Below, in pieces: positions 1 through 64,000 of a stretch of 64,000 nucleotides of DNA. The stretch is from a virus, in the IMG/VR virus record IMGVR_UViG_3300034073_001700, positions 32,001 to 96,000 of that record; one strand, given 5' to 3'. Made by a program: the position numbers and the translations under genes. The notes under the pieces were generated by a model. The model saw only the letters and a list, made by a program, of their open reading frames with translations, did no database searches and had not been told where the DNA came from. Position 1 is the first letter of the stretch, and each line of letters starts with the position of its first letter.

Positions 1-340
1 CAGTAGTTGGAGCACTAGCAGAATATGTGGCAGTTCCATATGTTGGTGCATTTCCAGTTACTGATGTAGAATCAACCCAGATATATCCATTTACAAGGTT
101 TGTGCCAGTTGGTGCGGTATCTGAATAAATAGAACGAGCAGGATCATCCTCAATAAAATCAACCCTAGTATCTAATGCCTTAAAATGACCAGCAATAGAG
201 TTTGCAATAACATCTTCTTCTGTTGTTGGGGCAGTTGTAGATCCATAATGATAAGTTCTTAAAGCAGCCTGAATATCAGCAGCGTCCTCATAACCTGGTA
301 CCTGCGTTTTATAAATTTGTCCAATATCTTCAGAAGCCAC
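1..340 (-). CDS. Tail fibre/minor tail protein, N-terminal part (runs off window)
   Basis: Read by eye from GTG at 340: MASEDIGQIYKTQVPGYEDAADIQAALRTYHYG...; Ser/Thr-rich; downstream of tail genes. Confidence 0.6.
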   Translation of the reverse strand, partial: MASEDIGQIYKTQVPGYEDAADIQAALRTYHYGSTTAPTTEEDVIANSIAGHFKALDTRVDFIEDDPARSIYSDTAPTGTNLVNGYIWVDSTSVTGNAPTYGTATYSASAPTT

Positions 341-358
341 CCTTGATCACCACCTGAA

Positions 359-943
359 TTATACCACCCTAATATCAAGGTGTACTGTTCTAGTTCCTGA
401 TATATTGCTCCAAGATCCTTCATCATATTCTATTGCTTTTAATGTTATCACTAGGTTTATAAATTCTGTCTCTGCATCTGGAACTACCTGAATAGAGTCT
501 ATAGATGTAGATAAAGGGTTTTGGTTTTCTATGCTATATACAATATTAAAATTTTCTGGCTCTGGTAGTGAACCGATTAGAGATAGTGGCAATATGTCAG
601 TAACATTTATAGTTTTAATAGCAAAACCATCTACAAAATCTAAAGCATAATTTTTTCTTAACTCATTGGGGAATATCTTAAATACTTTTTGCCATGTTCC
701 GCCTAAAACTGGAACAGATATAAATTGATAAACTGTTAAATATTCGCTATCTAATGGGTTTAAATTAAAAAATAAATCATATGGCAATGGGGTTCCTTCA
801 AAAACTTCTGTAGGCTTTCCTATTCCTAAAAATATCTGACTTCCTCTTTGTCCTTTTTGTCCGATATCTAAATCTACTTCTATTGTTGTTGGTGGTCCAA
901 CAACCAACATATCCTCCGTAGATAATAGAACTTCAGTTGTCAT
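359..943 (-). CDS. Putative minor tail/virion protein
   Basis: 194 aa ORF with short GQKGQRGS collagen-like stretch in a structural operon. Confidence 0.55.
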   Translation of the reverse strand: MTTEVLLSTEDMLVVGPPTTIEVDLDIGQKGQRGSQIFLGIGKPTEVFEGTPLPYDLFFNLNPLDSEYLTVYQFISVPVLGGTWQKVFKIFPNELRKNYALDFVDGFAIKTINVTDILPLSLIGSLPEPENFNIVYSIENQNPLSTSIDSIQVVPDAETEFINLVITLKAIEYDEGSWSNISGTRTVHLDIRVV

Positions 944-1311
944 GTTGTAATACTCACCTGATCAGTAATTGATATTGTTCCAGTGAGAACTGTATATACA
1001 TAACTATAGGGGCTGGACGCTTTTCTAATTTCTACATCATAAACATATGTTTTACTAGCATCTAAAGAGTTTCCGTCATCTGGTCTAATGGCACATCTAA
1101 TATAGTTTGGAAATGAAGAACTATCAGTGTCAGTTGGAATTATCGCATAACATTCTGCTGTGTAGGCTACACCTCGTGACTCTGCAATTCTAAAAGTAAC
1201 CGTATAGTCAGTTAGGTCCATAGCAGATCCGCCTGCTAATTTAGGGTATACGTTAAATTCGTAAGTGTCACCTTTATAATAATTAATGTTTAACTCGCCT
1301 GGAAATGCCAT
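940..1311 (-). CDS. BppU-like baseplate/tail adaptor protein
   Basis: Y-x-GDT start, DLTDY and YVYDVEI...GTI pattern typical of BppU-like Ig-fold proteins. Confidence 0.6.
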   Translation of the reverse strand: MAFPGELNINYYKGDTYEFNVYPKLAGGSAMDLTDYTVTFRIAESRGVAYTAECYAIIPTDTDSSSFPNYIRCAIRPDDGNSLDASKTYVYDVEIRKASSPYSYVYTVLTGTISITDQVSITT

Positions 1312-1328
1312 GGGTTCCTCCTAGATTA

Positions 1329-2057
1329 TTATACCACGCTGACGTATATAGAATTCATGATTAAGGAGGAGTCGTAATCTGCCCTAATTTGTGGAATTGC
1401 TCCATTAGACCACATATGACTATCTTCAATGAAAAAGTGCTGAGTTACATACATATTGTAGACATACTGATATTTTAAGGTAGCAACATATTGTGAAATT
1501 TCGGTGGTAGATTTAGGGAAAAAAGTTCTAATCCAAACCTCTGTATTGTTATTATGTGTGGTCAGTTCAAAATTATATGTAACAAATACTTGAGACCCTA
1601 TTTTTAAACCATGAAAATTTAGCATTTTTTGGTGCTCGTTCCATAGACTAGTGCATCCTTGTGGTAAATATTTTTCGTTTGTATTTATGCCTTTTGAATC
1701 TACCGAAACATTAACCCATCCATCTTCACCTTGGCTTGCTCCTAATTTTATATCTTTCCTATTTTGATTAAAATATGCCCCCCATCCAGCCTGTTGTCCA
1801 GAAGAAGATAAAGAACTTAAGCCGTCTTTACCAGGTGTACCTCTTTCGCCTTTAGGACCCTGAATGCCGTCCTTTCCTGCAGGCCCTTGAGGTCCAGGTA
1901 CCCCTTGCACTCCTTGAGGTCCCTGTGGACCCATTGGGCCAGGAACGGGTACATAATTAATTAAAACATCAGCATTAGTACTTTGAGTTTCTACAACTTG
2001 TGCAGCATAACTTGATTTTTTACTTGAAGGGAAGTCCATGGATTTAGACATTGCCAT
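1329..2057 (-). CDS. Collagen-repeat tail fibre protein
   Basis: Long (G-X-Y)n run GPMGPQGPQGVQGVPGPQGPAGKDG... Confidence 0.8.
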   Translation of the reverse strand: MAMSKSMDFPSSKKSSYAAQVVETQSTNADVLINYVPVPGPMGPQGPQGVQGVPGPQGPAGKDGIQGPKGERGTPGKDGLSSLSSSGQQAGWGAYFNQNRKDIKLGASQGEDGWVNVSVDSKGINTNEKYLPQGCTSLWNEHQKMLNFHGLKIGSQVFVTYNFELTTHNNNTEVWIRTFFPKSTTEISQYVATLKYQYVYNMYVTQHFFIEDSHMWSNGAIPQIRADYDSSLIMNSIYVSVV

Positions 2058-2067
2058 GGTTTATTTT

Positions 2068-2574
2068 TTATTCCTCTGACTCGTAAACAAATGACATGTG
2101 AAATAAGTCAGATGTGGTTAAATTAATTGGAGCGTTGTGAATAAATGGCTCATCTTTTGATGATCCAGAAACATACCATAATGTAGCAGTATTACTTCCT
2201 ACATTTAAATGTCCTTTAATGCTATAGTGATCATTTCCGCTTGTATCATGAATTGATCCACCATAAACATCTGTGTGCCATCTTGATGTAAACGGTAAAG
2301 TAATTGAGTATTGTCCGCTTCCAAAATTTGTAACATTTGTCATGTCTACAGAAATTTGAACAAAAATCATTGTTCCATTTTTAATATAAGAACCAAATGC
2401 TGGTGCTCCTGTATAAGAAAGACCTGTTCCAGACCATGTTGGTACATATAATTCTGGCTCTGATGCTGGACCTGCTGGACCTACTGGGCCAATCTCTCCT
2501 TGTGGACCTTGCGGACCCTGTTCTCCTTGCTGTCCTTCTGCACCTGGCATAGGAACAATCTTAATTACTGCCAT
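2068..2574 (-). CDS. Collagen-repeat tail fibre protein
   Basis: (G-X-Y)n run followed by a fibre-tip-like beta domain (GSGQYSITLPF). Confidence 0.75.
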   Translation of the reverse strand: MAVIKIVPMPGAEGQQGEQGPQGPQGEIGPVGPAGPASEPELYVPTWSGTGLSYTGAPAFGSYIKNGTMIFVQISVDMTNVTNFGSGQYSITLPFTSRWHTDVYGGSIHDTSGNDHYSIKGHLNVGSNTATLWYVSGSSKDEPFIHNAPINLTTSDLFHMSFVYESEE

Positions 2575-2972
2575 TATAAAGTACCTCCTGGTGTAATATC
2601 ACCTAATACATAAATAGTTCCAATAACTGGAGTCCACACTGTGTCTTCAATTTCGTTTGGAATAATAACCTGTAAATCAAAAGGAAGTTCTGCAACATTT
2701 GCTGCATACTTCAATCCCCAATTTTTAGTTACTGAGGGATAGGCAGTAATATCAACATAGCCAGGCTCTGATGCACAATCGAGGGCATCTAAAATATCTC
2801 CAGACTGATCGTATGCTGTTGCTCTATAGATCCATCCCTCAGTATCATAGTAAGTAGCCTCGTCGTCTTCATAAAATTCTACTCGTAATGTTGCGGTATC
2901 TCCACGTACAACTCGCCATTGAATATTTGCTGGGTCAGCACCAAATTTTTCGGGAGCACAGAGATTTGCCAT
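2574..2972 (-). CDS. BppU-like virion protein
   Basis: VVRGDT...FDLQV...GTI pattern similar to 940-1311. Confidence 0.55.
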   Translation of the reverse strand: MANLCAPEKFGADPANIQWRVVRGDTATLRVEFYEDDEATYYDTEGWIYRATAYDQSGDILDALDCASEPGYVDITAYPSVTKNWGLKYAANVAELPFDLQVIIPNEIEDTVWTPVIGTIYVLGDITPGGTL

Positions 2973-3252
2973 AATAAAAGATTATACCATGAAAATATGG
3001 ACTTGCCCCTTGATCGGTGGGTATGAGAGACAGACCAAAGGGGCAAGCATTAAAAGTATATCATAACGGATAAAACGGACATACTTATTTGAAGTAAAAA
3101 ATTACATGTGGTATAGTGTTTAAATGGGTTTGTAGGGGCTTTGCACTGAGAGATATGCAACGCTCCCTTTCTCACCATTAGATTGTAGTATAAAAATCTA
3201 TGGGGGGAGGGGGGGCTTTCCCTAAGAGATATTACTTATATATTATATATAA

Positions 3253-3519
3253 CTACTTGGTGGTTTTAGAAATATGGTCTAACAAAACTTCAAACATCTT
3301 GTCTATTTTTCTGTGTAATTCTTTTCTATCTTCTTCTGCGTCTTCTGATTTTTTTTCTAATCTGTTAATTTGATCTTTCAATGATGATCCTCCGTTAGGC
3401 TTTAGTTCTGCTCTTATTTCGTCAAAATAATGTTTTGTTAACCACTTGACTGAACCTACAGCAAATGCTACAATAGAACATATTGAAACTATTAACGCTG
3501 CCCAGGATTCAATTGACAT
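3253..3519 (-). CDS. Putative holin-like membrane protein
   Basis: N-terminal TM helix, PNGGSSLKD motif and coiled coil, common in actinophage lysis-associated proteins. Confidence 0.6.
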   Translation of the reverse strand: MSIESWAALIVSICSIVAFAVGSVKWLTKHYFDEIRAELKPNGGSSLKDQINRLEKKSEDAEEDRKELHRKIDKMFEVLLDHISKTTK

Positions 3520-3552
3520 TATGAAAGATATTATAAGGGGAATTTTTAAAAA

Positions 3553-4320
3553 ATGAAATCTCGTATACTGGAAACGCTGGAGTATTCTACAAATTTAATA
3601 ATATCCCCAGATATGGATGGTTTCGTTTCGGCGCAGTTACTAAATCGTTATAACGGTGCAAAGGTTGTTGGCACTTACGATAAGAATATTCTTTGTCTTT
3701 CGCCAGGAATTAGTCCTAAAGATTGTTTGTTCGTCGACTGCGATATGAATCATCCAGAATACGTGTCGATTGGCAATCATATGCGTTTGCAAAATGACAA
3801 TATGTCGGCGAAAAGTTTTAACCCCAATATTCATTTCGGTATAACTAAGTACAGCGACAAATTTCCATTCGCAACCGCTTATTTAATTGCTTACGCTACA
3901 GATATTAAAACATCGGCGTCAGAGATGATACGCATGGCCTACGCTGACTCTACCCTACGCAATATGGATAATTACAGCGATAACATGCGAACATGGTCTG
4001 ATAGGATGATTTGCCCTGCAGTGGATTATGTTATTTATGAAACCGAAGATGCCAGAGAAATTGACGACGGTATACGAAACATCTATCCAAACCAATCCTT
4101 TACGTCAAAGCGGTATGGCAAAGAGCGGTATATACAAACCCTCAATGAGGCATTTGTCCAAGAGAAGATATACCACGAAGTCCTCAATAAGGGATATAAA
4201 TATAAAACCGATAAAGTTGGTTTGACAACCGTAAATAAATATATGTGTGATATTTTCTCATATGCTGAAGTGTTTGGGGGAGAGTATTCTATTACGTATT
4301 ATGATAGAATAGAATGGTGA
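3553..4320 (+). CDS. DHH-like phosphoesterase
   Basis: SPDMDG, FVDCD and GNH motifs match DHH motifs I-III (degenerate). Confidence 0.55.
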   Translation: MKSRILETLEYSTNLIISPDMDGFVSAQLLNRYNGAKVVGTYDKNILCLSPGISPKDCLFVDCDMNHPEYVSIGNHMRLQNDNMSAKSFNPNIHFGITKYSDKFPFATAYLIAYATDIKTSASEMIRMAYADSTLRNMDNYSDNMRTWSDRMICPAVDYVIYETEDAREIDDGIRNIYPNQSFTSKRYGKERYIQTLNEAFVQEKIYHEVLNKGYKYKTDKVGLTTVNKYMCDIFSYAEVFGGEYSITYYDRIEW

Positions 4321-4514
4321 GAGACGTAAGGTTTAGTGATTTGTTTGATCCTTCTCAGCCAAGAAGTGATAGGCAGTTAATTGAATCCCGCCTCGAAATT
4401 TGCAATACGTGTGAATGGTTTAACAAGCGTATGGTAAAATGTAAGAAATGCGGTTGTTTCATGAAATTGAAGTCAACCTTAAAACAAGCAAAATGTCCTA
4501 TAGGAAAGTGGTGA
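4314..4514 (+). CDS. Small Cys-rich protein
   Basis: RLEICNTC...CKKCGCFM...CPIGKW, a common phage Cys-rich family. Confidence 0.65.
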   Translation: MVRDVRFSDLFDPSQPRSDRQLIESRLEICNTCEWFNKRMVKCKKCGCFMKLKSTLKQAKCPIGKW

Positions 4515-4517
4515 AAC

Positions 4518-4703
4518 ATGAGTAAGGAAGAAGTAATCAAGATCATGTTGGACAGCATCAATGCTGACAACAGAGAATTGTCTAAGAAGGCTGGAATTAA
4601 GGAAGAAGACGCTGAAGCGCAAATTGCACAAAGTCAGCCAAGTCTTGTTTTTATTCTAGGTAATGTTTACGATAAGTTGAAGAGCAACAACATTATTGCT
4701 TAA
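4518..4703 (+). CDS. Hypothetical protein
   Basis: 61 aa ORF in operon, followed by a terminator. Confidence 0.6.
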   Translation: MSKEEVIKIMLDSINADNRELSKKAGIKEEDAEAQIAQSQPSLVFILGNVYDKLKSNNIIA

Positions 4704-4720
4704 TTTATTGTACAATAATA

Positions 4721-4761
4721 ATGCCCCAGTATCAAATAGATATTTGGGGTATTATTTTTTT
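4721..4761 (+). terminator. Intrinsic terminator
   Basis: aatgcccc...ggggtatt hairpin followed by T-tract. Confidence 0.6.
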
Positions 4762-5042
4762 ATGATTCTTGTACGTTAACCTCAGGTGTGTTATCTTCTT
4801 CTACAGGTGTTGATCTATGAGGATTATCACATGTACAGGCATCACAGCACCGTGGTGGGGTTTCGATTGTCTCAGTCATAGCAATCATTATAGCACCTAA
4901 TTATTATCCTTGCAGGAGCAGTTTTCACAGCATTGTTCTTGGAACATCTTTAGGGCTAAACCGTCGTTTTCTGGCCTACCCAGATCTTCCCAAAATTTTT
5001 CACGACCCATATTGTCATTTTCTGAAATTTTTTCTGATTCGC

Positions 5043-5435
5043 TCATTTTTGTTCCTTTGATATATAGATATCCTCTACCACAAAGCCATCTTCTCTATCA
5101 TATATAACCCAGTCTATAGACTTAATATCAAACCGTTCATTGAGTGCATTAAGTACCGTGAATTTATCTAGGCTACCGCATGTGTATAGGTCGAATTGTA
5201 GTAATCCTGGATCTACCTCGTCCCAGATGTGAAATGCTATATGGCTTGTCTCAATCATAACAATTGCTGTCAAACCTTTGTTTCCAGGAGCATCTACATA
5301 TGAGGCAAATGGTCCTTTGATTATTTTCATATCTACCCTGCGAACTAGGTCTTTTAAGAACTCTACCGCCTCATCCTCTGATCGGATCGGATTTGATACC
5401 TTGGCGTTTACGAGCATGTGCTTGTGGAATATCAT
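5043..5435 (-). CDS. speD: S-adenosylmethionine decarboxylase proenzyme (class 1B)
   Basis: GLTAIVMIETSHIAFHIW self-cleavage motif and DLYTCG. Confidence 0.85.
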   Translation of the reverse strand: MIFHKHMLVNAKVSNPIRSEDEAVEFLKDLVRRVDMKIIKGPFASYVDAPGNKGLTAIVMIETSHIAFHIWDEVDPGLLQFDLYTCGSLDKFTVLNALNERFDIKSIDWVIYDREDGFVVEDIYISKEQK

Positions 5436-5592
5436 GTGTTTATTATACCCTAAGTCCTTGTAGGTAGGCTAAATAGTTTAATATTAAAAATATTACCAGT
5501 ACCCCGCCTATTGTGTATTTCATAAATTCATTATACCAAAAATCTGAATTTTTTGCTGATATGCATGATGCGTGTAATTGTAATAAAAAGAT

Positions 5593-5620
5593 AAAAAAAT
5601 AGTGAGCACTTTTTGCTCAC
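5593..5620 (-). terminator. Intrinsic terminator of leftward early genes
   Basis: Minus strand gtgagc-loop-gctcac followed by T-tract. Confidence 0.65.
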
Positions 5621-5630
5621 GATCTTTTAT

Positions 5631-5819
5631 TTATTCTTTTGGCATTTTTCCAACGACCCAGCCGTTATGGATTCCGACCAGTGGGGCGTCAATACATACG
5701 GCATACCCCTGCGGCAATTTAGATGGAAAGAAAGCAATAAACTTTTCTACATGCTCTCTTGTATAAAACGGAATAGTTTTACTCTCTCCGTTAGTTGTTG
5801 TTAGTTTTACTTGTATCAT
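5631..5819 (-). CDS. Hypothetical early protein
   Basis: 62 aa ORF with AGGAG SD. Confidence 0.6.
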   Translation of the reverse strand: MIQVKLTTTNGESKTIPFYTREHVEKFIAFFPSKLPQGYAVCIDAPLVGIHNGWVVGKMPKE

Positions 5820-5914
5820 TTTTATTTTCTCCTAATTCTATTTTATCATAATGAGAGCGGTCATAGTTAGCAAGTGTGCCACCATTTTCAAGGTGGGCTT
5901 TTCTTCTTAGTTGT

Positions 5915-6040
5915 TCAGTTGAATAATTCATCTGCTACACACTCGCAAGGTTCAATCCAAAAATCGTCATTGTCTCCAATGAAGATGTAGCCTCTACCTG
6001 AGCAAGGCTGACATTCAATTGTTTTTACTGAGTTTATCAT
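5915..6040 (-). CDS. Small Zn-finger-like protein (CxxCxGRG...CxC)
   Basis: Read by eye: MINSVKTIECQPCSGRGYIFIGDNDDFWIEPCECVADELFN; GGAGG SD. Confidence 0.6.
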   Translation of the reverse strand: MINSVKTIECQPCSGRGYIFIGDNDDFWIEPCECVADELFN

Positions 6041-6186
6041 TAGCGCACCTCCATGCTATCTACTGTGTAGCCATGAGCAACAAGGCTATCCATAAGGTTA
6101 TTTATTTGATACTCATTGAGCATGAGTCTATCTTTTACTGTGATGAGGTTGCCCTCTTTTTCTACTGTGTAATTTAGTGTTAGCAT
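6040..6186 (-). CDS. Hypothetical early protein (48 aa)
   Basis: Read by eye: MLTLNYTVEKEGNLITVKDRL...; AGAAAGG SD; TAATG overlap with next gene. Confidence 0.6.
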   Translation of the reverse strand: MLTLNYTVEKEGNLITVKDRLMLNEYQINNLMDSLVAHGYTVDSMEVR

Positions 6187-6212
6187 TTTGCTACCTTTCT
6201 TTTGATAATCTT

Positions 6213-6234
6213 ATTCTATACCCTGCCACTGACA
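6213..6234 (-). promoter_or_regulatory. PafBC-type (RecA-NDp) promoter
   Basis: TGTCAG-N10-TAGAAT. Confidence 0.7.
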
Positions 6235-6273
6235 TTTTGGGGTGTCTGTGGGCTATCCCCTTTGTGATTTACC

Positions 6274-6399
6274 TCACATTGGAGGAGCGAAGATAGCGAG
6301 AAGCGTAAGTTCAATTGTGATAATTGTCACAAAAGCGACAAGCGCCCAAGGCGAATCGGAGGTGAGTAGGTCAAAAGTTTTATTCATAATGTTTTTCAT
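6274..6399 (-). CDS. Small membrane peptide (41 aa)
   Basis: Read by eye: MKNIMNKTFDLLTSDSPWALVAFVTIITIELTLLAIFAPPM; GAAAGG SD. Confidence 0.5.
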   Translation of the reverse strand: MKNIMNKTFDLLTSDSPWALVAFVTIITIELTLLAIFAPPM

Positions 6400-6431
6400 T
6401 TTTAGTTTACCTTTCATTTTGTTATAGGAGA

Positions 6432-6460
6432 ATAATAACATAATAAACTGACAAAGTCAA
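6432..6460 (-). promoter_or_regulatory. PafBC-type promoter with sigmaA -35
   Basis: TTGACT-t-TGTCAG-N10-TATTAT. Confidence 0.7.
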
Positions 6461-6465
6461 GAATA

Positions 6466-6620
6466 AACACGCCCAAGTTTTGTGGTGTTGGTCACATGTC
6501 CCAAATGTCCGATTTTGCTAGGCGATCTCCTAGCCCACGCAGTCGGGCGTGTCGCAGTGTCCGTTTTGTTACGTTTTACGTGTGATAATCCTCACAAAAA
6601 AAGTTTTTAAAATGTCCGAT
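6466..6620. promoter_or_regulatory. Divergent control centre: CRP sites, WhiA-type boxes, BldC-type repeats, inverted CCTAG pair
   Basis: TGTGA-N6-TCACA at 6581 and a near match at 6481; GGCGTGTC at 6546; TGTCCG repeats; gctagg-cgatct-cctagc at 6517-6534. Confidence 0.7.
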
Positions 6621-6637
6621 TTGTTAGCATTTTGGAT

Positions 6638-6666
6638 TTGATTTTGTCGGTCTTTTATGTTAAACT
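6638..6666 (+). promoter_or_regulatory. PafBC-type promoter (perfect consensus)
   Basis: TTGATT-t-TGTCGG-N10-TAAACT. Confidence 0.75.
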
Positions 6667-6699
6667 TACAGAGTAAGAAAATAAGAAAGGTGGTCTAAA

Positions 6700-6879
6700 A
6701 TGACTAACACTAAAATTAAAGTTAATGAGAATTATTATTCTACTAATGAAACTTTCTTTTGTTGTGATGAACAAGTAATTAAAATGTATTGCGAGCCTCA
6801 CGGCGAGGCTATGGGTTGCTACTATTGCGAGTTTGACTACACCGAGCCTTGCGAGTGTGAGCCAATTCACACAAACTAA
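6700..6879 (+). CDS. Small Cys-rich early protein (59 aa)
   Basis: Read by eye: MTNTKIKVNENYYSTNETFFCCDEQVIKMYCEPHGEAMGCYYCEFDYTEPCECEPIHTN; AGAAAGG SD. Confidence 0.6.
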   Translation: MTNTKIKVNENYYSTNETFFCCDEQVIKMYCEPHGEAMGCYYCEFDYTEPCECEPIHTN

Positions 6880-6947
6880 GTGGCGTGTCGTTTTGACTTT
6901 TGCCCTAAAAAATGAAATAATAGCAGTATAAAGAAAGGAAAACTTAA

Positions 6948-7148
6948 ATGAAATCATACTCAATTCCAGACCTTCTAATTGGTCACATCTACTACCCTTC
7001 CTCTATGGCGAGGAAATACCAATACGGCGAGATTAACTACGCCTCTAAGCGTGATGACATCTATTTATCAGAAGGCTATGAAGCCTACGCTATCCGTTTC
7101 AATGGTTGGAAATGGGCTACTATTGCGGTGAAAGTAGAGGATAACTAA
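6948..7148 (+). CDS. Hypothetical early protein
   Basis: AGAAAGGA SD, own promoter. Confidence 0.65.
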   Translation: MKSYSIPDLLIGHIYYPSSMARKYQYGEINYASKRDDIYLSEGYEAYAIRFNGWKWATIAVKVEDN

Positions 7149-7266
7149 ATGAAACTTCACGAATTCGTTGAAATGGTTGAGCGTGAGCGAGAGGCTACAC
7201 GCTTGACAAACTTAGAAAAAATCGCTAAAATTAATAATAACAATAAAGAAAAGGAAAAGAACTAAA

Positions 7267-7524
7267 ATGACTAACGCTACTTATACCGATTACCCCTTCA
7301 CCCTTAATGGTGTAAATTTTATCTCACGAGTATTTACTCACTCACACATGGCGCAAACTATTGCGAGCCTGCCTGAAGGTATCTTTGCTCAATTAAATCA
7401 AGACGCAGTTTCAGAAATTATTGGTGACCCTGCTCAATTAACTATTGAAGAATTAGAAGATGAGTTAAATAGAGTTAATGAAGGTGGCACTCATGCGTTT
7501 ATTTTGTTAGGAGAAAACGCCTAA
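7267..7524 (+). CDS. Hypothetical early protein
   Basis: AAAGGA SD; 85 aa. Confidence 0.65.
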   Translation: MTNATYTDYPFTLNGVNFISRVFTHSHMAQTIASLPEGIFAQLNQDAVSEIIGDPAQLTIEELEDELNRVNEGGTHAFILLGENA

Positions 7525-7715
7525 TGATGACACGAAAAGACTATGTAAAAACTTCAAACATCCTAAAAGGATTTGCGGATGAAATTCATCCACAAGTCTT
7601 TGAGGATTTAGTGGAAGAATTCGCTCAATACTTTCAGAGCGACAATGATAGATTTGACAAAGCAAAATTTGAAAAGGCTTGCGGTGTTGATGAGTTAGGA
7701 CTAATTCCAGTATGA
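7524..7715 (+). CDS. Hypothetical early protein
   Basis: MTRKDY...DNDRFDKAKFEKAC, a recurrent small phage family. Confidence 0.7.
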   Translation: MMTRKDYVKTSNILKGFADEIHPQVFEDLVEEFAQYFQSDNDRFDKAKFEKACGVDELGLIPV

Positions 7716-7904
7716 GAATTCTAACTACAATTGTTCAAATTGCGCTTATTGTTTCTATTTATTACACAATAAAAATTGCTAATGAAGAAAACTAAATTCG
7801 CAACATGCGAGATTTGCGGTAGAATTTTTATCGCAGATCTCAAATGCTTTGCTTGCGCTGCTAAACAAAATTAATTTAATTTTCAACAAAAACCGCCTAG
7901 GGGG

Positions 7905-7925
7905 TTATCCACAGGGTTATCCACA
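7905..7925 (+). promoter_or_regulatory. Two tandem perfect DnaA boxes
   Basis: TTATCCACA-ggg-TTATCCACA. Confidence 0.75.
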
Positions 7926-7926
7926 A

Positions 7927-8018
7927 TGTGAATTAAGACACAATTTACGTATTTTGTGAATTTCCTCACAGATTTACGGCGTGTCTGATTTGAAATTGTC
8001 AGTAGAAAATGATAGGAT
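7927..8018 (+). promoter_or_regulatory. Two CRP sites, WhiA-type box and PafBC-type promoter
   Basis: TGTGA-N6-ACACA at 7927; TGTGA-N6-TCACA at 7955; GGCGTGTC at 7978; TGTCAG-N10-TAGGAT at 7997-8018. Confidence 0.7.
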
Positions 8019-8219
8019 AAAATCCTAAAATAAAGAAAGGAAAAACTAATGAAAAAAATTGTTCTTGTTAGTTATGTTGCTGAAGCAGATACAGATGTCG
8101 CTGCTATTTTCGCTCTACGCCGTTCTCTCGCTTATTTACCTGAAAGCGAATTAGAAAAGTTTGAAGCGTTTAATGTTGTTGATTTTGAAGGTAATCAAGT
8201 AGAAGGGTTGTTGGTATAA

Positions 8220-8717
8220 ATGGGTTTGGACATGTATCTAAGTGCCCGTAAGCACGTTGAAAAAATTCAATGGGATAAACTTGATCGTGATAGCGATACA
8301 AGGTATTCTGATGCTACCGCTCCACAATGGTTTGATGTAGTCAATGCTGCTGGTGTTGCTACTCTTGTCGATAAAGAAAGTATCTATGGTGTAGATGTAT
8401 CCGTCAATGTTGCTTATTGGCGTAAGTCTAATCAGATACACAATTGGTTTGTGATTAATGTTCAGCGTGGCGAAGATGATTGCGGTGAATACTATGTATC
8501 TAATAACAAGATAAAAGAATTGTTAGATACCTGCCGTGAGGCTTTGTCTAAGAAAGACCCTAATTTGCTACCGCCACGAGAAGGATTTTTCTTTGGCTCT
8601 ACTGATGTAGATGAGTGGTATTGGGCAGACATAAAGGACACTATCAAGCAATTAGATAGGCTTGTAAGTCTACCTGATTTTGATAAACTATCGTTCTACT
8701 ATCAATCATCTTGGTAA
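8220..8717 (+). CDS. Conserved phage protein (MGLDMY...YWRK..GFFFG..YYQSSW family)
   Basis: Recognisable widespread phage family motifs. Confidence 0.75.
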   Translation: MGLDMYLSARKHVEKIQWDKLDRDSDTRYSDATAPQWFDVVNAAGVATLVDKESIYGVDVSVNVAYWRKSNQIHNWFVINVQRGEDDCGEYYVSNNKIKELLDTCREALSKKDPNLLPPREGFFFGSTDVDEWYWADIKDTIKQLDRLVSLPDFDKLSFYYQSSW

Positions 8718-8719
8718 AA

Positions 8720-8776
8720 CGGACAATTCGGACATGGTGTGTCTGATTTGATTTTGTCAGCGCACCATGATAGGAT
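8720..8776 (+). promoter_or_regulatory. BldC-type repeat, WhiA-type box and PafBC-type promoter
   Basis: CGGACAATTCGGACAT; GGTGTGTC; TTGATT-t-TGTCAG-N10-TAGGAT. Confidence 0.7.
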
Positions 8777-8802
8777 TTCAGTATTGAAAGAAAGGAAATA
8801 AA

Positions 8803-9021
8803 ATGGATAAATTGGAATACGCACTTCGTCAGATTGCTAACTGCGACCTATGCTTAGGCAGAGGTGTTGATTATTGGGCTAATGGCGAGGACTATGATTT
8901 TGAGGATTGTGTTTGTAATCCTTATGGAATTATCCTTGATGAAACTGGAGAGGTAATTTGGGATAATGGCTTATCAAGCGAGGCAGAATTATCTATCTTT
9001 GCTACTGCGGAGGCTAACTAA
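8803..9021 (+). CDS. Small Zn-finger-like protein
   Basis: CDLCLGRG...CVC; same pattern as 5915-6040. Confidence 0.65.
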   Translation: MDKLEYALRQIANCDLCLGRGVDYWANGEDYDFEDCVCNPYGIILDETGEVIWDNGLSSEAELSIFATAEAN

Positions 9022-9023
9022 TA

Positions 9024-9305
9024 ATGGGAAGTAATTTTGCTAATGATTTGGCTTTGGCTGATAATCTAACTATTGAAACTCAGATAGAGATACACTTATC
9101 TGCTAATCACTACCCGCCCGTTCCTAAGACTATGGTTCAGCCTTGTGTTGAAGCCATAGATGCGGTCAATGACTTAGGGCTATGGGATTTGGAAATACCG
9201 CTACCCGAAGGCGTGTCATGGAAAGGTTTGACAACTGCCCCTGCTCATGCCATAATTGAAGCACACCACCTAAATGCGTGGATTATTGAAAGAGAGGAAT
9301 ACTAA
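9024..9305 (+). CDS. Hypothetical early protein
   Basis: HLSANHYPPVP...HHL motifs; operonic. Confidence 0.65.
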   Translation: MGSNFANDLALADNLTIETQIEIHLSANHYPPVPKTMVQPCVEAIDAVNDLGLWDLEIPLPEGVSWKGLTTAPAHAIIEAHHLNAWIIEREEY

Positions 9306-9446
9306 AATGGCTAAAGTAAAAGAGATTTGGTCGTCTAAAATAACTTCAGACATGGTTTCTAACCTTGATGAAGATACTATTGAAGAATTAGTGGAAGCAC
9401 TAAATGATACAGTAATGGCAACCTGCGAGGATTTTGGAGTAGAATA

Positions 9447-9662
9447 ATGGAATACTTATACTCAGTAACTTGTACCTATGACGGAGAGCGCACCCCTCGT
9501 TGGGTGGGTCGTTATAGTGACGCACTATCGGCGGTAGAAACTTATCAAAAGTTTGTAGACCACGGAACTGCCTTAGAATACGCAACAATAAACTTGGCAG
9601 AGCCTAATGGAAAATTACATACCAAAAATCTCTATGCTAATGGAGAGATGAGCACTCGCTAA
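9447..9662 (+). CDS. Hypothetical early protein
   Basis: GGAG SD; operonic. Confidence 0.6.
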   Translation: MEYLYSVTCTYDGERTPRWVGRYSDALSAVETYQKFVDHGTALEYATINLAEPNGKLHTKNLYANGEMSTR

Positions 9663-9893
9663 ATGTCTGCTACAATGTTAAGCATGGAAGATTTCACTGC
9701 GGTAGACATTCTCAATGCCGACCAATTAGAAGTAGGAGATCTAATTGGTATCGGTGATGAGGTTGTAAAAGTTCTCGGTATTCAACCACTTCACTATGGA
9801 TTTAATCTTGCTATTGAAAATAATTTTGGCGAAAAAGATTTTGTTGATGTAAGCGAAGATGATAAATTTAATTTATATATAGAAAATTTCTAA
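9663..9893 (+). CDS. Hypothetical SH3-like protein
   Basis: ADQLEVGDLI beta-rich pattern. Confidence 0.55.
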   Translation: MSATMLSMEDFTAVDILNADQLEVGDLIGIGDEVVKVLGIQPLHYGFNLAIENNFGEKDFVDVSEDDKFNLYIENF

Positions 9894-9960
9894 AACCGCC
9901 TAGCCAATTCGGACATTTCGGGCATTTGCATTTTTTGTATTTTTATGATAAGATTAATTT

Positions 9961-10098
9961 ATGTTTAAGAAAACGGCTGAAGAAATTCGGAGATTACAAG
10001 ACCTCCGCAGATCTAATGCTGCCCAACCATTAAGGAACAAAAAACAATACTCTCGCAAGATTAAGCACAAAAAATTTGACTTCACAGAAAATAAATGA
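9961..10098 (+). CDS. Small basic protein (45 aa), leaderless
   Basis: Read by eye: MFKKTAEEIRRLQDLRRSNAAQPLRNKKQYSRKIKHKKFDFTENK; TAAGAT 6 nt upstream of ATG. Confidence 0.6.
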   Translation: MFKKTAEEIRRLQDLRRSNAAQPLRNKKQYSRKIKHKKFDFTENK

Positions 10099-10124
10099 TA
10101 GAATTGTAAAAAAGAAAGGACCCA

Positions 10125-10844
10125 ATGAAACTAAAACGTTCAATGGATAGGAAGGTGACTAATGCAGTCTCAAGAAATGGAAAAACCCCAACAATTGCCA
10201 ACACTTTTGGACTCCCTGCTGGAAAGGCTTTCTCGTGCCCTGGTGCCACTAACACTTGTGAGAGCGTATGCTACGCAGGAAAACTCGAAAGAGTATACAA
10301 AGGAGTAAAAGCAGTATTATTACACAATTGGGAATTACTCAAAGACGCAGACCATGACACTATGGAAGCGTTATTGCAAGATATGATTGATGATTTCAAG
10401 AAAGATTGCGATAAGCGTAATGCGCCTAAGTTATTCCGTATTCACTGGGATGGAGATTTCTTTAGTGATGAGTATGCATTCGTATGGAAGCATATCGTAC
10501 TAAATAATCCTGATGTTAAATTTTGGGTATACACTCGTGTGGCTACCGCCGCAAATATCCTAAAGGGTATTGAAAACCTATCTCTCTATTTCTCTACTGA
10601 TAAAGATAATAAAGAGATTGCTATTAGTCTTAATAAGGACAAAGGAATTAGATTAGCATACCTTGCAGATACCTTCGCAATTGGGCAGGAAGACCTAAAA
10701 GCAATGATTGGAAAAGTAGGTGCTAAGTGTCCTGAGAATAAAAAGGCTATTCCATTAATCTCACAGGCTGGCAGCGCATGCGTGTCGTGTGGCTTGTGTA
10801 TTGACGAGAAAACTGATATAGTATTCTCTGCTAAGAAAAGGTAA
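10125..10844 (+). CDS. GP88-family (radical-SAM-like) protein
   Basis: CPGAT..C...CYA, RIHWDGDFFS, WVYTR and C-terminal CVSCGLC. Confidence 0.75.
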   Translation: MKLKRSMDRKVTNAVSRNGKTPTIANTFGLPAGKAFSCPGATNTCESVCYAGKLERVYKGVKAVLLHNWELLKDADHDTMEALLQDMIDDFKKDCDKRNAPKLFRIHWDGDFFSDEYAFVWKHIVLNNPDVKFWVYTRVATAANILKGIENLSLYFSTDKDNKEIAISLNKDKGIRLAYLADTFAIGQEDLKAMIGKVGAKCPENKKAIPLISQAGSACVSCGLCIDEKTDIVFSAKKR

Positions 10845-11025
10845 ACTAAATGAAAATAATACTATTACTTGTGTGGGCATTGTTCTTGTTGTCAATATTC
10901 CATGCCCCGCTAAAGTGATCTACCTCACAAATCTCAAAATATGAGAAAATGTCAAAAATAACTTGACAAACCCAAAAATAAATGAAATAATAAATACCAT
11001 AACCGAAAACAAAGGAGAAATACAA

Positions 11026-11193
11026 ATGGCAGTATCAACAGCAACTTACAAGGTAGGCGACCTCTACACCTCACAGAAGTCAAAGGTGACAGGCACAATT
11101 ACCGAAATCAAGCCAAACAAAGACGGAAGTTCCGTTCGTGTAAAACTTGATGTCAATGGTAGCCCACGCTGGACTACTTGGACAGCAAAGTAA
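11026..11193 (+). CDS. Small SH3-like protein
   Basis: Start moved to MAVST after AAGGAG SD; YKVGDLY...VTG motif. Confidence 0.65.
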   Translation: MAVSTATYKVGDLYTSQKSKVTGTITEIKPNKDGSSVRVKLDVNGSPRWTTWTAK

Positions 11194-11210
11194 TTCTCAA
11201 TACGAGAAAT

Positions 11211-11238
11211 GTCCTGAGCATGACAACTAAAACTGCTC
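11211..11238 (+). ncRNA. Repeated pseudoknot motif, copy 1
   Basis: GTC-CTGAGCAT-GAC-AACTAAAAC-TGCTC. Confidence 0.7.
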
Positions 11239-11297
11239 AACTTGATTTTCTAACATTTTTGTGTTAGACTAAATACAACCCAAACGAAAGGATAACA

Positions 11298-11720
11298 ATG
11301 GCAAGAAATGGAAAAGCCATAAATGTCAAGATTGCTACAACCAAAGTAATCAAGGCACTTGAAACTAAGTTAGCCGAAATCAACAAGAATAAGGCTAATC
11401 AAAAAGTCAATGAGGAGAAACACTCAAAGGCTATGGAGAAGTATAATAAGGAAGTCGCTAAACTTGCGGTATCCGCTATCGCTAAGGCAACTGACTTGTC
11501 TGCTCACACTCGCTATAATGGTGAAATCGCAGTATCTTTCAACTTACCTAAAGATACTATTGAACTACCTGCTGAACCTGAAAAGGATTTTGATACCTAC
11601 CACGATTGGCAGTATCGTGAGATGATAGAGGAAATTGAGAACGCAATTCGTATTCTCAAGATGACAGATGAGGAAGTAGTTTCTACTTCTACTTACAACG
11701 CTATCGCAAGATACCTATAA
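11298..11720 (+). CDS. Hypothetical coiled-coil protein
   Basis: 140 aa; GAAAGGA SD; TTGATT/TAGACT promoter. Confidence 0.7.
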   Translation: MARNGKAINVKIATTKVIKALETKLAEINKNKANQKVNEEKHSKAMEKYNKEVAKLAVSAIAKATDLSAHTRYNGEIAVSFNLPKDTIELPAEPEKDFDTYHDWQYREMIEEIENAIRILKMTDEEVVSTSTYNAIARYL

Positions 11721-11802
11721 TTGGTTGGGGGAGGGTATTTGACTCCCCCTTCTAAAAATGCTAAAATTAAATAAATAACCCAATAAACAGAAAGGCAAGT
11801 AA

Positions 11803-11970
11803 ATGACACTCGGAGGATACACTTATCAAGTAGGAGATTTATTCACTACTTCTAAAACAGGTGTTACAGGAAGAATAAACTCTTTCACACCTATTCGTCA
11901 AAATGTAACTCGTGTAGGTCTTACACTTAGCAACGGCGCAAAGCGTTTTGCTATGGTAAAAACTTACTAA
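11803..11970 (+). CDS. Small SH3-like protein, paralog of 11026-11193
   Basis: Read by eye: MTLGGYTYQVGDLFTTSKTGVTGRINSFTP...; AGAAAGG SD. Confidence 0.65.
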   Translation: MTLGGYTYQVGDLFTTSKTGVTGRINSFTPIRQNVTRVGLTLSNGAKRFAMVKTY

Positions 11971-12123
11971 TACAATTGTGGCGGGTTTCGGGTGTGTAAT
12001 CGGAATTCCCCCCGCCACAACTAAAAACTAAATAGAATTGGGTGATCGTCTGCGTTCACGGCAAACTGCGACATAATTCATGGTTGTGTTGATCTTTTTG
12101 CGAAAGTCCCTTGACACTCCCTA

Positions 12124-12165
12124 ACGCCTGAGTATGGAGGAAATCCTTTAGCGTCTAAACTGCTC
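12124..12165 (+). ncRNA. Repeated pseudoknot motif, copy 2 (with inserted hairpin)
   Basis: ACGC-CTGAGTAT-[ggaggaaatccttta]-GCGT-CTAAAC-TGCTC. Confidence 0.6.
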
Positions 12166-12289
12166 CCCAAAAATCCCCTAGGGGGTGTGATAATAAACAC
12201 AGTCCAATATGTGAGATTATTTACGTACTCGACTTGCTTTCCCCCCTAAAAAATGTTATGATTAGATTATCTAAAGAAAGGATAACCCA

Positions 12290-12553
12290 ATGATAGCAAC
12301 CGCTATTGCTTTACAAGAAACCAGCAAAGAGGCAGTATATGATGAAACCTCAATGATGATGGCTTCTGCTTTATTTCATGGCAGACACGAGATGGATGAT
12401 GAACAATTCCAAAGAGCAATTTTTATGTATTCCGCTCACCTCTCTGCTGTTGCCACAACTCTCGCTACAAATGTCCTCTTGACAAAAGAGCAGGTAGATG
12501 AGATGATTAATACCATACAAGAAATGGAAACAATGGGAAAGGACATTGAATAA
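12290..12553 (+). CDS. Hypothetical early protein
   Basis: AGAAAGGA SD. Confidence 0.65.
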   Translation: MIATAIALQETSKEAVYDETSMMMASALFHGRHEMDDEQFQRAIFMYSAHLSAVATTLATNVLLTKEQVDEMINTIQEMETMGKDIE

Positions 12554-12999
12554 TGGAAATGACTGAAACATTAGTGCCTGAGCACTATAATCCAAATCAA
12601 TTGGTAACCTATAAGGTTATCAATAATGGTGAAACCACATATCCAACCAGCAAGGTTGTTGATATCGAATGGAAATTAGAAAGTGCACGGGCTGCAGATA
12701 GACAACTATCATCTCTAAGACTTAGTGTCAGCAACTTAGAAGACATGCTGCCCAACTGGTTAGAAAATGAACCAGATACTGGCGAGATTGTCTCTGACAT
12801 CTGTCAACTATTCGGATTCAATCCTACCAAGGATGTTGAGTTTGAGGCCACGGTAACAATTAGCGGAATCATAACTGTTCCACTTGCAGAACTAAATGAT
12901 TTTGATATTGATAGTGTTGATTTAAATATCGATGCAAATTCTTATTCACATGATGTCGATATTCAGAATGTAGAAGTCGACACAATCACAACGCTATAA
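12553..12999 (+). CDS. Hypothetical early protein
   Basis: 148 aa; TAATG overlap. Confidence 0.65.
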   Translation: MEMTETLVPEHYNPNQLVTYKVINNGETTYPTSKVVDIEWKLESARAADRQLSSLRLSVSNLEDMLPNWLENEPDTGEIVSDICQLFGFNPTKDVEFEATVTISGIITVPLAELNDFDIDSVDLNIDANSYSHDVDIQNVEVDTITTL

Positions 13000-13036
13000 T
13001 AAATTTGCGGGGTTCATGAAAGGCCCCGCAATGTAC

Positions 13037-13106
13037 GCAGCATCCCTCTTTCATCCTTTCTTATAGGGATCTGCAAGGGACCTGAGCACGTCCACGTAAA
13101 CTGCTC
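13037..13106 (+). ncRNA. Anti-SD-loop hairpin plus pseudoknot motif copy 3 (candidate sRNA)
   Basis: GCAG-c-ATCCCT[ctttcATCCTTTCTTat]AGGGAT-CTGC, then GGAC-CTGAGCAC-GTCC-ACGTAAAC-TGCTC. Confidence 0.6.
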
Positions 13107-13149
13107 CAATCAATCTCCTAGCAGGTCGATCTTGAAAAGTCAAATTTAT

Positions 13150-13206
13150 GGCGTGTCGGTGCATTAAGTAATAGGATTTGCTTTTGTCGCTGGTTTATGC
13201 TAAGAT
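13150..13206 (+). promoter_or_regulatory. WhiA-type box and PafBC-type promoter
   Basis: GGCGTGTC at 13150; TGTCGC-N10-TAAGAT at 13185-13206. Confidence 0.65.
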
Positions 13207-13233
13207 TAGTTTATCTACAGAAAGGAAATAAAA

Positions 13234-14244
13234 ATGGCTCACGAATTAGAAACGCAAAATGGCGTTGCTTCTTTCGCTTCTTTTAGAGAACCTGCTTGGC
13301 ATGGTCTTGGCACAGTTTTCACAGAAGAAAAAAATACAGCAGAAATGCTTGCTGCTGCTAATCTAAACAATTGGAATGTTAGATTGGTTGATGTTGAAAT
13401 TCCAAATACTCTTACATCAGATAAGAATTATTCTTATGTTGTAAGAACTAACCCTACCGATAAATCTCAGACCGATGTTCTCGGTGTTGTCGGTGAGCGT
13501 TATCATGTTCTACAAAATGAGGATTTATTCTCTTTTGGTGACACTATGCTTGACGGCGGTGGCCGTTGGGAAACTGCTGGCTCCATTCGTGGTGGTCGTG
13601 TAGTATTCGGCTCTCTTGCTCTTGAGCGTGAGACAATTCTTGACCCTAATGGTGTTGCGGATAAGGTAAAGACTTATCTTCTAATCAATACCTCTCATGA
13701 TGGGTCTATCGCAATTCAGGCTTCAATCACGCCCGTTCGTGTTGTATGCGCTAACACTCTCAATCTTGCGTTAGGTCGTAAGGGTAAAGGCCCTAAGCAA
13801 TCTTTCAAGATTAGACACACACAGACCGCTAACGGCAAAGTTCAAATTGCTCGTGAGGCTCTTGGTCTTGCTAATACTTACATGGACGAATTCGATAAAA
13901 TGGCTAAGGCTATGATTGAAAAAGAAATCACAGCACAGCAATTTAACGACATCGTTCTCGCTGCTTATCCTAAGCCTGACAGCGACAAGAAAATCGCTAT
14001 CACAAAATGGACTAACAAGATTGATGTTATCAATGACATCTACACAGGCCAATTTAATGGCATGATTGCTAACACCGCTTGGGGTGCGTTCAATGCGCTA
14101 ACCGAAAGATTGGATTGGCATCGTTCTGCTCGTGGTGGTAATACTGAGGCAATGCTCGCTGCTGCTTCTGGTTTTGACCCATCAATTACAGCAGAAAAAA
14201 ATCGTTTGCTAAAAGTTGTAAAAGATGTTTTAGCCGTAGCGTAA
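13234..14244 (+). CDS. DUF932 family protein (TIGR03299-like)
   Basis: MAHE..PAWHGLG, ETAGSIRGGR, SHDGS, PVRVVCANTL, RHT, TAWGAFNA. Confidence 0.9.
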   Translation: MAHELETQNGVASFASFREPAWHGLGTVFTEEKNTAEMLAAANLNNWNVRLVDVEIPNTLTSDKNYSYVVRTNPTDKSQTDVLGVVGERYHVLQNEDLFSFGDTMLDGGGRWETAGSIRGGRVVFGSLALERETILDPNGVADKVKTYLLINTSHDGSIAIQASITPVRVVCANTLNLALGRKGKGPKQSFKIRHTQTANGKVQIAREALGLANTYMDEFDKMAKAMIEKEITAQQFNDIVLAAYPKPDSDKKIAITKWTNKIDVINDIYTGQFNGMIANTAWGAFNALTERLDWHRSARGGNTEAMLAAASGFDPSITAEKNRLLKVVKDVLAVA

Positions 14245-14255
14245 TAAAATACGCA

Positions 14256-14282
14256 ACTCCTGAGCATGAGTATAAACTGCTC
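14256..14282 (+). ncRNA. Repeated pseudoknot motif, copy 4
   Basis: ACTC-CTGAGCAT-GAGT-ATAAAC-TGCTC followed by T-rich tract. Confidence 0.7.
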
Positions 14283-14633
14283 TATTTTTTATTGATCAAA
14301 AAATCGCCTAGGCAAACGGACAAATCGGACATAACATTTTTGATTTATTTTTATTACGTACGACTTGATTTTTTTGCTGGATTGTGGGATAATTAAATAT
14401 ACCCAATGAAAGGAAAATATGTTAGGCTATAAAATAACAGACATAGTAGATATGCAGATCTCTATTAATGAGGCTACTAAATATATACCCGCCGATGACC
14501 CTGAAACCAAGCGGGATCTATACAAAGCCTTTGACTTCTTACAAGGATTAATAGTAGAGGGCCACATTCAATAGTTGACATTCCCCTACATTTTTGCTAA
14601 AATTTAATTACGAACCCAATAGAAAGGCCCACG

Positions 14634-15005
14634 GTGCAAGAGCAGTTTATTGAAATGTCATTCGATGAGTGGCTTACTACATATAAACCTATACTTAATC
14701 ATATTGATAAGAATGCCTCATTCCAATCAGATGACGGAGGCATAATGTTTGAAACCTATGGTGATGAGGTAGAGTTTGTTAAGTCTCAGCCGCCTGCCAA
14801 TATATGGACATACGGTGACGGTGACATGGGTGTAGGCTATATTTGGTCTGGTTGGTCCTTTGTTAACAGGATTGGTTATTTTATTACTGAGGTACCGTGC
14901 CCTGAAAATACTATTATTCAAATACAACTTGACGAATTCCCCGAAGAATGCGATACTTGTGGGGTATTCATTTATAACGAGGAGGACGACCATGAGTGCG
15001 AGTAA
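14634..15005 (+). CDS. Hypothetical early protein
   Basis: FETYG...VNRIGYFITE family motif; AGAAAGG SD. Confidence 0.65.
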   Translation: MQEQFIEMSFDEWLTTYKPILNHIDKNASFQSDDGGIMFETYGDEVEFVKSQPPANIWTYGDGDMGVGYIWSGWSFVNRIGYFITEVPCPENTIIQIQLDEFPEECDTCGVFIYNEEDDHECE

Positions 15006-15210
15006 TTACTTGCTTGAATATATGAAGATACATCTTGTTAGTTTGGAGCAAGACCAAGCAGATGTAGCAGAACAAATGGAGGCACTTGACCCTAATAGCA
15101 AAGACTATCAAGAGTTAGACTTCGAGTATAACTGGCTTGCTGGTCAGATTATTGCTACCCGTCATTTTATAGAGATTGCAGAAGGAGCAGAGTATGAAGC
15201 CAAAGCCTAA
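14992..15210 (+). CDS. Hypothetical early protein
   Basis: Start moved to MSASNY after GGAGG SD. Confidence 0.55.
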   Translation: MSASNYLLEYMKIHLVSLEQDQADVAEQMEALDPNSKDYQELDFEYNWLAGQIIATRHFIEIAEGAEYEAKA

Positions 15211-15481
15211 TGAGTTACCAGATAATCTAATTAAGTCTGTCCAAGCAGGTGTATCAGGTCTTGATATTATCCATGGTGAACTTAAGAACTGGATGTATGA
15301 AACAGAACAAGAACTAAATCCATTGCTGCAGCAATCAGAAGAGATTGGCTCAGATGAAGACTACTCAGATACAGAAGATAGACTATGGCTGTCAGGGTAT
15401 ATGGAGGCACTTGCAGATGTATACAATTTGACATATCAACTCTCATTTGCTATTATGGACAAGGAAAAGGAGCAAGAATGA
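15194..15481 (+). CDS. Hypothetical early protein
   Basis: Start moved to MKPKP after AAGGAG SD. Confidence 0.55.
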   Translation: MKPKPNELPDNLIKSVQAGVSGLDIIHGELKNWMYETEQELNPLLQQSEEIGSDEDYSDTEDRLWLSGYMEALADVYNLTYQLSFAIMDKEKEQE

Positions 15482-15822
15482 TTAAAGTAGATAACCTACA
15501 ATTAGTTGGCGAGTTTAATGTAGATAGCGGACAGGCTATCATTGGTGACCCATGCTATTTAGATAGTTGGAAGCCTTGGAATCAGGATACTGGTGAGGAG
15601 TTTGACGAGTATAAGAACCGTCAAGGCGAATACGGATATCTTGGTGCTTGTGAGGCTACCATTAGCAAAGGTCATGGCACATTAGGCATGGGAAGCGCAG
15701 TTGCTATTAGCACAGGCTATGGTGACGGTGTCTATCCAGTCTATGCACAACTTAATGATGATAACAGGGTAGCCCTTGTTGTTATCGATTTCACTGGCGA
15801 GTATCTAACAGAGGATAATTAA
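15478..15822 (+). CDS. DUF4241-like protein
   Basis: VDSGQAIIGDPCY and STGYGDGVYPV motifs. Confidence 0.65.
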   Translation: MIKVDNLQLVGEFNVDSGQAIIGDPCYLDSWKPWNQDTGEEFDEYKNRQGEYGYLGACEATISKGHGTLGMGSAVAISTGYGDGVYPVYAQLNDDNRVALVVIDFTGEYLTEDN

Positions 15823-15823
15823 T

Positions 15824-16180
15824 ATGGGAGCACGTTGTACATTCGTTTTTAAACAGTCCAAAAACCAGGCTGTGGCCTTATACAGTCACTGGGGTGAGGA
15901 TACCATGTATGAAGACCTGGCAGCAGCATTACAGCATGCAGCGCCACGTAAGGGTGATGAGTCATACTACACCCGCATGGCTGTTAGTTACCTCCTGAAG
16001 GACGACCTTCTGGATGAGTTACACTACGGTCTCTATGCATGCAATCCCAAAGACCTTGGATTCATGGACCACCCAATCGTAATCGACTTAACTGACAGTA
16101 CTGTTACAGATGACACTGGTACCCACAGTATTGATGAATTTATTAATTACCATGGCTTAGTGGCGACGGCCACTTCATAA
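15824..16180 (+). CDS. Hypothetical early protein
   Basis: MGAR...LYSHWG phage family motif. Confidence 0.65.
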   Translation: MGARCTFVFKQSKNQAVALYSHWGEDTMYEDLAAALQHAAPRKGDESYYTRMAVSYLLKDDLLDELHYGLYACNPKDLGFMDHPIVIDLTDSTVTDDTGTHSIDEFINYHGLVATATS

Positions 16181-16270
16181 AAGAGGGTTGGGTCCCCTCT
16201 TCAATGGGGCGTGAGTAACTTGCCACTTGCGCCCCTCTATCTTTTTTGATACAATCCAATAGGAGGAACT

Positions 16271-16516
16271 ATGAGTTATAGAATTAGAAGCAAACCTGAG
16301 AATACCAAAGAAATAGCATACGCAGGTAGATTTGCCAAATTGCTTACTGAGGACATGGGGCTCAATTTGGAGGCTGTTGGCTTTCACATTGTCCGTAATC
16401 ACCCTGTCATTGTGGCACGGCGTTTAGATGTCATGGCCTTGACAGCAGGCGAGGAGTATGATAAACTTATGGTAGAGTATTTAGGAGAAAATCATGCCAA
16501 TCAGTATGTCAGATAA
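16271..16516 (+). CDS. Hypothetical protein
   Basis: AGGAGG SD. Confidence 0.6.
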   Translation: MSYRIRSKPENTKEIAYAGRFAKLLTEDMGLNLEAVGFHIVRNHPVIVARRLDVMALTAGEEYDKLMVEYLGENHANQYVR

Positions 16517-16781
16517 ATGTGGGATCTTGGGTCAGTTCTGGTTTCAGTTCAGAGATGACGAAAATCTCAAGAGTTTCATTGAGTATAACGATGTTGGTCT
16601 GCCATTAGGATGGTTTATTGCTTCTGGTTTGGTAACTGGCAGTGATCTGGCTGATGACTACATTATTGAAACCTTCAATCATTTTCTTGCTGCCTTAGAG
16701 GTAACAGAGGAAGAGGTTGAGGGTGCTACTAATCTTGATGAAGTCCTTGCTATCGTAGCAGAGAAAAAAGAAGAACTATAA
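16494..16781 (+). CDS. Hypothetical protein
   Basis: AGGAG SD; FIEYNDVGLPL motif. Confidence 0.6.
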   Translation: MPISMSDKCGILGQFWFQFRDDENLKSFIEYNDVGLPLGWFIASGLVTGSDLADDYIIETFNHFLAALEVTEEEVEGATNLDEVLAIVAEKKEEL

Positions 16782-17108
16782 AAATCTCAGCCCTAACGGG
16801 CGCCTAGAGGATATTTGTATATAAAACCATCAAACCATTTTTACGAATGTATTACGAACCATTACCAAATTTTTCCTGAAAGTTTATTACGATCCAAACC
16901 ATAATATCCCCAAACCTTCTATCATAATATTTTTGTTTTGTCAAACCATCAAACCATAGTGTATGATTGTATCTCTATGTATTGTACTAGATGTATTACG
17001 ATCTCTTCTTCTATACCCCGCCGTTTTTGCGGGGGCTTTTAAAAAAGATTAAGAACGCCGATTTCTTCCCCCCCTCAGAAGTTATCAAACCAGGGTTATA
17101 ATGTATAT

Positions 17109-17303
17109 ATGAGTCCAGGACGCTTTAGCCAACTATCAAAAGAAGAATGGAAAGCATTTGATAAGGATATGAAGGTTTTGACGGGTATGTTATATACCGT
17201 TACTACTTGGCCATTGAAGCCCTTTATTCCTGCCCTGCGAAAAAAGGCGGGGACAGATAAAAAACATTACGAACCTCTATATAATCCCCCTATAGATCAA
17301 TAA
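17109..17303 (+). CDS. Hypothetical protein, leaderless
   Basis: TATAAT 6 nt before ATG; embedded in the repeat tract. Confidence 0.45.
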   Translation: MSPGRFSQLSKEEWKAFDKDMKVLTGMLYTVTTWPLKPFIPALRKKAGTDKKHYEPLYNPPIDQ

Positions 17304-17586
17304 CAAACCATATTTCCTGGTTTTCTGGTTTTTTAAAACATTTTAAAAAGTATTACGAACTTATTGGAATTTTTCCTGGATATTTGGCAATTTTCATCCA
17401 AAAATAGATTACGAGCCTATTGACAAACCATGGTTTTGGATGTATAATGCCCAAACCTTGATACAATGGTTTGACAGATATGGGGGATATGTGGTATAAG
17501 GATACAATGGTTTGGGATATAGGGTTTGATAGATAGATCAATTTGTCCCCGCCCATTACGAGCCGCCCTATAGAAAACGTTCCATC

Positions 17587-17612
17587 CTCCACTATCCTCC
17601 ACTTCACTCCAC
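17587..17612 (-). promoter_or_regulatory. MraZ-type operator (3 x GTGGAG, 10-bp period)
   Basis: Minus strand GTGGAG-tgaa-GTGGAG-gata-GTGGAG. Confidence 0.65.
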
Positions 17613-17697
17613 TTTACGACTATATAGAAATAATATCAGTAAGATTTTTATATTACCAATAGTTGACAATTACTTATCAAAATGGTATTCTTTTTAT

Positions 17698-18075
17698 ATG
17701 GAAAACATAGACTTTGGATCATTTGATATAACATTTTCTAACATAATGTTCTATTTAGGCGCATTATTATTTTTTTATTTTGCATTTATTTCAAAAGCAA
17801 ATGATTGGTCCACCCTAAAGGGATTTGGAAGATTTTGTGTATCTGCTTGGACCATAGCCTCATTGATTAAATTAATAAGAACTCAGACAACAGTCATAGA
17901 TGTTATAGATTGGACCCTTATTATGTTTATGGCCTCTTACTTAGTAGCAATTATATTTAAGGCTATACATAAAACTGCTGTAGAGAATGCTGAAGAACAG
18001 TTAAAAATATTAGAACAAGAAGAGGCAGATAAAGAACTAATTCGGCAGGCTGCTAAAAAGATTATTCAAGGATAA
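17698..18075 (+). CDS. Membrane protein
   Basis: Three hydrophobic segments; leaderless TTGACA/TATTCT promoter. Confidence 0.65.
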   Translation: MENIDFGSFDITFSNIMFYLGALLFFYFAFISKANDWSTLKGFGRFCVSAWTIASLIKLIRTQTTVIDVIDWTLIMFMASYLVAIIFKAIHKTAVENAEEQLKILEQEEADKELIRQAAKKIIQG

Positions 18076-18128
18076 ACCTGTGGATAAACATACTTGCCAA
18101 ACCTCTGTATTCATGGTATCCTGAAAGA

Positions 18129-18569
18129 ATGAACAAACCATTTAGCCCTACCCTATATGCCATAAATGATGATGCCAAGGTCTTGGTCATTGACTATCTA
18201 CAAGCGAATGGATTTTTGGCAAAGGTAAATCCAGATGACTATGGCATTGATCTGTTAGCCAAACATATTGAAACTAACAATAGGTATGAATTTGAGGTAG
18301 AGGTTAAGCATAACTGGAAGGGTGAAAGGTTTCAGTATCCAACCCTACATTTTCCAGGTAGAAAACAAAAGTTTATTAAGAATTCTCCACATACAGTATT
18401 CTTTATCTTAAATCACGAAAGAACTCATGCATATTGGGTAGATGGAACAACCCTATCTACTTGTCCCATAGTTACTAAAAATACAATCTATACCAAGAAT
18501 GAGCAGTTTATCGAGGTATCCATAAACAAATGCAAACTTATAGATTTGAGTAAAAATCTAACACTTTAA
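18129..18569 (+). CDS. PD-(D/E)XK nuclease-like protein
   Basis: YGIDL...EVEVK motif. Confidence 0.65.
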   Translation: MNKPFSPTLYAINDDAKVLVIDYLQANGFLAKVNPDDYGIDLLAKHIETNNRYEFEVEVKHNWKGERFQYPTLHFPGRKQKFIKNSPHTVFFILNHERTHAYWVDGTTLSTCPIVTKNTIYTKNEQFIEVSINKCKLIDLSKNLTL

Positions 18570-18586
18570 CAGGTTATAATGGGTGT

Positions 18587-19114
18587 ATGGATATCGAAAC
18601 CATAAAAAACGCAGGGTACATAGTAAAACCAAATCACTTTGAGGTCAAAACCGATTGGCCAACAGTATTAGACCTTATATACAAAAACTCAGACAATACC
18701 AAGACTAATGGTAGAGACCTGTGGATAAAGATAAAAGATCGTAGACCATTTGGCCACATACCTGACCTTAGAGATTTTTGTCATCAATTAAATAAAGACT
18801 TTGAATCAAAATATATTGAAGGCTGTGACTTTAACAAAGATTGGGACAAACCATGTAGTTGTTTTGGTATCTGGCATATAGATGGACCAGTTGTATCTTT
18901 GTCCAATATCCACATAAGCAAGCATAAGGATATTAAAATAGCAGCCTATATTCAAATCTTGGGAAACTCTTTTTGGAAACTTAATGATAACAAAACCATA
19001 ACCCTAAAGCCATCTGATGTTATTTTTCTAAATAAGGATATAGAACATGAGGTTTGGGGAGAAGGTCCAAGGTTTGGTGTATTGTTGTTTGCTATGGATA
19101 AGAAGACTAAGTAA
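18587..19114 (+). CDS. Cupin/JmjC-like protein
   Basis: HKD...IQILGNSFW...LKPSDVIFL...HEV. Confidence 0.6.
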   Translation: MDIETIKNAGYIVKPNHFEVKTDWPTVLDLIYKNSDNTKTNGRDLWIKIKDRRPFGHIPDLRDFCHQLNKDFESKYIEGCDFNKDWDKPCSCFGIWHIDGPVVSLSNIHISKHKDIKIAAYIQILGNSFWKLNDNKTITLKPSDVIFLNKDIEHEVWGEGPRFGVLLFAMDKKTK

Positions 19115-19145
19115 TACTTCTATAGGGGATGATGGGGTATATTCT

Positions 19146-19973
19146 CTATACCGCCCCAAATTTCTCCTTGTATCCCCAAATACCCCTAAACTCTCTATCT
19201 TCTGGTTTAAAACCACCTGTAACGGCATGGGCTAACTTAAACATATCTGGTATTACCAGATCCCCTTGTTGCCACTTATGGACAATACGGATATCCTCAT
19301 TGTTCCATATAATATCTTCGATCTTTCTAATTACCGCCTCAAAATATGATAGGTTGTCCTCAGTTGGCACTTGACCCTTATAGGACACAAGCCTGACTAT
19401 ATATGGTTTGGGCAAAATAGTAAATCTGATAATTGGTTTTCCTGTTAGCCAGTGTTCTGCCACAATAGGGTAATCATCTGCAAAGTTTAAATTAGCACTT
19501 GCAAAACCATGTTCCAACTGTGGACCCTTAATAAAATCTGGTTCGGTGATTCTGCTATTTAAAAGAAAATCTTTTTCATCATCTGTGAGCATCTCAAATA
19601 CTACATTAGTATCTACAAAGTATGTCTTGCCATTCTCATTGTTTGTCTTGAAGTTATACATATTCCAAGTAGAGCCTACGATAGGATTAATATAATATGT
19701 GTGCTCTACATGCCACTCTACAATAATATCATCTGGGCCAGAGACCACCTCTGACTTCCGCTCATGATTTTCTATGTACTTACTTTCATCATTCATGAGA
19801 TACCAGCCAAAGGACTCACCTAATTTTTGAGCAAAATCAAACTGTTCCTTTTCGGTTAGGTTGGCATTTCTAAAGCATATGACAGAATCACTAATAAGTT
19901 TATCTTTATAGTAGTTGGCATTTTCTAATACTTGGTCAACACCAGGAAACTCTACAGGTTCTACGTATATCAT
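19146..19973 (-). CDS. TauD/TfdA-family 2OG dioxygenase
   Basis: WHVE, GKTYFVDT and HKWQQGDLVIPD...HA motifs. Confidence 0.8.
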   Translation of the reverse strand: MIYVEPVEFPGVDQVLENANYYKDKLISDSVICFRNANLTEKEQFDFAQKLGESFGWYLMNDESKYIENHERKSEVVSGPDDIIVEWHVEHTYYINPIVGSTWNMYNFKTNNENGKTYFVDTNVVFEMLTDDEKDFLLNSRITEPDFIKGPQLEHGFASANLNFADDYPIVAEHWLTGKPIIRFTILPKPYIVRLVSYKGQVPTEDNLSYFEAVIRKIEDIIWNNEDIRIVHKWQQGDLVIPDMFKLAHAVTGGFKPEDREFRGIWGYKEKFGAV

Positions 19974-19974
19974 A

Positions 19975-20346
19975 TTACTCCTTTTTGGCTGTGCAAGGTT
20001 CGTCTACTTTATGGGCTACATATGCTCCACATTTGCATGATGTTGTTGTACACTGGCAGTCCCAGGTTCTTGTTTGCTTGTCTGGTTCATCATTAATAAC
20101 ATCACATGGCTCATTTGCTGGATGGGTTATATAGTCTCCACATGGACAAAATCCAGGTGCATCGTTACAAACACTACGATCAATGGGTTCGTATACACCT
20201 AAATGTGTTGGAAAGGGAAGTTTATTTTTATTTTCTTTTGTAACCTGAGTAAACTTATTACCCTCACAAATATGACATATCAAGCCCTCATCTGTTTCTA
20301 AGGTAAAATGATTGCCACATTTATCACATCTATATAGATTTTCCAT
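19975..20346 (-). CDS. Cys-rich hypothetical protein
   Basis: Multiple CxxC/CxCG..H motifs; leaderless promoter. Confidence 0.55.
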   Translation of the reverse strand: MENLYRCDKCGNHFTLETDEGLICHICEGNKFTQVTKENKNKLPFPTHLGVYEPIDRSVCNDAPGFCPCGDYITHPANEPCDVINDEPDKQTRTWDCQCTTTSCKCGAYVAHKVDEPCTAKKE

Positions 20347-20466
20347 TATCTTTAGTATATCAGATAGGGCGATATATGATATATTAACCCCTATTGCTCG
20401 TTTAGAGCATAGGAGGGTGTTTATTTCTATTTACCGCCGAACTCAAAGCCTGCTATAATTGAACAT

Positions 20467-21222
20467 ATGAATGATAACCTATCCATCGCCGAACTTCAAG
20501 AAATTTGGGAACCCCGCAAAGAATACATAGAAAAAGATCTTTGGGTAATACGAAACTTTTTGACCGAAGAAGAGTTAGTTTTGCTTAATAAAGAGGCCAA
20601 CGAACCAGAAGGTTGGTATACCACAATGAGGTCACCATACGGAGGCAACACAAAGAATAAATTTATTGGTTATATTCCAGAGTATAATGAAAATGGAGAT
20701 ATGCTCGTTCCAGGTCCAGGCTCAAAATGGCATGGACAGATCCAAGACGTTATGTCTGTTATTGAAAAAAGAATAGAAGCCGTAGTCCCTAAATATTTTG
20801 GTGGAGCAGGAGCACTTCAATCATTCTTTGAAGTTCCTGACGAGCAAATCATGGCAGAACTTGGAAGAATACCAGATTACGCTATGGGGTGGCACTATGA
20901 AAGAGATCATGAAGATGATGAAGAAACACAAAAAACTATTGTTGAACATTCTAAAACTCAGGGCAAGCAAATACTTAGCGAAGGTAAAATATCAGCATCA
21001 TTTAATGTTTATATAAATGATAATTTTGATGGCGGTATATTAGAGTTCCAAAATAAAGATTATGTTATAAAACCAGAAGTTGGAATGTTAGTTAATATTC
21101 CTATATACAAGGAGTTTATGCATAGAGTTACAAAGGTTACTAATGGCAACAGACATACGATTTATGGAAGATGTTGGGATACCCCAAATGGCAAATACTT
21201 TTCAACGAATGAAGATTGCTAA
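20467..21222 (+). CDS. 2OG-Fe(II) oxygenase (P4H-like)
   Basis: YINDNFDGGILEF, HRVTKV...RHT. Confidence 0.8.
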   Translation: MNDNLSIAELQEIWEPRKEYIEKDLWVIRNFLTEEELVLLNKEANEPEGWYTTMRSPYGGNTKNKFIGYIPEYNENGDMLVPGPGSKWHGQIQDVMSVIEKRIEAVVPKYFGGAGALQSFFEVPDEQIMAELGRIPDYAMGWHYERDHEDDEETQKTIVEHSKTQGKQILSEGKISASFNVYINDNFDGGILEFQNKDYVIKPEVGMLVNIPIYKEFMHRVTKVTNGNRHTIYGRCWDTPNGKYFSTNEDC

Positions 21223-21470
21223 TGGCGAATAAAAGAATTTTACAAGATGGAACAGAGGTGCCATCATACGATCATCCAATTGATCTTATAATTCATACTA
21301 AAGCACCTGCCAAATGGAAATTAATTGATCTTGAAACAGGTCAAGAATATATTGGGTCTGAAATAACCCATCCATCATTTGGAGAACTTCTAAGGCAAAA
21401 GGTTATGGAGTGTAAAATAGGTTCATGGAAAAAAACAAAAGGGAGACAAAGTGAATCAAATAGTATTTAA
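21216..21470 (+). CDS. Hypothetical protein
   Basis: TKAPAKWKLIDLETGQEY family motif. Confidence 0.6.
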   Translation: MLMANKRILQDGTEVPSYDHPIDLIIHTKAPAKWKLIDLETGQEYIGSEITHPSFGELLRQKVMECKIGSWKKTKGRQSESNSI

Positions 21471-22041
21471 TTCTTTTCCAAGATCTGGAAATGTATATTC
21501 TGGACATTGCTATCCTGCATTTATAAATGGTATGTATGCTACTGTTCATATACCAGAAATTTTTAGTGTAGAGGAGATTGACAATATAACCATTTTTAGA
21601 AAACCAGAAGATGCTATATCCTCTCTTATTAATAAACAATTTGAGTACGCCCCTCCTGGAACTAATATACATATATCTGGAATGACAAGTGCGATAGATG
21701 AAAACATAAAGTTATATCGCCAATACATGGAATATGCAGCCAAATACAAAGATATTGTCTATATAGGTAAGTTTGATGATCTGATTAATAATACCGTTTC
21801 ACATTTTGAAAATGTTTCTAAATGGTTTGAAAGACCTTTGATTGCTGGCTATAAAGAAAGGTTTGAGAATATTTCTTTTAATGGTAAATTGTGGGAGGAT
21901 AGGCATGATGGTCATGTACCAAGACCTAAAGATGAGACTCGACTTAAAATTGAGTCAGAAGTCGCCAAACTAAACAACATTCAGAAGTTAAATAAAGATT
22001 ACGAAGACTTTATAGCGGAGTATGCTACCAAGGTAGACTAA
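21451..22041 (+). CDS. Sulfotransferase-like protein
   Basis: SFPRSGN PAPS-loop and RKPEDAISS. Confidence 0.65.
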   Translation: MNQIVFNSFPRSGNVYSGHCYPAFINGMYATVHIPEIFSVEEIDNITIFRKPEDAISSLINKQFEYAPPGTNIHISGMTSAIDENIKLYRQYMEYAAKYKDIVYIGKFDDLINNTVSHFENVSKWFERPLIAGYKERFENISFNGKLWEDRHDGHVPRPKDETRLKIESEVAKLNNIQKLNKDYEDFIAEYATKVD

Positions 22042-22913
22042 TATGAAACAGTCGAATGAGCAAAAATCTCAATCTGGTCGTAAGCGGTATGAAAAAAATA
22101 AGGATCGCCTGTCAGATAAACCATCCATGTCCAAGCAAGAGCGCTGGGAAGCCCGTGAAAGGCTAAGAATAATCTCACAGGCTTTATCAAAAGACCCCCT
22201 ATAATTATCTATATGCTATCTCATGAATCAAAGGTTGATATTATTGCTGATATTATTTCTGACTACCTTAAGGGCAAGCATAAGGATAAGATCGCTAAAG
22301 ATTTAGCAGAACAAATAATAGAGGCATTGGACGAAGAGCCTCCAAGTTGGTATACTCATGGGTAAACTTACCTTAAATATATTATGTCATAAGTGTGGGG
22401 TCATGTTTACTGTTTCTGTCGATACCCCGAATCTTATACAGCAATGTCCAAGATGCTATAATAAATAGATGGATAAAGTAAAATGTTATTATTGTGATAA
22501 CGAGGCAAAGTATACTCAGCCAGGACAAACCACTGGTAAGATTATTGATGTATGCGAAAAACACTTTACCTTTAAACATTGGGGATAGGAGATATCATGG
22601 CGATTGATACTAAAGAATGGTCTAAGGAAACAAAGCAAAAGATTGTTATTTCTGTTATGATCATTGCTGCAGCAGCCGTATTTTTTGTACTTATCTAATA
22701 CTAATCAGTAACATTAAATGGAGGTAAAATACTCCATTGTGCATACTGTTCATTCTATGTGGCTTAGTGTAGAAACGGTTGTAGTTGATGATGTTTCATA
22801 TACCCGCACATCGTGCGCCAGATGTGGATATCATTCACTTCGGCCAAGTTGACTGCAACGGCCACGCTTCCGCCAAACTTTACAAACAGTCGTTTTTGCT
22901 GTATAATAAAAGT

Positions 22914-23021
22914 ATGTCACAAAAAATTGTAATATGTACAATATGTAAAAAAGAAATAGAGGTGCGCTCTGGCATTTTTGCACATGATACACTTAATAGG
23001 CATATGAAGGAGCATAAGTGA
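22914..23021 (+). CDS. Small C2H2 zinc-finger-like protein, leaderless
   Basis: MSQKIVICTICKK...LNRHMKEHK; TATAAT 6 nt upstream. Confidence 0.55.
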   Translation: MSQKIVICTICKKEIEVRSGIFAHDTLNRHMKEHK

Positions 23022-23166
23022 AAGAATATTTAGATGATTATGATATTGAATTTGACATACCCCGCAGTGTTAAAAGGCAAATAGAAAAAGATTATATTCA
23101 GCGCACATACTACTGGACTGTAGGCCTTGGCTGTTTAATCATAGGATTTTTATTAGGAATATTGAT

Positions 23167-23511
23167 ATGACCGATGATAGTTTAAAGATTAATAAATCCC
23201 GTCCACCCTTACGTTGGTTTGCTAATATGTGTGGATCAATTGCAGGATGGGCAATTATGCGTATCTCATATCAGGATGAATTAGAAGATTTTGGATGGCG
23301 GTATAAATTACACTCAACTATTTGGAAGATAACATGGCCAGTATATTACAAGTTCGGCACATTCTATGAATTTAGTTATGATATGAGTGGAGATGGATGG
23401 AATGACTACGATGAAAATGGAATTCCCTATTGGGAAAAATGGGTAGATTGGGATTTTGAAGATGCATGGACAGGCGATGCATTTAGGATTATAAACAAGG
23501 GAGATAAATAA
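23167..23511 (+). CDS. Hypothetical protein
   Basis: Trp-rich 114 aa ORF. Confidence 0.55.
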   Translation: MTDDSLKINKSRPPLRWFANMCGSIAGWAIMRISYQDELEDFGWRYKLHSTIWKITWPVYYKFGTFYEFSYDMSGDGWNDYDENGIPYWEKWVDWDFEDAWTGDAFRIINKGDK

Positions 23512-23512
23512 T

Positions 23513-23704
23513 ATGCAATGCGGATGTGGTTTTTCAACAGAATATCCAACGTGTAATGGTACACATAAGGTTGTAAAGGAAGTTAAAGATAAAATTATCG
23601 CAGCGATTGAAAATATACCTACAGAAAGCAATGGTGCACAACTAAATGCAATAGGAATGAAGATGCTTGTGATAGATGCTATCAAAAAAACAAGAGGTAT
23701 TTAG
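23513..23704 (+). CDS. CDGSH iron-sulfur domain protein
   Basis: CGCGFSTEYPTCNGTH. Confidence 0.75.
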   Translation: MQCGCGFSTEYPTCNGTHKVVKEVKDKIIAAIENIPTESNGAQLNAIGMKMLVIDAIKKTRGI

Positions 23705-23718
23705 GGTATAATACCAAC

Positions 23719-24582
23719 ATGAAGTTTTGTTATTTTGGTGGAAATGTTTCTTTAACACAATCAAATATAGATCAACTTGAGGATGCCCATTTTGAATCAG
23801 TGCTATTTACATATAGGCAAATGCAAGGAGATTTTTTCACTACTATAGCAAGAACAATGAGGTTAGATCAAAAAATAAAATATATGGTTGCTATTAGGCC
23901 GCATGCTTTGTCAGCACAATATTTAACTATGATAAACAAATCAATCAATAGCATACAAAAAAATAGGCTACAAATTAATATCATTGCGGGACATATAAAG
24001 CCTGATGAAGTTGACTTTGGAGGAATTATTGGTGCAGTAACTGATCGTTCTTCAGTTCCAGATAGAACAGATTACATGATAGACTACATTAAAGAACTTG
24101 ACAATATGAAAAAAAATAATATTGATATTCCAGACTGTTATGTTTCTTGTACCAATAACTTTTCCTTAGAGGCAGCAGCCGAACTTGACTATAAAATAAT
24201 TTTTTCTTACAAAGATTACAAGTTTGGATATTTTTTAGATAAAAGCGTAGAAGGTCAGGAAAAGCCTGGGGATACTTTTGATTTATCTGGTAAAAAGATA
24301 ACATTGGCAATATCTCCAATCATAAGAGAGACCCAGGAAGAAATAGACAGCGAGTTTCCAAAAGATGTAATTGTTCACCTATACGGTGGCAAGTCATATA
24401 AAGATAGACCAAGATTTGCAAAAGATACAGCATATTTTACGTATGACAGGTTTGTTACTTTTATAAAAGAATTAGAAGAAAGTGGTATTAAAGAAATTCT
24501 TCTAAACGGAATACCTGAATCTGAAAGAAATAATTTAATTAGTTACGTTAAGAGGTATATAGAAGAACATGGAAATAATTAA
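23719..24582 (+). CDS. LLM-class (luciferase-like) flavin-dependent oxidoreductase
   Basis: FESVL, KYMVAIRP and RLQINIIAG motifs of SsuD-like proteins. Confidence 0.7.
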   Translation: MKFCYFGGNVSLTQSNIDQLEDAHFESVLFTYRQMQGDFFTTIARTMRLDQKIKYMVAIRPHALSAQYLTMINKSINSIQKNRLQINIIAGHIKPDEVDFGGIIGAVTDRSSVPDRTDYMIDYIKELDNMKKNNIDIPDCYVSCTNNFSLEAAAELDYKIIFSYKDYKFGYFLDKSVEGQEKPGDTFDLSGKKITLAISPIIRETQEEIDSEFPKDVIVHLYGGKSYKDRPRFAKDTAYFTYDRFVTFIKELEESGIKEILLNGIPESERNNLISYVKRYIEEHGNN

Positions 24583-25126
24583 ATTTGAAAATGTTTTTAC
24601 TAAAGAGCAACTAAAAACAATTAAAGAAGTAATTAGTTCTTCTGAAATAGACCAAATAAATACAGAATTAGGAAGATTACAATATAAGTCACCTTTGGAT
24701 TTTCCATTTGATTTATTAAATGAAATTAATTATTTAATTTTTAAAAATTTTAACAACTTAGCATTAGGCCCTGTTTCGGTAGTAGAATATAGTGCAAAAT
24801 ATGGTAAGCCAAATTTGCCAGTACATTACGATCATGATTCAAGTGACCTGGTATTTAATTTTCAACTGGAATCAAACACATCTTGGGATATTGGCATAGA
24901 TAAAACTGTTTATAGTTTAAAAGATAATGAGGCTATCCTATTTAATCCAAATAAATACACTCATTGGAGACCGCATAAAACCTTTAAGGATGGTGAATAT
25001 GTTAAGATGATATTCTTTAGGTTTCATAATCCAACAGAAATATCAGATTATTCTCACCTTGATTTGAGTCAAGAGAATGAAATTTTTAAAGAAGTTCGTG
25101 AATTTAGGGATAGCCTGGGCACTTGA
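24569..25126 (+). CDS. 2OG-Fe(II) oxygenase
   Basis: PNLPVHYD, FQLESNTSW, HWRP. Confidence 0.7.
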   Translation: MEIIKFENVFTKEQLKTIKEVISSSEIDQINTELGRLQYKSPLDFPFDLLNEINYLIFKNFNNLALGPVSVVEYSAKYGKPNLPVHYDHDSSDLVFNFQLESNTSWDIGIDKTVYSLKDNEAILFNPNKYTHWRPHKTFKDGEYVKMIFFRFHNPTEISDYSHLDLSQENEIFKEVREFRDSLGT

Positions 25127-25354
25127 CAAATACCCCCACTCTGTTCTATAATTAATACTGTAAGCACACAACCTAACAGAAAGATATAACATGAGCAGAT
25201 CATTTGCAGAGGCAGTTAAGTATAACGATACATATTCATCAATGTTTGGACAAGATACAGTAATGGATCAGCCTACATGGGGAATTTTTCAAGATGCCCC
25301 CAGATTTCATGATGATTGGAACGAAGATCTATTTGAAGATGGTGAGGAATAATA

Positions 25355-26569
25355 ATGAAAAAGTTAATCGCTATTGTTTTTGCAGTTTCTTTAATTGCTC
25401 CCTCGCCTGCTCAGGCTGATGATTTTTCTGACAAGACAAAGTTACAACAAGAGGCAGAGACTTTATACAGAACATCTCTTGAGCAAATTAATCAACAATA
25501 CTCTAAAAATGTTTTAGATATTAAAAATAATTATGACCTAAATTTACAAAAAATCAAAAACACTGCTGGTGTTAAAGAAACACAATCTATTTCTGACTAT
25601 AACAATGCATTGTTAAAGTGGAAAGAAGTAGATCAGGTCAAGTTAAATAATTTTAGACCATATTCATGGCCTCTTGATGCAGGGAAATCATTTACATACA
25701 CAATCAATAGTCCGTTTGTTGCGGGTGGGGTTTTGTCAGATACCTTATCTTATCAAGATGATCCTCATGCTTTTAAAAATATCTTTAATGTAGTAAATTT
25801 TGATTCATGCTATGCAAATAATACATGGGCATGTCCACAAAACAATATCTATCAACTCAAAGAAAGAGTTGATCGTAGACCAACATGGGATTTTGAAGGT
25901 ATATCAAAAGGTGCAGTTTTTCATAAAACAACAGTCGCTTCTACCATAGTTGCGTTTAATAACTCTTTATTAATTTCAGTAAAAGATGATGGATCGGCGG
26001 TACCTTTTTCAGAGTTTAGTTCTATTAGAAATAATGCAAAAACATCTTACCTTAATATGCTATCTGCTCAGTCTGAACACCAAGCATTGATTGCATCAGT
26101 AAATACCGAATATGCTAATCAAATGTCAAATGCTGAAAAGTCTAAAAATTCTTTAATTGCAAAAGCAGAGTCGGACAGATCTGGCACATTATCTTCTATT
26201 AGTTGGGTTGATAATGCTAACAAGACACTGATTTCACATTTTCCAGACAAAGTTAAGTCTGAATTGATGAAAGATGGATACTTTAAACCATTAAAGCCAT
26301 TTTATTATACTTCAAAAACTGGAAGGTATATTGTAAGTGCTACAATGATTGATAACTATACTGTAGTTGCTACGGCTGGTCCAGAATACAAAAGATATAA
26401 GTATGTTTATACAAAAAAAGAACAGGCTGATCATATCAAAAGTTCTAAAAATTTGCTAAAGAAGCAAACAAAACCATATTACGATACAATTAATCAGGCA
26501 AAATCTATGGGATGGAAGGTAGAGTGTAAGGATAAAACCCCTTGCAAAATTAAATATATCAAAAACTAA
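25355..26569 (+). CDS. Secreted coiled-coil protein
   Basis: Signal peptide ending AQA; coiled coils flank a central domain. Confidence 0.65.
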   Translation: MKKLIAIVFAVSLIAPSPAQADDFSDKTKLQQEAETLYRTSLEQINQQYSKNVLDIKNNYDLNLQKIKNTAGVKETQSISDYNNALLKWKEVDQVKLNNFRPYSWPLDAGKSFTYTINSPFVAGGVLSDTLSYQDDPHAFKNIFNVVNFDSCYANNTWACPQNNIYQLKERVDRRPTWDFEGISKGAVFHKTTVASTIVAFNNSLLISVKDDGSAVPFSEFSSIRNNAKTSYLNMLSAQSEHQALIASVNTEYANQMSNAEKSKNSLIAKAESDRSGTLSSISWVDNANKTLISHFPDKVKSELMKDGYFKPLKPFYYTSKTGRYIVSATMIDNYTVVATAGPEYKRYKYVYTKKEQADHIKSSKNLLKKQTKPYYDTINQAKSMGWKVECKDKTPCKIKYIKN

Positions 26570-26576
26570 GGTTTAA

Positions 26577-26650
26577 GGAGCAGTAGCCAAGTTGGTCAAG
26601 GCCCCGAACTCATAATTCGGTTATCGTAGGTTCGAGTCCTACCTGCTCTA
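26577..26650 (+). tRNA. tRNA-Met/Ile2 (CAT)
   Basis: Cloverleaf, anticodon loop CTCATAA, GGTTCGAGTCC. Confidence 0.9.
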
Positions 26651-26670
26651 CAGTGATACAATAGAATAAT

Positions 26671-26743
26671 TGATCTGTAGTTCAGTTGGTAGAACACTCG
26701 ACTGTTAATCGAGATGTCGCAGGATCGAGACCTGCCAGATCAG
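26671..26743 (+). tRNA. tRNA-Asn (GTT)
   Basis: Cloverleaf, loop CTGTTAA; atypical T-loop ATCGAGA. Confidence 0.85.
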
Positions 26744-26747
26744 CGAA

Positions 26748-26821
26748 GGTCCGTTAGTTCAGTTGGTTAGAACGCTACCCTGTCACGGTAGAGGTCGTGA
26801 GTTCAAGTCTCATACGGATCG
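26748..26821 (+). tRNA. tRNA-Asp (GTC)
   Basis: Cloverleaf, loop CTGTCAC, GTTCAAGTC. Confidence 0.9.
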
Positions 26822-26823
26822 CA

Positions 26824-26896
26824 GAGAAGGTAGGTGCTGTATGTGTGCCAGGGAAAAGGGAAACACATGTATAGCAAGTTGCAACCCTACCTTCTC
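26824..26896. ncRNA. Unidentified long hairpin RNA inside the tRNA cluster
   Basis: GAGAAGGTAGG/CCTACCTTCTC outer stem plus an inner stem. Confidence 0.5.
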
Positions 26897-26904
26897 CCTA
26901 TTTT

Positions 26905-26976
26905 GGCACTATCGTCTATCGGCTAGGACATCGCCCTTTCACGGCGGAAAGACGGGTTCGATTCCCGTTAGTGCTA
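26905..26976 (+). tRNA. tRNA-Glu (TTC)
   Basis: Cloverleaf, loop CTTTCAC, GGTTCGATTCC. Confidence 0.9.
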
Positions 26977-27004
26977 CACTTTAAAGTTATGGTATTATAT
27001 AGAG

Positions 27005-27688
27005 ATGGAAAAAATATATTTAGATGAAGACAAAAAGGTTTGGATTATTGAAAACTTCCTTACCGAAGAAGAACTAAAATGGTTTAAAGAGCAAACCGAC
27101 GATGAAAATGGGTGGTACCCAACAATGAGGTCTCCATATAGAAATATATTAAATAAATTTTTAAATATCGTTCCAAGATATGACGACACTGGTAACATTA
27201 TATTCCCAGATGAAAACTCTCAAGTATTACAACTAGAAATTTTTACTAAACCTGGCGGAATTTGGGATAGACTTGAATCTGTATTGCCACCAGTATATGG
27301 AAGACATGCTACATTACAATCTTTTAAGTATATGACAGATGAAGAAATAAAGGAAGCAGTAAACGATACATTATTAAGAGAATATAAGATTAAAGTTGAA
27401 GATATAGACTTTGCTATGTACTGGCATCAAGATCCAGATGAAGAGCAGAACATAATTTGTTCTTTTAGTCTTTACCTAAACGACGACTTTGAAGGTGGAG
27501 AATTGGAATTTGCAGAAGTTCCAATCAAACTAAAGCCAAAGGCTGGGACCTTGGCCGTAATACCTGGCGGACATAAGTATCGACATAGGGTAAATAAGGT
27601 GTTAGGCCCTAATTCACGTCATACCCTATATGGAAACTCTTTTATAGATGCTTCTAAGATACCTCAAAGCACAAAAGATGACTGCTAA
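27005..27688 (+). CDS. 2OG-Fe(II) oxygenase, paralog of 20467-21222
   Basis: WHQD, YLNDDFEGGELEF, HRV...RHT; shares GWYxTMRSPY. Confidence 0.8.
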   Translation: MEKIYLDEDKKVWIIENFLTEEELKWFKEQTDDENGWYPTMRSPYRNILNKFLNIVPRYDDTGNIIFPDENSQVLQLEIFTKPGGIWDRLESVLPPVYGRHATLQSFKYMTDEEIKEAVNDTLLREYKIKVEDIDFAMYWHQDPDEEQNIICSFSLYLNDDFEGGELEFAEVPIKLKPKAGTLAVIPGGHKYRHRVNKVLGPNSRHTLYGNSFIDASKIPQSTKDDC

Positions 27689-27727
27689 AAGAGTGTTATA
27701 ATAATCCCATAACCCCACAGGAGGTAA

Positions 27728-28546
27728 TTGATGAAATCAATTTACGATATCGAATTGGAATCAGCCGAAGGCGTTCCACACTTTATGCAACAGTTTAAGG
27801 GCAAAGCGATCATGCTTATCAACACAACAGTTGGTTGTGGAAATGCTGGTCAAATGCAACCCATTCAATGGATACAGGAAGACCTTGCGGGAGAAGATTT
27901 CTCCGTTGTTGCAATCCCAACAAATGATTTCTGTGGCCCAAGCATTACAAAAGGCAAGTGGTCTAAAGGAATTGAAAAAGGTTTAGACTCAAAGAACTAC
28001 GGAGAAGATGTATACGGAGTTACATTCCCATTCTCACAAATGATTACATCTAATCCAGCAGAGATTCCATTAGAGGCTCCATGGCTTGGAAAAGGCCCAG
28101 GACTTAACGGAAATGGAGAGCCTTTTGGAGAAAGACACGAACTTTATTTAGAAGTTTCAGAACAAATTAAAGCAATACAGTTAAAGAAAATAGAACTTGG
28201 TATTGTAGAAAGGACAGATTACGAATCACGTTATTTAAATGAACACAACGGTGGCTTGTATATGAACTGTAACTTTGAAAAATATTTAATTGATAAGGAC
28301 GGATATGTTGTTAAGCACTATCCTTGCACAACATTAAATTATGATGTTGAAAAGACACTCAAAGAAGACCTTTTAGAAAAGGGAATTTTTGCAAAAATGG
28401 GTCCAGATAGATCCCCTTCTATTTTTGACGAAGAAAACAGAGTTATCCGTGACCACATTCAGCGTCTTATGAATGGAGAAAAATCAATTATTAATCCTAG
28501 TAATACGCTAACAGAAAAGTCTAAAGAACCACTGACAATCTCATAA
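27728..28546 (+). CDS. Glutathione peroxidase-family protein (divergent)
   Basis: INTTVGCG, AIPTNDF, NFEKYLIDKDG. Confidence 0.75.
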   Translation: MMKSIYDIELESAEGVPHFMQQFKGKAIMLINTTVGCGNAGQMQPIQWIQEDLAGEDFSVVAIPTNDFCGPSITKGKWSKGIEKGLDSKNYGEDVYGVTFPFSQMITSNPAEIPLEAPWLGKGPGLNGNGEPFGERHELYLEVSEQIKAIQLKKIELGIVERTDYESRYLNEHNGGLYMNCNFEKYLIDKDGYVVKHYPCTTLNYDVEKTLKEDLLEKGIFAKMGPDRSPSIFDEENRVIRDHIQRLMNGEKSIINPSNTLTEKSKEPLTIS

Positions 28547-28604
28547 AAATATAAACTATTTTCTCCTATGGTATACTTAATATATAGCATAGGAGAAAAT
28601 TTTT

Positions 28605-29036
28605 ATGAGCATATATGATTTATCATTTACTGATAACAATAAAAATGTTATACAGTTAAAGAATTTTGAAGGAAAAAATATATTAATAGTCAACACTGCA
28701 AGTCATTGTGGAAATACCCCACAGTATGCAGATTTACAAAAAATACAAAGTGATTCGTTGGTTGTTATTGGCTTTCCTTGCAACCAGTTTGGTAATCAGG
28801 AGCCAGGAACCAATGATGAAATTAAGGCTTTTTGTACAACTAATTACGGTGTAACCTTCCCAGTGTCTGAAAAGGTAGAGGTTAATGGTCCTAACGCTCA
28901 CCCTATATATAAGTACTGCAAAGAGGCTACTGGAGTAAGTAATATTGGATGGAACTTTGAGAAGTTTTTAATATCTGCTGATGGGTCCATCTCTCATTAT
29001 CCTACATCTTGCCCAGTATCTGATATAATAAAATAA
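28605..29036 (+). CDS. Glutathione peroxidase (Cys-type)
   Basis: VNTASHCG, GFPCNQFGNQEPG, WNFEKFL. Confidence 0.92.
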   Translation: MSIYDLSFTDNNKNVIQLKNFEGKNILIVNTASHCGNTPQYADLQKIQSDSLVVIGFPCNQFGNQEPGTNDEIKAFCTTNYGVTFPVSEKVEVNGPNAHPIYKYCKEATGVSNIGWNFEKFLISADGSISHYPTSCPVSDIIK

Positions 29037-29057
29037 CTACTAGTAGAAAGAAGCATA

Positions 29058-31142
29058 ATGTCAGAAGCAAAATGCCCATTCACAGGCAATAGCCTAACAA
29101 ACGAAGGAACATATAATAAGGATTGGTGGCCAAACCAGTTAGATTTGTCTCCTTTAAGAAAAAATTCAGAAAAATCTGATCCTATGGGAGAAGACTTTGA
29201 CTACGCTAAAGAGTTTAATAGTTTAGATCTTGATACTCTTAAGGCTGATATTGAGGAAGTTATGACTACCTCGCAAGATTGGTGGCCTGCCGATTACGGT
29301 AACTACGGCCCACTATTCATTCGTATGGCATGGCACTCTGCAGGTACATACAGAACAACTGATGGTCGTGGTGGCGCAGGAGAAGGCCTACATAGATTTG
29401 CTCCACAAAATTCATGGCCAGATAATGGTAATTTAGATAAGGCTCGAAGACTTCTTTGGCCTATTAAGAAGAAGTATGGAAAGAAGATTTCATGGGCAGA
29501 CCTCATGATTCTTGCTGGTAACGTTGCTTTAGAAAACATGGGCTTTAAGACTTTCGGTTTTGGTGGAGGTCGTGAAGATGTTTGGGAAGCAGATGATACT
29601 TACTGGGGTAGTGAAAAGGAATGGCTTGCAGACAATCGCTATAGCGGAGATCGTGAGTTAGAGAATCCTCTTGCTGCAGTTCAGATGGGTTTGATTTATG
29701 TAAACCCTGAGGGTCCAAATGGTAATCCAGATCCACTTCTATCTGCTCGTGATATTCGTGAGACATTTGCTCGTATGGCAATGAACGATGAAGAGACTGT
29801 AGCACTTATTGCTGGAGGACATGCATTTGGTAAAGCACATGGTGCTGGAGATCCTAAGCATGTTGGTCCAGAACCAGAAGGTGCACCAATTGAAGAACAA
29901 GGTCTTGGATGGAAAAATTCATTTGGAAAGGGTAATGCAGAAGATACTATTACAAGTGGTATCGAAGGTGCATGGACTCCAACTCCAACAAAGTGGGATA
30001 ACACCTACCTTAAACTATTATTTAAGTATGACTGGAAGCAGGTAAAGAGTCCTGCTGGTGCTACACAATGGATTCCCACAGATGAGTCTGCTGCTAATTT
30101 AGTTCCAGACGCACACGTTGAGGGTAAATTCCATGCTCCAGTTATGACAACTGCAGACTTAGCACTTAAGTTTGATCCAGAATATGAAAAGATTTCAAGA
30201 CGATTCCTTGAAGACTTTGACTATTTCTCTGATCAATTTGCTCGTGCCTGGTTTAAGTTGACGCATAGAGATATGGGTCCAATTGCAAGGTATCTTGGTA
30301 AAGAGGTTCCTGTAGAAGAACTAATTTGGCAGGACCCAGTTCCTGTATCAATTACAAAGGATATTGATGTAGAGAGTATTAAGAATAGAATTAAATCTTC
30401 TGATATTCCTATGTATCATTTTGTCTATACGGCATGGGCTTCTGCGTCTACCTTCCGCAAAACAGATAAGCGTGGTGGTGCAAATGGCGCTCGTATACTA
30501 CTTGAGCCACAGCGTAGTTGGGAAGTAAATGATAACTCAATAATTTCTAGCGCTGTTGATTTCCTTAGCACGGTTCAAAAAGAACATATGATTTCTATGG
30601 CAGATTTAATTGTTCTTGCTGGATGTGCAGCAATCGAAAAGGCTTCTGGAGAAAGAGTTAAGGTTCCATTTACTCCTGGTCGTGGAGATGCAACTCAAGA
30701 GCAGACCGATGTTGAGTCTTTCAAAGTTCTTGAACCTATCGCAGATGGCTTTAGAAATTATTTAGGAAAAGGCACTACAGTTCCTTCAGAAATTTTGTTG
30801 GTAGAGAAGGCTAATATGCTAAATCTAACCCCAGTAGAGATGGTTGTTCTTCTTGCTGGAATGAGAACATTAGTGATTGATACACTAAATAATGGCTATC
30901 TGATTAGTCTTTTGTCTGGACAAATTTCTTGGAAGCAAACATCTATTGATAATTTCCAAGGATATGTCAACGGAGAACTAGTTGGTAATGCAACTCGTGT
31001 TGATCTGATTACTGGATCAAACTCAGAACTCCGTGCTATTGCAGAGGTATATGCTTCTGACGATGCAAATGATAAGTTTGTGTCTGACTTTGCTAAAGCA
31101 TGGAATAAGGTAATGATGCTTGATAGGTTTGATGTCAAGTAA
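29058..31142 (+). CDS. katG: Catalase-peroxidase
   Basis: [50 protein letters not shown]. Confidence 0.97.
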
Positions 31143-31154
31143 TAAGTAGGGGTT

Positions 31155-31226
31155 GCCTCCTTAACTCAGGGGTAGAGTACCCGCCTTGTAAGCGGGTTGT
31201 CGTAGGTTCAAATCCTACAGGAGGCT
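31155..31226 (+). tRNA. tRNA-Thr (TGT)
   Basis: Cloverleaf, loop CTTGTAA, GGTTCAAATCC. Confidence 0.9.
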
Positions 31227-31242
31227 CTGATATAATTTAATT

Positions 31243-31425
31243 ATGGATTTAGAAAAAGAAATTAAAAATATATTATTTAATATAGGAAAAGATATACAGA
31301 TCCATAAACTTATTGATGGCAACATGATTATTGAAATAGATTATGACAAATACGTATCTGAAATTAAAAATCTAATAGATAATTATTTACTGGAAGATGG
31401 ATTCCAGAATAAAGAATCATTGTAA
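31243..31425 (+). CDS. Hypothetical protein, leaderless
   Basis: TATAAT 6 nt before ATG. Confidence 0.55.
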   Translation: MDLEKEIKNILFNIGKDIQIHKLIDGNMIIEIDYDKYVSEIKNLIDNYLLEDGFQNKESL

Positions 31426-32129
31426 TATATTTCTTTATCAAACATAAAATGATTATAAATATAATCTTTTTCCTCTTGACTTAGTTTATTAAATAAAGAT
31501 TCGGAGGCATAGTTTTTAAATGTTAGACTATCTGTTTCTCCTAAATTTATCTTTATATCTACGCCTAAGTCTGAAGATATTTTGTTGACTAGATCATAAT
31601 AGTTCATATTTTTTAAATCTTTGTGCCTAAGCATCAAGTTAGTTCTTTTAATTCTTTTATATACTAATTCTTTATTTATTATAAAGTTATCTTTATGCTT
31701 CACCCTTGACTCATATATAGTATTGCCTATGCTTGGCTCTAAAATAAAGTTTTGTGATTGAAAATCTTTTAAGTAAGTAAACTCAGACAAAGCCTTATAT
31801 ATTTGATATTTCTCTATTTCTAGACTAGCGCCATTATGTTTTAGTATAAAGTTATTATTTTTATCTATTAGCCCAACTTCATCTGAAATCATATGTGCGA
31901 GGGCACTTATAAAAAATTCTACTGGATCTCTAAATATTGTAATAACATATGTTTCATCATCTATATCTTTATACCAGCCACCATGCTTATGAATATTAGA
32001 AGGTAAACTAATAGTCTTAATATTGTTTTGTTCTAGTGTATTTTGTATTGGTTCTAGAATATATTTTGATAAGAACCTTCCGCCTGTTTTAGGTATGTGT
32101 AAAAAATATATCTTATTATACTTTTTCAC
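31383..32129 (-). CDS. Sulfotransferase family 2 protein
   Basis: FLHIPKTGG and FRDPVEFFIS. Confidence 0.75.
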   Translation of the reverse strand: MKKYNKIYFLHIPKTGGRFLSKYILEPIQNTLEQNNIKTISLPSNIHKHGGWYKDIDDETYVITIFRDPVEFFISALAHMISDEVGLIDKNNNFILKHNGASLEIEKYQIYKALSEFTYLKDFQSQNFILEPSIGNTIYESRVKHKDNFIINKELVYKRIKRTNLMLRHKDLKNMNYYDLVNKISSDLGVDIKINLGETDSLTFKNYASESLFNKLSQEEKDYIYNHFMFDKEIYYNDSLFWNPSSSK

Positions 32130-32249
32130 TATTTGGTCTTTTTGTTATACTCGCCGTATTTGCCTAACACTGCTTTAACCGTACCGTCTTTTCTTAGACG
32201 AACAACCATTCCATCTTTGATTTGAATTGGGTTAAACTTATCGTGTCTT

Positions 32250-33068
32250 TTATATTTGCCAGAAGACATTACCGCTACCACGAACTTTCTTGCTTTGTTT
32301 TTCTATTGTATTAAAAGTATCAGAAAACAATGCCTTATCTTTTTCTGCATTCACGATACGACGTGACCAAGAATAGCCAGCATCCCCACCCCATGCTAAC
32401 CACATTATGTACCCATTAGACGGATTTGATTGATTAGCCCAATCCTTCCCCTTTTTATCAACTTCATGACGAGAAAAATAAGAGTACATTCTTTTAACAG
32501 TACTAAGAGAAAGTGATTCTCCTCTTGCTAACTGTCCTGCACGAGTCCATCCTACTGATGTACCCGCACCTTTTGCCTTACCTTGTTCTTTAAATCTAAT
32601 TGCTTTTCTTGCTGCAGCACGTGCTCCTGCTGGTGGAGAATATCCGTCTGCTTTTGAAACAGAATCAGTTTCATAAACCACATCATCAGAATCTTCCCAA
32701 AGATCATCGGCCTTTTCTGCTGGAACACAATTAGGAACTGGTTTGCCATTTTCTCCTGGCTTCATTCCTCTTTGTACATATCCGTCCCAGCATGGTGCTT
32801 GTTTTTCAACACTACCACAACAATCTGATTTCATATCTCCAGACTGGCACTGTGGACATTGGTCACAGGTTACATCTAATTCTTTACACATTGGACATCC
32901 ACATCCCTCATATGCCTTGCCTACGTTGCCCTCAGAGCGGTTTATGGCATAGATCTGGGCTGCTGCCTGCTCTTTGGTTTCATGGCATCCCATAACCTCT
33001 CCTGTGTCCTTTAAAGCGGGGTATCCAGAACAACCCGATGACCCCTTAGCACCTACATGATATGGCAT
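32250..33068 (-). CDS. Mosaic phage protein (possibly head-associated)
   Basis: CWDGY..GMK..VPNCVP and TVKRMYSYFSRH...WLAWGG modules seen in phage head-associated proteins. Confidence 0.55.
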   Translation of the reverse strand: MPYHVGAKGSSGCSGYPALKDTGEVMGCHETKEQAAAQIYAINRSEGNVGKAYEGCGCPMCKELDVTCDQCPQCQSGDMKSDCCGSVEKQAPCWDGYVQRGMKPGENGKPVPNCVPAEKADDLWEDSDDVVYETDSVSKADGYSPPAGARAAARKAIRFKEQGKAKGAGTSVGWTRAGQLARGESLSLSTVKRMYSYFSRHEVDKKGKDWANQSNPSNGYIMWLAWGGDAGYSWSRRIVNAEKDKALFSDTFNTIEKQSKKVRGSGNVFWQI

Positions 33069-33290
33069 AGAAATAGTATAGCATATATTATGGTAAAATG
33101 ACTATATGAGTGAACAATTAACCCCAGAGCAGCATGCAGAAATTATAGTTCATCAGATTATTCAGGCAACTAAAAATAAAATTATCAATATACTAGAGCC
33201 TCAATTTGATAAGATTTCTGGCGGACACCATCATTTTGATAAGGGTCTTGCTGACGCAATATTAGCAGATATTAGAAACGCATAATAAAA

Positions 33291-33317
33291 GAGCAGTTTG
33301 TCGTCATACTCAGGACG
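33291..33317 (-). ncRNA. Repeated pseudoknot motif, copy 5
   Basis: Minus strand CGTC-CTGAGTAT-GACG-ACAAAC-TGCTC-TTTT after hsp20. Confidence 0.7.
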
Positions 33318-33344
33318 GAGTTAAGTATCGATACCTAACTCAGT

Positions 33345-33764
33345 TTATTTAATTTTGATTGCTTTTGGCTTTTTTTCTTCTGGGATGTTTCTTTCCACAA
33401 TAACGCTAAGAATACCGTCTGCCATTTCAGCACGATCAACCTCCATATACTCTCCTAGAGCAAAGGTGCGTGTGAACTTGCGAGTTGCGATACCCTTATG
33501 AAGTACATTTTCTGTACCCTCTTCGGTTTTCTCACCCTTGACGATTAATCTTCCATTATCCACAGAAACCTCGACTTCGTCTTTGCTGAATCCAGCAACT
33601 GCAAAGCGATAAGCATAAGTGTCCTCATCAAGTTTTACCACATCATATGGTGGATAGGATTGACGAGTTGCCTCACGATGGATATTTGAAAGACGGTCCA
33701 ACTCACGGTTGAAACCAATAAAAATTGGATCGTTAAACAGATCCAATGCAAATGAACTTACCAT
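33345..33764 (-). CDS. Small heat-shock protein Hsp20
   Basis: SYPPYD, AVAGF, HKGIATRKF, DGIL, IPEEKKP. Confidence 0.93.
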   Translation of the reverse strand: MVSSFALDLFNDPIFIGFNRELDRLSNIHREATRQSYPPYDVVKLDEDTYAYRFAVAGFSKDEVEVSVDNGRLIVKGEKTEEGTENVLHKGIATRKFTRTFALGEYMEVDRAEMADGILSVIVERNIPEEKKPKAIKIK

Positions 33765-33824
33765 TATTTCCTCCTTGTTAAGCGAGTCATTTTAAGTACC
33801 CCCCTTTGGGCAGGTACATTTATA

Positions 33825-34634
33825 TTATAGCATATTATACATAGATTCAGCAATATGTAATTGTCGGTGTAATCCCCAATGTCCTGGTGGCCAGTAGTCA
33901 TAGTCTGCTGCATAGTTGAAAAATTTTTCATTAGCAAATTCCGAATGGCATGTTAGATGTGTTAAATCTATCTGATCTAAAAAAGACTTACTTTCAAAAT
34001 ATCCATCGCTAAATTGTTCTAGATTAAGCCTATCTATGCCACTATAATCATATGCTGTCCATATAAATTTTATATTATTGATTTCGCAATATTGAATTAA
34101 TATTTTTATAAATAAAATATTATAAAAAATTGCAAACTCTGGGGGGATTACATTTTCTATATCATGTGGTCCTTTAGAATATTTTAAAAGTTTGTGATCA
34201 GCAAGTATACCCTTCCCCATTCCATTAATATCAGAACTGAGACCTGCCTTTAAATTAATTAATGGAGTTTCTAACCTTGGTAATGAAAAAACTGCAAATA
34301 TATATTTGGGATGATAGAATTCTTTAAAAAATTGAAATGCTTTTATTACTTGAGCCTGAGCACCGTCTCCACCTTTTGCTAGATTAGCATAATCTTTATC
34401 CATTTTTTGTGACAATAAGTATGGCCAGGTTAAATGTATTGGCAATGCGTGGCCTTCTGTTTGAGAACATCCCAATACCAATATTTCCTGATTTTCAAAT
34501 TCATTACACCTGTATCCATAAGAATTAAAGTTGTATTCTATTTCAACAGAGTCTGCTTCTTTTTTAAGAACACTATCACCCATATCTCTTAAGGATCTAT
34601 TCAGAATTTTATTAAGAAGATTTGGGTTGGTCAT
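33825..34634 (-). CDS. SGNH/GDSL hydrolase-like protein
   Basis: NSYGYR, LGCSQTEG, NLAKGG, HWG..H. Confidence 0.6.
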   Translation of the reverse strand: MTNPNLLNKILNRSLRDMGDSVLKKEADSVEIEYNFNSYGYRCNEFENQEILVLGCSQTEGHALPIHLTWPYLLSQKMDKDYANLAKGGDGAQAQVIKAFQFFKEFYHPKYIFAVFSLPRLETPLINLKAGLSSDINGMGKGILADHKLLKYSKGPHDIENVIPPEFAIFYNILFIKILIQYCEINNIKFIWTAYDYSGIDRLNLEQFSDGYFESKSFLDQIDLTHLTCHSEFANEKFFNYAADYDYWPPGHWGLHRQLHIAESMYNML

Positions 34635-34638
34635 ATTA

Positions 34639-36060
34639 CTATTTTATCACTTTAGTATTATAGGTTTCTTGCCATTTTAATATATCATTTTCATCATTTA
34701 ACAACGGCTGTCCTTTAATATTTAAACTAGTATTTAGCAATATTGGCACCCCTGTCATTGCATACCAATTAGAAAGAACATCATATAGCCCAGGGTGTTG
34801 ATCTTTATTTACTGTCTGTACCCTTGAAGTACCGTCTTGATGAACAACAGATGGAATTAGTTCTGGCTTTAAACATTTTGGAGTATATTGCATATATGGG
34901 GAGGCATAGTTCATATCAAACCATTTGCCTGCATGCTCTTCCATAATAACTGGAGCAAAAGGTCTAAACAATTCTCTTTTTTTAATTAAATTAACTTTAT
35001 CCTTAATATTTGGATCTCTTGGATCTGCAAGAATAGATCTATTTCCAAGCGCTCTTGGGCCATACTCTGCTCTTCCTGTTGCGACTGCAACAATTTTATC
35101 TCTAATTAAGCCAGTGATAATTTCTTTTACTGGATATTCCCCGCCCAAATCATATCCTAAGTATGGATGTTGCCAATTAACATGCTTGCCATATGCTGCT
35201 GTTGCTGCACCCAAAGATGAACCAGCGTCACCAGGATTAGGCATAATCCAAACATCATCAAACATTCTCCAAAGCATTGTGTTGGCTGCACAGTTAAGGG
35301 CACAACCACCCATAAAAACAAGGTTGCGTTTACCTGTAAGTTTCTGCGCCATGGCCATAAAATTAACTAATCTTTCTTCGTATACCCTTTGAACAGCAGC
35401 AGCAATATCAAACTGTTCTCTATGCCCTATATGTTCATTCCAGTCTATGATTCCTTTATGAAAATTATATTTTTGTGTATTTATATCTGGAAAATATTCT
35501 TTTACTTTAAGATAATATCTTGTCCAATCTCCATAGGCTGCCATCCCCATCATAATATATTCTTCTTGATTTGGCATAAGTCCTACCAACTGAGTGAAAG
35601 CAGAATAAAATAAGCCGAAACTAAATGGGTAATTCTTTTTGTATACTTGCTTTATTGAAGAGCCCTCTCCAACCCAAATAGTAGAAGTATTGTATTCTCC
35701 AATAGCATCGAGAACCACTATAACAGCATCATTAAATTTACTTGTATAGTAGCCAGCACAAGCGTGAGAATAGTGGTGGCTAAAGTATTTTACTGGTAAG
35801 TCCATAGGAATATTTGGTTTCCAATCTGCCGCTCCACCTCTTAACATTATTCTAGATCTTTTAAGCCAAGGCTTTTCATAATATGCTATGACATTAGGTG
35901 TCCCATAGTTTAATGCATCTAGTATAATTTCTTTATTATTGTACCAATCATTTTTTTCCTTACTATATCTTTCTGCATGACCAGCAAAAAGTATTTCTCC
36001 ATCTTTAATTAAAGATACAGATGCGTCGTGCGAAGTTTCATTTATTCCAAGAATTATCAT
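34639..36060 (-). CDS. Carbamoyltransferase (NodU/CmcH family)
   Basis: HHYSH, GGCALN, EYGPRALGNRS, RPFAP, LNTSLN. Confidence 0.93.
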   Translation of the reverse strand: MIILGINETSHDASVSLIKDGEILFAGHAERYSKEKNDWYNNKEIILDALNYGTPNVIAYYEKPWLKRSRIMLRGGAADWKPNIPMDLPVKYFSHHYSHACAGYYTSKFNDAVIVVLDAIGEYNTSTIWVGEGSSIKQVYKKNYPFSFGLFYSAFTQLVGLMPNQEEYIMMGMAAYGDWTRYYLKVKEYFPDINTQKYNFHKGIIDWNEHIGHREQFDIAAAVQRVYEERLVNFMAMAQKLTGKRNLVFMGGCALNCAANTMLWRMFDDVWIMPNPGDAGSSLGAATAAYGKHVNWQHPYLGYDLGGEYPVKEIITGLIRDKIVAVATGRAEYGPRALGNRSILADPRDPNIKDKVNLIKKRELFRPFAPVIMEEHAGKWFDMNYASPYMQYTPKCLKPELIPSVVHQDGTSRVQTVNKDQHPGLYDVLSNWYAMTGVPILLNTSLNIKGQPLLNDENDILKWQETYNTKVIK

Positions 36061-36221
36061 AATAACTACACCCTAATATATAAAGGTGCCCTTATCCCTT
36101 TTTCTGAAAAATTTTTTAATTTTATGATAAGTTATATAAATATAATATTTAAATTTCATATTATCTCCTTAAAATAAAACAGGGATGTTCATAAGAGCAT
36201 CCCCATTTTATCATAATGACA

Positions 36222-36518
36222 CTAGGCCATTTGTGCAGGCTTTCCGCCTCCGCCAGACTTCTTCTTAGAAGCCTTTTTTTCTGCAGACTTTTTTGCTAAC
36301 TTTTTAAGTTCTAAATCAGCAAGATTTGCCACCAAACCAAACGCAGGGTCCTTTGGATTTACTGCCCTTATTGCTGGTCCTACTACTGCAATTAAACCTG
36401 CAATTAGTAAGCCGTCTATTCCAAGATCGCTATTGGCCTGATATGATTGTGCTACAGCAACACCGAACGATGCAATGTAGGTCTCTAGCACCTTCTTTTG
36501 CTTATCTTTAAGTTTCAT
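36222..36518 (-). CDS. Holin-like membrane protein
   Basis: TM segment plus RAVNPKDPAFG and a basic tail. Confidence 0.55.
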   Translation of the reverse strand: MKLKDKQKKVLETYIASFGVAVAQSYQANSDLGIDGLLIAGLIAVVGPAIRAVNPKDPAFGLVANLADLELKKLAKKSAEKKASKKKSGGGGKPAQMA

Positions 36519-36527
36519 TTTGTCCTC

Positions 36528-36695
36528 CTAGGATATGAACTTTGCTATGGCTACCCAAACTGGTTGAGCCAGCCATATACCCATTATACCAGCCACTCCA
36601 GCAAATACCTTAGGTGCTGGGAGCGGTAGTTTTAAGGATAAGCATATAAGGCCAAATCCTAGTCCAACAAGTAATGATATTAGTATATCTTTCAT
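36528..36695 (-). CDS. XapX/DUF1427-family small membrane protein
   Basis: Read by eye: MKDILISLLVGLGFGLICLSLKLPLPAPKVFAGVAGIMGIWLAQ... Confidence 0.7.
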   Translation of the reverse strand: MKDILISLLVGLGFGLICLSLKLPLPAPKVFAGVAGIMGIWLAQPVWVAIAKFIS

Positions 36696-36889
36696 TATTT
36701 TCCTTTCAAATTATCAGGATGATCCATTGGGGTTGGAATTGTTATCAAAGCCCCACATCTTGCACACTCACCGTCCAATAAATATAGTCCAATCTCATAG
36801 TCTGCAGGATCAATCTTTACAGCAACCTTTAAAAGGTCACAGTTGCATTCTGGACATACACAGGTCGGAATTCCTCTTGCGTCAATCAT
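36695..36889 (-). CDS. Small zinc-ribbon protein
   Basis: CPEC...CARCG...PTP. Confidence 0.6.
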   Translation of the reverse strand: MIDARGIPTCVCPECNCDLLKVAVKIDPADYEIGLYLLDGECARCGALITIPTPMDHPDNLKGK

Positions 36890-37250
36890 TTGGAATATCT
36901 TCTGGAAACATCTTTTCTAATTTTTCAAAGGCTGATCTAAATCTTAATATAGATAGGTCGTTTGGGTAATTTAAGTCAAATTCAATTTCATGTTTATATT
37001 CAATCAATGCTTTGTGCAGGTCTTCTATATACTTAAAAGCATCTTCTCTTGTTTGTGTTAGAAATGCTATAAGGTGTTCTTTTTCTACTAAGGCATCGCC
37101 ATTAAATCCATCTCTTAACATTTCAACATCATCAATGGTTTTCTTTAAAAGCATAACTAGTTCTAAGTTTTTATTTTTTATTCGTACAAAGGCAATAGAA
37201 ACCAATGATACTAAGCAAGCCACGAAAACAAATATACCAAACTCAAGCAT
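36882..37250 (-). CDS. Membrane-anchored coiled-coil protein
   Basis: Start moved to MLEFG; TM helix, then FL..TRE.AF.YIE. Confidence 0.6.
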   Translation of the reverse strand: MLEFGIFVFVACLVSLVSIAFVRIKNKNLELVMLLKKTIDDVEMLRDGFNGDALVEKEHLIAFLTQTREDAFKYIEDLHKALIEYKHEIEFDLNYPNDLSILRFRSAFEKLEKMFPEDIPND

Positions 37251-37740
37251 GGCGACTCTCATGTGTTGGCCAATAATATTTGCAGGGCTCTTTACGATCA
37301 GGGCAACATGGAACATTGTTGATACTTGTTACTGCATACTGAAATGGTGCATACAATATTGGATCTTTTTTGAATAAGTTGGCACGATGAGTAGTCACAA
37401 TACGAAGCAACTTATTTTCATCTTGAAAATAGTCAGGCATACTATTGCCCCAGTCATCCCAACACAAATCTTTTAAATTGTTTAGGTTTGCCTCATTGTT
37501 CTCAGTCTTGATGCCACGAGACTTGGCTTCAGCAATCATGGCTTGTACATAGTTCCAAAGACCACGCTCAAAACCTTTCCACATAAGTACTGCTGGATGA
37601 TTACGCCAACCACCTGTAGGCGATTTGCCAGACAAAACATTTAGTATCTGGTAGCATTCTAAAATTTGTTTGTTGAGGCGCTTACTATCTAAAATAGCAG
37701 CAGACACACGATAATCTGACTGTGGCAGAAATGTTTGCAT
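37243..37740 (-). CDS. Pyrimidine-dimer DNA glycosylase-like (DenV/MSMEG_6728 family)
   Basis: MQTFLP, LDSKRLNKQILE, GWRNHPAVLMW, HRANL. Confidence 0.8.
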   Translation of the reverse strand: MQTFLPQSDYRVSAAILDSKRLNKQILECYQILNVLSGKSPTGGWRNHPAVLMWKGFERGLWNYVQAMIAEAKSRGIKTENNEANLNNLKDLCWDDWGNSMPDYFQDENKLLRIVTTHRANLFKKDPILYAPFQYAVTSINNVPCCPDRKEPCKYYWPTHESRHA

Positions 37741-37752
37741 TACGACACCCTT

Positions 37753-38037
37753 CTATATCCAGTACTTAAGTATAGCAGTTATGGCTAAAATTGTCCAGAG
37801 TATATTAAACCAAATTAGTGTGGGTATTGTTTTTACAGTAGAAGACCATATTAGCATTAGGCTTGAAGCGAGGGCAAAAATATAAAGCCACCACCATTGC
37901 TTATTAAATAATAGTCCTGGGATAATTATTACTGCCTTGGTCACAAAAGCAAAAAATTCAACAATATTAGGTTTATTCCAGTAGGATTTATTGCCCATGG
38001 TTTTTAATGCATAAAGCCAATCTAATTTAAAATTCAT
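37753..38037 (-). CDS. Membrane protein
   Basis: Three hydrophobic helices. Confidence 0.6.
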   Translation of the reverse strand: MNFKLDWLYALKTMGNKSYWNKPNIVEFFAFVTKAVIIIPGLLFNKQWWWLYIFALASSLMLIWSSTVKTIPTLIWFNILWTILAITAILKYWI

Positions 38038-39577
38038 TTAATTGCTCCAAAAATTTTCTATGCCCAATACATTCAAATTTTTTATAGTCTTGAACACTTG
38101 TAAAATAATCATAGTTATCACAAGCATCTTTATATTTTTGAGAATAGTTTATATATTTTTCAGCAAGACTCTTATTTATTTTATTAATTCCTAAACCAAC
38201 AACGAGCCAACTATCAAATGACCAATATGTTCCACTATCATGTTTGTTTGGAAATCTCTCCTGCCACAAATCTATCTTATTTTTTAAACTGTCTGGCGCA
38301 TTGTTATAAGAAAATTTTGACCAAAACTCTGTATCTTTTCTGTCTCCCATATAATGAAAATAAACAAACTCTGCTATATCATTATTCATTTTGACTACAT
38401 CTTTATTAAATTCTTTTCTTAAATTATCTGTGTTGCCAAACAACCACTCTGGATTAGAGAATAATCTTTTTAACATATTTATGCTCGCCCAAATAGAAGT
38501 AGCCTCTAATGGCTCTATAAAGTTTGATGCAAGACCTATTGCAACACAGTTATTAACCCAAGGAGTCTCATAACATCCAGCACTAAATTTAAATCCACCC
38601 TTATCTTTACGTGGATATGATGGCTCATACCCTAAATATTCTTCTATCTCTTGTACTGCTTCAGACTCTGATATCATAGATGAATCATATACATACCCGC
38701 ATCCAAATCTAGACTGTAAAGGAATCTTCCACATCCAGCCATACTTCATTGCTATTGCCTCAGTATATGGGGGAATTTCTTCTGTCATCTCAATAAAAAA
38801 TGGTAGTGCTGAATCTACTGGAAGGAAATCACTATAACTCTTCCACTCTGATTTAAATAGTTTGCCTATGATTAACCTATGAAATCCACTGCAATCAAAT
38901 ACAAAATCACATGGCTCCATACTTCCATCTTCAAATGAAACACTTTGTATATTATCATTGTAGTCTAGTGATATATTATTAATTGTTTTTTCAATTATCT
39001 TTATACCACGATCTATACCTATTGACTTTAGCCTATCGGCAAATTTAGAGGCGTTAAAATGTATGGAGTGGGACGCTAAATTATCATAATCTGAATTTAA
39101 ATTTTTAGTATAGGAATTTTTATCAACGAAAGGAACCTTGTTATCTTCTGAAATTTTTTCTATAAAGTCAACTGGTCCAAACTTATTGTTTTTTATAATG
39201 CTAGAAATTATAAGAGGATGGGTTAAAAGTCCAGCAGACCCCGCATCGAATCCTGCTGATGTAGATTGCTTTACCGAAAAGGCATGATAATAAAAATCAC
39301 CATCGTTGTTCCAGTTAGTAAACTTAATTCCATTTTTAATAGTGGTATCACAGTGCTGTACTAGATCATGCAATGGTATATCTAAACTATTAAGAAAGTC
39401 TACTATTTGTGGGGTAGATCCTTCTCCTGCACCTAAAATGCCAATATCCTTAGACTCAACCAATGTAACATTAAGATCTGGATATATCTTGTTTATATAT
39501 AGTGCGGTCAACCAACCAGCGCTACCGCCTCCAACTACCAAAATATTTTTGATGCTAATCTTCTTTACCACCCTCAC
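38027..39577 (-). CDS. Tryptophan halogenase-family flavoprotein (start uncertain)
   Basis: GGGSAGW, GAGEGS, GWMWKIPL, FIEPLEATSI. Confidence 0.88.
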   Translation of the reverse strand: MRVVKKISIKNILVVGGGSAGWLTALYINKIYPDLNVTLVESKDIGILGAGEGSTPQIVDFLNSLDIPLHDLVQHCDTTIKNGIKFTNWNNDGDFYYHAFSVKQSTSAGFDAGSAGLLTHPLIISSIIKNNKFGPVDFIEKISEDNKVPFVDKNSYTKNLNSDYDNLASHSIHFNASKFADRLKSIGIDRGIKIIEKTINNISLDYNDNIQSVSFEDGSMEPCDFVFDCSGFHRLIIGKLFKSEWKSYSDFLPVDSALPFFIEMTEEIPPYTEAIAMKYGWMWKIPLQSRFGCGYVYDSSMISESEAVQEIEEYLGYEPSYPRKDKGGFKFSAGCYETPWVNNCVAIGLASNFIEPLEATSIWASINMLKRLFSNPEWLFGNTDNLRKEFNKDVVKMNNDIAEFVYFHYMGDRKDTEFWSKFSYNNAPDSLKNKIDLWQERFPNKHDSGTYWSFDSWLVVGLGINKINKSLAEKYINYSQKYKDACDNYDYFTSVQDYKKFECIGHRKFLEQLNEF

Positions 39578-39797
39578 GAACTAGCAAAACTATTGCCCCA
39601 TTATCCTCAAGAGCCTTTTTTACCCTTACCATATACTCTACAGCACGACGTTTGTCTGAGTCATGTAATGACATAAAGGATTTTTCCGATGCTTTAACAG
39701 TTAAAAAATGTTCATTGTCTATAATTTGTACCTGAAAACCACTAGGACAAAAATGATCTAATGACCTAAAAGATTTACGCATACTATCTGTATACAT
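39555..39797 (-). CDS. Hypothetical protein
   Basis: 80 aa ORF, TAATG overlap. Confidence 0.6.
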   Translation of the reverse strand: MYTDSMRKSFRSLDHFCPSGFQVQIIDNEHFLTVKASEKSFMSLHDSDKRRAVEYMVRVKKALEDNGAIVLLVREGGKED

Positions 39798-40357
39798 TAT
39801 TTTTTTATTTCTACGTTCGGCATAATATCAATAAGTAGATGTACCCTATCTATATTGCTATTATTTTTAACAAGATGATGTCTAGAATTATTTACTTCCC
39901 AACATTCTCCAGCCTTCATGTTAACTTCTTCATCTCCAACTCCAAAAAGAACTCCGTCTGAAGTTATAATTGGTATGTGATTTCTTCTAGAAAACATTAG
40001 GTAATCTCCAGAGTCATGATGTATGGGTATATCCTCGTTTGCTTTCAACTTAATTAACAAAACCATTCCCCTTACTCCGTCATGGATTCTTTCTAAATCT
40101 TTAACGATTGGCTCTACCAAATCTAACAGAGTTTGATCTTGAGACTTAGTTTCGACAATAAATTCTTCTCCGTCTTTCCAATAAAGGTTAGCCCTATTAA
40201 TATAATAGGTAAAGGTTTGCTTATGTATCTTGGAGTTATCTTGTCTGGCAGTATCTATAAGCCATTCGTCAGAAAAATTTTCTACATACTTTCTGATTTT
40301 ATCAACATTATATTCAGCAAGTTTTTTAAAATTAAAATTTTCTACTGTCTTTCTCAT
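39797..40357 (-). CDS. Aspartyl/asparaginyl beta-hydroxylase-domain protein
   Basis: HHD, RNHIPIIT, WEVNN...H.V.N...RVHLLID. Confidence 0.8.
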   Translation of the reverse strand: MRKTVENFNFKKLAEYNVDKIRKYVENFSDEWLIDTARQDNSKIHKQTFTYYINRANLYWKDGEEFIVETKSQDQTLLDLVEPIVKDLERIHDGVRGMVLLIKLKANEDIPIHHDSGDYLMFSRRNHIPIITSDGVLFGVGDEEVNMKAGECWEVNNSRHHLVKNNSNIDRVHLLIDIMPNVEIKK

Positions 40358-40938
40358 AGTACCTCCAATGACTTTTCAAACTCCAGGGGATATCCAAAAT
40401 TATTAAAATCTTCAATGTATATATCCCTGGTCATTTGTATGGTTTGCTCCGTATAGTCTTCTTTATATGATTGTACCATATAATTACCTATGTTGTATTT
40501 ACCCAAAGTCCATCCAAAATCACGCTCTAGTTCAACCAAATTTTCAAAATTATATAACTTAGTAACCTGAAGCATTTTTTGTTCAATAATATAAAAAGAC
40601 TGAGACAGGTGTAGTAGTGGAGTTATCTGAGAAATTTTATTTTCCTGGATATTGGTAAGGTATTCTAGAAAAGATATATCAACCTGATTTGCTTTTTTAT
40701 ATTGACCAAAACAACTATAGGTTCTGGTGTATGGATTTCTAACAACAGAAAAAGAAAATGTTTTATCATTAATGTCATTAACTTCTTTTAAATAAAAGTA
40801 CGGGTCATGGTGTCTTGGCCAACCCCTTTTCCAATTATCTAAATTATTTTCATTTAATATTTTAGATATAGACGATCCTGCAGTTTTTGGAATATGAACA
40901 AACAAAACTGAATCATATTCCTCATTTGCTATAATCAT
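40354..40938 (-). CDS. Sulfotransferase family 2 protein
   Basis: FVHIPKTAGSS, VRNPYTR, DF..FGY. Confidence 0.8.
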   Translation of the reverse strand: MIIANEEYDSVLFVHIPKTAGSSISKILNENNLDNWKRGWPRHHDPYFYLKEVNDINDKTFSFSVVRNPYTRTYSCFGQYKKANQVDISFLEYLTNIQENKISQITPLLHLSQSFYIIEQKMLQVTKLYNFENLVELERDFGWTLGKYNIGNYMVQSYKEDYTEQTIQMTRDIYIEDFNNFGYPLEFEKSLEVL

Positions 40939-40953
40939 TAATGTACCAATCTA

Positions 40954-41235
40954 TTAGTCTAATGTTAAATTTTGCCAAGCATTTGCCCAGTCCTGTGCAG
41001 TTTTGTGGTCGTTAAATTCTTTAGAAATAGAACCAGCATCCAAATAAATACCGCCCCACACTCCATATTCTTTGCTTGATACACCAACAGCAAAACATGT
41101 TTTTGCTACTGGACAATTTAAACAAAGTAGATCTATTGCTGGCCTAAGAGCAGACTCTTCTTCGTACTTATCAAAAAATAAATTAGTATCATAATCTAAA
41201 CAAGATGCCTGATCTTTCCATTTAAGTTTGTGCAT
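40954..41235 (-). CDS. whiB: WhiB-family transcriptional regulator
   Basis: W...ASC...FF...C..CPV...C...YGVWGG. Confidence 0.9.
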   Translation of the reverse strand: MHKLKWKDQASCLDYDTNLFFDKYEEESALRPAIDLLCLNCPVAKTCFAVGVSSKEYGVWGGIYLDAGSISKEFNDHKTAQDWANAWQNLTLD

Positions 41236-41446
41236 GTCCTATTACAAACCTTTCTGGAATATCCCAGCCATTTCTATTGGGGACAAATCGTCTCGACATA
41301 TACCAATTATTTTTAAAATATACGCCATACTTAGAAGTTTTTGCTTTATCAGATCTGTATCGATTTACTACAGACCATCCATCCCAATACAAATCTTTAT
41401 TATTGGAAACAATAGACTCCATTTGTTCTAAATTATCTATAATCAT
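41222..41446 (-). CDS. Hypothetical protein
   Basis: WDGW motif; AGGAG SD. Confidence 0.6.
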   Translation of the reverse strand: MIIDNLEQMESIVSNNKDLYWDGWSVVNRYRSDKAKTSKYGVYFKNNWYMSRRFVPNRNGWDIPERFVIGHAQT

Positions 41447-41453
41447 TTTTCTC

Positions 41454-41804
41454 CTAGTATTTAAAAATTCCAAATTCAACATTATTAAGTTGTGCTTCTG
41501 ATACTAACTTTGAATTTCCTTCTTTTGGATTTGCCAGATAAACAAAGTAATTGATATCTGACATGTTTTCTAAAATCCAAGAAGGAGCAACCTTATACAT
41601 TTTTATTTTTTTGCCACGAGACCTCATTCCCTTTTCAGAAACATTTGTAAATTCCATAACCATAGAGTTTACTTTGGCAGGACCAGCGCTATAAATATAA
41701 AAATAATTATCGTCTACTGGCATACCCGAAAGGGCTACGCCCATGGCACGAAGGAAAACCTGGTAGTCATCAAAACTACTAGTACCCTGTACTCCCACTA
41801 TCAT
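41454..41804 (-). CDS. SLOG-like (YspA-related) protein
   Basis: VQGTSSFDDY...SAGP N-terminal pattern. Confidence 0.45.
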   Translation of the reverse strand: MIVGVQGTSSFDDYQVFLRAMGVALSGMPVDDNYFYIYSAGPAKVNSMVMEFTNVSEKGMRSRGKKIKMYKVAPSWILENMSDINYFVYLANPKEGNSKLVSEAQLNNVEFGIFKY

Positions 41805-42207
41805 TGAAGTTGTTCCCTTCTTGTAGACGATCCATTATGAAGATCATTTTATCTAATTGTACCTTATTCATAGCCATTGTGTCAACTGTTCTGGTTGTTT
41901 CTTTATCAACATCACCGTGAACCATATCAGCAGTATAAAAAACATTGTCTTTAACCCAATACGCCTGATTGTCCACAATAATCACACGTATCTTTGTTCG
42001 CTCTTCGTGCTTACGAGACTGAGTTTCTTTTTTAGTCTCTGTAGTTTGATTTTGACTATTAATTGCTTGCTTTATAATATGTTTGCTACTTTGAGTTTTA
42101 ACAAATTGTTTTGTAGAAAACTCATTAAAAATATTAAATTTATTTTGTAGTATATTAATAAAATAGATTAATGCAAATGCAAAGGCAAACCCAATATAAT
42201 ATTTCAT
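41779..42207 (-). CDS. Membrane-anchored hypothetical protein
   Basis: N-terminal TM; AYWVKDNVFYTA. Confidence 0.6.
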   Translation of the reverse strand: MKYYIGFAFAFALIYFINILQNKFNIFNEFSTKQFVKTQSSKHIIKQAINSQNQTTETKKETQSRKHEERTKIRVIIVDNQAYWVKDNVFYTADMVHGDVDKETTRTVDTMAMNKVQLDKMIFIMDRLQEGNNFNDSGSTGY

Positions 42208-42231
42208 ATTATCACCAATACAATTATACTA

Positions 42232-42543
42232 CTATCTTAAAACATGTCTTTTGATTTCTTTTAATGTGTGCTTTAAGTCCTCGTCTAAGGTCTCTACAAT
42301 TTCTTTGTTAAAAGCCTTTTCTGTAAGCCTTACAATTGGATTCTCATCCATTACATTCATTCTGAGTATACCAATTTCCCAAAGTTTCATGACATGTTCG
42401 TTGAACATATTGTCAACCTCCCTGGCCAATAGGGGGCTGACATCCTTTAGTTTATTGGTAAAACTATAAAGCATCTCCCCAGTTTCGGAATCTATCCCTG
42501 CTGGCTCCACTGCTCCGCTTAAAATTAAATCTTCTATATCCAT
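42232..42543 (-). CDS. Hypothetical protein (paralog of 42545-42769)
   Basis: LILSGAVE..GID.ETGE..Y..T.KL. Confidence 0.65.
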   Translation of the reverse strand: MDIEDLILSGAVEPAGIDSETGEMLYSFTNKLKDVSPLLAREVDNMFNEHVMKLWEIGILRMNVMDENPIVRLTEKAFNKEIVETLDEDLKHTLKEIKRHVLR

Positions 42544-42544
42544 A

Positions 42545-42769
42545 TTAATCTCTTATCCTCCATGTCATTGATTTTGGACCACGCTTATCTAAAATAAAAA
42601 GGTGGTGCTTAAATTGATCCTCTAACTCTTGATAAAGTTCTGGGGCTAATTCTTTAAGTTTATCTGTAATATTATAGTAGGTTTCTCCAGTTTCAAGGTC
42701 TATGTCTGAAATTTCTAGACCACCTTGTAAAACTAAATGCTCTACTAAAGCATTAGTTTTTGGATTCAT
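42545..42769 (-). CDS. Hypothetical protein (paralog of 42232-42543)
   Basis: LVLQGGLE...ID.ETGE.YY..T.KL. Confidence 0.65.
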   Translation of the reverse strand: MNPKTNALVEHLVLQGGLEISDIDLETGETYYNITDKLKELAPELYQELEDQFKHHLFILDKRGPKSMTWRIRD

Positions 42770-43177
42770 CTACTTTCCTGACTTCTGTCTTTGTGCTGCC
42801 AATAAAGAAAAGTCTTTTACCTTAGTTTCTCCCAAGTAGGCCCAGGCATAGCCGTCTTCAATCATATGATCGTTTACAGAAACCGTATCTCCATCCACAT
42901 ACAGCCAACCAAGTATACGTCCATACTTTTCTGAAGAGTCTGGTTTTTCTGTTTTTATTATTACATCTTTGGCTTCTTTAAGTTTTGACTTTAGATATTC
43001 TTTAGACTCAATACCCAGGGTTTTTTCAAACTTATCTTTTGTTCTAGACTCTGGAGTATCTATTCCAGCCAAACGAACTCGTTGAGAAAATGATACATTA
43101 AATCCAAGGTCTATCTCTACATCTATTGTGTCACCATCTACGATGTTAGTAATTTTTTTAACCCTATAGGTATACAT
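42770..43177 (-). CDS. Thermonuclease (SNase) family
   Basis: VDGDTI, RLAGIDTPE, KYGRILG. Confidence 0.9.
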   Translation of the reverse strand: MYTYRVKKITNIVDGDTIDVEIDLGFNVSFSQRVRLAGIDTPESRTKDKFEKTLGIESKEYLKSKLKEAKDVIIKTEKPDSSEKYGRILGWLYVDGDTVSVNDHMIEDGYAWAYLGETKVKDFSLLAAQRQKSGK

Positions 43178-43434
43178 TAGTTTTCACTTCCTACAAGTTT
43201 GTTTTCAATAAGCCTATCTCTTTCGTCAACGATATCTATGGCAAACTTCATCATCTTGTCATACCCCACGGCATTATCCATGATCTTATTATAATGATGG
43301 CCACAAAATAGTAACGACATATTCTCCTGACCAGTAACCTTTACGTATGCCTGAGCACCACATCTGTCACATCTATCGGTAGCATCGAGCAAATAAACTT
43401 TTTCTTCTGGCTTAGACTTTAGCATACTAAACAT
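43177..43434 (-). CDS. Actinobacterial-type Zn-binding protein
   Basis: DRCDRCGAQAY...LLFCGHH. Confidence 0.7.
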   Translation of the reverse strand: MFSMLKSKPEEKVYLLDATDRCDRCGAQAYVKVTGQENMSLLFCGHHYNKIMDNAVGYDKMMKFAIDIVDERDRLIENKLVGSEN

Positions 43435-43435
43435 A

Positions 43436-43621
43436 TTATACCCTTCTATTGTCAGTTGTATAGAATCCAGAGCCATTGAATGTGACTCCTACATTAGAGT
43501 ATACACGAACCAGGGGGTTTTGGCAAGTTTCACATAAATACCCTGGATCATTTTCTGACATGCCTCTAACCTTTGTATATCTTACGGCACATGCCATACA
43601 GTCATATTCGTATGCTGCCAT
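43436..43621 (-). CDS. FmdB-family zinc-ribbon protein
   Basis: YEYDC..C...C..C...FNGSGFYTTD. Confidence 0.8.
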   Translation of the reverse strand: MAAYEYDCMACAVRYTKVRGMSENDPGYLCETCQNPLVRVYSNVGVTFNGSGFYTTDNRRV

Positions 43622-43897
43622 TATTTCTTCTTTGTCTTGGCCTTTACATACCAAACAGGAAGTTTAAGTTCATCCCCAGACCATTCGTATCCCAGAGCCT
43701 TTACCACAAACTTAATAATCTTTATTCTCATTTTGCTTTTCTCTCCCACTTTGTTCCTTCTTGTATAATACCATCTTTGTCACGATCTACCGCATTAGGA
43801 TTAAATCCTTGAGAAATTTTTTTGTTTAGCCTATCTTCTTTAATTGTAATAATAGAAATAATTAATGCCAAACCAATATAAACAAGTAATGCTTCCA

Positions 43898-44116
43898 TTA
43901 CCCAACCTTCTTTCCAAATCTAGCCCACACTCTTTCATGAAGGTAGAAGAAAGTCATTTCTAGTGTTAGGTATGAAAGTCCATAAAGACCTACATATTCC
44001 CACTCTGCTTCTCCAGTGTAATACTTTAGAACGAAATAAATTATTCCAGAAACAAAAGTAAAATGCACAAATGGCCAACTAATTGTTTTTAATAAAGATC
44101 GTTTTGATGATTCCAT
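43898..44116 (-). CDS. DUF2061-like membrane protein
   Basis: ESSKRSLLKTISW...YLHERVW. Confidence 0.75.
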   Translation of the reverse strand: MESSKRSLLKTISWPFVHFTFVSGIIYFVLKYYTGEAEWEYVGLYGLSYLTLEMTFFYLHERVWARFGKKVG

Positions 44117-44157
44117 TTTATTCTCCTTTGTGAATCTATACAATTATAGCATTTATT

Positions 44158-44183
44158 GGGCAGTTTTAGTCATGCCCAGGACT
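44158..44183 (-). ncRNA. Repeated pseudoknot motif, copy 6 (compensatory change in P2)
   Basis: Minus strand AGTC-CTGGGCAT-GACT-AAAAC-TGCCC. Confidence 0.7.
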
Positions 44184-44188
44184 ATAGT

Positions 44189-45019
44189 TTATCGAATAAA
44201 TGGATATGTTAGAAAGTTTGTAAACCCAGAAATAAACTGAGAAAACAGGCTTGTTTGTCCAACATATTTTGTTGCTGCAACAACATTTGCCACAGATGTT
44301 CCTGATATGGTGGCAGTTGTTCCATTGTCCCTTACAATTGACATATCTCCAACAGCGACAGCATCTAGTCCAGGACCTCGATTTGTTACCGCAGAAAGCA
44401 TATCTGCTTTAGCAGTCAAGGCACCGACACCCACTGCACCGTCTACGCAGGCTGGAAATCCAACTTTATTAGTCGATCTATTATTTCCTGTTGATACAAA
44501 TGTAGGAATATTTTGTGCTTGTAGATTTGTTATAGCATTTGATACAAGCAAATCAGTTGGACAATTTGTAAAATTAACTCTTGACTGACTTACTGAAAGA
44601 GCATCAATACTATACTTAGATGCGTTTTTAGATACCCAATCCATGGCCTCTGACAGGCTTTTGCCAGAGTTCAAAGAGCCTCCAGATTTAGAAACATCTG
44701 AAATTCTGATAAATACAATTTTAATATTTGGATCAGTCTTCACTGATGCTGCTACCATTGAGTGTCCATGGTAAATTGCATTAAGCATAGAAGAAGGCCA
44801 TACAGGTGAATTTGCAGAACCTTTGCCCTCCATAAACTTTTCACCATTTAAACATGATCTATTTTGTGTAAAGCATACCTCATGAATAATAGAAGGATGC
44901 TTGTCTGAATTAATTGCAGAGTCAATAATTGCTACGACTCTTTCATCTGATGCTTTTGCAACCTGCATAGGTGCAAAAATTGTTACTGCTGATATTACTG
45001 CTATTAGTATTTTTTTCAT
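44189..45019 (-). CDS. Secreted subtilisin-like (S8) protease
   Basis: Signal peptide; AIIDS, HGHSM, GN and SGTS catalytic motifs. Confidence 0.8.
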   Translation of the reverse strand: MKKILIAVISAVTIFAPMQVAKASDERVVAIIDSAINSDKHPSIIHEVCFTQNRSCLNGEKFMEGKGSANSPVWPSSMLNAIYHGHSMVAASVKTDPNIKIVFIRISDVSKSGGSLNSGKSLSEAMDWVSKNASKYSIDALSVSQSRVNFTNCPTDLLVSNAITNLQAQNIPTFVSTGNNRSTNKVGFPACVDGAVGVGALTAKADMLSAVTNRGPGLDAVAVGDMSIVRDNGTTATISGTSVANVVAATKYVGQTSLFSQFISGFTNFLTYPFIR

Positions 45020-45065
45020 TTTTCTCTTTCTGTTTGTTTGTTGTTCTTACACTATAAGTATAGCA

Positions 45066-45599
45066 TTAGATGCTAAGTATGTCAATAGGACCCTTACAAG
45101 ACATAGAGTGATTGATTGCAGCATTTACTGCAAGTACCGCTCTTTTCCTTGCGTCCTTTTGTTTTTGTGTAGAATACAAAGATCCAAGGGCTAGGTCTCC
45201 ACCAGAACCCATGGCAAGATAATCTTGTTCATACTGTGTTAATGACATATCTCCTGCGTTATGCTCATATATCTTTCCACGAACACAAATAATCATTCCA
45301 AAATCTGATGATGTAGATGTATCTACCCACCAATTTTCATAAAATGTTCTTAGGGCTTTTAGAAATTTACTATACATAAATTTATCAATACTGCCCCTAC
45401 CTTCAAATGTTGGTGGAACAAATAAATGTTTTATTCTGTCGCCATCCATAGACCCAGCATATCCAAATAGGTAGCCTTCTTTTTTCCATATCTTAGGACT
45501 AGAGCAAACATTAATTGTATTATCATCAGAGACACCACGATCTCCAGCCATCCAAAGTTTATTATTTACTTTGTCACGGACTACCGCTATGCAAGTCAT
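45066..45599 (-). CDS. Ntn-hydrolase, proteasome-beta/HslV-like protease
   Basis: N-terminal MTCIA, GD, K, GYAG, AMGSGG. Confidence 0.75.
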   Translation of the reverse strand: MTCIAVVRDKVNNKLWMAGDRGVSDDNTINVCSSPKIWKKEGYLFGYAGSMDGDRIKHLFVPPTFEGRGSIDKFMYSKFLKALRTFYENWWVDTSTSSDFGMIICVRGKIYEHNAGDMSLTQYEQDYLAMGSGGDLALGSLYSTQKQKDARKRAVLAVNAAINHSMSCKGPIDILSI

Positions 45600-45615
45600 T
45601 CAAAGCCTTTCTATG

Positions 45616-46239
45616 CTATTGAATTAGTGTACCAGAGCCTCCGCCACCTGTCAACTTGGCTGGCATGTTTTGTCCACATGTTGGACATTTCTTTATTTCA
45701 GTCTTATTAGATTCTACTTTATTTTCAGATGCTGCTGCACCTTTGAATTTTGGACGACCAAATCCTACAATAGATACCTGCACACCCTTTTTATTTTTCT
45801 TATATGCACGAAGTTGTTTACAAACTTCTCCACCATTTCTTTGGCTACCGCCTTTACGATTAGTTGTATTTCCTTCTATGCACCATACAGTTCCATCTTC
45901 ATTATCTTTAATAACAATACCTACATGTGAGATGCGATCTACACCATCTGCTGGGAAATCAAAGTAAGCAATGTCCCCTGGTTCTGGATCACAAATTTGT
46001 GCATCATACCAACGACCAGCCTTTTTAAATGCTGCTGCGCCTGATGGAGTATAAACTGTATTAGGAACTTTTACGCCAGCCTTATCTGCACACCACATAA
46101 CGAAAGATCCACACCATGGTTGAAAGTTAGCCTTTGTAAAGGCACCATACTTTGTTTCATTATCTTTTGGACCTTCAATTGTTCCAAGTTCTTCTTTAGC
46201 AATTTCAATAAGTTTTGCTGCTGTTCCTAATTCTGCCAT
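45616..46239 (-). CDS. CHAP-domain endolysin/peptidase
   Basis: PWCGSFV, PGDI, HVGIV, IEGNT. Confidence 0.85.
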   Translation of the reverse strand: MAELGTAAKLIEIAKEELGTIEGPKDNETKYGAFTKANFQPWCGSFVMWCADKAGVKVPNTVYTPSGAAAFKKAGRWYDAQICDPEPGDIAYFDFPADGVDRISHVGIVIKDNEDGTVWCIEGNTTNRKGGSQRNGGEVCKQLRAYKKNKKGVQVSIVGFGRPKFKGAAASENKVESNKTEIKKCPTCGQNMPAKLTGGGGSGTLIQ

Positions 46240-46241
46240 GA

Positions 46242-46466
46242 TTACTCGTCACCTTTACTTTTACCAGCGAAATATCCGCCAATGATTCCAATTAAACCTA
46301 CAAGAGCATTTTGAACTAAAGCAATAGCATCAGGGTTTGTACCTACAGCCTCGCCAGTCGCAAACTGAGCAGAAAGCATGGCGGTATATTCACCAATTAC
46401 AACAAGACCAATAAAACCTAAAATACCTAAAGTTATATATACCATTAATCTATCTTTTATCTTCAT
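46242..46466 (-). CDS. Small 2-TM protein (holin candidate)
   Basis: Two TM helices; adjacent to the endolysin. Confidence 0.55.
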   Translation of the reverse strand: MKIKDRLMVYITLGILGFIGLVVIGEYTAMLSAQFATGEAVGTNPDAIALVQNALVGLIGIIGGYFAGKSKGDE

Positions 46467-46843
46467 TAGTCTTTATCCCAATCTTCATCAACTTCTGTTT
46501 CTTCTGGCATTTCGCCTTCTGATTTTCCTTCAAGAACTGGCTTTTCTTCTTCAACAACTACATCATCACTTACTTCAACTGGTGCTGATTCTTCTGATCC
46601 AGAATTAGTTTTACCAATTAATATACCAGCAAGCGTTCCAGTAATAAAGGTAGCAATAGAATTTAAAAGATTAAAAAACATTTTATCATTTTCTGCTTGA
46701 GCGCCTATTGGTTGCTCTACAAATATTAAGGCGTATAGATTTCCAGCAACAATTAAAAATACCATAGCCCCAAGCATTATAGCCAATATAAATTTTAGTC
46801 TTGAATCTAACTCTGCTGATGTATATCTAGACTTTGTACTCAC
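46466..46843 (-). CDS. 2-TM membrane protein with acidic tail
   Basis: Two TM helices, QAEND motif. Confidence 0.6.
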   Translation of the reverse strand: MSTKSRYTSAELDSRLKFILAIMLGAMVFLIVAGNLYALIFVEQPIGAQAENDKMFFNLLNSIATFITGTLAGILIGKTNSGSEESAPVEVSDDVVVEEEKPVLEGKSEGEMPEETEVDEDWDKD

Positions 46844-47182
46844 TTAGTTTCCTTTCGATAAGTCATCAACCATTTGGTTAATCTCATCTACATTATCTGG
46901 TGCTGGCGCACTCTTTGGTTCTTCAATTATATCAGAAGTTGTTTCTTCTTGTGGTTCATCTAACATTTCTGGCATTTCTGATATTTCCTCTTTGCCTTCG
47001 GTTGGATCATATCCAAGCAGATCTTCTGTGCAGTAACTTGTACATAGTGGTTTTGTACATCCAGGAGTGCCCCAATTTTCTGGGTCTTGGCATTCATACC
47101 TATACTTGCCTTCAAAAACACCACATGCGGTTAATCCAATAACCAACAGAAGGGCAGAAAATATAGATGCTATAGTCTTCAT
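46844..47182 (-). CDS. Lipoprotein
   Basis: LTAC lipobox; YRYECQDPENW...C..PLC. Confidence 0.7.
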   Translation of the reverse strand: MKTIASIFSALLLVIGLTACGVFEGKYRYECQDPENWGTPGCTKPLCTSYCTEDLLGYDPTEGKEEISEMPEMLDEPQEETTSDIIEEPKSAPAPDNVDEINQMVDDLSKGN

Positions 47183-47195
47183 TATTGACATTATA

Positions 47196-47465
47196 CTATT
47201 CTTTTTCCTCTCTGAGCGGTATTGTTATAAGCCATAATACTGTGGCTGCTACTGTTGCTATACCCACAATTTGTTGGGCAGTACCAGTCAAGGTAAGCCA
47301 TGCAATGAAGAATCCAAGCAATGTCCACACCTGTGCGATGCTCTCCTTAATAGCCTTACCAAACCACCTCAGAAGCCCGTTTACGCCCTTTAAAAGCCAT
47401 TCTATACCCTTCCTTAAAGCATTGACCACTTTTATTTTAGATAAAATAGTCTTAAGTTTTGTCAT
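47196..47465 (-). CDS. Membrane protein
   Basis: WTLLGFFIAWLTLTG TM pair. Confidence 0.6.
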   Translation of the reverse strand: MTKLKTILSKIKVVNALRKGIEWLLKGVNGLLRWFGKAIKESIAQVWTLLGFFIAWLTLTGTAQQIVGIATVAATVLWLITIPLREEKE

Positions 47466-47472
47466 GATTGTA

Positions 47473-49635
47473 TTATACCCTCCTTGTTAACGCAGAAGCC
47501 ACAGAAGAAATTATATTAGAAACAAGAATAACTGGAACAATTACCTCTTGTGCCTTTTCTTTTTGATCATCTGTCATATCTTTACCCCATTGAGTAGGGT
47601 CAGATAATTCTTCTAAATCTATACTGCTAAATACCGCCAAAGGATCCTCTAAAAATAACTCAGCAGCAGCCTCAGTAATAGCGTCTGCAATTGTATATGG
47701 CATAGGGGCATCAGCGTTTTCCTCTGCCTTTTCAGCAAATGTTACGATGGCAGCAGCGACTGCAGGATTATCTTGTGCTTCTTCTGCAAGGATTGCTATA
47801 TCATCTGTCTTTACTCCAAGATCTTTAGCCAACTCAACCTTAGCCTCTGGGGCGAGGGTAGTCAAAGATTGACCAACAGCAGACATTTGTTCTGGTGTTA
47901 ATTTAACAATAATATTATCTTTGCTAGTTAGGTTAGCAATAACGCTAGTTAAGTCAATGGTGGTATTATTAGGTGGTGATGGTTTTGGAGAAGGTGCTAC
48001 AGGAGATTTCTCTGGTTGAGGACTTGGAGTGGGAAGAGGATCTATATCCGTTTGCTGAGGTGTTGGCTCTGGCTGAGGCTCTGGAGATATCTCAGGCTCA
48101 GGGTCTGGAGTTACGGATGATTCATCACCTGTTTGATCGGTTGGCTGAGGATTGGGGAAATCTGGTTCTGTTTGCTCAGGCGATGGCTCAGGATTTGGGG
48201 TAGGCTCTGGTGAAGGCTCTATGGAAGGTTCTGGCTCTATCTCTGGGGTTGGCTCTGGAGTTGGCTGTGTACTTTCTTCTGGTGTGGGGGTTGGCTCTGG
48301 CTCTGGCGTTGGTTGTGGCTGGTTTGCTATAGCCTGTGCAATTGCTGCAGCCACCCTTTGACTTTCTTCAAATTGCCACTGTTTGTTATACTCAGTTTGA
48401 GCATTTAGTATTGCTTGCTGCATGTCTGGTATTGAAACCTCATATTCATTTTGATCTTGTGTGAGGTTTTCTGATGCTATTGTTAGGTTTTCTTGAGCCT
48501 GTGTTAGGTTTGATTCTTCCTCAGAAAGAGTTTGTTGGTATGCTAATAATATAGAGTTCTGCTCATTGTAATAAGATAGTTTATTATTATAAATCTGAAC
48601 CATAGAGTTATAGTCTTGCTGTGCTTGGGCTTGATCTGATACCGCTTGATTATACGCATCAATTTGCGCCTGTGTTGCTCCTTCTCCATAAGAAAATGTG
48701 TTTAGATTGCAACTAAATCCTACTCCCCAGCCTCCAGTATAATCGCATCCTGCTCCAGTCCAGCCACCAGGAATTGCCCATCCAAGATGATATGATCCTG
48801 GGCCTCCTCCGTTATACCACCATATCTCTACATCTAAAGTTTTATCTACGCTAACATCATATACTGGTGAATATGGACTCCATGTTGCTCCCTGCTCCTG
48901 CCAGTTATTAATAGCAAGTTGTCCATCAACATACATTCTAAAGCCATCGTCTGTATATCCTGCAAAGTAGGTGGTTGTCCAGTGATCTGGTACTGTTATT
49001 TTTCCAGTAAATCTAACTATAAAATCTTCATATCTTCCACATACTGGAAGGTTCATTGAATTTGAATTCCATACTCCAGTACATATTATTCCATTTGTAA
49101 TGGCCTCTCCGTTATACCCTCTTGCTAAATAATAAACAGTATATTGTAGACCTGCATTTCCAGCGTTTTGAATTACTATCTGTGCTGTTTGTAGATTTAT
49201 ATTAGCGATATCAAGTTGATCTTGTGCATCATTCTTATCTTGTAATGCTTGATCTTTATCTTCTAATGCAGTAGCCACAGTAACTGTTTGGCCATCTACA
49301 GCAGATAGAGCAAGAGTTTTAGCCTCTAATGCTAAGGACTCCTGCTCTACCGCCGTATCATATTCTTGCTCAGATTCTTCTAAGTTATATTTTGACTGTA
49401 CTGCATAGTTATACTTATCTATTGCGATATCTAGTAATTCTTGAGTTTTTGCCTTGTCATTTAGTTTATTGATATCTGATTGTAATTCTTGGATGTCTTC
49501 ATACGCTTGTATCAATGGGTCAGGCTCTGCTTGAGATGCTGTTGAAAATGTCCACCCTAGCGCAAATATAACTGAAAGAATGATTCTAAATAAATTATTC
49601 TTAATTTCCTTTCTCCAATGTATGTCTCCATACAA
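47473..49635 (-). CDS. PA14-domain surface protein with coiled coils and Pro/Glu linker
   Basis: Signal peptide; TDDGFRMYVDG..INNW (PA14); PEP repeats; C-terminal hydrophobic anchor. Confidence 0.75.
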   Translation of the reverse strand: MYGDIHWRKEIKNNLFRIILSVIFALGWTFSTASQAEPDPLIQAYEDIQELQSDINKLNDKAKTQELLDIAIDKYNYAVQSKYNLEESEQEYDTAVEQESLALEAKTLALSAVDGQTVTVATALEDKDQALQDKNDAQDQLDIANINLQTAQIVIQNAGNAGLQYTVYYLARGYNGEAITNGIICTGVWNSNSMNLPVCGRYEDFIVRFTGKITVPDHWTTTYFAGYTDDGFRMYVDGQLAINNWQEQGATWSPYSPVYDVSVDKTLDVEIWWYNGGGPGSYHLGWAIPGGWTGAGCDYTGGWGVGFSCNLNTFSYGEGATQAQIDAYNQAVSDQAQAQQDYNSMVQIYNNKLSYYNEQNSILLAYQQTLSEEESNLTQAQENLTIASENLTQDQNEYEVSIPDMQQAILNAQTEYNKQWQFEESQRVAAAIAQAIANQPQPTPEPEPTPTPEESTQPTPEPTPEIEPEPSIEPSPEPTPNPEPSPEQTEPDFPNPQPTDQTGDESSVTPDPEPEISPEPQPEPTPQQTDIDPLPTPSPQPEKSPVAPSPKPSPPNNTTIDLTSVIANLTSKDNIIVKLTPEQMSAVGQSLTTLAPEAKVELAKDLGVKTDDIAILAEEAQDNPAVAAAIVTFAEKAEENADAPMPYTIADAITEAAAELFLEDPLAVFSSIDLEELSDPTQWGKDMTDDQKEKAQEVIVPVILVSNIISSVASALTRRV

Positions 49636-49660
49636 GGCAATTATAACATTTAATTAAAAG

Positions 49661-49690
49661 AAAAAGGCGGGAGCAAATGCATCCCGCCCT
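49661..49690 (-). terminator. Intrinsic terminator
   Basis: GGCGGGA/TCCCGCC stem with T-tract on the minus strand. Confidence 0.65.
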
Positions 49691-49705
49691 AATCTTAAGT
49701 TTAGA

Positions 49706-50878
49706 TTACTTAATCAAAGCAACCTTGGCTTTTGGATTCTTTTTATTCCACTTCTTAGCCAACTTGTTAAATGCAACCTTAACTGCAGCAAGAGCAGCAG
49801 CATTGTCTGCCTTTACCTTATCAAGTTCTGCAGCATTAGCAGCAGCAAGATCAGCAAGTGCTTTATCAGCAGCGACCTTAGCAGTTACTGCATCAGCCTT
49901 AAGTGTTACTACTTCTGACTTTAGAGAAAGAATCTCTGTGTCAGATGCCAACTTAGCATCGGCAGCAGCCTTATCAGCAGCAGCCTTTGCATCAGCAAGA
50001 GCCTTGTCTGCAGCAACCTTATCAGCAGCACGTGCTGCCTTTTCTGCATCAAGTGCAGCGTTTGCAGCAGCCAACTCTGTCAAAAGATCACGAACTGCAA
50101 TCTCAGCAAATGGAGATAGTGTACGTGCTGTTAGTCCAGTTACATCTGCAGAAGAAGCCTCTCCTGCTGTAGTTGGAGCAAATGTTACAAGTGAACGAGT
50201 TCCAGTTGTTGGAAGTGTCAACTTAAACTTTGCCTGACCAAAGTCAGATAGTGTTGCACCAGTTGTTGCTGTTGCGGAATCAAGTGTTCCAAGACCAGCA
50301 AATACTGTAGCGGTTAGAGACTTACCAGAAATCTTGTTTCCGAATACGTCTGTTGCAGTTACAACAATGTCCTGCTTAGTTCCTGCAGCACCATTTGCTG
50401 GAGCAGAAACGGAAAGGTTGTTAATCAAACCTGCAGTACCTTGTACATAATATGTTAGTGTTGTTCCTTGATTGGTAACAACAACGGTACCAACAGCAGT
50501 CGTTTTAGTATATACATAGAACGTTGCGGTTGTACCTGTGCCAGTAGCAATTGTGATGCTGGATGATCCAGAACTTGCTGATACTGGTGCAGCAACTGTA
50601 TGTAGTGCTGTTACGATAGTTGCGTTTGTTGCAGTTACAGTTACGGCTGTTCCCGTATCAACTGTTGCAACAAAACGTAGTGCGTCAGTAGCATCGATAG
50701 TGTTATCGGCTGGTACTGGTAGCGCAGCAGGTGTTGCAGAAGATGAAGCAGTTGTATTAGCAACTGAGTTCAAATCTACAGCAACTGTCATGACAGCAGC
50801 ACTTGCAGGTGTTGCGACAAGTGTGCCCATAGTCATGGCTGCAACCACGGCTAGAGCGATTTTCTTAAATGAATTCAT
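49706..50878 (-). CDS. Secreted Ala/Thr-rich Ig-like protein with C-terminal coiled coil
   Basis: Signal peptide ending ASA; TDVFGN Ig-like motif; ADKA repeats. Confidence 0.7.
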   Translation of the reverse strand: MNSFKKIALAVVAAMTMGTLVATPASAAVMTVAVDLNSVANTTASSSATPAALPVPADNTIDATDALRFVATVDTGTAVTVTATNATIVTALHTVAAPVSASSGSSSITIATGTGTTATFYVYTKTTAVGTVVVTNQGTTLTYYVQGTAGLINNLSVSAPANGAAGTKQDIVVTATDVFGNKISGKSLTATVFAGLGTLDSATATTGATLSDFGQAKFKLTLPTTGTRSLVTFAPTTAGEASSADVTGLTARTLSPFAEIAVRDLLTELAAANAALDAEKAARAADKVAADKALADAKAAADKAAADAKLASDTEILSLKSEVVTLKADAVTAKVAADKALADLAAANAAELDKVKADNAAALAAVKVAFNKLAKKWNKKNPKAKVALIK

Positions 50879-50900
50879 TTTTCTCCTTTTATATTCATTC

Positions 50901-52685
50901 TTATATTGTTTTAAGTCTATCCAAATAGTCTTTTATATCTTCTATTTGACTAGGTTTATATTGTATCACGTTCTCAGGGAGCGTGTCAACTCTGCGGGGC
51001 TGGCCACGAAAAGTATGAACTTCTACTTCAAGGTTTTGATCTCTGGGTGTATAAGAAATGGCACCAAAAATAGAACCACAAACAGCATCAGCCAAGTCCT
51101 TAGATTTTTTACGGGGGTGGTCAACCTTATCATTTTTCATAATCTTAAGTTCAGTTAACTCTTCAAACAAAAGTTCTATAGCAGGCATAGCAAGTCGTTC
51201 TTCATACACAAGCATGGCCATATCTTCATAATGCTTCTTTGCTACTGAGACTGTCTCTGTTCTCATTCCTACTGCCTGTAATTCATTTTGAATATCAAAT
51301 GATTGCCAACGGTCAAATGTAACTAATCCTATATTAAACCCAAGCCTTCTTAGATTTTGTATCCACTGTTTTACTTCAGATAGATTAACTGGCCCCTCTA
51401 CCTTTGGCTCCCACCAAGCAACAGCATCTACAACAACAATTGGGGATATTTGTTCATAGTCTTTAATTACTTGAACATTAACCCATTTCTCAACATGGGC
51501 GATTGCGACAGCACACTTGTCATGCTTTTGTGCAAGGTCAGCATGAACATAATAAATTTTTTCTGGGTCTGGCTTAAAGTTTTCCTCAAACCTTCTAAAG
51601 GCATCAAGAGGATTTCTAATAGTCATACATGCCCTTACTTTATTAGCCTGCTTAAAAAATGCATCAGAAGCATAAGTAGGAACACAGGCAAAACGCATCA
51701 TTGCATCTCCAAGGTCAGTCATAAAAGCAATTTTAAAATCATCTATTTGACGAGTAGGATTTACTTCCCATGTTGGGCGCTTAAGTGCAAACACTCCAGG
51801 GTATTTATATGATTTTATGTGATCTTCATCCCAAGCAATCTCAAACCAGTTATCCTTATCATCTTCTGGTAATAATGGATTAATAATAAATCTATGTGTT
51901 TTACCTATAACTTCCTTATCTGCAATTACTGATTCATACCGCTCAGAAATAAAGTCTCCGTTATATCTTGGGAACGAAAGAAGAACTACCTTGCCAAGAT
52001 CAGGAAAGCGGGAGTCAACTGACCCACGGAATGCTTTATAGATATTGTCAGCAGTCTTTCCTTGTTCATTGCCTGTTGCTACCTCTGATGCAAAACCAGA
52101 AATCTCGTCAAGAACTGCTAGTAAAAGATTAAGACCCTCATGAGATTCTCTTTCTGAGTGTCCAGAATAAACTGTAATTGATTTGTCAAAACTAATAGAG
52201 TCTACCTTTGCTTCATACTTGCCAGCAAACCAAGGTGATCTTTCTATCTTTGATTTAAAGCCTTTAAAGAAAACATTCTTAGCCTGCTGTGCGTTAATAG
52301 CAACATTAATAAGATCTATTGCATCTCCACTTGGTTTTCCGAAATATCTTGCAGGGTCTTTAAGACATAATAACTTATAGACAATATAAGAACAGGCAAC
52401 AGTAGAAGTAAAGTCCTTCCCACTGCCCTTCCCAAGTTGAAGAATAATTTCGTTCTTTGTGTATTTTTCATAATATCTTGCTCCTTCCTCTTCTCCCATA
52501 ATAGACTGAAGATCTTCTTTACGATATATCTGACTCATCGCTTCAACAATGTCATATTGAATATCAGATAGTGATGGCTGCCCCAAATAATCTGGAGATT
52601 CGACAAATGTTTTAGCGTCTACTGGGGTTTCTTCAAAATTATTATCGGCAAGCGCTTCAAGAAAATCATCAAACATCATGGACAA
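50901..52685 (-). CDS. Terminase large subunit
   Basis: GKGSGKD Walker A, VLDE Walker B, HADLA, FDRWQS, DH..SKD.ADA nuclease motifs. Confidence 0.88.
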   Translation of the reverse strand: MSMMFDDFLEALADNNFEETPVDAKTFVESPDYLGQPSLSDIQYDIVEAMSQIYRKEDLQSIMGEEEGARYYEKYTKNEIILQLGKGSGKDFTSTVACSYIVYKLLCLKDPARYFGKPSGDAIDLINVAINAQQAKNVFFKGFKSKIERSPWFAGKYEAKVDSISFDKSITVYSGHSERESHEGLNLLLAVLDEISGFASEVATGNEQGKTADNIYKAFRGSVDSRFPDLGKVVLLSFPRYNGDFISERYESVIADKEVIGKTHRFIINPLLPEDDKDNWFEIAWDEDHIKSYKYPGVFALKRPTWEVNPTRQIDDFKIAFMTDLGDAMMRFACVPTYASDAFFKQANKVRACMTIRNPLDAFRRFEENFKPDPEKIYYVHADLAQKHDKCAVAIAHVEKWVNVQVIKDYEQISPIVVVDAVAWWEPKVEGPVNLSEVKQWIQNLRRLGFNIGLVTFDRWQSFDIQNELQAVGMRTETVSVAKKHYEDMAMLVYEERLAMPAIELLFEELTELKIMKNDKVDHPRKKSKDLADAVCGSIFGAISYTPRDQNLEVEVHTFRGQPRRVDTLPENVIQYKPSQIEDIKDYLDRLKTI

Positions 52686-53208
52686 TTGTAATCACTTCAT
52701 CTCTTTTGGCAACATCAGATAGCCTACGCATAATCTCATCACGAATCTGAGGATACTCTGAAGCAATATCTTTAAGGATTCCCATGAGAATTTCTTGCTT
52801 CTTTTCTATTTGTAGCATTTCCTCTGCTAACTCTTTATTTTCTAATAGTCCTGCCTTTTGTAGCATATCAATTCTTTTAGATTCAATATCCATAACAAGT
52901 TTTATAGCCTGTGTTTTTGCTCCAAGATTATTGGTTAGTGATGCCTCGTCTATAACCTCATATGATTTTGCAATTAACTTATTGTAATGAGTATCTGCAA
53001 CAGCAAGGGCTTCTTTTGCACGTGCACGAATTGCATCATTAGCAGAAGCCATAACCTTCCACTCATTAATATGCTGAACTACACGTGTCCTTGGAATAGC
53101 AAGATCTTTAGATATTTTTGTAGCATCATTGCCCTTAAGATACTCTCCAACAACTGTATTTATTTCGTCTAAATGTTTAACTAAATCTTCTTCAGTCGAC
53201 ATGGCCAT
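52669..53208 (-). CDS. Putative terminase small subunit
   Basis: N-terminal HTH plus helices, directly upstream of terL. Confidence 0.6.
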   Translation of the reverse strand: MAMSTEEDLVKHLDEINTVVGEYLKGNDATKISKDLAIPRTRVVQHINEWKVMASANDAIRARAKEALAVADTHYNKLIAKSYEVIDEASLTNNLGAKTQAIKLVMDIESKRIDMLQKAGLLENKELAEEMLQIEKKQEILMGILKDIASEYPQIRDEIMRRLSDVAKRDEVITIVHDV

Positions 53209-53554
53209 ACGCCTCCTGTCTTTGTAATTCTTTTGCTTTTGCAATCTTTAGCAAGACAAGGTATCCTATCAAATCATCTATATCATTATCACCTATGTAC
53301 TCTGTGCCACGCATTATCCTGCTTAATTTATCATCAATCCGAACATGTAGTTGTTCTCTTGGATCCGCTTTACTAAAAATACGAACAGGCTCTAATGCTG
53401 AGTTACCATATGCAATATTTTTTTTAATTAGCATATGTGCTATTTCATGACAAGATTGATAAATTTCTTTACCAGCAGATGTTCCTACGGTTAATAGGTA
53501 TAAGTCCTCACACTTAAAACGTTTCATATCTGGAAAAACTGGATCTAGGCTCAT
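53192..53554 (-). CDS. Nucleotide-modification-associated domain 1 (DUF1599-like)
   Basis: KKN.AYG.S, RIDDKLSR, DLIGY. Confidence 0.7.
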   Translation of the reverse strand: MSLDPVFPDMKRFKCEDLYLLTVGTSAGKEIYQSCHEIAHMLIKKNIAYGNSALEPVRIFSKADPREQLHVRIDDKLSRIMRGTEYIGDNDIDDLIGYLVLLKIAKAKELQRQEAYGHVD

Positions 53555-53706
53555 CGCTTTGACTTCCTCAACCCAAACTTAGCAAGATACACATATATAG
53601 TCTCCACACTTACCCCACATTCTTTTGCTATAGCCTCTGGAGATTTTTTATCAATATGATATCTCTTTTTAAGCCATAGTTCATTTGTATATAGTTTAGC
53701 ACCCAT
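53551..53706 (-). CDS. Small HTH protein
   Basis: Read by eye: MGAKLYTNELWLKKRY...PEAIAKECGVSVETIYVYLAKFGL. Confidence 0.7.
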   Translation of the reverse strand: MGAKLYTNELWLKKRYHIDKKSPEAIAKECGVSVETIYVYLAKFGLRKSKR

Positions 53707-53707
53707 G

Positions 53708-54289
53708 TTATTTTTTGTCAACTCCAATTGCTTTATCCCAGTTGTTAATTGCCCAATGACCTATACCGCAGGCATCCGCAGCATCATAATCGTCTATCTC
53801 TTTGTCATAAATAACATTTAACAATTTAATTGTTCGTTGTTTCCTAAACTCTCTTTCATATGACTTATACCAAGAAGCAGACTTTCCTGGATTAGAAGAT
53901 CTTATTTTTAGTTGTTCTTCTTTGGTTAATTTTTTATTTCCTAAATAACTTTGCCAGGTAATTGGAGATACCTTTCCTATAACATTAATGCCAGTCATTC
54001 CAGCCCCGCCAAGAATTGCACCCTGAACAAGTGCTAAGTCTGCTGCCGTTTTGGGGGAATTCATAAATACAGTATGCTCAATTACTATAGCCTGCATGCA
54101 ATTATAATAGGTAAACAGGGCTTTAGATTTTTTACATGCATCAATTATCTTTTCGTATACATCATTTCCCTCAAAGTTAATTTTTCCATACTTGGCCAAT
54201 TTGCCATGGGAGTAGATGGCAAATGCTAAACTATTTGTGCTGGCATCTATTGCACAAATGTTATAAGGAATTTCACTTTGTTGTGTCAT
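53708..54289 (-). CDS. ruvC: RuvC-like Holliday junction resolvase
   Basis: AIDAST, VIE, P.TW, DAADA. Confidence 0.8.
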   Translation of the reverse strand: MTQQSEIPYNICAIDASTNSLAFAIYSHGKLAKYGKINFEGNDVYEKIIDACKKSKALFTYYNCMQAIVIEHTVFMNSPKTAADLALVQGAILGGAGMTGINVIGKVSPITWQSYLGNKKLTKEEQLKIRSSNPGKSASWYKSYEREFRKQRTIKLLNVIYDKEIDDYDAADACGIGHWAINNWDKAIGVDKK

Positions 54290-54560
54290 TCATTTGTCCC
54301 TTAATTTGTTTTAGTGCTTTTTTAACATCACTAGGATTTATATTACATTTATTGCAAAGTGGGTCATCATTGTAGATGGATAATCTTGACCCACATTTTT
54401 TACATGTTCTATTTTTCCCTTTTCTTTTCTGCCTTCTAGCCTGAATATATCTCTGGGCTATTTTTTCTTTGGTAGCATCTTCTCTACATTTCTCAGAGCA
54501 ATATATTTGATAAGAAATATCTGAAGTAAAATCTTTATCGCACCATTTACAATTTTTCAT
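54273..54560 (-). CDS. Zinc-finger protein
   Basis: C..C, YCS..C and C..C...C..C. Confidence 0.65.
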   Translation of the reverse strand: MKNCKWCDKDFTSDISYQIYCSEKCREDATKEKIAQRYIQARRQKRKGKNRTCKKCGSRLSIYNDDPLCNKCNINPSDVKKALKQIKGQMNDTTK

Positions 54561-55407
54561 CTTCTAGCAACTCCAGAGGTTTAAGTTTAATTACCCCTGT
54601 CCCTGCTTCGGCACATGCCTTCTGTATTGGACAAACCTTGCATATCTTAGAATTAGACCTATATGGTTTTTGTGGCAGTTCTTGCCTCTTCCAACTTTGA
54701 TATGTTTCTTTCATCCAATCAAATGCCTGGTCTACCCACCGACGGAAATGATCGTTCATTATAACTGGTAGTGTAAGTAACTCATGATTATTTTTATTTT
54801 CATAAATCATGACACCTTTATCCACATTCCATACTCGCATATAAATTAGCAATTGCATAAGATGTCCCATCTTTGCTTTTCTGCTATTCTTTTTATATTC
54901 GAATCCTTCGTTGCTGATAGTTTTTATTTCTCCAACTACCCTTTCACCATCTACATTAAGCATTACGTCTCCGTAACCATCGAATGGTGGATCATCCAAC
55001 TTTACCCTAAACTCCATAGCGGGATGAGTTTGTTTATTATACTTACGTGGTAATGGATCCATCTGCATGTCTTTATCTAACAGTCCAGATGCTTCTATTG
55101 CCTCCTGAATTCTTTCATGGCCCAAAGTTCCATTAGTTCTGTTTGCCACTCCGAATGCAGTAGAATCATCGTAATGTACTGCACCATCAAATGCGAGGTA
55201 CCAATATCTAGGACACTCTCCTGCTCCATATGTTATTGCTGATGCAGAGAAATTGCTTTTTTTGCTAAACCTAGGCTTAGTTTTAGTTAGATATCCAGAC
55301 TCTATCTTTGATATAATTCCATCCACAAACGAGGTGTCGTCAGAACTATGAGCATATTTTGTTTTAGTAGATTCTTGAACCATTACTTCTTTTAATAAAT
55401 TTTTCAT
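54547..55407 (-). CDS. Cas4-like PD-(D/E)XK exonuclease
   Basis: CPR, GT..H, D...EIK, Q..Y, C..C...C. Confidence 0.8.
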   Translation of the reverse strand: MKNLLKEVMVQESTKTKYAHSSDDTSFVDGIISKIESGYLTKTKPRFSKKSNFSASAITYGAGECPRYWYLAFDGAVHYDDSTAFGVANRTNGTLGHERIQEAIEASGLLDKDMQMDPLPRKYNKQTHPAMEFRVKLDDPPFDGYGDVMLNVDGERVVGEIKTISNEGFEYKKNSRKAKMGHLMQLLIYMRVWNVDKGVMIYENKNNHELLTLPVIMNDHFRRWVDQAFDWMKETYQSWKRQELPQKPYRSNSKICKVCPIQKACAEAGTGVIKLKPLELLEDEKL

Positions 55408-55441
55408 TGTTTTCCTTTTGTTTGTATAATTATATCAGATA

Positions 55442-55747
55442 TCAGCGAGTGATATATTTGAGAGCAGACACAAGATTATTAATTGCCTCTGCTGCTGTAT
55501 AATAAATATTCTTTTTACTACGGTCTGACTTATCCACATTAGCCATCCATGTAGCCTTTAAAGCCATTTTTGCTGCAATGGCTTGAAGCCTAACTATCTC
55601 TACCGTAGCAACATTCATAGGAATATCTGGCTTTACGATAAGTTTGGCTATAAAGGTTAATGCCTTAGTTAACTCTTCATCTTCCATAAAATCTGCAATT
55701 TCGGATAGCCCATTGATCATTTCAAGTGTTGTATTATTTTGTTCCAT
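55442..55747 (-). CDS. Hypothetical protein
   Basis: 101 aa in the replication operon. Confidence 0.65.
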   Translation of the reverse strand: MEQNNTTLEMINGLSEIADFMEDEELTKALTFIAKLIVKPDIPMNVATVEIVRLQAIAAKMALKATWMANVDKSDRSKKNIYYTAAEAINNLVSALKYITR

Positions 55748-56024
55748 TATTCACCATCTGTTCTAGTAGTTCTAACTCTATTATAGCAAGTCTGGTCTTC
55801 TTACTTCCCTCGCCAAGTACGACTACAATGGCTGGATCGTTGCCATTTCGTATAGCATCTGTAGTGGCCTTAGCCCACACATCATGATTAAGAGTAAAAG
55901 ATTTTGAGTTCTCTTTAAAATCTACAGTAAAGTTTTCCCAAGTAGCATCGCCCTTCTTGGTATTTCTACCAGAATTCTTATGTTGCTTTGCACCCAATCT
56001 TTTGCTCTCATTTTTTTCACTCAT
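55734..56024 (-). CDS. Small PD-(D/E)XK resolvase-like protein
   Basis: E...NSG...KGD...DFK motif. Confidence 0.6.
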   Translation of the reverse strand: MSEKNESKRLGAKQHKNSGRNTKKGDATWENFTVDFKENSKSFTLNHDVWAKATTDAIRNGNDPAIVVVLGEGSKKTRLAIIELELLEQMVNNGTK

Positions 56025-56185
56025 ATTTTTTTACCTTTTTGTATCCTACCTTAAATAATTGAACTTCTGATAAGTGCTTTTCTGAACACATCCAAGATGC
56101 CATCCCAGTTAATGCATAAATCCTAATAGTCTTTACTTCTTTTTTACAAGTCTTGCAAGGAAATTTTCCTTCGTAGATTGTATAC

Positions 56186-57199
56186 TTATCCACTGATTTT
56201 ATTCTTAATCATGTCTTGTAGATCAAGATCCTCTCTTACTTTATTAACAAATCCTTCTCTACCCTGAACCTTTGAGCCATCTGGAAGCAAATACCAAGCA
56301 CCAGTGCGCTCAACTATACCCATTAATTCAGCAGTATCAACAAGATCAGCGACCCCATCAATGCCCAGGTTATCGCCTCTAAAATAGAAATCATATTCAC
56401 CAGACTGAAAAGAAGGACTGGTTTTACTAAACTGGAGTTCCCATCTAATTTTTCTACCAATTTTTTCTTCAATAGCCTTGTCACCAACATATATTTTTCC
56501 TTTCAATGCCTGATTGTCTGATTCAGATGAAAATAACTTAACAACTGTAGATGAGTAAAACTTTGTAGCCTGACCACCAGTTGGTTGTTGGCTAGTATAC
56601 ATTGCATTAATATTATTACGAGACTGAGAAATAAGTATTAATAGTGTAGGCTTAATTTTGTTATTTGCATAGTTAAGCATTTTCCAAGCATTGCTAAAGT
56701 CCCTAGACTCAGCACCTATCTGTTTTGTATTTTCTAATTGTTTAAGTTCGCTTGAATCTTTTTCAAAATAAATTGCAGGTAACAAAGAAGTGATTGAGTC
56801 AACAACTATAATATCTACACCCGCCTCAATTAAATTTACTCCTACATCAACCATTTCATTTATTGTTCTTGCCTGAGATACGATTAACTTTGATGTATCT
56901 ACCCCCAACTTTTCTGCCCAGTCTTTGTCATATGACATCTCTGCATCAATCCAAGCACAGATCTTTCCTTCTTTTTGGGCAATCGCTATTGTCTGAAGGC
57001 ACAAAGATGATTTAGCACTCGACTTACTTCCCCATATAAGAACCTGCCTACCATATGGCAGACCGCCATTTAGGGCACGATTAAGTCCAAAACTTGGTGT
57101 TGCAGCGTATTCTGTCTTGGGAACTTCGTCACCCACTAAAATATTTTTTCTTAATTTTGGATTTAGTTGTGCTAATACATCTTCAAGGCTAACTGACAT
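56186..57199 (-). CDS. recA: RecA/UvsX-like recombinase
   Basis: GGLPYGR, IDAE, VVDSI, ISQ.R, TGG.A.KFYSS, GAWY. Confidence 0.92.
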   Translation of the reverse strand: MSVSLEDVLAQLNPKLRKNILVGDEVPKTEYAATPSFGLNRALNGGLPYGRQVLIWGSKSSAKSSLCLQTIAIAQKEGKICAWIDAEMSYDKDWAEKLGVDTSKLIVSQARTINEMVDVGVNLIEAGVDIIVVDSITSLLPAIYFEKDSSELKQLENTKQIGAESRDFSNAWKMLNYANNKIKPTLLILISQSRNNINAMYTSQQPTGGQATKFYSSTVVKLFSSESDNQALKGKIYVGDKAIEEKIGRKIRWELQFSKTSPSFQSGEYDFYFRGDNLGIDGVADLVDTAELMGIVERTGAWYLLPDGSKVQGREGFVNKVREDLDLQDMIKNKISG

Positions 57200-60100
57200 T
57201 TATATCCTCCAATATTACTGTGCCGTCTTTGGTTTTACCTAATTCAAATTTATATGCATTTCCTTCTTCAATTTTCATATATGCCTTAGCAAATGCAGTA
57301 GGAAATACTGTTACTGGATGAAGTTCTCTAGAGGTGTCTGCTAGAGTCAGAGAAGCCATCTTCTTTCCTGCTTTCGTTATCCTAGGTTTAAAGGATACCA
57401 CAAATAACTCATCATCTTTATAGGGCAACATTCTATAATTTAAAAATTTAATTAAGGCAGAGTCAGATCCTTTTATTTCGTCCACAGGAACAGCACTAAC
57501 AATTCTATTGTCAGAACAGAGTGCAATATAACTTCGTCCAGCCTCAATTGTTGTTTGCTCTTCATCAAACACCCCTATACTTCCAGTCTTGTCTAATATC
57601 TCTACACGAGACCAGCCTTTGCCTCGTTTAATTCCTTTAACCATACCCATAAGAATAAAGGAACCCTTTTCTTCAAAATCTTCTACTGGATTTATAAATG
57701 CATGATAGTGTGACGGAACAGTTTGAGTAAACTCTGGTAATCCTAAATACTCATATAGATTATCTCTAATCTCATTATCATTTCTTGGATTATCTGGAAA
57801 TGTTGCAGCGCCTATAAGTCTTAATGCTTCTAAGGCTCTGCTATTTACTCCGTTACCCTTTGTGAATGTAAACTCTTTAAGTTGTTCAAAAGACTTAAAA
57901 GGTCGTGCCGATATATATCGTTCTGCAATCTTATCAGAGATAAACTTGATCCCCGACAATCCAAACCGAATACCTTTACCCTCAATCTTAAAATCAATAT
58001 CCGAATCATTAACATGAGGTAGTTTAATGCTAATCCCCATTCTCTTCGCTTCAATAAGATATTCAGTTCGTGCATCTTTGTCCTTTTCGTTTTTAAGCAA
58101 TGAGTACATAAACTCAATTGGATAATAATACTTTAGCCATGCCGTCCAATACGAGAGCGTAGAGTAAGCAACCGCATGAGACTTGTTGAACGAATAGCCC
58201 GCATGCGCCTCAAAGTCATGCCATAAATCACGAGCCTGATTAGGACTAATAAACCTAGAAGCACCTTTAACAAACTTTTCCTGGAACGCATCAAATTCTC
58301 TTGCATCTTTCTTTTTACCAATAATCTTACGAACCTTATCGGCTTCAGACCAAGACATACCTCCCAATTCAACGCAAGCCTGCATAACCTGCTCTTGGTA
58401 TAGGATACACCCATATGTCTCATCTGTAAAAGGCTTCATGACCTGATGAAGATAATTTACTGCCTGCCTTCCATGCTTGCGCTCAATATAGTCCTTACCA
58501 ATGGTGTTCATGGCACCTGGACGAACTAGAGCATTAGAGGCAGAAAGTTCTGCTAGACTTTTTACCCCCATTTTTACCAGAAGATTTGTGTATGGGGTTG
58601 CTTCACACTGAAAAACACCCTTAGTATATCCTTCAGAAAGCATTTGATAAACTTTTTGATCAGTCATGTCAAGACTGAGTAAATCTATATCTGTACCATC
58701 ACGTTCTTTAATAATCTTTAAGGTATCATTAATAACACTAAGAGTTTTAAGTCCTAGGGCATCTATCTTGATAAGCCCAATTTTTTCAGCCTCTTCCATG
58801 TCCACCGCCACAACAGGTATGCGGTCATCGGAACCAGGAGAAGAGCGTGTCTCCAACGGTGCGTACCTAAAAATAGGATTTTTACTAGTGACAACACCAG
58901 CAGCGTGTATGCCAGTACCTCTAATACGACCACGTAATTGTTCTCCATATTGTTCTACCTCTGGATATTTCTCTCTAAACCATGCAGTTGTTTTTGAAGT
59001 ACAGTATTCGTCCCAAGTGTCAACTAACTTAAGAACCTTATTAACATCTGCCAATGGAATATTTAAAGCACGAGCAACATCTCGCACTACGCCTTTATCT
59101 TTAAATTCTAAGAATGTTGCAATAGAGGCAACATGCTTGTATTGTCTTATTAAATAATCTTTTACTTCATCACGACGTGTATCTTGAATGTCTGTATCTA
59201 TATCTGGAAAGTCATTACGCTCTGGATTAATAAATCGGAAAAACAAAAGACCGTTCTCTATTGGATCAATATCTGTAATTCCAAGGGTGTAGCAAAGCAA
59301 GGATCCAGCAGACGATCCACGGCCTGGGCCTACCATAATCCCCTCTTTCTTAGCCCAAGAGATCATGCTCTGAACAACAAGAAAGTATGGACTAAACTTT
59401 TTATCTTTGATAACTTTTAGTTCTTCTTCAAGCCTATCCATATATTCTTTGTTGTCTGCAAGACCTTTATCTTTTAGTCCTTGATAGGCAAGATCCGATA
59501 ATTGCTTATCTGGATTTTTATATTGAACAGGTAATAGATTTAGGTTATCTTTAATATCATAATCCTCTATTTTATTAGCAAGGTCTATGGTGTTTTCATA
59601 TATATCTGTTCTAAAGATTGCCTGCTTTTCCATTGCAGCCTGAATCTCTTCATATGATAAAAGATGAATATCAAATTTATTAAAAGACATTTGCCTATCT
59701 GCACCATACAAATAATCTAAGCGCTTCATTAAATCGCCTTGCTTTTTGGACTTCTCATATGTAGCATCTTTTTGAATCTTATTAGAATAAGTATTTAGAA
59801 TTAATTTTAATTCTTGTATTTCTTTTTGTGATGAATCAACATGGTGGCAGTCTGGAGTAACTATAGGCTTAATCTTAAACTCGTCTGCTAGTTGTAATAT
59901 GGTACTATTTATTGATTCATTATTGTGTGGCATTACCTCAAGGTAATAGTCATCGCCAAACTCTTCTTTAAACCATTTAATGTATTTCTTTGCCATGCCA
60001 AGTTCGCCAAGTTCAATTGACTTAGCAACAATTCCACTTGGGCAAGCAGATGAAACAATAATTCCTTCTTTATACTTTGAGAGAACTTCAAAATCTATTC

Positions 60101-60467
60101 TTGGTTTTTTGTAATAACCCTCTGTCCACGCTATCTCATTTAATTTATTTAAGTTTTCTAGGCCTACCTTGTTCTTGGCAAGAAGGATAATATGATTATA
60201 AACCATATCTAGTGGAGTAGTTCGATCTTCTTTATCTCGTCGATCAAATCTATCCTCACACATATATCCTTCTACGCCAAGAATAGGCTTGATTCCATTA
60301 GACTTAGCAACACGATACATATCTCTGTGGCCAGAAAGGGAGCCATGGTCAGTAATCGCTATTGCAGGCATACCCAACTTAGTAGCACGATCAACATATT
60401 CAGACGGCAACCCAATACCGTCGAATAGTGAAAAGTGAGTATGTAAATGTAATGGAACGTAATTCAT
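57189..60467 (-). CDS. dnaE: DNA polymerase III alpha subunit
   Basis: PHP domain HLHTHFS/TDHG, GRGS, PDIDTD, HAAG, FNKSH. Confidence 0.97.
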   Translation of the reverse strand: MNYVPLHLHTHFSLFDGIGLPSEYVDRATKLGMPAIAITDHGSLSGHRDMYRVAKSNGIKPILGVEGYMCEDRFDRRDKEDRTTPLDMVYNHIILLAKNKVGLENLNKLNEIAWTEGYYKKPRIDFEVLSKYKEGIIVSSACPSGIVAKSIELGELGMAKKYIKWFKEEFGDDYYLEVMPHNNESINSTILQLADEFKIKPIVTPDCHHVDSSQKEIQELKLILNTYSNKIQKDATYEKSKKQGDLMKRLDYLYGADRQMSFNKFDIHLLSYEEIQAAMEKQAIFRTDIYENTIDLANKIEDYDIKDNLNLLPVQYKNPDKQLSDLAYQGLKDKGLADNKEYMDRLEEELKVIKDKKFSPYFLVVQSMISWAKKEGIMVGPGRGSSAGSLLCYTLGITDIDPIENGLLFFRFINPERNDFPDIDTDIQDTRRDEVKDYLIRQYKHVASIATFLEFKDKGVVRDVARALNIPLADVNKVLKLVDTWDEYCTSKTTAWFREKYPEVEQYGEQLRGRIRGTGIHAAGVVTSKNPIFRYAPLETRSSPGSDDRIPVVAVDMEEAEKIGLIKIDALGLKTLSVINDTLKIIKERDGTDIDLLSLDMTDQKVYQMLSEGYTKGVFQCEATPYTNLLVKMGVKSLAELSASNALVRPGAMNTIGKDYIERKHGRQAVNYLHQVMKPFTDETYGCILYQEQVMQACVELGGMSWSEADKVRKIIGKKKDAREFDAFQEKFVKGASRFISPNQARDLWHDFEAHAGYSFNKSHAVAYSTLSYWTAWLKYYYPIEFMYSLLKNEKDKDARTEYLIEAKRMGISIKLPHVNDSDIDFKIEGKGIRFGLSGIKFISDKIAERYISARPFKSFEQLKEFTFTKGNGVNSRALEALRLIGAATFPDNPRNDNEIRDNLYEYLGLPEFTQTVPSHYHAFINPVEDFEEKGSFILMGMVKGIKRGKGWSRVEILDKTGSIGVFDEEQTTIEAGRSYIALCSDNRIVSAVPVDEIKGSDSALIKFLNYRMLPYKDDELFVVSFKPRITKAGKKMASLTLADTSRELHPVTVFPTAFAKAYMKIEEGNAYKFELGKTKDGTVILEDINVS

Positions 60468-60470
60468 CTA

Positions 60471-61133
60471 CTACCAGTCGATATTCGTCGCTGATGTTGT
60501 AGATGGAGAATCAAAGCCAAGATAGAAAGCCTCTTGCTCTGCATATGGGACACGTCGCAATGCCTTATCTAAAGCATATGGCTCAATGCCTTCCCAATTA
60601 AATGGCTCCTTATCTGGAGCAGATGGGATAAGAGTATATGATGTTTCTGTTCCCTGTCCATTTCGCTTCAACTTCCACTGAAGATTAGAAATGCTTCCTG
60701 TCTCAAGTGCATATTCACGAATGGTATTAAATGATGATTGCTTGCTAATACCCATTGACCAGATTGCAACATATGGCTTGTCCTCAATTCCGTCATCGAC
60801 AAGAACGTTGCAATAGAAACGAAGACGGCCACGCCATCCACTGTTTCCCTTTGGATCTTTGCGGTACATCTCTTCAGCCCAGTCACGGCCCTCTGTATCC
60901 ATTGTGTCTACAGCCTTACGCTTGTAGTCCTTTGGATTTGTGTGTTCCTTAACAACGAAGGCAAGTCCACGCTTTTCGCTATAGTTTGCAGAGTCTTCGT
61001 CCAACTCTTCAATAAATCTAATCTTTACTGCTTGTCCATCAGCCAACTTTAGCCAACGAACCTTTGGACCGCTTTCGTCTGTCTTTTTATCTAGTAAAGC
61101 ATTTATGTTTTTTAGTCCTACTATTTTATTCAT
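60471..61133 (-). CDS. Single-stranded DNA-binding protein (gp32-like)
   Basis: WLKL.DG...IRF, RNG.GT.TSY, acidic/aromatic tail; lies between primase and polymerase. Confidence 0.65.
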   Translation of the reverse strand: MNKIVGLKNINALLDKKTDESGPKVRWLKLADGQAVKIRFIEELDEDSANYSEKRGLAFVVKEHTNPKDYKRKAVDTMDTEGRDWAEEMYRKDPKGNSGWRGRLRFYCNVLVDDGIEDKPYVAIWSMGISKQSSFNTIREYALETGSISNLQWKLKRNGQGTETSYTLIPSAPDKEPFNWEGIEPYALDKALRRVPYAEQEAFYLGFDSPSTTSATNIDW

Positions 61134-61149
61134 TATTTCTCCTTGTTTT

Positions 61150-62094
61150 CTATTGTAGCATAGACAGTATTGATCTGTCAAACTGTAAGTCCAGTTCTTT
61201 TATTGACTTATCATCCATATCGCCTATATCTTTATATTTTTTATCTATATTTATTACAGTAACCTGAGAGCCTAATCTTTCAACTATTTTATCTTTCATG
61301 TTACCGCCTGCTTCATCGTTATCAGCAATAATCATTATATCACTGAAGTACTTTTGAAGCAAACCTATTTGTTTTGATGACACATTAGCGCCAAGGGTAG
61401 CGACTGCGGGTAGTCCAACTTGATCAAGTCTTATGGCATCAAATGATGACTCTACAACATAAACACGACTTGCATTCTTAACACGATTTAAATTAAATAA
61501 TAACTTTGACTTTGGAAGCCCTGGCGTATTTTTAAATTCTTTACCCTCGATTGATCTTGCCACAAATCCAACGCAGAATCCTTCGTGATTGTGAACAGGG
61601 ACAATAACCATATCTTGATTTTCAGAATATCCTAATTTAAATTTTTCTATAGAACTTTTATTTATATTTCTTTTATTAAAATATTCTATGGCTCTTTGGT
61701 TTATGGTTGCCTGAGAATATAGTTTATTTACTATATTAACATCAAACTCAGGCCACTCTTCTTTTTCAACTAACTTAGAAGTAATATCCGACACAATGTT
61801 TGTTTCTACTTCTTTACTTTTAATAAATCTAACAGACTCAAAATACGTTCTATTAGAACAATGCATTACTAACTCTATTAAGTCTGCAGTATGGCTACAA
61901 GAAAAACAAAAGAACAAACCGCTATATTTATTTATTTCACCAGCAGGGGTTCTATGATTGGCATGGAATGGACAAAATACAATATACTCAGACTCTGCTT
62001 CTTTTTCTATATTTAAGCCAGATCCTGCGAGTACTCTTTTAATTTGGCTGGCTGTATATGAATTGCCCTCGTTCCGTCTACTCCTAGTGTCCAT
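61150..62094 (-). CDS. dnaG: DNA primase
   Basis: CPFH...CFSC zinc finger; VES.FD and DND.AG Toprim motifs. Confidence 0.9.
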   Translation of the reverse strand: MDTRSRRNEGNSYTASQIKRVLAGSGLNIEKEAESEYIVFCPFHANHRTPAGEINKYSGLFFCFSCSHTADLIELVMHCSNRTYFESVRFIKSKEVETNIVSDITSKLVEKEEWPEFDVNIVNKLYSQATINQRAIEYFNKRNINKSSIEKFKLGYSENQDMVIVPVHNHEGFCVGFVARSIEGKEFKNTPGLPKSKLLFNLNRVKNASRVYVVESSFDAIRLDQVGLPAVATLGANVSSKQIGLLQKYFSDIMIIADNDEAGGNMKDKIVERLGSQVTVINIDKKYKDIGDMDDKSIKELDLQFDRSILSMLQ

Positions 62095-62339
62095 TCGCTT
62101 TTCTTTCTCCCTATATATATTCCGTATATGCTTAGTATAAAGTTGTATGTATTATTTTTATCATTATATTCTATTGTAAATTGTGGATCAATGTCAAATC
62201 TTGGAACATACCCAGATAGGCGCATTTCAGATACAAGCAGTCTGATATATTCCTGCTGTAACCTGTATATGGCAGAGTCATCATTAATAACCCCGTCCAA
62301 ACCAAACCTTTTTATAGGCTTGTGATGATATGCTTCCAT
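62013..62339 (-). CDS. Hypothetical protein
   Basis: MRLSGYVP..DIDP.F motif; leaderless promoter. Confidence 0.65.
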   Translation of the reverse strand: MEAYHHKPIKRFGLDGVINDDSAIYRLQQEYIRLLVSEMRLSGYVPRFDIDPQFTIEYNDKNNTYNFILSIYGIYIGRKKSEWTLGVDGTRAIHIQPAKLKEYSQDLA

Positions 62340-62347
62340 ACCGCATA

Positions 62348-63574
62348 TTATACTGTCTTATCTTCATAATCCTTATACCTATAGTATCCCTTGTCAAAAT
62401 CAGCCTGAACCAAGAATTCTCCCATAAAACCGTTACGATTCTTTCTAAAAACGCACTCAATAATATCACTATTGGCCCCTCGACCAAGTGCCAATACCCA
62501 GTCAGCATCGTAGGCTATCTGCCTCGACCATGCGGTTTGACCAAGGGTTGGCACGGTCTCTAATTTAGTCACATCGTCAGGGGTAGCAGAAGAAATAGCA
62601 ATAATAGGAACCTCTTCCGCAATAGCCATTAACTTTAATTCACGAGATAGATTCTTCATACGAATAGTTTCATTATCAGACTTACTGTTTGGACTCATCA
62701 GTTGTAAATAATCAACAATAACAAAGTCTGGTTTATATTGATCAATCTTTCCACGCAATACTAATGGAGTAATGTCTCCGCCAGTATCGTTTGAAATAAT
62801 GTGGAACTCTGGCTTTCCTTGAACACTTTTAGTGTGCCAAGATTTAAGCATATCCATTTCAACTTGACCAGCACTAAGTTTGCGGTGAGACCATACCCCT
62901 TCACCCATAATGGCAAACACACGGTTGCGAACTTCTACCTCAGACATTTCAAGACTTATGATCATTGGACTACGACCCTGTTTCCAGGCCTGTACAGCGA
63001 AATAGAGAGACAACCAAGACTTTCCTATGCCTGGGTATGCAAGGAATACTCCTAACTGCCCTGGCATGATTCCAGAGGGTAGGTAGTTATCAAAGCCTGG
63101 AAGTCCAGTCTTTATTCCTAATGCACCAGCCTCTTGTTGCTTCTTTAGGTTTTCAAAGTATGCAACAGCAGAGTCAAGATCTGTTACATCGATATCACGA
63201 ATTGCTGCTGTATTTTTTCTCAGTTCTGCAGTCTTGCTAATTAAGGTTTCAAGAGCCTCCACACCAAGACCGCCCTGGACATCGGTAGCAGCAGATCGCA
63301 AAATATCCTTAAGGCTATTAACAAGATACTCCGCCTGTAACTCCTCAAGGTGATGTTTGGTTGAACCAACGCTGTCAGAAATCTCAAAATCTCTAAACTT
63401 TTCAACAACTAACTCTACTGGCGGAACCATAGAATTATGCTCGTAATATTTTCTAATGAATTGCCAAACATCTAAGTGTGTTTTTAGTATGCCTTCGACA
63501 TTTGCCTGAAGCATAACATGGGCTTGCTTATCCTTAAGAACGGCTGAGATTAATTTTGATTCTGAATTATTCAC
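62348..63574 (-). CDS. dnaB: Replicative DNA helicase
   Basis: AYPGIGKS, SLEMS, VDYLQLM, YDAD, KNRNG. Confidence 0.92.
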   Translation of the reverse strand: MNNSESKLISAVLKDKQAHVMLQANVEGILKTHLDVWQFIRKYYEHNSMVPPVELVVEKFRDFEISDSVGSTKHHLEELQAEYLVNSLKDILRSAATDVQGGLGVEALETLISKTAELRKNTAAIRDIDVTDLDSAVAYFENLKKQQEAGALGIKTGLPGFDNYLPSGIMPGQLGVFLAYPGIGKSWLSLYFAVQAWKQGRSPMIISLEMSEVEVRNRVFAIMGEGVWSHRKLSAGQVEMDMLKSWHTKSVQGKPEFHIISNDTGGDITPLVLRGKIDQYKPDFVIVDYLQLMSPNSKSDNETIRMKNLSRELKLMAIAEEVPIIAISSATPDDVTKLETVPTLGQTAWSRQIAYDADWVLALGRGANSDIIECVFRKNRNGFMGEFLVQADFDKGYYRYKDYEDKTV

Positions 63575-63875
63575 CTAGCCACTCCTTTGCTTTCAACCGT
63601 CTCTGCTGTCTTTCCCTTAAATCTTTTTCTTGTCTTTCTTTTGCCTCTAGTATAGCATTTGCAAAATAAACAAAATGCTTCCAATCTGGCGACTCTGCAA
63701 CTTCAAAATAATATTCAACTAGTTCATAACATTTTTCAATGCCGTATGACTCTATAAGAGCGTCTGCCTTACTTTGCTCTACCCATTTGTTATATGTTGG
63801 ATTTTGCCCTAGTTTAAACTTATAGTGTTTGTCAAACCTACTTAACAGAGCAAATCGCTGCTGTTTTTCTGCCAC
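63567..63875 (-). CDS. Hypothetical protein
   Basis: 102 aa upstream of the helicase. Confidence 0.6.
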   Translation of the reverse strand: MAEKQQRFALLSRFDKHYKFKLGQNPTYNKWVEQSKADALIESYGIEKCYELVEYYFEVAESPDWKHFVYFANAILEAKERQEKDLRERQQRRLKAKEWLGE

Positions 63876-63876
63876 A

Positions 63877-64000
63877 CTATTCGCTTTCTTCTAGTTCCGT
63901 TTTGGCTTCTGTGATTTTACTGGTTAGTTTTTCTTCAACAAACTTGTATACACGCTCAAATGCTTGATCTGTATTTTCTCCATCACGCTTTGAGTCTGTT
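63877..64000 (-). CDS. Hypothetical protein, C-terminal part
   Basis: Read by eye: ...DSKRDGENTDQAFERVYKFVEEKLTSKITEAKTELEESE*. Confidence 0.55.
   Translation of the reverse strand, partial: TDSKRDGENTDQAFERVYKFVEEKLTSKITEAKTELEESE

Follow-up and report, generated by a model that had tools for sequence, protein, structure and literature searches.

The evidence assembled here leads us to favor, with moderate confidence, a reading of the sequence in which a block of small phage genes would be driven by promoters built of exact copies of sites for host regulators (WhiA, PafBC, CRP, BldC, and DnaA). The window, a 64,000-nucleotide stretch of DNA, belongs to a complete virus genome of 120,142 bp (37% GC) that encodes a WhiB protein, and the region from 6.2 to 17.6 kb is, somewhat probably, the control system of that block, the genes of which are probably early. 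Since the promoters carry exact copies of host-regulator sites, the phage is likely to make these genes responsive to cell state; if so, their expression would be coupled to DNA damage or replication stress, to cAMP, and to the cell cycle. The nearest isolates are large Streptomyces phages, and the virus itself is an uncultured, low-GC phage of actinobacteria. In the literature we found no published description of phage promoters built from such sites.

Results

Two classes of promoter are present in the region: ordinary sigma70-type promoters and six of a -26/-10 type, TGTC(A/G)(G/C)-N10-TAnnnT (Table 1). The latter pattern occurs eight times in the genome, and six of the eight, all within 6213-13206, lie approximately 35-40 nt 5′ of a ribosome site, which in each case is a strong AGAAAGGA. 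Conservation was assessed in 80 related loci (1,297,532 bp). TTGTCR-N11-TAnnnT occurs 255 times in these loci. For TGTCRS-Nk-TAnnnT, unique gene-strand instances number 284 at k = 10, versus 4-67 at the other spacings between 5 and 16. Five relatives that are 100% complete hold 7, 10, 15, 12, and 9 matches, as compared with 1, 2, 3, 3, and 2 in the reversed control, with most matches confined to a single 7-10 kb block per genome. For the element at 13150-13206, a footprint of 62 distinct upstream sequences has as its conserved columns TTGTCAG, TGnTAnnnT, and an upstream TGTC core. The class is absent from the cultured relatives BillNye and NootNoot, where 11 and 20 matches stand against 18 and 14 in the control and no N10 peak is seen.

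Table 1. Regulatory sites and related features, in window coordinates
Feature	Position	Strand	Details
-26/-10 promoter, leftward gene ending at 6186	6213-6234	-	TGTCAGTGGCAGGGTATAGAAT, then ribosome site and ATG
Perfect CRP-type palindrome	6263-6278		Centre ~-64.5 from leftward promoter (calculated)
Perfect CRP-type palindrome	6316-6331		Within 41-codon leftward ORF, remote from core promoters
-26/-10 promoter, leftward small membrane-type gene	6432-6453	-	Also TTGACT at -35
Three BldC-type units	6507-6622	-	AAATCGGAC, AAAACGGAC, AAATCGGAC; divergent block
WhiA-type box GGCGTGTC	6546-6553	+	Distal from both promoters of divergent block
Perfect CRP-type palindrome	6581-6596		Centre ~-84.5 from promoter at 6645
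-26/-10 promoter, gene 6700-6879	6645-6666	+	TGTCGGTCTTTTATGTTAAACT
CRP palindrome 6856-6871 and WhiA-type box 6882-6889 (~-46 to -39)	6856-6889	+	Ahead of sigma70-type promoter 6893-6921
Tandem DnaA boxes TTATCCACA	7905-7925	+	12 nt apart
Full cassette, gene 8049	7955-8018	+	CRP palindrome centre ~-62.5; WhiA-type box 7978-7985 (-47 to -40); -26/-10 promoter 7997-8018 with -35-like TTGAAA
Cassette, gene 8803	8716-8776	+	BldC-type tandem 8716-8733; GGTGTGTC 8736-8743 (-47 to -40); -26/-10 promoter 8755-8776
CCTAG head and BldC-type 9-bp tandem	9899-9923	+	AATTCGGAC ATTTCGGGC
Sixth CRP-type site, one mismatch	10914-10929		5′ of sigma70 promoter 10963-10991
WhiA-type box 13150-13157 and -26/-10 promoter 13185-13206	13150-13206	+	DUF932 gene
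CCTAG head and BldC-type units	14307-14330	+	CAAACGGAC, AAATCGGAC
Mostly non-coding ATTACGA and CAAACC[AT]T repeat field	16782-17697	+	Perfect sigma70 promoter at 17420-17448; outside promoter cassettes
MraZ-type triple GTGGAG-tgaa-GTGGAG-gata-GTGGAG	17587-17612	-	GTGGAG unit and period as at mraZ promoters of 15 stand-in genomes
Phage WhiB-family (Wbl) protein, 93 aa	40954-41235	-	Pfam Whib, 45.9 bits, E 9.8e-13

Relative to 200 dinucleotide shuffles of the 120,142-bp genome, GGCGTGTC (6 observed, 0.52 expected; five of them, each on the + strand, fall within the region), TGTGA-N6-TCACA (5 versus 0.16; all within 6263-7955), and TTATCCACA (8 versus 1.63; two in the region) exceed expectation, and the 80 related loci hold 269, 287, and 289 copies, respectively. 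A ranking of 8-mers in the relatives made without prior choice of words places GCGTGTCG/GGCGTGTC at the top. As plain hexamers, CGGACA (19 versus 16) and GTGGAG (42 versus 32) are not enriched, yet both do form arrays: tandems with a 9-bp period lie at 8716-8733 and 9906-9923, and the relatives contain 76 copies of GTGGAG-N4-GTGGAG, whereas each of the remaining spacings between N0 and N11 gives 0-4.

Published binding sites and the stand-in host lineage described below both bear out the regulators assigned to these motifs in the preliminary description. In sequence and geometry the -26/-10 element matches the PafBC consensus, tGTCgg(N10)tA(N3)T (PMC8635444). GGCGTGTC is the reverse complement of GACACGCC, which PMC13473873 reports as the M. 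tuberculosis WhiA/WhiB2 motif from ChIP-seq and IDAP-seq. The 9-bp AATTCGGAC repeats, putative BldC sites, agree with AATTxxxx(C), the BldC unit (PMC5859096), and the GTGGAG triple matches the published MraZ binding repeat, in which 4-nt spacers separate three GTGG[A/T]G boxes (bioRxiv 10.1101/2022.02.09.479790).

Five word classes are layered at fixed distances 5′ of ribosome sites. By chance, 0.068 of positions fall in the promoter-upstream interval; the observed fractions are 0.53 for the -26/-10 element (peak at a distance of 20-39 nt), 0.40 for GGCGTGTC (43 of 87 at 50-59 nt), 0.38 for the BldC-type unit (peak 70-79 nt), 0.35 per strand for CRP palindromes (peak 70-89 nt), and 0.30 for TTATCCACA (peak 110-129 nt). 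Of 55 unique pairs of GGCGTGTC and TTGTCR, 24 are spaced by 17-18 nt, and the GGCGTGTC layer occupies about -47 to -40 of the -26/-10 cores. Perfect CRP palindromes are centred near -62 to -65 of core promoters, and sometimes at -77 or -85; the tandem TTATCCACA boxes are the outermost of the described layers. Some sites, at 6316, 6546, and 9210, are distant from every core promoter. Because the words occupy fixed layers 5′ of ribosome sites, we interpret them as promoter architecture, not as a decoy.

Six-frame Pfam searches of the whole phage genome returned Whib and gave no match to WYL, HTH_Crp_2, Sigma70_r4, MerR_1, MraZ, or Bac_DnaA_C, in agreement with the earlier observation that, of this set of regulators, the phage encodes only a WhiB protein. 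Among solved chains it comes nearest to WhiB1 (E 5e-7), followed by S. venezuelae WhiB (E 1.3e-4). As a stand-in for the host we used a lineage of small actinobacterial genomes, picked for small size and low GC and not for a phage-host link. This family encodes all of the regulators, whose absence from the host lineage would have counted against the assignments. A tandem WYL pair (PafB/PafC-like), WhiA, and MraZ are each present in 15 of 15 genomes, a Crp-type HTH scores above the cut-off in 14 of 15 (the copy in genome G406 and Mtb CRP have identical recognition helices), and a BldC orthologue is encoded (E 2.9e-25 to PDB 6AMA). The lineage uses the phage's words at recA, mraZ, and oriC: recA is preceded by GCGTGTC in 10 of 13 genomes, in eight of the ten loci with an SOS box the word lies within 14-38 nt of that box, and TTATCCACA flanks dnaA. 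TGTCAG-N10-TAnnnT precedes repair-type genes. Genome-wide in G406, counts of GGCGTGTC (4 versus 6.5 expected) and of the -26/-10 pattern (15 versus 19.9) do not exceed expectation, whereas the share of them that is intergenic does. G406 has no perfect CRP palindrome and 12 one-mismatch sites, only one of them intergenic, and the lineage therefore shows no CRP regulon of this consensus.

Discussion

We infer that regulators supplied by the host read the short words of the region. PafBC, switched on by single-stranded DNA, would serve to adapt sigma A for the -26 element; WhiA, with a WhiB-family partner that may be the host's or the phage's own, would bind the GACACGCC box just 5′ of -35; Crp would act from a class-I-like position; and BldC and DnaA would modulate these promoters.

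A close parallel to the -26/-10 promoters is found in the PafBC-dependent (RecA-NDp) promoters of mycobacteria, which work by sigma adaptation (PMC8635444; PMC11804915) and share the bipartite tGTCgg-N10-tAnnnT, the conserved GTC, the placement at -28 to -23 plus -10, and a sharply fixed spacing (PMC8635444). Here, in contrast, the promoters are on a phage, 5′ of small genes without assigned function, and their PafBC dependence is putative. The phage -26 word is mostly TGTCAG, the spacer is C-rich, the -10 is extended, and several copies carry a -35-like hexamer, whereas PafBC promoters by definition have no -35. Because of those hexamers, the elements could be ordinary sigma70 promoters in which a word in the spacer is conserved. 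In two promoters the hexamer lies 17 nt from the -10, and these may therefore be readable in two modes. The middle promoters of T4 (MotA/AsiA, sigma appropriation) also replace the -35 with a word near -30 that is recognized by way of an adaptor on sigma region 4 (PMC8635444); their adaptors are phage-encoded, whereas no such protein is recognizable here and we infer a host adaptor. Promoters co-activated by WhiA and WhiB (S. venezuelae sepX, PMC10243135; M. tuberculosis recA, dnaE1, dnaB, and sepF, PMC13473873) have the same 8-bp word GACACGCC, extended to cGACACGCCg, just 5′ of the -35 region, as in the phage, and a WhiB-family protein is available in both settings. The WhiB here differs in being phage-encoded and divergent, with WhiB1 its closest solved relative; its cooperation with WhiA is putative.

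The words could instead be operators of phage-encoded regulators hidden among the unassigned small early proteins, their likeness to host sites being convergence or coincidence. We regard this as unlikely, although the true binders could be among approximately 30 small early proteins without a Pfam family: of some 38 ORFs scanned, nearly all lack a Pfam family, 7 of 10 scanned against PHROGs lack a family there, the stand-in genome is without perfect CRP palindromes, and ATTACGA, the most abundant repeat, looks phage-specific; we know of no host factor that it matches. Against this, each of five independent classes of word agrees with a published consensus in both sequence and spacing, words are shared with recA, mraZ, and oriC of the stand-in lineage, and the phage genome yielded no CRP, WYL, MerR, MraZ, DnaA, or sigma domain.

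Clusters of regulator sites could sequester a factor in the manner of titration loci on chromosomes, of which E. coli datA is an example, and the sites might mainly titrate host regulators as phage DNA multiplies and so interfere with replication, division, and the damage response. The phage genome has 5 perfect CRP sites versus none in a whole 1.22-Mb stand-in genome, 6 copies of GGCGTGTC versus 4, and 6 promoter-placed -26/-10 elements versus 6 intergenic ones. Nonetheless, the proposal that the whole set acts as a sponge is not supported, and we consider titration as the main role quite improbable: the CRP, WhiA, BldC-type, and DnaA boxes are locked 5′ of ribosome sites at 4-8 times background, in a fixed distance and orientation that a sponge needs neither of, and unlike the datA type of locus the phage offers few sites per factor: the region has a single MraZ array and a single pair of DnaA boxes. 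To judge from bioRxiv 10.1101/2022.02.09.479790, titration of MraZ, a repressor, would be expected to raise division operon expression, not stall division. A suggestion that the DnaA and MraZ sites lack a cis role is not supported for DnaA, because those boxes are position-locked; the MraZ triple is indeed not promoter-associated (0.03 versus 0.068), which would favor a sponge, and in B. subtilis such a triple is found only at Pmra (same preprint).

That part of the words are terminators or other RNA-level elements, with CGGACA/TGTCYG pairs and a GGCGTGTC...GTGTCCG pair forming hairpins that end the upstream transcript, is highly improbable: the terminator scan lists stems with T-runs at 6544-6563 and 8728-8746, both directly 3′ of genes, and two GGYGTGTC contexts can be drawn as a hairpin followed by a T-run, but the words are conserved as sequence and not as pairs, GGCGTGTC mostly lacks a complementary partner (7978, 6882, 13150), the slot in relatives retains the TGTC core while its flanks vary, and there is no Rfam match.

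At 16.8-17.7 kb, the MraZ-type triple and the ATTACGA/CAAACC[AT]T field form an element separate from the promoter cassettes of the host-regulator reading. The ATTACGA repeats had no promoter linkage in the layering analysis. The triple resembles the repeats at Pmra in its three boxes and 4-nt spacers (bioRxiv 10.1101/2022.02.09.479790), and the mraZ promoters of the stand-in lineage have GTGGAG/GTGGGG arrays of equal period; unlike Pmra, the phage array overlaps no core promoter, sits in a non-coding repeat field, and points away from the neighboring gene.

Inspection of the sequence located the listed motifs where the preliminary description had placed them. Its observation is thus confirmed, with a qualification to the statement that most intergenic blocks combine them: 10 of 16 blocks hold at least one regulator-type motif, but only 5-6 combine at least two types, or approximately 9-10 of 16 when CCTAG and TTACGT are also counted. 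TTACGT does not qualify as a site (25 observed, 30 expected in the genome). CCTAG, said to open many blocks, is present in 7 of 16 non-coding blocks of at least 40 nt but is depleted genome-wide (66 versus 159), and CGCCTAG is mildly enriched (9 versus 3.4).

Relatives of the Phage and a Stand-In for Its Host

The virus record is 120,142 bp long, has a completeness rating of 100%, and carries terminal repeats (the window takes in bases 32001-96000). The GC content of the phage DNA, approximately 37%, had seemed to exclude an actinobacterial host; we dropped that objection because the DnaE and DUF932 proteins are closest to those of large Streptomyces phages of the Stanwilliamsviridae (BillNye, NootNoot, and Bmoc; 52-55% identity) and because a Pfam search found a WhiB-family protein encoded by the phage genome at 40954-41235 of the window. 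WhiB-family proteins mark actinobacteria and the phages that infect them. Since the DUF932 gene of those Streptomyces phages is present twice in the record and is located within approximately 1-2.5 kb of the end, we suggest that the block of small genes considered here is probably early.

A megablast comparison of the region with the phage collection gave no match, and a KatG scan of genome contigs for the host returned 59-65% identity to many phyla, singling out no lineage. The phage WhiB matched proteins in 401 of 401 genomes of the class Actinomycetes, with identities of 30-47% that pointed to no lineage; that sample took in ten unpublished genomes (G036, G267, G047, G308, G034, G011, G019, G377, G040, and G028), on which no claim is based. 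A look-up of RNA data listed no source of transcripts for positions 6200-16199. In place of the host we took, from the class-wide sample, a stand-in family of actinobacteria whose genomes are small, together with one complete member, G406 (1,223,088 bp, 42.4% GC). For relatives of the phage we relied on the DUF932 gene, of which the viral contig collection contains 448 relatives; 80 of these loci were fetched (1.30 Mb, GC 34-39%).

Enrichment and Conservation of the Motifs

Read from the sequence, positions 6187-17697 hold 16 non-coding blocks of at least 40 nt among approximately 35 small genes, nearly all of which have a AGAAAGGA-type ribosome site. The preliminary description had proposed that most of these blocks combine, in varying order, short words resembling operators of host master regulators. 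Measured against 200 dinucleotide shuffles of the phage genome, an excess is real for TGTGA-N6-TCACA (5 observed versus 0.16 expected, all inside 6263-7955), GGCGTGTC (6 versus 0.52), and TTATCCACA (8 versus 1.63); ATTACGA occurs 28 times versus 10.2 expected. CGGACA, GTGGAG, and TTACGT, listed along with them, show no enrichment over shuffles of the phage genome as plain hexamers. For the first two the signal resides in arrays (9-bp tandems and N4-spaced pairs, respectively), and TTACGT drops out; in the relatives, GTGGAG pairs number 76 at N4 and 0-4 at any other spacing.

The motifs recur in related phages, the 80 loci containing 287 CRP palindromes, 269 copies of GGCGTGTC, and 289 of TTATCCACA. 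An unbiased ranking of 8-mers in the relatives puts GCGTGTCG/GGCGTGTC at the top, with AATGTCCG, CTGTGGAT, and TCCTCCAC high as well; CCTGAGCA/AACTGCTC, ATTACGAA, and CAAACC[AT]T also rank high and lie outside the original motif list. LexA boxes are absent from the phage genome, and TCGAAC-N4-GTTCGA occurs 0 times in the 80 loci. The remark that many blocks open with CCTAG holds for 7 of the 16, which keep (C)GCCTAG at their head; genome-wide, CCTAG is depleted 2.4-fold (66 observed versus 159 expected). In the relatives this head stands 12-13 nt ahead of BldC-type repeats or 11 nt ahead of DnaA boxes.

Features of the small-gene block and of other parts of the window (window positions)
Feature	Position	Strand	Remarks
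-26/-10 promoter	from 6234	-	TGTCRS-N10-TAnnnT; without -35-like hexamer
-26/-10 promoter	from 6453	-	TGTCRS-N10-TAnnnT; TTGACT 17 nt from -10
-26/-10 promoter	from 6645	+	TGTCRS-N10-TAnnnT; without -35-like hexamer
-26/-10 promoter	from 7997	+	TGTCRS-N10-TAnnnT; TTGAAA 17 nt from -10
-26/-10 promoter	from 8755	+	TGTCRS-N10-TAnnnT; TTGATT 17 nt from -10
-26/-10 promoter	from 13185	+	TGTCRS-N10-TAnnnT; TTGCTT 17 nt from -10
Sigma70-type promoter	10076-10104		promoter scan
Sigma70-type promoter	10963-10991		promoter scan
Sigma70-type promoter	11739-11767		promoter scan
Sigma70-type promoter	14575-14603		promoter scan
Sigma70-type promoter	17420-17448		promoter scan; perfect TTGACA-17-TATAAT
CGGACA-type 9-bp tandems	8716-8733, 9906-9923		
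DnaA-type box pair	7905 and 7917		TTATCCACA
MraZ-type triple	17587-17612		three boxes, 4-nt spacers
(C)GCCTAG block heads	6529, 7896, 9899, 12177, 13117, 14307, 16803		
ATTACGA field	16782-17697		mostly non-coding; ~9 ATTACGA and 10 CAAACC[AT]T copies
3'-end element	11213-11238, 12127-12165, 13081-13106, 14259-14282		CCTGAGCA...AAACTGCTC
Apparently leaderless gene	17698-18075		-10 TATTCT ends at 17691, ATG 7 nt on (17663-17700)
RegB-like ORF	11298-11720		E 0.005, below cut-off
S-adenosylmethionine decarboxylase gene	5043-5435	-	host-like metabolic
KatG-type peroxidase gene	29058-31142		host-like metabolic
Carbamoyltransferase gene	34639-36060	-	host-like metabolic
Tryptophan halogenase gene	38027-39577	-	host-like metabolic

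Layering of the Motifs at Promoters

The spacing of the -26/-10 element is sharply defined: unique gene-strand instances of TGTCRS-Nk-TAnnnT number 284 at N10 versus 4-67 at other spacings. Five complete relatives have 7-15 matches to the pattern versus 1-3 for a reversed control, mostly within one 7-10 kb block per genome. The class is absent from two cultured relatives (BillNye and NootNoot) and is therefore a trait of the low-GC metagenomic clade.

In the phage family the words stand in layers, TTGTCR starting 34-43 nt ahead of the ribosome site; the start of GGCGTGTC peaks 17-18 nt ahead of TTGTCR, and that of the CRP palindrome 41-53 nt ahead of TTGTCR. We expressed this layering as the share of unique instances located 25-160 nt upstream of an ORF led by a ribosome site, for which the background is 0.068. 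That share is 0.53 for the -26/-10 element, 0.40 for GGCGTGTC (with a peak 50-59 nt from the ribosome site), 0.38 for the BldC-type unit GTCCGnWWW, 0.35 per strand for the CRP palindrome, and 0.30 for TTATCCACA, each with its own distance peak; it is 0.03 for the MraZ-type triple. Upstream of the DUF932 gene (62 distinct sequences), TTGTCAG, TGnTAnnnT, the ribosome site, and an upstream TGTC(C/G)G core are all kept, the core being AATGTCCGnTTT in most relatives and GGCGTGTCGG in the present phage.

Layering of this fixed kind points to composite promoters, which host regulators would read, and speaks against a free-standing decoy array. A titration locus would be expected to have numerous sites free of promoter geometry, whereas five word classes here are position-locked upstream of ribosome sites, and the suggestion that the whole set works as a sponge is not supported. 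The accompanying claim, that the DnaA and MraZ sites have no obvious role in cis, is not supported for the DnaA boxes, whose promoter-upstream share is well over background; the MraZ-type triple, the only free-standing class, does lie outside the promoter-upstream windows. Decoy or titration remains a candidate for that triple alone, and as a by-product of copy number.

At 7990-8018 and 8748-8776, a -35-like hexamer (TTGAAA and TTGATT, respectively) lies exactly 17 nt from the -10, and a WhiA-type box occupies -47 to -40. Since hexamer and box occur on the same -26/-10 promoters, these two might be readable in two modes.

Correspondence with Known Regulator Sites

The in vivo consensus of PafBC, tGTCgg(N10)tA(N3)T, consists of a -26 element and a -10, and PafBC is positioned between region 4 of sigma A and the DNA when it reads the -26 element (PMC8635444). 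With the PafBC-dependent (RecA-NDp) promoters of mycobacteria the phage shares the bipartite word and its fixed spacing, in six promoter-placed copies; the RecA-NDp class is without a -35 consensus, whereas four of the six phage copies have a -35-like hexamer and two have none. A tandem WYL pair, a candidate PafB and PafC, occurs in 15 of 15 genomes of the stand-in family. In the same lineage TGTCAG-N10-TAnnnT precedes repair-type genes and is once fused to an SOS box.

For M. tuberculosis, the motif GACACGCC emerges from ChIP-seq of WhiA and of WhiB2 and from WhiA IDAP-seq alike, CGACACGCCGn came from an earlier data set, and the recA promoter is bound by both WhiA and WhiB2 (PMC13473873). 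The top phage word, GGCGTGTC, is the exact reverse complement of GACACGCC. In S. venezuelae WhiA reads GACAC, and WhiB bridges WhiA to region 4 of sigma A just upstream of the -35 (PMC10243135); the phage boxes contain the GACAC(GCC) word and likewise lie upstream of the -35 region, at approximately -47 to -39 in three of the six intergenic GGYGTGTC boxes of the window. WhiA is found in all 15 stand-in genomes and the phage encodes a Wbl protein, the two being a candidate pair; a complex prediction for the phage WhiB with the WhiA of G406 scored 0.00, which counts neither for nor against pairing. GCGTGTC is located upstream of recA in 10 of 13 stand-in genomes (recA loci L165-L177), in two distance classes from the SOS box that differ by about one helical turn.

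The CRP-type sites resemble the M. tuberculosis CRP consensus. A Crp-type protein exceeds the cut-off in 14 of the 15 stand-in genomes, and that of G406 has the recognition helix of M. tuberculosis CRP. TGTGAN6TCACA is given for E. coli, the M. tuberculosis site being described as a "palindromic consensus" (PMC4117774). The phage has five perfect sites. A class-I-type site would be centered near -61.5, -71.5, and so on; by our own calculation, centers fall near -62.5 or -64.5 in three of six, a one-mismatch site counted. The stand-in G406 has 0 perfect consensus sites, and of its 12 one-mismatch sites just 1 is intergenic; GTGA-N6-TCAC is depleted in that genome (4 observed versus 22.7 expected).

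BldC sites are head-to-tail 9-bp repeats, AATTxxxx(C), and the whiI site contains GTCCGAATT (PMC5859096). The phage tandems are likewise at least two head-to-tail 9-bp repeats, their unit AATTCGGAC is shared with the whiI site, and G406 has a BldC orthologue. The DnaA-type 9-mer TTATCCACA is the one used at the stand-in oriC; in G406, dnaA is flanked by 4 of that genome's 13 perfect boxes. MraZ binds three GTGG[A/T]G boxes separated by 4-nt spacers, a triple reported in B. subtilis only at Pmra (bioRxiv 10.1101/2022.02.09.479790). The same arrangement occurs in the phage and once each in 42 of the 80 related loci; unlike a MraZ repeat overlapping the promoter it represses, the phage triple has no core promoter over it. 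All 15 stand-in genomes encode MraZ, and GTGGAG/GTGGGG arrays that repeat every 10 bp lie at the mraZ promoters of this lineage.

The likeness to regulator sites drawn in the preliminary description is therefore sound for the PafBC, WhiA, BldC, and MraZ words, which fit published sites. To judge from their positions at recA, repair-type genes, mraZ, and dnaA, the words are used by the stand-in lineage too; counted genome-wide in G406, they are not above expectation, which, like the missing consensus CRP sites there, tells against host reading.

Possible Readers of the Promoters

Six-frame Pfam searches of the whole phage genome found none of WYL, HTH_Crp_2, Sigma70_r4, MerR_1, MraZ, or Bac_DnaA_C, and HTH_17 gave a sub-threshold match only, outside the window. 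Whib was found, and WhiB is, as had been stated, the sole member of the listed regulators that the phage encodes. Phage proteins without an assigned family may instead read the words, because most early ORFs yielded no family in Pfam and PHROGs searches; among ten genes behind the promoters, PHROGs matched three families, all of unknown function.

Composite promoters read by host regulators are the interpretation we prefer. Among phages, the borrowing of one host factor for a promoter is known; a promoter vocabulary copied whole from host master regulators would represent reliance on host state of a new order, the more striking where genomes, as in this lineage, are very small and regulators few. 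If true, PafBC "sigma adaptation" and WhiA/WhiB co-activation would take part in infection, natural, compact, high-affinity test sites for PafBC and WhiA/WhiB would become available, and the timing of infection by abundant lake phages whose hosts grow slowly could be easier to explain. No published description of phage promoters of the PafBC or WhiA/WhiB kind was found among the literature matches listed.

We also entertain, as an improbable extension, a two-key switch built from host parts, by which the phage would both read and rewire the cell-cycle circuitry of its host while encoding hardly any regulators itself. Phage DNA ends or replication intermediates would activate the host ssDNA sensor PafBC, and the -26/-10 promoters would fire; the phage WhiB-family protein would capture WhiA of the host at GACACGCC boxes within those promoters and draw it away from host division and replication genes; and the free-standing MraZ triple would soak up the division-operon repressor as the phage genome multiplies.

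Other Features of the Region

The ATTACGA field, which includes the perfect sigma70 promoter, could be an origin, a set of iterons, or a cluster of sites that a phage regulator binds. ATTACGA has a promoter-upstream share of 0.04 in the related loci (background 0.068) and a preferred spacing of 34-36 nt in the relatives; its candidacy as an operator overlapping a start site, suggested by the copy at 14607, was rejected, there being no promoter association across the family. An Rfam search of 5000-19000, the 3'-end element included, gave no match at E values up to 0.1. That element follows several genes, and its words, second among the enriched 8-mers, occur in 79-80 of the 80 related loci. One ORF weakly resembles the RegB endoribonuclease of T4, and the early genes of this phage have a single ribosome-site word in common. 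Four host-like metabolic genes lie elsewhere in the window, and the gene that begins where the ATTACGA field ends looks leaderless.

Follow-up and report, generated by a model that had tools for sequence, protein, structure and literature searches.

Six promoter-like sites in a region of small genes

The window, by which we mean the whole 64,000-nucleotide stretch of viral DNA analysed, belongs to a record of 120,142 bp with 36.9% GC that encodes WhiB and DnaE. Six sites at which a TGTC-led hexamer stands ahead of a TAnnnT hexamer, the candidate -10, are listed here with their parts, their hexamer/-10 strings and the genes they are predicted to serve, followed by the boxes found upstream of them.

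P1, 6213..6241 (-), candidate of the pure PafBC type: TGTCAGTG-N8-TAGAAT, without TTG -35 and without TG extension; string at 6213-6234 (-), TGTCAG-N10-TAGAAT; predicted targets, a 48-aa ORF at 6040-6186 (-), then the genes to its left
P2, 6432..6460 (-), candidate hybrid: TTGACT / T / TGTCAG / N7 / TG-T-TATTAT; string at 6432-6453 (-), TGTCAG-N10-TATTAT; predicted target, a 41-aa ORF ending at 6399 (-)
P3, 6638..6666 (+), candidate hybrid: TTGATT / T / TGTCGG / N7 / TG-T-TAAACT; string at 6645-6666 (+), TGTCGG-N10-TAAACT; predicted target, a 59-aa Cys-rich ORF at 6700-6879
P4, 7990..8018 (+), candidate hybrid: TTGAAA / T / TGTCAG / N7 / TG-A-TAGGAT; string at 7997-8018 (+), TGTCAG-N10-TAGGAT; predicted targets, ORFs 8049-8219 and 8220-8717
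P5, 8748..8776 (+), candidate hybrid: TTGATT / T / TGTCAG / N7 / TG-A-TAGGAT; string at 8755-8776 (+), TGTCAG-N10-TAGGAT; predicted targets, ORF 8803-9021 and subsequent genes
P6, 13178..13206 (+), candidate hybrid: TTGCTT / T / TGTCGC / N7 / TG-C-TAAGAT; string at 13185-13206 (+), TGTCGC-N10-TAAGAT; predicted target, the DUF932 gene 13234-14244
Upstream box ATGTCCGATTT, copy 1, 6505..6515 (+), of uncertain membership; such boxes go with TGTC-class promoters in relatives
Upstream box ATGTCCGATTT, copy 2, 6612..6622 (+); its TGTCCG starts 32 nt ahead of the P3 TGTCGG
Upstream box GCGTGTCTG, 7979..7987 (+), immediately ahead of the P4 -35
Boxes resembling GCGTGTCTG, 8739-8745 (P5) and 13151-13159 (P6)

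All six strings lie at the coordinates and on the strands given for them in an earlier note on this DNA, and its account of their layout proved accurate as well, namely a spacer of always exactly 10 nt (6/6), an SD downstream of each site and a TTG-led -35 at five. As regards sigma-A features, a -10 is present at 6/6 sites and is followed at 6/6 by an SD (AAAGG, 15-20 nt past the -10) and an ATG (27-34 nt past it; ORF starts at 6186, 6399, 6700, 8049, 8803 and 13234), and TTGnnn exactly 17 nt ahead of the -10 occurs together with a TG extended -10 in 5/6, the site at 6213 (P1) having neither. The hexamer is TGTCAG at four sites, TGTCGG at one and TGTCGC at one, with TGTC in 6/6; placed from the -10, it would occupy -28 to -23. 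Genome-wide, TGTC is found in 5 of 18 sigma-A extended -10 promoter candidates.

The master activator of the LexA-independent DNA-damage response in Actinobacteria is PafBC, for which, to our knowledge, only host promoters have been described so far. In the accessible text of PMC8635444 its motif is given as tGTCgg(N10)tA(N3)T at -28 to -23, in which PafB reads the GTC triplet, and its promoters are defined by the absence of a -35; activation of PafBC by single-stranded DNA (ssDNA) is described in the corresponding portion of PMC11804915. The earlier assignment of the six sites to the PafBC (RecA-NDp) type stands as far as hexamer, 10-nt spacing and orientation are concerned, which match the motif in that text of PMC8635444, but not for the -35, since the textbook trait of no -35 consensus fails at 5/6 sites and only 6213 is without one. 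P2-P6, which carry TTGnnn at 17 nt, are therefore hybrids and not textbook PafBC promoters, and as they have TGn in addition they would in principle need no activator.

The arrangement exceeds chance expectation in its strict form: the window contains 8 matches to TGTCRS-N10-TANNNT where 1.88 +/- 1.51 are expected, a number that none of 100 shuffles attains. Two of these matches, at 16076 (-) and 61772 (-), lie outside the six. For the loose pattern TGTC-N12-TANNNT there was no clear enrichment in the window (17 against 10.9 +/- 2.9; 2 of 100 shuffles reach 17). The loose TGTCNN-N10-TANNNT has 22 matches across the 120-kb genome, and the six sites fall inside 7 kb.

The virus resembles an uncultured actinophage

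The phage WhiB matches PF02467 in a profile search at 45.9 bits, above the cut-off, its DnaE shares 52.5-55% identity with the DnaE of Streptomyces phages, and it encodes a GP88-family protein (E 1.8e-54). As whiB is treated as a marker of actinophages in the accessible text of PMC10202952, PMC10914622 and PMC7771536, the WhiB-like protein and the genes in common with cultured actinophages indicate that this is, by gene content, an uncultured, ~120-kb, low-GC actinophage (host phylum Actinomycetota), and it looks large and virulent. Near-identical pieces of it are present, as contigs, in an RNA library labelled aquatic metagenome. Comparisons of KatG and WhiB yielded no link to a host, and a domain search of the phage proteins found no WYL domain. 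With 36.9% GC, an uncultured status and those aquatic RNA pieces, the phage is not a mycobacteriophage, and M. smegmatis, proposed earlier for reporter tests, would therefore be a heterologous system for its promoters.

The hexamer keeps its distance from the -10 in related loci

In 80 related viral loci (1.11 Mb), TGTC[AG]G-Nk-TANNNT occurs 405 times at k=10 against 2-87 times at 13 other spacings, and for three rearranged cores the count is 7-56 whatever the spacing. Furthermore, when candidate promoters were defined as an extended -10 with an SD and an ORF (691 unique), TGTC stood exactly 16 nt ahead of the -10 T in 213, the next best offset reaching 34. Among 327 unique 50-nt contexts TGTCAG is fixed (A in 96% at position 5) and the bases between hexamer and TG are near-random.

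At the DUF932 promoter, TGTC is kept in 46/60 unique sequences, with 37 forms of the 7 nt after the hexamer; counted by locus, the promoter orthologous to P6 retains it in 58/79 (automatic count) to 62/79 (manual reading), and at least 13/79 have the -35 and -10 without TGTC. The DUF932 proteins of these loci are 81-92% identical and the flanks differ, with hexamer and spacing unchanged. P1 (GACACCCC..AAAATGTCAGTGGCA...TAGAAT) is kept in five related loci (L002, L018, L019, L022, L042), and one gene of the small-gene block recurs in at least 448 IMG/VR relatives.

The TGTC class was also compared with the other candidates in these relatives. TTG at -35 is about as frequent in it (56% vs 61%) and only TTGAC is rarer (7% vs 28%), and a second upstream TGTCCG box accompanies 64/213 TGTC-class promoters (30%) against 25/472 others (5%; 1.3% expected), with preferred offsets of -56/-55, -48 and -39. 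The region also has a second class of promoters, with a C-rich run where the TGTC class has the hexamer. Streptomyces phage BillNye has 0 sites with the TGTC motif, although its host surely has PafBC.

The same arrangement precedes recA and carD in small actinomycete genomes

From the class to which a Streptomyces genome belongs, we sampled 19 genomes no larger than 1.5 Mb. In 8/19 (1.3-1.5 Mb; G710, G812, G828, G765, G747, G729, G671, G843), recA is preceded by TTGTCAG-N7-TG-N-TACCTT and then GAACAGATGTTC, with a LexA box after the -10 in all eight, and in 3/19 carD is preceded by TGTCAG-N7-TG-G-TAGAAT. Two adjacent WYL genes, a pafB-pafC pair, and four WhiB genes are present in 8/8 genomes with the recA motif; in G710 the pair reads WYL+WCX, then HTH_PafC+WYL+WCX, then tatC. 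Over the 19 genomes the pattern is only 2-fold enriched (20 against 10 for the backwards control). Among low-GC small genomes the TGTC motif was found in 0/7 recA loci, several of their recA promoters being LexA-only, as are those of two 1.1-Mb genomes (33-34% GC) with one WYL gene; a WYL domain was found in 0/4 and WhiB in 0/5 low-GC genomes examined, two of the five being among the four searched for WYL.

TGTCAG, N7, TG, N and TAnnnT are thus common to the phage sites and the recA/carD promoters of small pafBC genomes, and P1 and the recA promoter of G710 have TGTCAGTGGCA in common. Unlike the phage sites, these host promoters lack a -35 and have a LexA box after the -10. In the 40 nt that precede the hexamer, the likeness of P1 to the eight recA promoters was not above that of shuffles (best 60/2000, the other seven 566 to 1846/2000).

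Interpretation

The reading we favour, with a probability of roughly 55%, is that the six sites are sigma-A promoters bearing a PafBC "-26 element". The phage probably taps the PafBC of its host, because the promoters carry the recA damage-promoter word at the exact spacing; we infer promoter function for the sites, PafBC in the host and its binding to them, and early expression of the genes. The six promoters would serve the divergent small-gene region and be read by host RNAP with the housekeeping sigma through the TAnnnT -10, and TGTC(A/G)(G/C), 10 nt upstream of it, would be the "-26 element" contacted by PafB. Most likely the phage copied a recA-type damage promoter of its host. Replication or recombination of the phage, breakdown of host DNA, or damage would produce ssDNA and thereby activate PafBC. 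Placed between the DNA and sigma region 4 ("sigma adaptation"), PafBC loaded with ssDNA would raise transcription of the small-gene block. The hybrids P2-P6, with TTGnnn at 17 nt and TGn, should show PafBC-independent basal firing, and P1 (6213), with no part beyond the -26 element and the -10, should depend on PafBC. The earlier idea that the phage co-opts a host damage sensor gains from the hexamer keeping its exact spacing in hundreds of related phage promoters and from the same promoter type standing before recA in pafB-pafC genomes, but is weakened by hybrids that need no activator; its further suggestion of incoming phage DNA as the trigger is speculative.

A different protein, either a phage regulator or another host factor, might read the hexamer, its likeness to the PafBC element being convergent; such a protein could be a repressor that closes early promoters, or an activator directed at sigma-4 in the manner of T4 MotA/AsiA. 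Promoters already equipped with a -35 and an extended -10 would suit it, as would the excess of TGTCCG boxes upstream of the TGTC class, the GTGTC boxes adjoining the -35 of P4 and P5, the C-rich run of the second promoter class (as if the -26 slot encoded classes) and the lack of the motif in BillNye. The accompanying TGTCCG box in particular is not predicted by PafBC biology and leaves room for another factor. Phage-specific operators, however, as a rule differ from one phage to the next and can be shifted with respect to the -10, and here hexamer and spacing stay constant across the DUF932 loci despite differing flanks. As the identical hexamer, spacing and TG extension also stand before recA and carD in pafBC-bearing cellular genomes, and the domain search found no WYL domain in the phage, we consider a different reader unlikely.

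It is very improbable, in our view, that the sites are decoys that soak up RNAP-PafBC on the replicating 120-kb genome and so blunt the host damage or defence response without driving phage genes. The abundance of sites in the genomes of relatives (405 over 80 loci), the extra upstream TGTC boxes without a -10 and the regulation of phage resistance in mycobacteria by PafBC, for which the accessible text of PMC12848934 cites other work, would fit decoys, but a pure decoy does not need 6/6 sites to be correctly oriented 27-34 nt before an SD-led start codon. Moreover, the accessible text of PMC11804915 has PafBC entering the complex only together with promoter-bound RNAP, and therefore binding and firing are hard to separate. 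We give hardly any credence to plain sigma-A promoters in which TGTC is a functionless spacer inherited by promoter-cassette duplication: P3, P4 and P5 do also share GATTTGAnnTTGTC and ATG before the -10, as duplication would yield, and some orthologous promoters appear to work without the hexamer (the at least 13/79 at DUF932), but the fixed TGTCAG amid near-random bases in 327 contexts, the spacing peak (405 against at most 87) and the positional peak (213 against at most 34) all speak against it.

Extending the PafBC reading, we tentatively propose, at slightly less than even odds, that a large family of big virulent actinophages, abundant in the environment, relies on the ssDNA alarm PafBC to activate a small-gene block, cued by replication of the phage itself or by the breakdown of host DNA. 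Its promoters would be modular: to the PafBC -26 element they would add CRP-type palindromes, the further TGTCCG box and, optionally, a -35 and extended -10, and the phage would therefore integrate several host state signals at once. If this is true, no earlier viral use of "sigma adaptation" would be known. If phages of abundant aquatic actinobacteria do copy the PafBC promoter element, they would be a case of a virus exploiting an activator-type damage sensor and not repressor loss. They would also supply naturally occurring hybrids, some with a -35 and some lacking it, in which sigma adaptation could be dissected, and a sequence mark linking uncultured phages to pafBC-bearing hosts.

Comparison with known systems

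A search of the openly accessible literature found no published report of PafBC-type promoters in a phage. The promoters described in the accessible text of PMC8635444 and PMC11804915 (RecA-NDp, recA P1-type; Mycobacterium and other Actinobacteria) have the same GTC-bearing hexamer 10 nt before TAnnnT, and in both settings the element is non-palindromic and orientation-specific. The host promoters precede repair genes and have the consensus TGTCGG, whereas the phage sites precede small genes of no assigned function and mostly have TGTCAG; the phage sites also keep a -35 TTGnnn with a TG extension (5/6) and often have an upstream TGTCCG box, and their link to PafBC is predicted.

The nearest phage analogy, according to the accessible text of PMC8635444, is the T4 middle promoter (MotA box plus AsiA, "sigma appropriation"), which is alike in having an element near -30, an adaptor between DNA and sigma region 4 and a role in phage gene timing. 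The T4 adaptors are phage-encoded and remodel sigma, whereas the adaptor proposed here would be a host damage sensor, the domain search having found no WYL protein in the phage.

Phages tied to the host SOS response through LexA or RecA respond by repressor loss and are mostly prophages. They resemble the present case in coupling phage transcription to a host DNA-damage signal, but differ from it in that here the promoters would be of the activator type and the phage is apparently large and virulent.

Six putative phage promoters share a fixed hexamer spacing

The earlier note had read six strings in the window, each a TGTC-led hexamer 10 nt before a TANNNT -10, as early promoters of the type served by PafBC, the ssDNA-activated damage activator of the host. 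We confirmed all six at their coordinates and strands:

P1: 6213, minus strand
P2: 6432, minus strand
P3: 6645
P4: 7997
P5: 8755
P6: 13185, preceding a DUF932 gene at 13234-14244

Aligned on the -10, five of the six (P2-P6, hereafter hybrids) read TTGnnn / T / TGTC(A/G)(G/C) / N7 / TG / N / TAnnnT. The claimed -35 (TTGnnn) at 17 nt is thus present in five sites, and the same five carry an extended -10 (TG), while P1 consists only of TGTCAGTG-N8-TAGAAT. The position upstream of an SD also holds throughout, with AAAGG 15-20 nt after the -10 and an ATG opening an ORF 27-34 nt after it in 6/6 sites. TGTCRS-N10-TANNNT is enriched in the window (8 vs 1.88 +/- 1.51 expected; 0/100 shuffles reach 8); the loose TGTC-N12-TANNNT is not clearly enriched (17 vs 10.9 +/- 2.9 expected; 2/100 shuffles reach 17). 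Furthermore, a stricter screen of the whole genome, in which each hit had to combine an extended -10 with TTG at 16-18 nt, an SD and an ORF, produced 18 candidate promoters, with TGTC at the fixed place in 5/18. The -10 of P4 lies within a perfect inverted repeat, TAGGAT-AAA-ATCCTA (8013-8027), absent at the other five promoters.

The hexamer is a positioned module in related viral loci

At least 448 relatives of the P6 DUF932 gene are present in IMG/VR, and the best 80 of these loci were taken (protein 81-92% identical, 1.11 Mb in total). At k=10, TGTC[AG]G-Nk-TANNNT has 405 occurrences in the 80 loci, vs 2-87 at each of 13 other spacings, and three rearranged cores serving as control occur 7-56 times at every spacing. 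The 327 unique 50-nt contexts give the consensus W-TGTCAG with A at 96% at position 5, followed by near-random bases, TG (73% and 77%) and TAnaaT, and about half of them have TTG at the -35 place. Among 691 unique candidate promoters in these loci, defined by extended -10, SD and ORF, 213 carry TGTC at an offset of exactly 16 nt upstream of the -10 T, and the next best offsets account for 34, 30 and 20 candidates. The orthologous DUF932 promoter retains TGTC in 58/79 loci when scored automatically, or 62/79 by reading of a regex listing; on unique sequences retention is 46/60, with 37 different 7-nt spacers. In at least 13 loci this promoter is found without the hexamer, its -35 and -10 still present. 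On these counts of spacing, composition, position and retention, the hexamer is therefore a selected, strictly positioned module, added to promoters able to exist without it.

Other elements around the promoters

Five perfect TGTGA-N6-TCACA palindromes, matching the CRP/GlxR-type site of actinobacteria, lie within 1.7 kb of the promoter region (6263-6278, 6316-6331, 6581-6596, 6856-6871 and 7955-7970), with 0.06 expected in the whole window and 0/100 shuffles reaching 5. If the start is assumed to lie 7 nt after the -10, two of the five are centred upstream of it, at a distance of about 62.5 nt for P4 and 64.5 nt for P1. The word TTATCCACA, the DnaA-box consensus, has seven exact copies (7905-7913, 7917-7925, 18079, 18720, 33556, 54818 and 55530), of which the first two, separated by 3 nt, lie just upstream of P4; when one mismatch is tolerated there is no enrichment (29 vs 23.4). 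A second promoter class, also present in the related loci (L002-L081), combines TTGnnn and an extended -10 with a C-rich run (CCCCTT, CCCCCC, TCCCCT) in the hexamer slot, where CCCC is found in 81/472 non-TGTC candidates vs 20/213 TGTC candidates. Its -10 elements in the window are:

10099: C-rich promoter
11762: C-rich promoter
12257: C-rich promoter
14598: C-rich promoter
16250: C-rich promoter

Gene content of the viral record

The record (120,142 bp, 36.9% GC), of which the window covers bases 32001-96000, has an exact 115-bp terminal repeat and is classed by IMG/VR as having direct terminal repeats and 100% complete; a search of the phage collection for near-identical DNA gave no match. 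It encodes DnaB, a GP88-family protein, five tRNAs and a DnaE 52.5-55% identical to that of 120-135-kb Streptomyces phages, and no WYL-domain protein was found in it. Further genes in the window are:

5043-5435, minus strand: AdoMet decarboxylase
29058-31142: full-length KatG catalase-peroxidase, 59-65% identical to proteins of many bacterial phyla
34639-36060, minus strand: carbamoyltransferase
38027-39577, minus strand: tryptophan halogenase

A metatranscriptome run labelled as aquatic metagenome contains 6% of the sampled phage words, and 320 of its contigs, which carry no strand, ends or start sites, could be placed on the phage, 54 of them at >=99% identity. This shows only that the aquatic RNA library, which may include DNA too, contains close relatives of the phage. 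Summed contig depth in this one run, a pointer that gives no gene ranking, peaks at 11396-11679, over an ORF (11298-11720) with a weak RegB-like match.

Small pafBC-bearing actinomycetes as candidate hosts

The phage encodes a 93-aa WhiB (PF02467, 45.9 bits), and whiB is a mark of Actinobacteria phages in excerpts of aquatic actinophage papers (PMC10202952, PMC10914622, PMC7771536); the host is therefore most likely an actinobacterium. The mycobacterial frame of the earlier note was not borne out, Mycobacterium smegmatis being certainly excluded at 36.9% GC. Two phage proteins gave no host link: KatG is uninformative, being similarly close to many phyla, and WhiB had just four weak matches (37-39% identity; G231, G023, G244, G270) among 301 genomes.

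These 301 genomes, from the phylum of an Actinomycetota MAG, formed the first of three samples, and some of its tallies include unpublished genomes (G006, G023, G053, G087, G093, G125, G153, G179, G231, G244, G273), on which none of the main claims depends. Upstream of recA in 20 small genomes, the motif was present in 3 of higher GC and in 0/7 of low GC; recA promoters of the low-GC genomes read TTGACA / LexA box / -10. In the four of these low-GC genomes that were tested no WYL domain was found, and no WhiB in five such genomes; they are poor host candidates. WhiB is present in 165/301 genomes, none of the 165 both small and low in GC. TGTCAG-N7-TG-N-TANNNT occurs 95 times in the 301 genomes (3 from unpublished G093) vs 40 for a backwards control, concentrated in few genomes and lying upstream of ruvC among others. 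In one genome, G025, recA is preceded by TGTCGC-N10-TATTAT and two WYL genes stand in tandem, but WhiB is missing, which makes it a poor candidate; an ORF 12 nt after a TGTCAG-N10-TAAAAT site in G025 may encode an AddB/AdnA-type nuclease. The second sample was the class of genome G191, with many genomes of about 1 Mb. Each of five such genomes tested has a WYL gene, two genomes examined (33-34% GC) have LexA-only recA promoters, and motif matches in the ~1-Mb genomes seemed about as frequent as backwards controls.

The third sample, 281 genomes from the class of a Streptomyces genome, includes 19 of <=1.5 Mb; the recA upstream region was examined in 8 of these. In all 8, recA is preceded by cTTGTCAG-N7-TG-N-TACCTT, followed directly by GAACAGATGTTC. 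The eight are single-contig genomes of 1.33-1.47 Mb, with fetched recA loci of 48-52% GC, and each carries four WhiB genes and a pair of WYL genes side by side. The pair in G710 encodes WYL+WCX, then HTH_PafC+WYL+WCX, and is followed by tatC. The gene order in M. tuberculosis is pafB-pafC-tatA-tatC, and the G710 arrangement matches this mycobacterial pafB-pafC-tat order. The 1.3-1.5 Mb genomes presumably resemble 'Ca. Nanopelagicales', going by the genome sizes of that order. In three small genomes carD is likewise preceded by TGTCAG-N7-TG-G-TAGAAT, and across the 19 the TGTCAG pattern occurs 20 times vs 10 for the control, only twofold. These small WhiB- and pafBC-bearing actinomycetes thus share exactly the phage layout (TGTCAG + TG + TAnnnT) at a damage promoter, and their lineage may include the phage host.

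P1 was also compared with the upstream regions of recA in these eight genomes, and homology was rejected, the 40 nt before the hexamer aligning no better than shuffles (60/2000 for G710, 566 to 1846/2000 for the other seven genomes), and only TGTCAGTGGCA is common to both. GACAC, presumably a WhiA motif, precedes the recA TGTCAG at a distance of 8 or 14 nt in 8/8 loci (L255, L257, L259, L260, L261, L264, L266, L267) and lies 7 nt upstream of TGTCAG in P1.

PafBC and competing readings

The best-supported reading, to which we give a probability of roughly 0.55 on sequence comparisons, is that the phage carries promoters of the PafBC / RecA-NDp type, probably wired to the host ssDNA alarm. This much of the earlier interpretation stands; its mycobacterial frame, its 'incoming DNA' trigger and its 'early' label find no support in the data. 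Counting against PafBC, the five hybrids should fire without an activator, and TTG at the -35 is about equally common in TGTC-class promoters (56%) and in the others (61%), TTGAC aside, which is rarer in the TGTC class (7% vs 28%). The merely twofold excess of the pattern in the 19 small genomes and the C-rich class, which fills the hexamer slot differently in the same region, also count against it. The Streptomyces phage BillNye, a cultured relative by DnaE, has 0 TGTC[AG]G-N10-TANNNT sites in 127 kb.

It is possible, if doubtful, that a factor other than PafBC reads the TGTC words. Such a protein could account for upstream boxes that PafBC biology does not predict: ATGTCCGATTT / TGTCCG has copies at 6505-6515 and 6612-6622, and GTGTC boxes adjoin the -35 of P4 and P5. 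In the related loci 64/213 TGTC-class candidates (30%) have a TGTCCG box 23-40 nt ahead of their TGTCAG, vs 25/472 others (5%; 1.3% expected), with favoured offsets of -56/-55, -48 and -39. That the sites are decoys for PafBC is improbable, and that the hexamer is a functionless inherited spacer, as opposed to a selected module, is more improbable still.

Comparison with published PafBC promoters

PafBC / RecA-NDp-type promoters in a phage were not reported in print in the literature searched. The motif is familiar as tTGTCRgtg-8nt-TAnnnT. According to PMC8635444, the in vivo PafBC motif is tGTCgg(N10)tA(N3)T with its 5' part at -23 to -28, PafB contacts the GTC triplet, and at promoters without a -35 PafBC sits between the DNA and sigma-A region 4; according to PMC11804915, PafBC becomes active when ssDNA binds its WYL domains. 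The phage element fits PafBC in sequence, spacing and orientation. Unlike PafBC promoters, however, five of the six phage sites possess a -35, so that P2-P6 depart from a defining trait of the family, and hybrid promoters is the better name for them.

Follow-up and report, generated by a model that had tools for sequence, protein, structure and literature searches.

A widespread RNA pseudoknot at phage gene ends without an entry in the RNA catalogues searched

In the window (the whole stretch of viral DNA analyzed, 64,000 nucleotides), six copies of a compact motif were found, and the motif was confirmed, on sequence comparison, as a widespread phage gene-end RNA pseudoknot without an entry in the RNA catalogues searched. 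As shown by covariation, it is an H-type pseudoknot of 26–29 nt that lies within the sense transcript. From its context, the knot could serve as an intrinsic cap that sets the 3′ end of the upstream mRNA and protects it, a reading to which a probability of about 0.5 is given. The six copies and a small hairpin next to the first one are as follows:

11194..11208, + strand: small hairpin UUCUC-AAUAC-GAGAA, 3′ of the stop codon and 5′ of copy 1, read from the sequence
11210..11238, + strand: copy 1, P1 TGTC/GACA, loop CUGAGCAU, linker ACUA, AAAC, UGCUC
12124..12165, + strand: copy 2, P1 ACGC/GCGU, loop CUGAGUA, a 15-nt inserted hairpin at L2, then CU, AAAC, UGCUC
13078..13106, + strand: copy 3, P1 GGAC/GUCC, loop CUGAGCAC, linker ACGU, AAAC, UGCUC
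14256..14282, + strand: copy 4, P1 ACUC/GAGU, the canonical 27-nt form
33291..33317, − strand: copy 5, P1 CGUC/GACG, P2 GAGUA/UGCUC including one U-G pair
44158..44183, − strand: copy 6, P1 AGUC/GACU, P2 GGGCA/UGCCC, a covarying P2 variant

Direct reading of the window agreed with the preliminary description at all six positions, and the P1 pairs are those listed there. For copy 1 its GTC/GAC was confirmed, and the four-base-pair reading TGTC/GACA is also possible. All copies are on the sense strand and 3′ of a stop codon, at stop-to-P1 distances of 16, 153, 78, 11, 27, and 5 nt for copies 1 to 6. The stop codon of copy 1 is located at 11191–11193, copy 4 follows a 336-aa phrog_1221 gene and has a U-rich run on its 3′ side, and copy 6 follows a 276-aa gene (44189–45019). 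Copy 5 lies downstream of an Hsp20-like gene (33345–33764) and a 24-nt hairpin (33318–33341). Relatives carry AGTC/GACT at the site orthologous to copy 1 (L103, L124, and L028), a compensatory change with respect to TGTC/GACA, and UUCCU...AGGAA at the position equivalent to the small hairpin. An identical copy 3 is present in L028. The pairing of P1 across the 15-nt insert of copy 2 is supported by L103, which keeps the insert with a covarying P1 (ACAC/GUGU instead of ACGC/GCGU).

The sequence AAACTGCYC occurs nine times in the window, whereas 0.84 occurrences are expected and none of 100 shuffles reached nine. The pattern CCTGRGYA-N(4-30)-AAACTGCYC has six matches in the 120,142-base genome, all of them within the window, and a backwards control pattern has none in the same genome. 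With a covariance model derived from 108 instances, the five compact copies were recovered at E ≤ 0.0025, namely copy 4 (39.7 bits, E 1.3e-08), copy 5 (34.2 bits, E 3.6e-07), copy 1 (32.7 bits, E 8.7e-07), copy 6 (27.9 bits, E 1.6e-05), and copy 3 (19.6 bits, E 0.0025), as well as the insert-bearing copy 2 as a partial match (E 0.12). The other 10 of the 16 model matches listed (E 0.035 to 9.6) are without the CCTGRGYA...AAACTGCYC pair and were rejected as copies. The six copies are the only ones in the 120-kb viral genome. Judged by their context, they may close six transcription or processing units in the window. As a side observation, the phage appears to use host-type promoters.

In 5′-to-3′ order, the fold consists of P1 (S1, usually 4 bp, with a nearly invariant closing C-G pair), L1 with CU, the 5′ strand GRGYA of S2 (P2), L2 with a single N that can house an inserted hairpin, P1′, L3 with NN and AAAC, and the 3′ strand UGCYC of S2, which is usually followed by A and then by a G-poor stretch (A at position +1 in 87 of 125 instances, G rare at +2 to +5). 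The pyrimidine placed after GRGYA in the preliminary description is not always present (T 63, A 47, C 12, G 3 in 125 instances). In all of the 108 aligned instances, the unpaired C7, U8, A21–A23, and C24 are invariant and the loop has 8 nt of the form C-U-G/A-R-G/A-Y-A-N.

At least three contiguous P1 pairs were present in 125 of 143 compact pattern matches from a search that itself imposed no pairing. At the P2 position left free on both sides of the pattern, 109 A-U, 15 G-C, one G-U, and no A-C combinations were counted (125 unique instances). Using a relaxed descriptor, in which only CU, AAAC, and the geometry were fixed and the P2 sequence was free, 129 matches were obtained in 1.13 Mb compared to one in shuffled sequence, and the compensatory P2 variants GGACA/UGUCC, AAGCA/UGCUU, GAGUA/UACUC, and UAGCA/UGCUA were recovered. 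In an alignment that was selected for pairing, two-sided changes were found at eight of nine pairs (P1 4/4, P2 4/5) and the covariation score amounted to 0.509, compared to 0.163 in shuffles (0 of 500 reach the score) and at most 0.124 for slid partners. The covarying H-type pseudoknot proposed at the outset is therefore fully supported, as the loop pairs with 3′ sequence and both P1 and P2 covary.

By analogy to luteovirus knots, base triples are probable, with the C and U of L1 in the groove of S2 and the AAA(C) of L3 in that of S1, by which the two weak helices would become one compact, mechanically stable block. A point against the cap is the low stability of the single helices (−3.4 to −7.5 kcal/mol for P2 alone, −3.4 to −6.6 kcal/mol for the nested MFE), so that the assumed tertiary contacts would be needed for the knot to withstand PNPase, RNase II, or RNase R.

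In agreement with the preliminary description, which could not assign the motif to a family, a search of Rfam 15 gave no match for it. The whole window contains only five tRNAs at gathering thresholds, and in the region 11000–14500 there was no match on any motif copy at E ≤ 10. A SAM-II match (11722–11774, 22.6 bits) and a mir-2944 match were rejected as chance; neither overlaps a copy. The motif was found well beyond this phage, in at least 120 IMG/VR stretches, in cultured phages of several phyla, and in some bacterial contigs. The carriers are phages or contigs of Actinomycetota, Bacillota, Alphaproteobacteria, Cyanobacteria, Bacteroidota, Patescibacteria, and Chloroflexota, and this multi-phylum host range speaks for a block inherent to the RNA, or for an enzyme common to all hosts, rather than for a lineage-specific partner.

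The position relative to genes was analyzed in two samples of 137 and 148 instances. In the first one, 112 instances share the strand of their nearest upstream ORF and 14 are opposite to it, and six are located inside a same-strand ORF. It starts at most 20 nt past a stop codon in 64/137 and 92/148 instances, respectively. A stop-to-P1 distance of 0–4 nt does not occur in the first sample and exactly 5 nt occurs 14 times, while the second sample has no distances of up to 3 nt, five of 4 nt, 25 of 5 nt, and 19 of 6 nt. Across both samples, no distance of 3 nt or less occurs and the peak is at 5–6 nt, presumably about the edge of the terminating ribosome. The footprint argument relies on a helicase site that reportedly lies near +11, counted from the first P-site nucleotide. 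The small hairpin said to precede the motif often was found in a minority only, since the upstream 35 nt have z < −2 in 25% of 134 instances. On the 3′ side, the first 12 nt contain 11% G and the 35-nt flank is unstructured (mean z −0.3, MFE ≤ −6 in 19%).

A same-strand tRNA begins 4–13 nt 3′ of the knot in 14 of 137 instances, and in only one does a tRNA end at most 60 nt 5′ of the knot. In Amigo, an annotated Arthrobacter phage, the SSB stop codon precedes the knot, and 3 nt separate the knot from a tRNA-Gly. A knot followed by CUGANGA was detected in 53 IMG/VR stretches (54 matches). A simple test for hammerheads is passed by 18 of the matches and a strict type III descriptor by 16, the cleavage site of the type III hammerhead being located 5–14 nt 3′ of the knot. 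Rfam type III hammerheads abut the knot in L032, L298, L276, L273, and L267 (E 7e-07 to 0.09, with none reaching the gathering score). The reverse order, with the knot 3′ of the hammerhead, gave 104 control matches of which none is hammerhead-like. Hammerheads without a knot are present in the same contigs (L273, 1681–1735; L276, 5236–5292). Furthermore, a Shine-Dalgarno (SD) sequence with a start codon follows within 60 nt in 16/137 instances and a U run (at least six U in the first 9 nt) in 15/137, leaving 122/137 with no U run. In five bacterial contigs, the last part of a mini-ORF overlaps with the knot, which is followed by an ordinary intrinsic terminator. For 86 of the 137 instances, none of the scanned features (tRNA, hammerhead, U run, terminator, SD plus ORF within 60 nt) is found close downstream.

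Three functions had been proposed in the preliminary description, a 3′ exonuclease block, a non-canonical terminator, and a processing or protein-binding element. The exonuclease block fits the context best, because the knot lies 3′ of stop codons and directly 5′ of tRNA 5′ ends and hammerhead cleavage sites, and never behind a hammerhead in the control; a terminator suits a minority only. Placed just outside the footprint of the terminating ribosome, the knot could remain folded. The transcript would then be cut a few nucleotides 3′ of it, possibly by RNase P at a tRNA, by a hammerhead ribozyme, by an endonuclease in the G-poor tail, or through termination at a U run. 3′-to-5′ exonucleases would trim back and halt at the knot, by which the coding region and the stop codon would stay intact. 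Against such a cap speak the 86 instances with no recognized end-forming feature nearby downstream, as well as the five bacterial contigs, in which the knot would not be the 3′ terminus because a terminator lies beyond it. More tentatively, the knot may be the first described class of bacterial or phage exoribonuclease-resistant RNA, a sequence-defined and host-independent 27-nt stop for 3′-to-5′ exonucleases, placed with nucleotide precision at the edge of the terminating ribosome. If this is true, phages of many phyla pair the knot with RNase P and hammerhead cuts, resulting in stable single-gene messages.

The position 5′ of tRNAs and ribozymes is equally compatible with a folding insulator, which is another point against the cap. 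The knot would in this case set a following tRNA, ribozyme, or ribosome binding site apart from the upstream message that is being translated, stopping post-termination or read-through ribosomes and preventing upstream mispairing with the co-transcriptionally folding downstream RNA. The one-sided order (1/137 for upstream tRNAs, 0/104 for the reverse hammerhead), the 16 instances with an SD sequence and start codon, and the minimum stop-codon distance, which puts the knot at the mouth of the terminating ribosome, argue for this role, and coremin knots arrest ribosomes during scanning and promote frameshifting in vitro, according to PMC10520033 and PMC10321173. An insulator is nevertheless considered unlikely, as ribosomes are already halted by the stop codon, a simple spacer would not need strict sequence conservation, knot-free hammerheads occur in the same contigs, and the 86 instances have nothing of the scanned kind to insulate. 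A slightly smaller chance is given to the knot being recognized by a conserved protein or nuclease, in which case it would be a processing signal instead of a passive block. Candidates are an endonuclease cutting the G-poor tail, accessory domains of PNPase or RNase R, ribosomal protein S1, or a ProQ- or Hfq-like binder. The invariant unpaired nucleotides and the A at +1 followed by few G would suit such a partner, but the hosts of the carrier phages differ widely in their RNA decay machinery, and base triples inside the fold also explain the invariant loop bases.

A non-canonical terminator or pause signal, with P2 formation replacing the terminator hairpin, is improbable. The U run directly 3′ in 15/137 instances, in window copies 4 and 5, and in the Lactobacillus prophage Lj771 is in line with it. 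The stable hairpin plus U tract of an intrinsic (Rho-independent) terminator is not present as a rule, with 122/137 instances having no U run; elements that require read-through (tRNAs, hammerheads, and ribosome binding sites) are located 4–30 nt downstream, and the five bacterial contigs have a separate canonical terminator 3′ of the knot. Very improbable is a bacterial counterpart of the Xrn1-resistant RNAs (coremin-like), blocking a 5′-to-3′ exonuclease such as RNase J and protecting downstream RNA. The topology is similar, and a third loop of the G-NN-AAAC type is common to the coremin motif GUCCGAAGACGUUAAACUAC, as given in PMC10520033 and PMC10321173. However, a cut by RNase P or a hammerhead would sever the knot from the downstream RNA, and hp2, which is required for Xrn1 resistance, is absent here. 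In addition, phages of E. coli and Yersinia, hosts that are not known to have a 5′-to-3′ exoribonuclease, carry look-alike copies; the Mangalitsa copy has a G-G mismatch in P1. The least probable reading is a very small self-cleaving ribozyme. It would account for the invariant unpaired nucleotides, and the motif is found in phage contigs that also carry hammerhead and twister ribozymes, but the knot often adjoins another cleavage site and would be redundant there, and we know of no natural self-cleaving class as small as this knot.

The knot resembles the coremin and luteovirus knots and is not a member of either. The BWYV structure contains loop-stem triples. Luteovirus knots (BWYV, PLRV) are likewise of H-type and below 30 nt, with a short pyrimidine-containing L1, an A-rich L3 beside a short S1, and loops forming triples with the stems, as described in PMC10321173. 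They differ in lying over a slippery site, whereas the phage knot follows a stop codon, has an S2 of 5 bp, belongs to another sequence family, and is carried by DNA phages. A slippery heptamer X XXY YYZ was found 5–9 nt upstream in 10 of 260 cases, which is not enriched compared to 3–15 in neighboring intervals. For this reason, and because a stop codon typically occupies these positions, a −1 frameshift stimulator was rejected.

Coremin (xrRNA-C) and xrRNA-WCC share with the phage knot a short C-G-closed hairpin, about 6 nt with a UAAAC-like sequence, and subsequent loop-pairing bases, and both are proposed mechanical blocks, coremin also halting scanning ribosomes. By definition, hairpin 1 of coremin has 3 bp and carries either a tetraloop (YGAD) or a hexaloop (YGNNAD) (PMC6546385; PMC10520033), and an hp2 directly downstream is required for Xrn1 resistance of coremin and xrRNA-WCC (PMC10321173). 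In contrast, the phage knot has its 8-nt loop CUGRGYAN in 108/108 instances and no conserved hairpin in the 35 nt downstream. From the conserved 10-nt coremin spacer GUUAAACUAC, only the AAAC-U core is common to the phage knot; the five 3′-terminal bases of its segment NN-AAAC-UGCYC are Watson-Crick paired to the loop, giving an S2 of five such pairs. While coremin blocks a 5′-to-3′ enzyme, the context of the phage knot points to a protection of upstream RNA.

The preQ1-I aptamer (RF00522) has a similar size, H-type topology, and an A-rich 3′ tail. The phage knot differs from it, with no RF00522 match even at E ≤ 10, an S2 predicted to be stable without ligand, and many copies per genome, located at gene ends and not in 5′ leaders. 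Stem-loops that stabilize 3′ ends comprise terminator hairpins, REP elements, and the RNase III-processed hairpins of T7. The job proposed for the knot is the same, halting 3′-to-5′ exonucleases at the end of the coding region, but these are simple, sequence-variable hairpins and not a sequence-conserved pseudoknot found across phyla. Hammerheads in prophages are described as intergenic “punctuation” by which long transcripts are thought to be divided into mRNAs of gene length (Perreault et al., 2011; PMC3088659). An identity with hammerheads was rejected, since the motif is without the CUGANGA/GAAA three-stem core and the hammerheads are separate downstream neighbors. Both elements sit between phage genes and are joined in at least 16 contigs, where the knot would be the stabilizer of the new 3′ end and not the cutter.

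The six pseudoknots of the preliminary description are all present in the window at the positions named there. Each is of the H-type (26-29 nt in the compact form) and consists of a first helix (P1) enclosing the loop CU (L1), the 5′ strand GRGYA of the second helix (P2) and a short L2, followed by a third loop (L3) ending in AAAC and the 3′ strand UGCYC.

Copies of the pseudoknot in the window
11210..11238 (+), copy 1: UGUC CUGAGCAU GACA ACUA AAAC UGCUC
12124..12165 (+), copy 2: ACGC CUGAGUA (15-nt insert at L2) GCGU CU AAAC UGCUC
13078..13106 (+), copy 3: GGAC CUGAGCAC GUCC ACGU AAAC UGCUC
14256..14282 (+), copy 4: ACUC CUGAGCAU GAGU AU AAAC UGCUC
33291..33317 (minus strand), copy 5: CGUC CUGAGUAU GACG AC AAAC UGCUC
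44158..44183 (minus strand), copy 6: AGUC CUGGGCAU GACU AA AAAC UGCCC

The reported sense-strand placement behind stop codons was verified, as all six copies lie on the local coding strand, 5 to 153 nt past a stop. The 3′ box AAACTGCYC occurs nine times in the window, compared to 0.84 expected from shuffling. The two-box pattern has six matches in the whole genome of origin, a 120,142-base virus record of IMG/VR that has direct terminal repeats, all of them within the window, and a backwards control pattern has none in the same genome. With a covariance model, the five compact copies were recovered at E ≤ 0.0025 and copy 2 at E 0.12; the other 10 of the 16 listed matches are without the two boxes. 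Further AAACTGCTC or CCTGRGYA sites in the window (4916, 5997, 14640, 18501, 25114 and 3499) were judged not to be copies. The hairpin described as inserted in copy 2 comprises 15 nt at the one-nucleotide L2 junction and is also kept in a relative, L103, where P1 across the insert changes from ACGC/GCGU to ACAC/GUGU. U-rich runs directly follow copies 4 and 5, and the sequence directly 3′ of copy 1 (11242-11270) reads as promoter-like (TTGATT-17-TAGACT, scan score below the threshold). The genes upstream of the knots share no common class in PHROGs (Hsp20, phrog_1221, unknowns).

The pseudoknot is a real, widespread and uncatalogued phage RNA element, forming a large family rather than a local repeat. 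A scan of IMG/VR with the two-box pattern, from which P1 is absent, revealed at least 120 stretches; among the matches listed, 125 of 143 compact ones have a P1 of at least three contiguous pairs, and 99 of the 125 unique instances listed share an identical geometry with 6 nt between the start of the P1 3′ strand and AAAC. The one P2 position left free on both sides is A-U in 109 of these 125 instances, G-C in 15, G-U in 1 and A-C in 0. Extrapolated roughly from how often an unrelated heptamer adjoins the knot by chance, its copies in IMG/VR may number on the order of ten thousand. Chance matches dominate the same scan in bacterial and archaeal genomes, where a full 4-bp P1 is found in 22 of 123 matches (about 2 expected); the other 101 were taken as chance. 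Labels of the contigs with a 4-bp P1 include Saccharimonadales, Lachnospiraceae, Aminicenantes, Eggerthellaceae, Alistipes, Flavobacteriaceae, Chloroflexi and Calothrix, among others. BLAST with three natural 32-nt instances as queries detected the motif in cultured phages too. Of seven inspected, the knot is intact in Lentibacter phage vB_LenP_ICBM2, Arthrobacter phage Amigo and Lactobacillus prophage Lj771. One mismatch in P1 or P2 is present in Synechococcus phage S-EIVl, Bacillus phage Page, Staphylococcus phage StB12 and Escherichia phage Mangalitsa, the copies of which may be decayed.

The covariation claimed for both helices was confirmed in a gapless alignment of 108 distinct instances, with both-side changes in 4 of 4 P1 pairs and 4 of 5 P2 pairs. 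The covariation score is 0.509, compared to 0.163 after shuffling (0 of 500 reach 0.509) and at most 0.124 with slid partners. Because this alignment was selected for pairing, the percentage of paired positions is circular, which does not apply to the pair-type counts, the P1 three-pair count and the count at the free P2 position. A second descriptor, in which only CU, AAAC and the geometry are fixed and P2 has to pair in any sequence, was run on all retrieved loci and resulted in 129 matches in 1.13 Mb versus 1 in shuffled sequence. It includes the compensatory P2 variants GGACA/UGUCC, AAGCA/UGCUU, GAGUA/UACUC, GGGUA/UACCC and UAGCA/UGCUA. The unpaired CU and AAAC are invariant as claimed (C7 and U8 in L1, A21-A23 and C24; 108 of 108), likewise A13 and U25, and the closing pair C6-G15 is found in 106 of the aligned instances. 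The single helices are weak (P2 -3.4 to -7.5 kcal/mol), and nested folding chooses either one. Since each helix alone is weak and the loop bases are invariant, tertiary contacts formed by these bases are very likely; by analogy with luteovirus knots, L1 would occupy the deep groove of P2, and the minor groove of P1 would take up the A-rich L3.

The position at gene ends was analyzed for 137 instances among the listed matches of the first locus set and for a second sample of 148. In the first sample, the closest ORF 5′ of the knot shares its strand in 112 cases and has the other orientation in 14, six knots are located inside a same-strand ORF, and 64 knots start at most 20 nt past the stop codon (median distance 15 nt). 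The spacing between the stop codon and the first P1 base shows a sharp lower edge: none of the 137 knots starts at 0-4 nt, 14 at 5 and 8 at 6 nt, and the second sample has no knot up to 3 nt, with 5 at 4, 25 at 5 and 19 at 6 nt. For the 22 bacterial instances the minimum is likewise 5 nt. The helicase site of the ribosomal mRNA tunnel is located near +11 from the first P-site nucleotide and a stop codon in the A site spans +4 to +6, so that a structure 5 nt later begins at +12, just outside the terminating ribosome. In our reading of these general ribosome figures, the edge would reflect selection against unfolding of the knot during decoding of the last codon. There is no enrichment of slippery heptamers at this spacing (10 of 260), so the knot is not a frameshift signal. 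In-frame use of the UGA of the motif was rejected, the stop-to-motif distances having no frame preference.

A conserved mini-ORF (MKR[YF]xVPRxxHCxxGC...), equipped with a promoter and an SD of its own, overlaps the knot with its 3′ end in five bacterial MAG contigs. Its stop codon is the UGA of the motif itself; in the GGG variant the frame continues to a stop directly past the knot. These loci had no match in NCBIfam or Rfam.

L142:1220-1306 (+), mini-ORF, intrinsic terminator 3′ of the knot
L145:7183-7299 (-), mini-ORF
L189:109-195 (+), mini-ORF, intrinsic terminator 3′ of the knot
L224:2316-2453 (-), mini-ORF, GGG variant
L239:135-221 (-), mini-ORF, intrinsic terminator 3′ of the knot

The two flanks of the knot differ. 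The 35 nt upstream are structured (mean z -1.14; z < -2 in 25%), whereas the 35 nt downstream are unstructured (mean z -0.3); an A directly follows the knot in 87 of 125 instances, and few have a G at +2 to +5. A tRNA-like 3′ end was dropped as a candidate, ACC following the knot in 18 of 125 instances, about the single-position expectation. A same-strand tRNA gene begins 4-13 nt past the knot in 14 of 137 instances (about 0.2 by chance in a rough calculation), and a tRNA end upstream of the knot was found in one of 137, 53 nt away. The annotated order in phage Amigo is SSB stop codon, knot, 3 nt, tRNA-Gly, tRNA-Val. The window carries four clustered tRNA genes at 26577-26976 (+) and one more at 31155-31226 (+), none of them preceded by a knot; relatives and other phages place it directly 5′ of tRNAs.

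Hammerhead cores were recognized by eye behind 3 of the 137 knots. A dedicated scan for a knot followed by CUGANGA within 4-34 nt resulted in 54 matches in 53 stretches, of which 18 passed a simple test (stem II plus GAAA) and 16 a strict descriptor for type III; these 16 place cleavage 5, 6, 8, 13 or 14 nt past the knot. In the E-value mode of Rfam, type III hammerheads adjoin the knot in L032, L298, L276, L273 and L267 with 27.7-45.8 bits; at the gathering thresholds (gathering score 48.5), all hammerheads neighbouring knots were missed. The order is polar: in the reverse-order control (CUGANGA 20-50 nt 5′ of the knot), none of 104 matches is hammerhead-like and all are coding sequence. Type III hammerheads without a knot in front occur in the knot-bearing contigs L273 (1681-1735, -) and L276 (5236-5292, -). 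Other knot-bearing viral contigs contain a glutamine riboswitch above the gathering score (L260:1544-1596, -) and a sub-threshold type-P1 twister (L256:2027-2086, +).

This context points, with a probability of roughly 0.5, to a function in defining the 3′ end of the upstream message and protecting it. After RNase P cleavage at the tRNA or self-cleavage of the hammerhead, the upstream RNA would end 3-14 nt past the knot; exonucleases would trim back as far as the knot and halt there, and the stop codon would remain usable. The data establish the fold, the strand, the gene-end position, the spacing rule and the polarity with respect to cleavage sites; tertiary stabilisation, exonuclease resistance and 3′ ends located at the knot are inferred. 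Such a 3′-end cap best accounts for the predicted cut position, for a site immediately beyond the terminating ribosome and for a tail that is poor in G and unstructured. Hammerheads flanking prophage genes were proposed by Perreault et al. (2011, PMC3088659) to cut long transcripts into gene-length mRNAs, to which the knot would be the complementary end-stabiliser.

Among the alternatives, an insulator of folding or of ribosomes is unlikely, and is the one hardest to tell from the cap by context alone. A recognition site for a protein or nuclease, which the invariant loop bases would fit, is quite unlikely. As a terminator or pause signal the knot is improbable. Of 137 knots, 15 are followed by a U run, 16 by an SD plus ORF within 60 nt and 5 by a terminator hairpin, and 86 fit none of the crude downstream classes, tRNA and hammerhead included. 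That the knot is itself a self-cleaving ribozyme is scarcely credible, as a separate cleavage site often adjoins it.

Very improbable, too, is a block of 5′-to-3′ exonucleases, which brings to mind the RNA-virus pseudoknot coremin (xrRNA-C). As described in PMC6546385, PMC10520033 and PMC10321173, coremin has in common with the phage knot a short hairpin closed by C-G, a third loop of roughly 6 nt containing AAAC and the loop-to-3′ pairing. However, its defining YGAD or YGNNAD loop and its obligatory downstream hairpin (hp2), as given there, are absent from the phage knot, and the context implies protection of the opposite polarity, so the phage knot is not counted as a member. The luteovirus frameshifting knots have the same topology, but the phage knot is without a slippery site. 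Like both, it would be a small mechanical block.

The Rfam search proposed in the preliminary description yielded no family of Rfam 15, neither for the whole window nor for the motif region. No description of the motif was found in the literature on phage structured RNAs, pseudoknots, coremin and exonuclease-resistant RNAs, and searches with its sequence strings returned unrelated primer matches only. The supplementary tables of PMC10690425, a catalogue of 10,006 candidate viral RNAs, may list it under a number; the passages on the subject in the preprint 10.64898/2026.10.21.760802 do not mention it. As a 27-nt module absent from Rfam, with sequence and fold conserved across phages of many phyla, the knot would rank among the commonest uncatalogued structured RNAs of phage genomes, and phage annotation can use it in practice to mark where genes end and on which strand they lie. 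If it caps 3′ ends, this would explain message stability after polycistronic transcripts are cut at tRNAs and ribozymes and supply a role for the hammerheads by which phage operons are 'punctuated'; synthetic mRNAs in bacteria could also be stabilised with this very small, portable element.

Besides the knots, the window encodes a 1092-aa DNA polymerase, a DnaB-like helicase and a UvsX-like recombinase, and contains:

11722-11750, 11981-12018 and 13006-13032 (+), G+C-rich hairpins right behind three early genes
33345-33764 (-), auxiliary gene, Hsp20-like protein
34639-36060 (-), auxiliary gene, Nol-like carbamoyltransferase
38027-39577 (-), auxiliary gene, tryptophan-halogenase-like protein

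The three hairpins look like ordinary terminator or stabiliser hairpins employed beside the knot. Nine metatranscriptome runs contain 5-8% of the words of window 10800-14700, and four of these were aligned to the window. The data are assembled contigs, mostly 90-95% identical to the window and therefore derived from relatives. Some span copies 1 and 2 and others end between the stop codon and copy 1; as assembled contigs are incapable of showing RNA ends, nothing was concluded from them on 3′ ends. The highest contig depth is at 11586-11716, just 5′ of the G+C-rich hairpin at 11722-11750. RNA contigs from two studies fuse 11721 to 12091, a junction matching a relative such as L103 without the 55-aa gene at 11803-11970 and with the knots kept on both sides.
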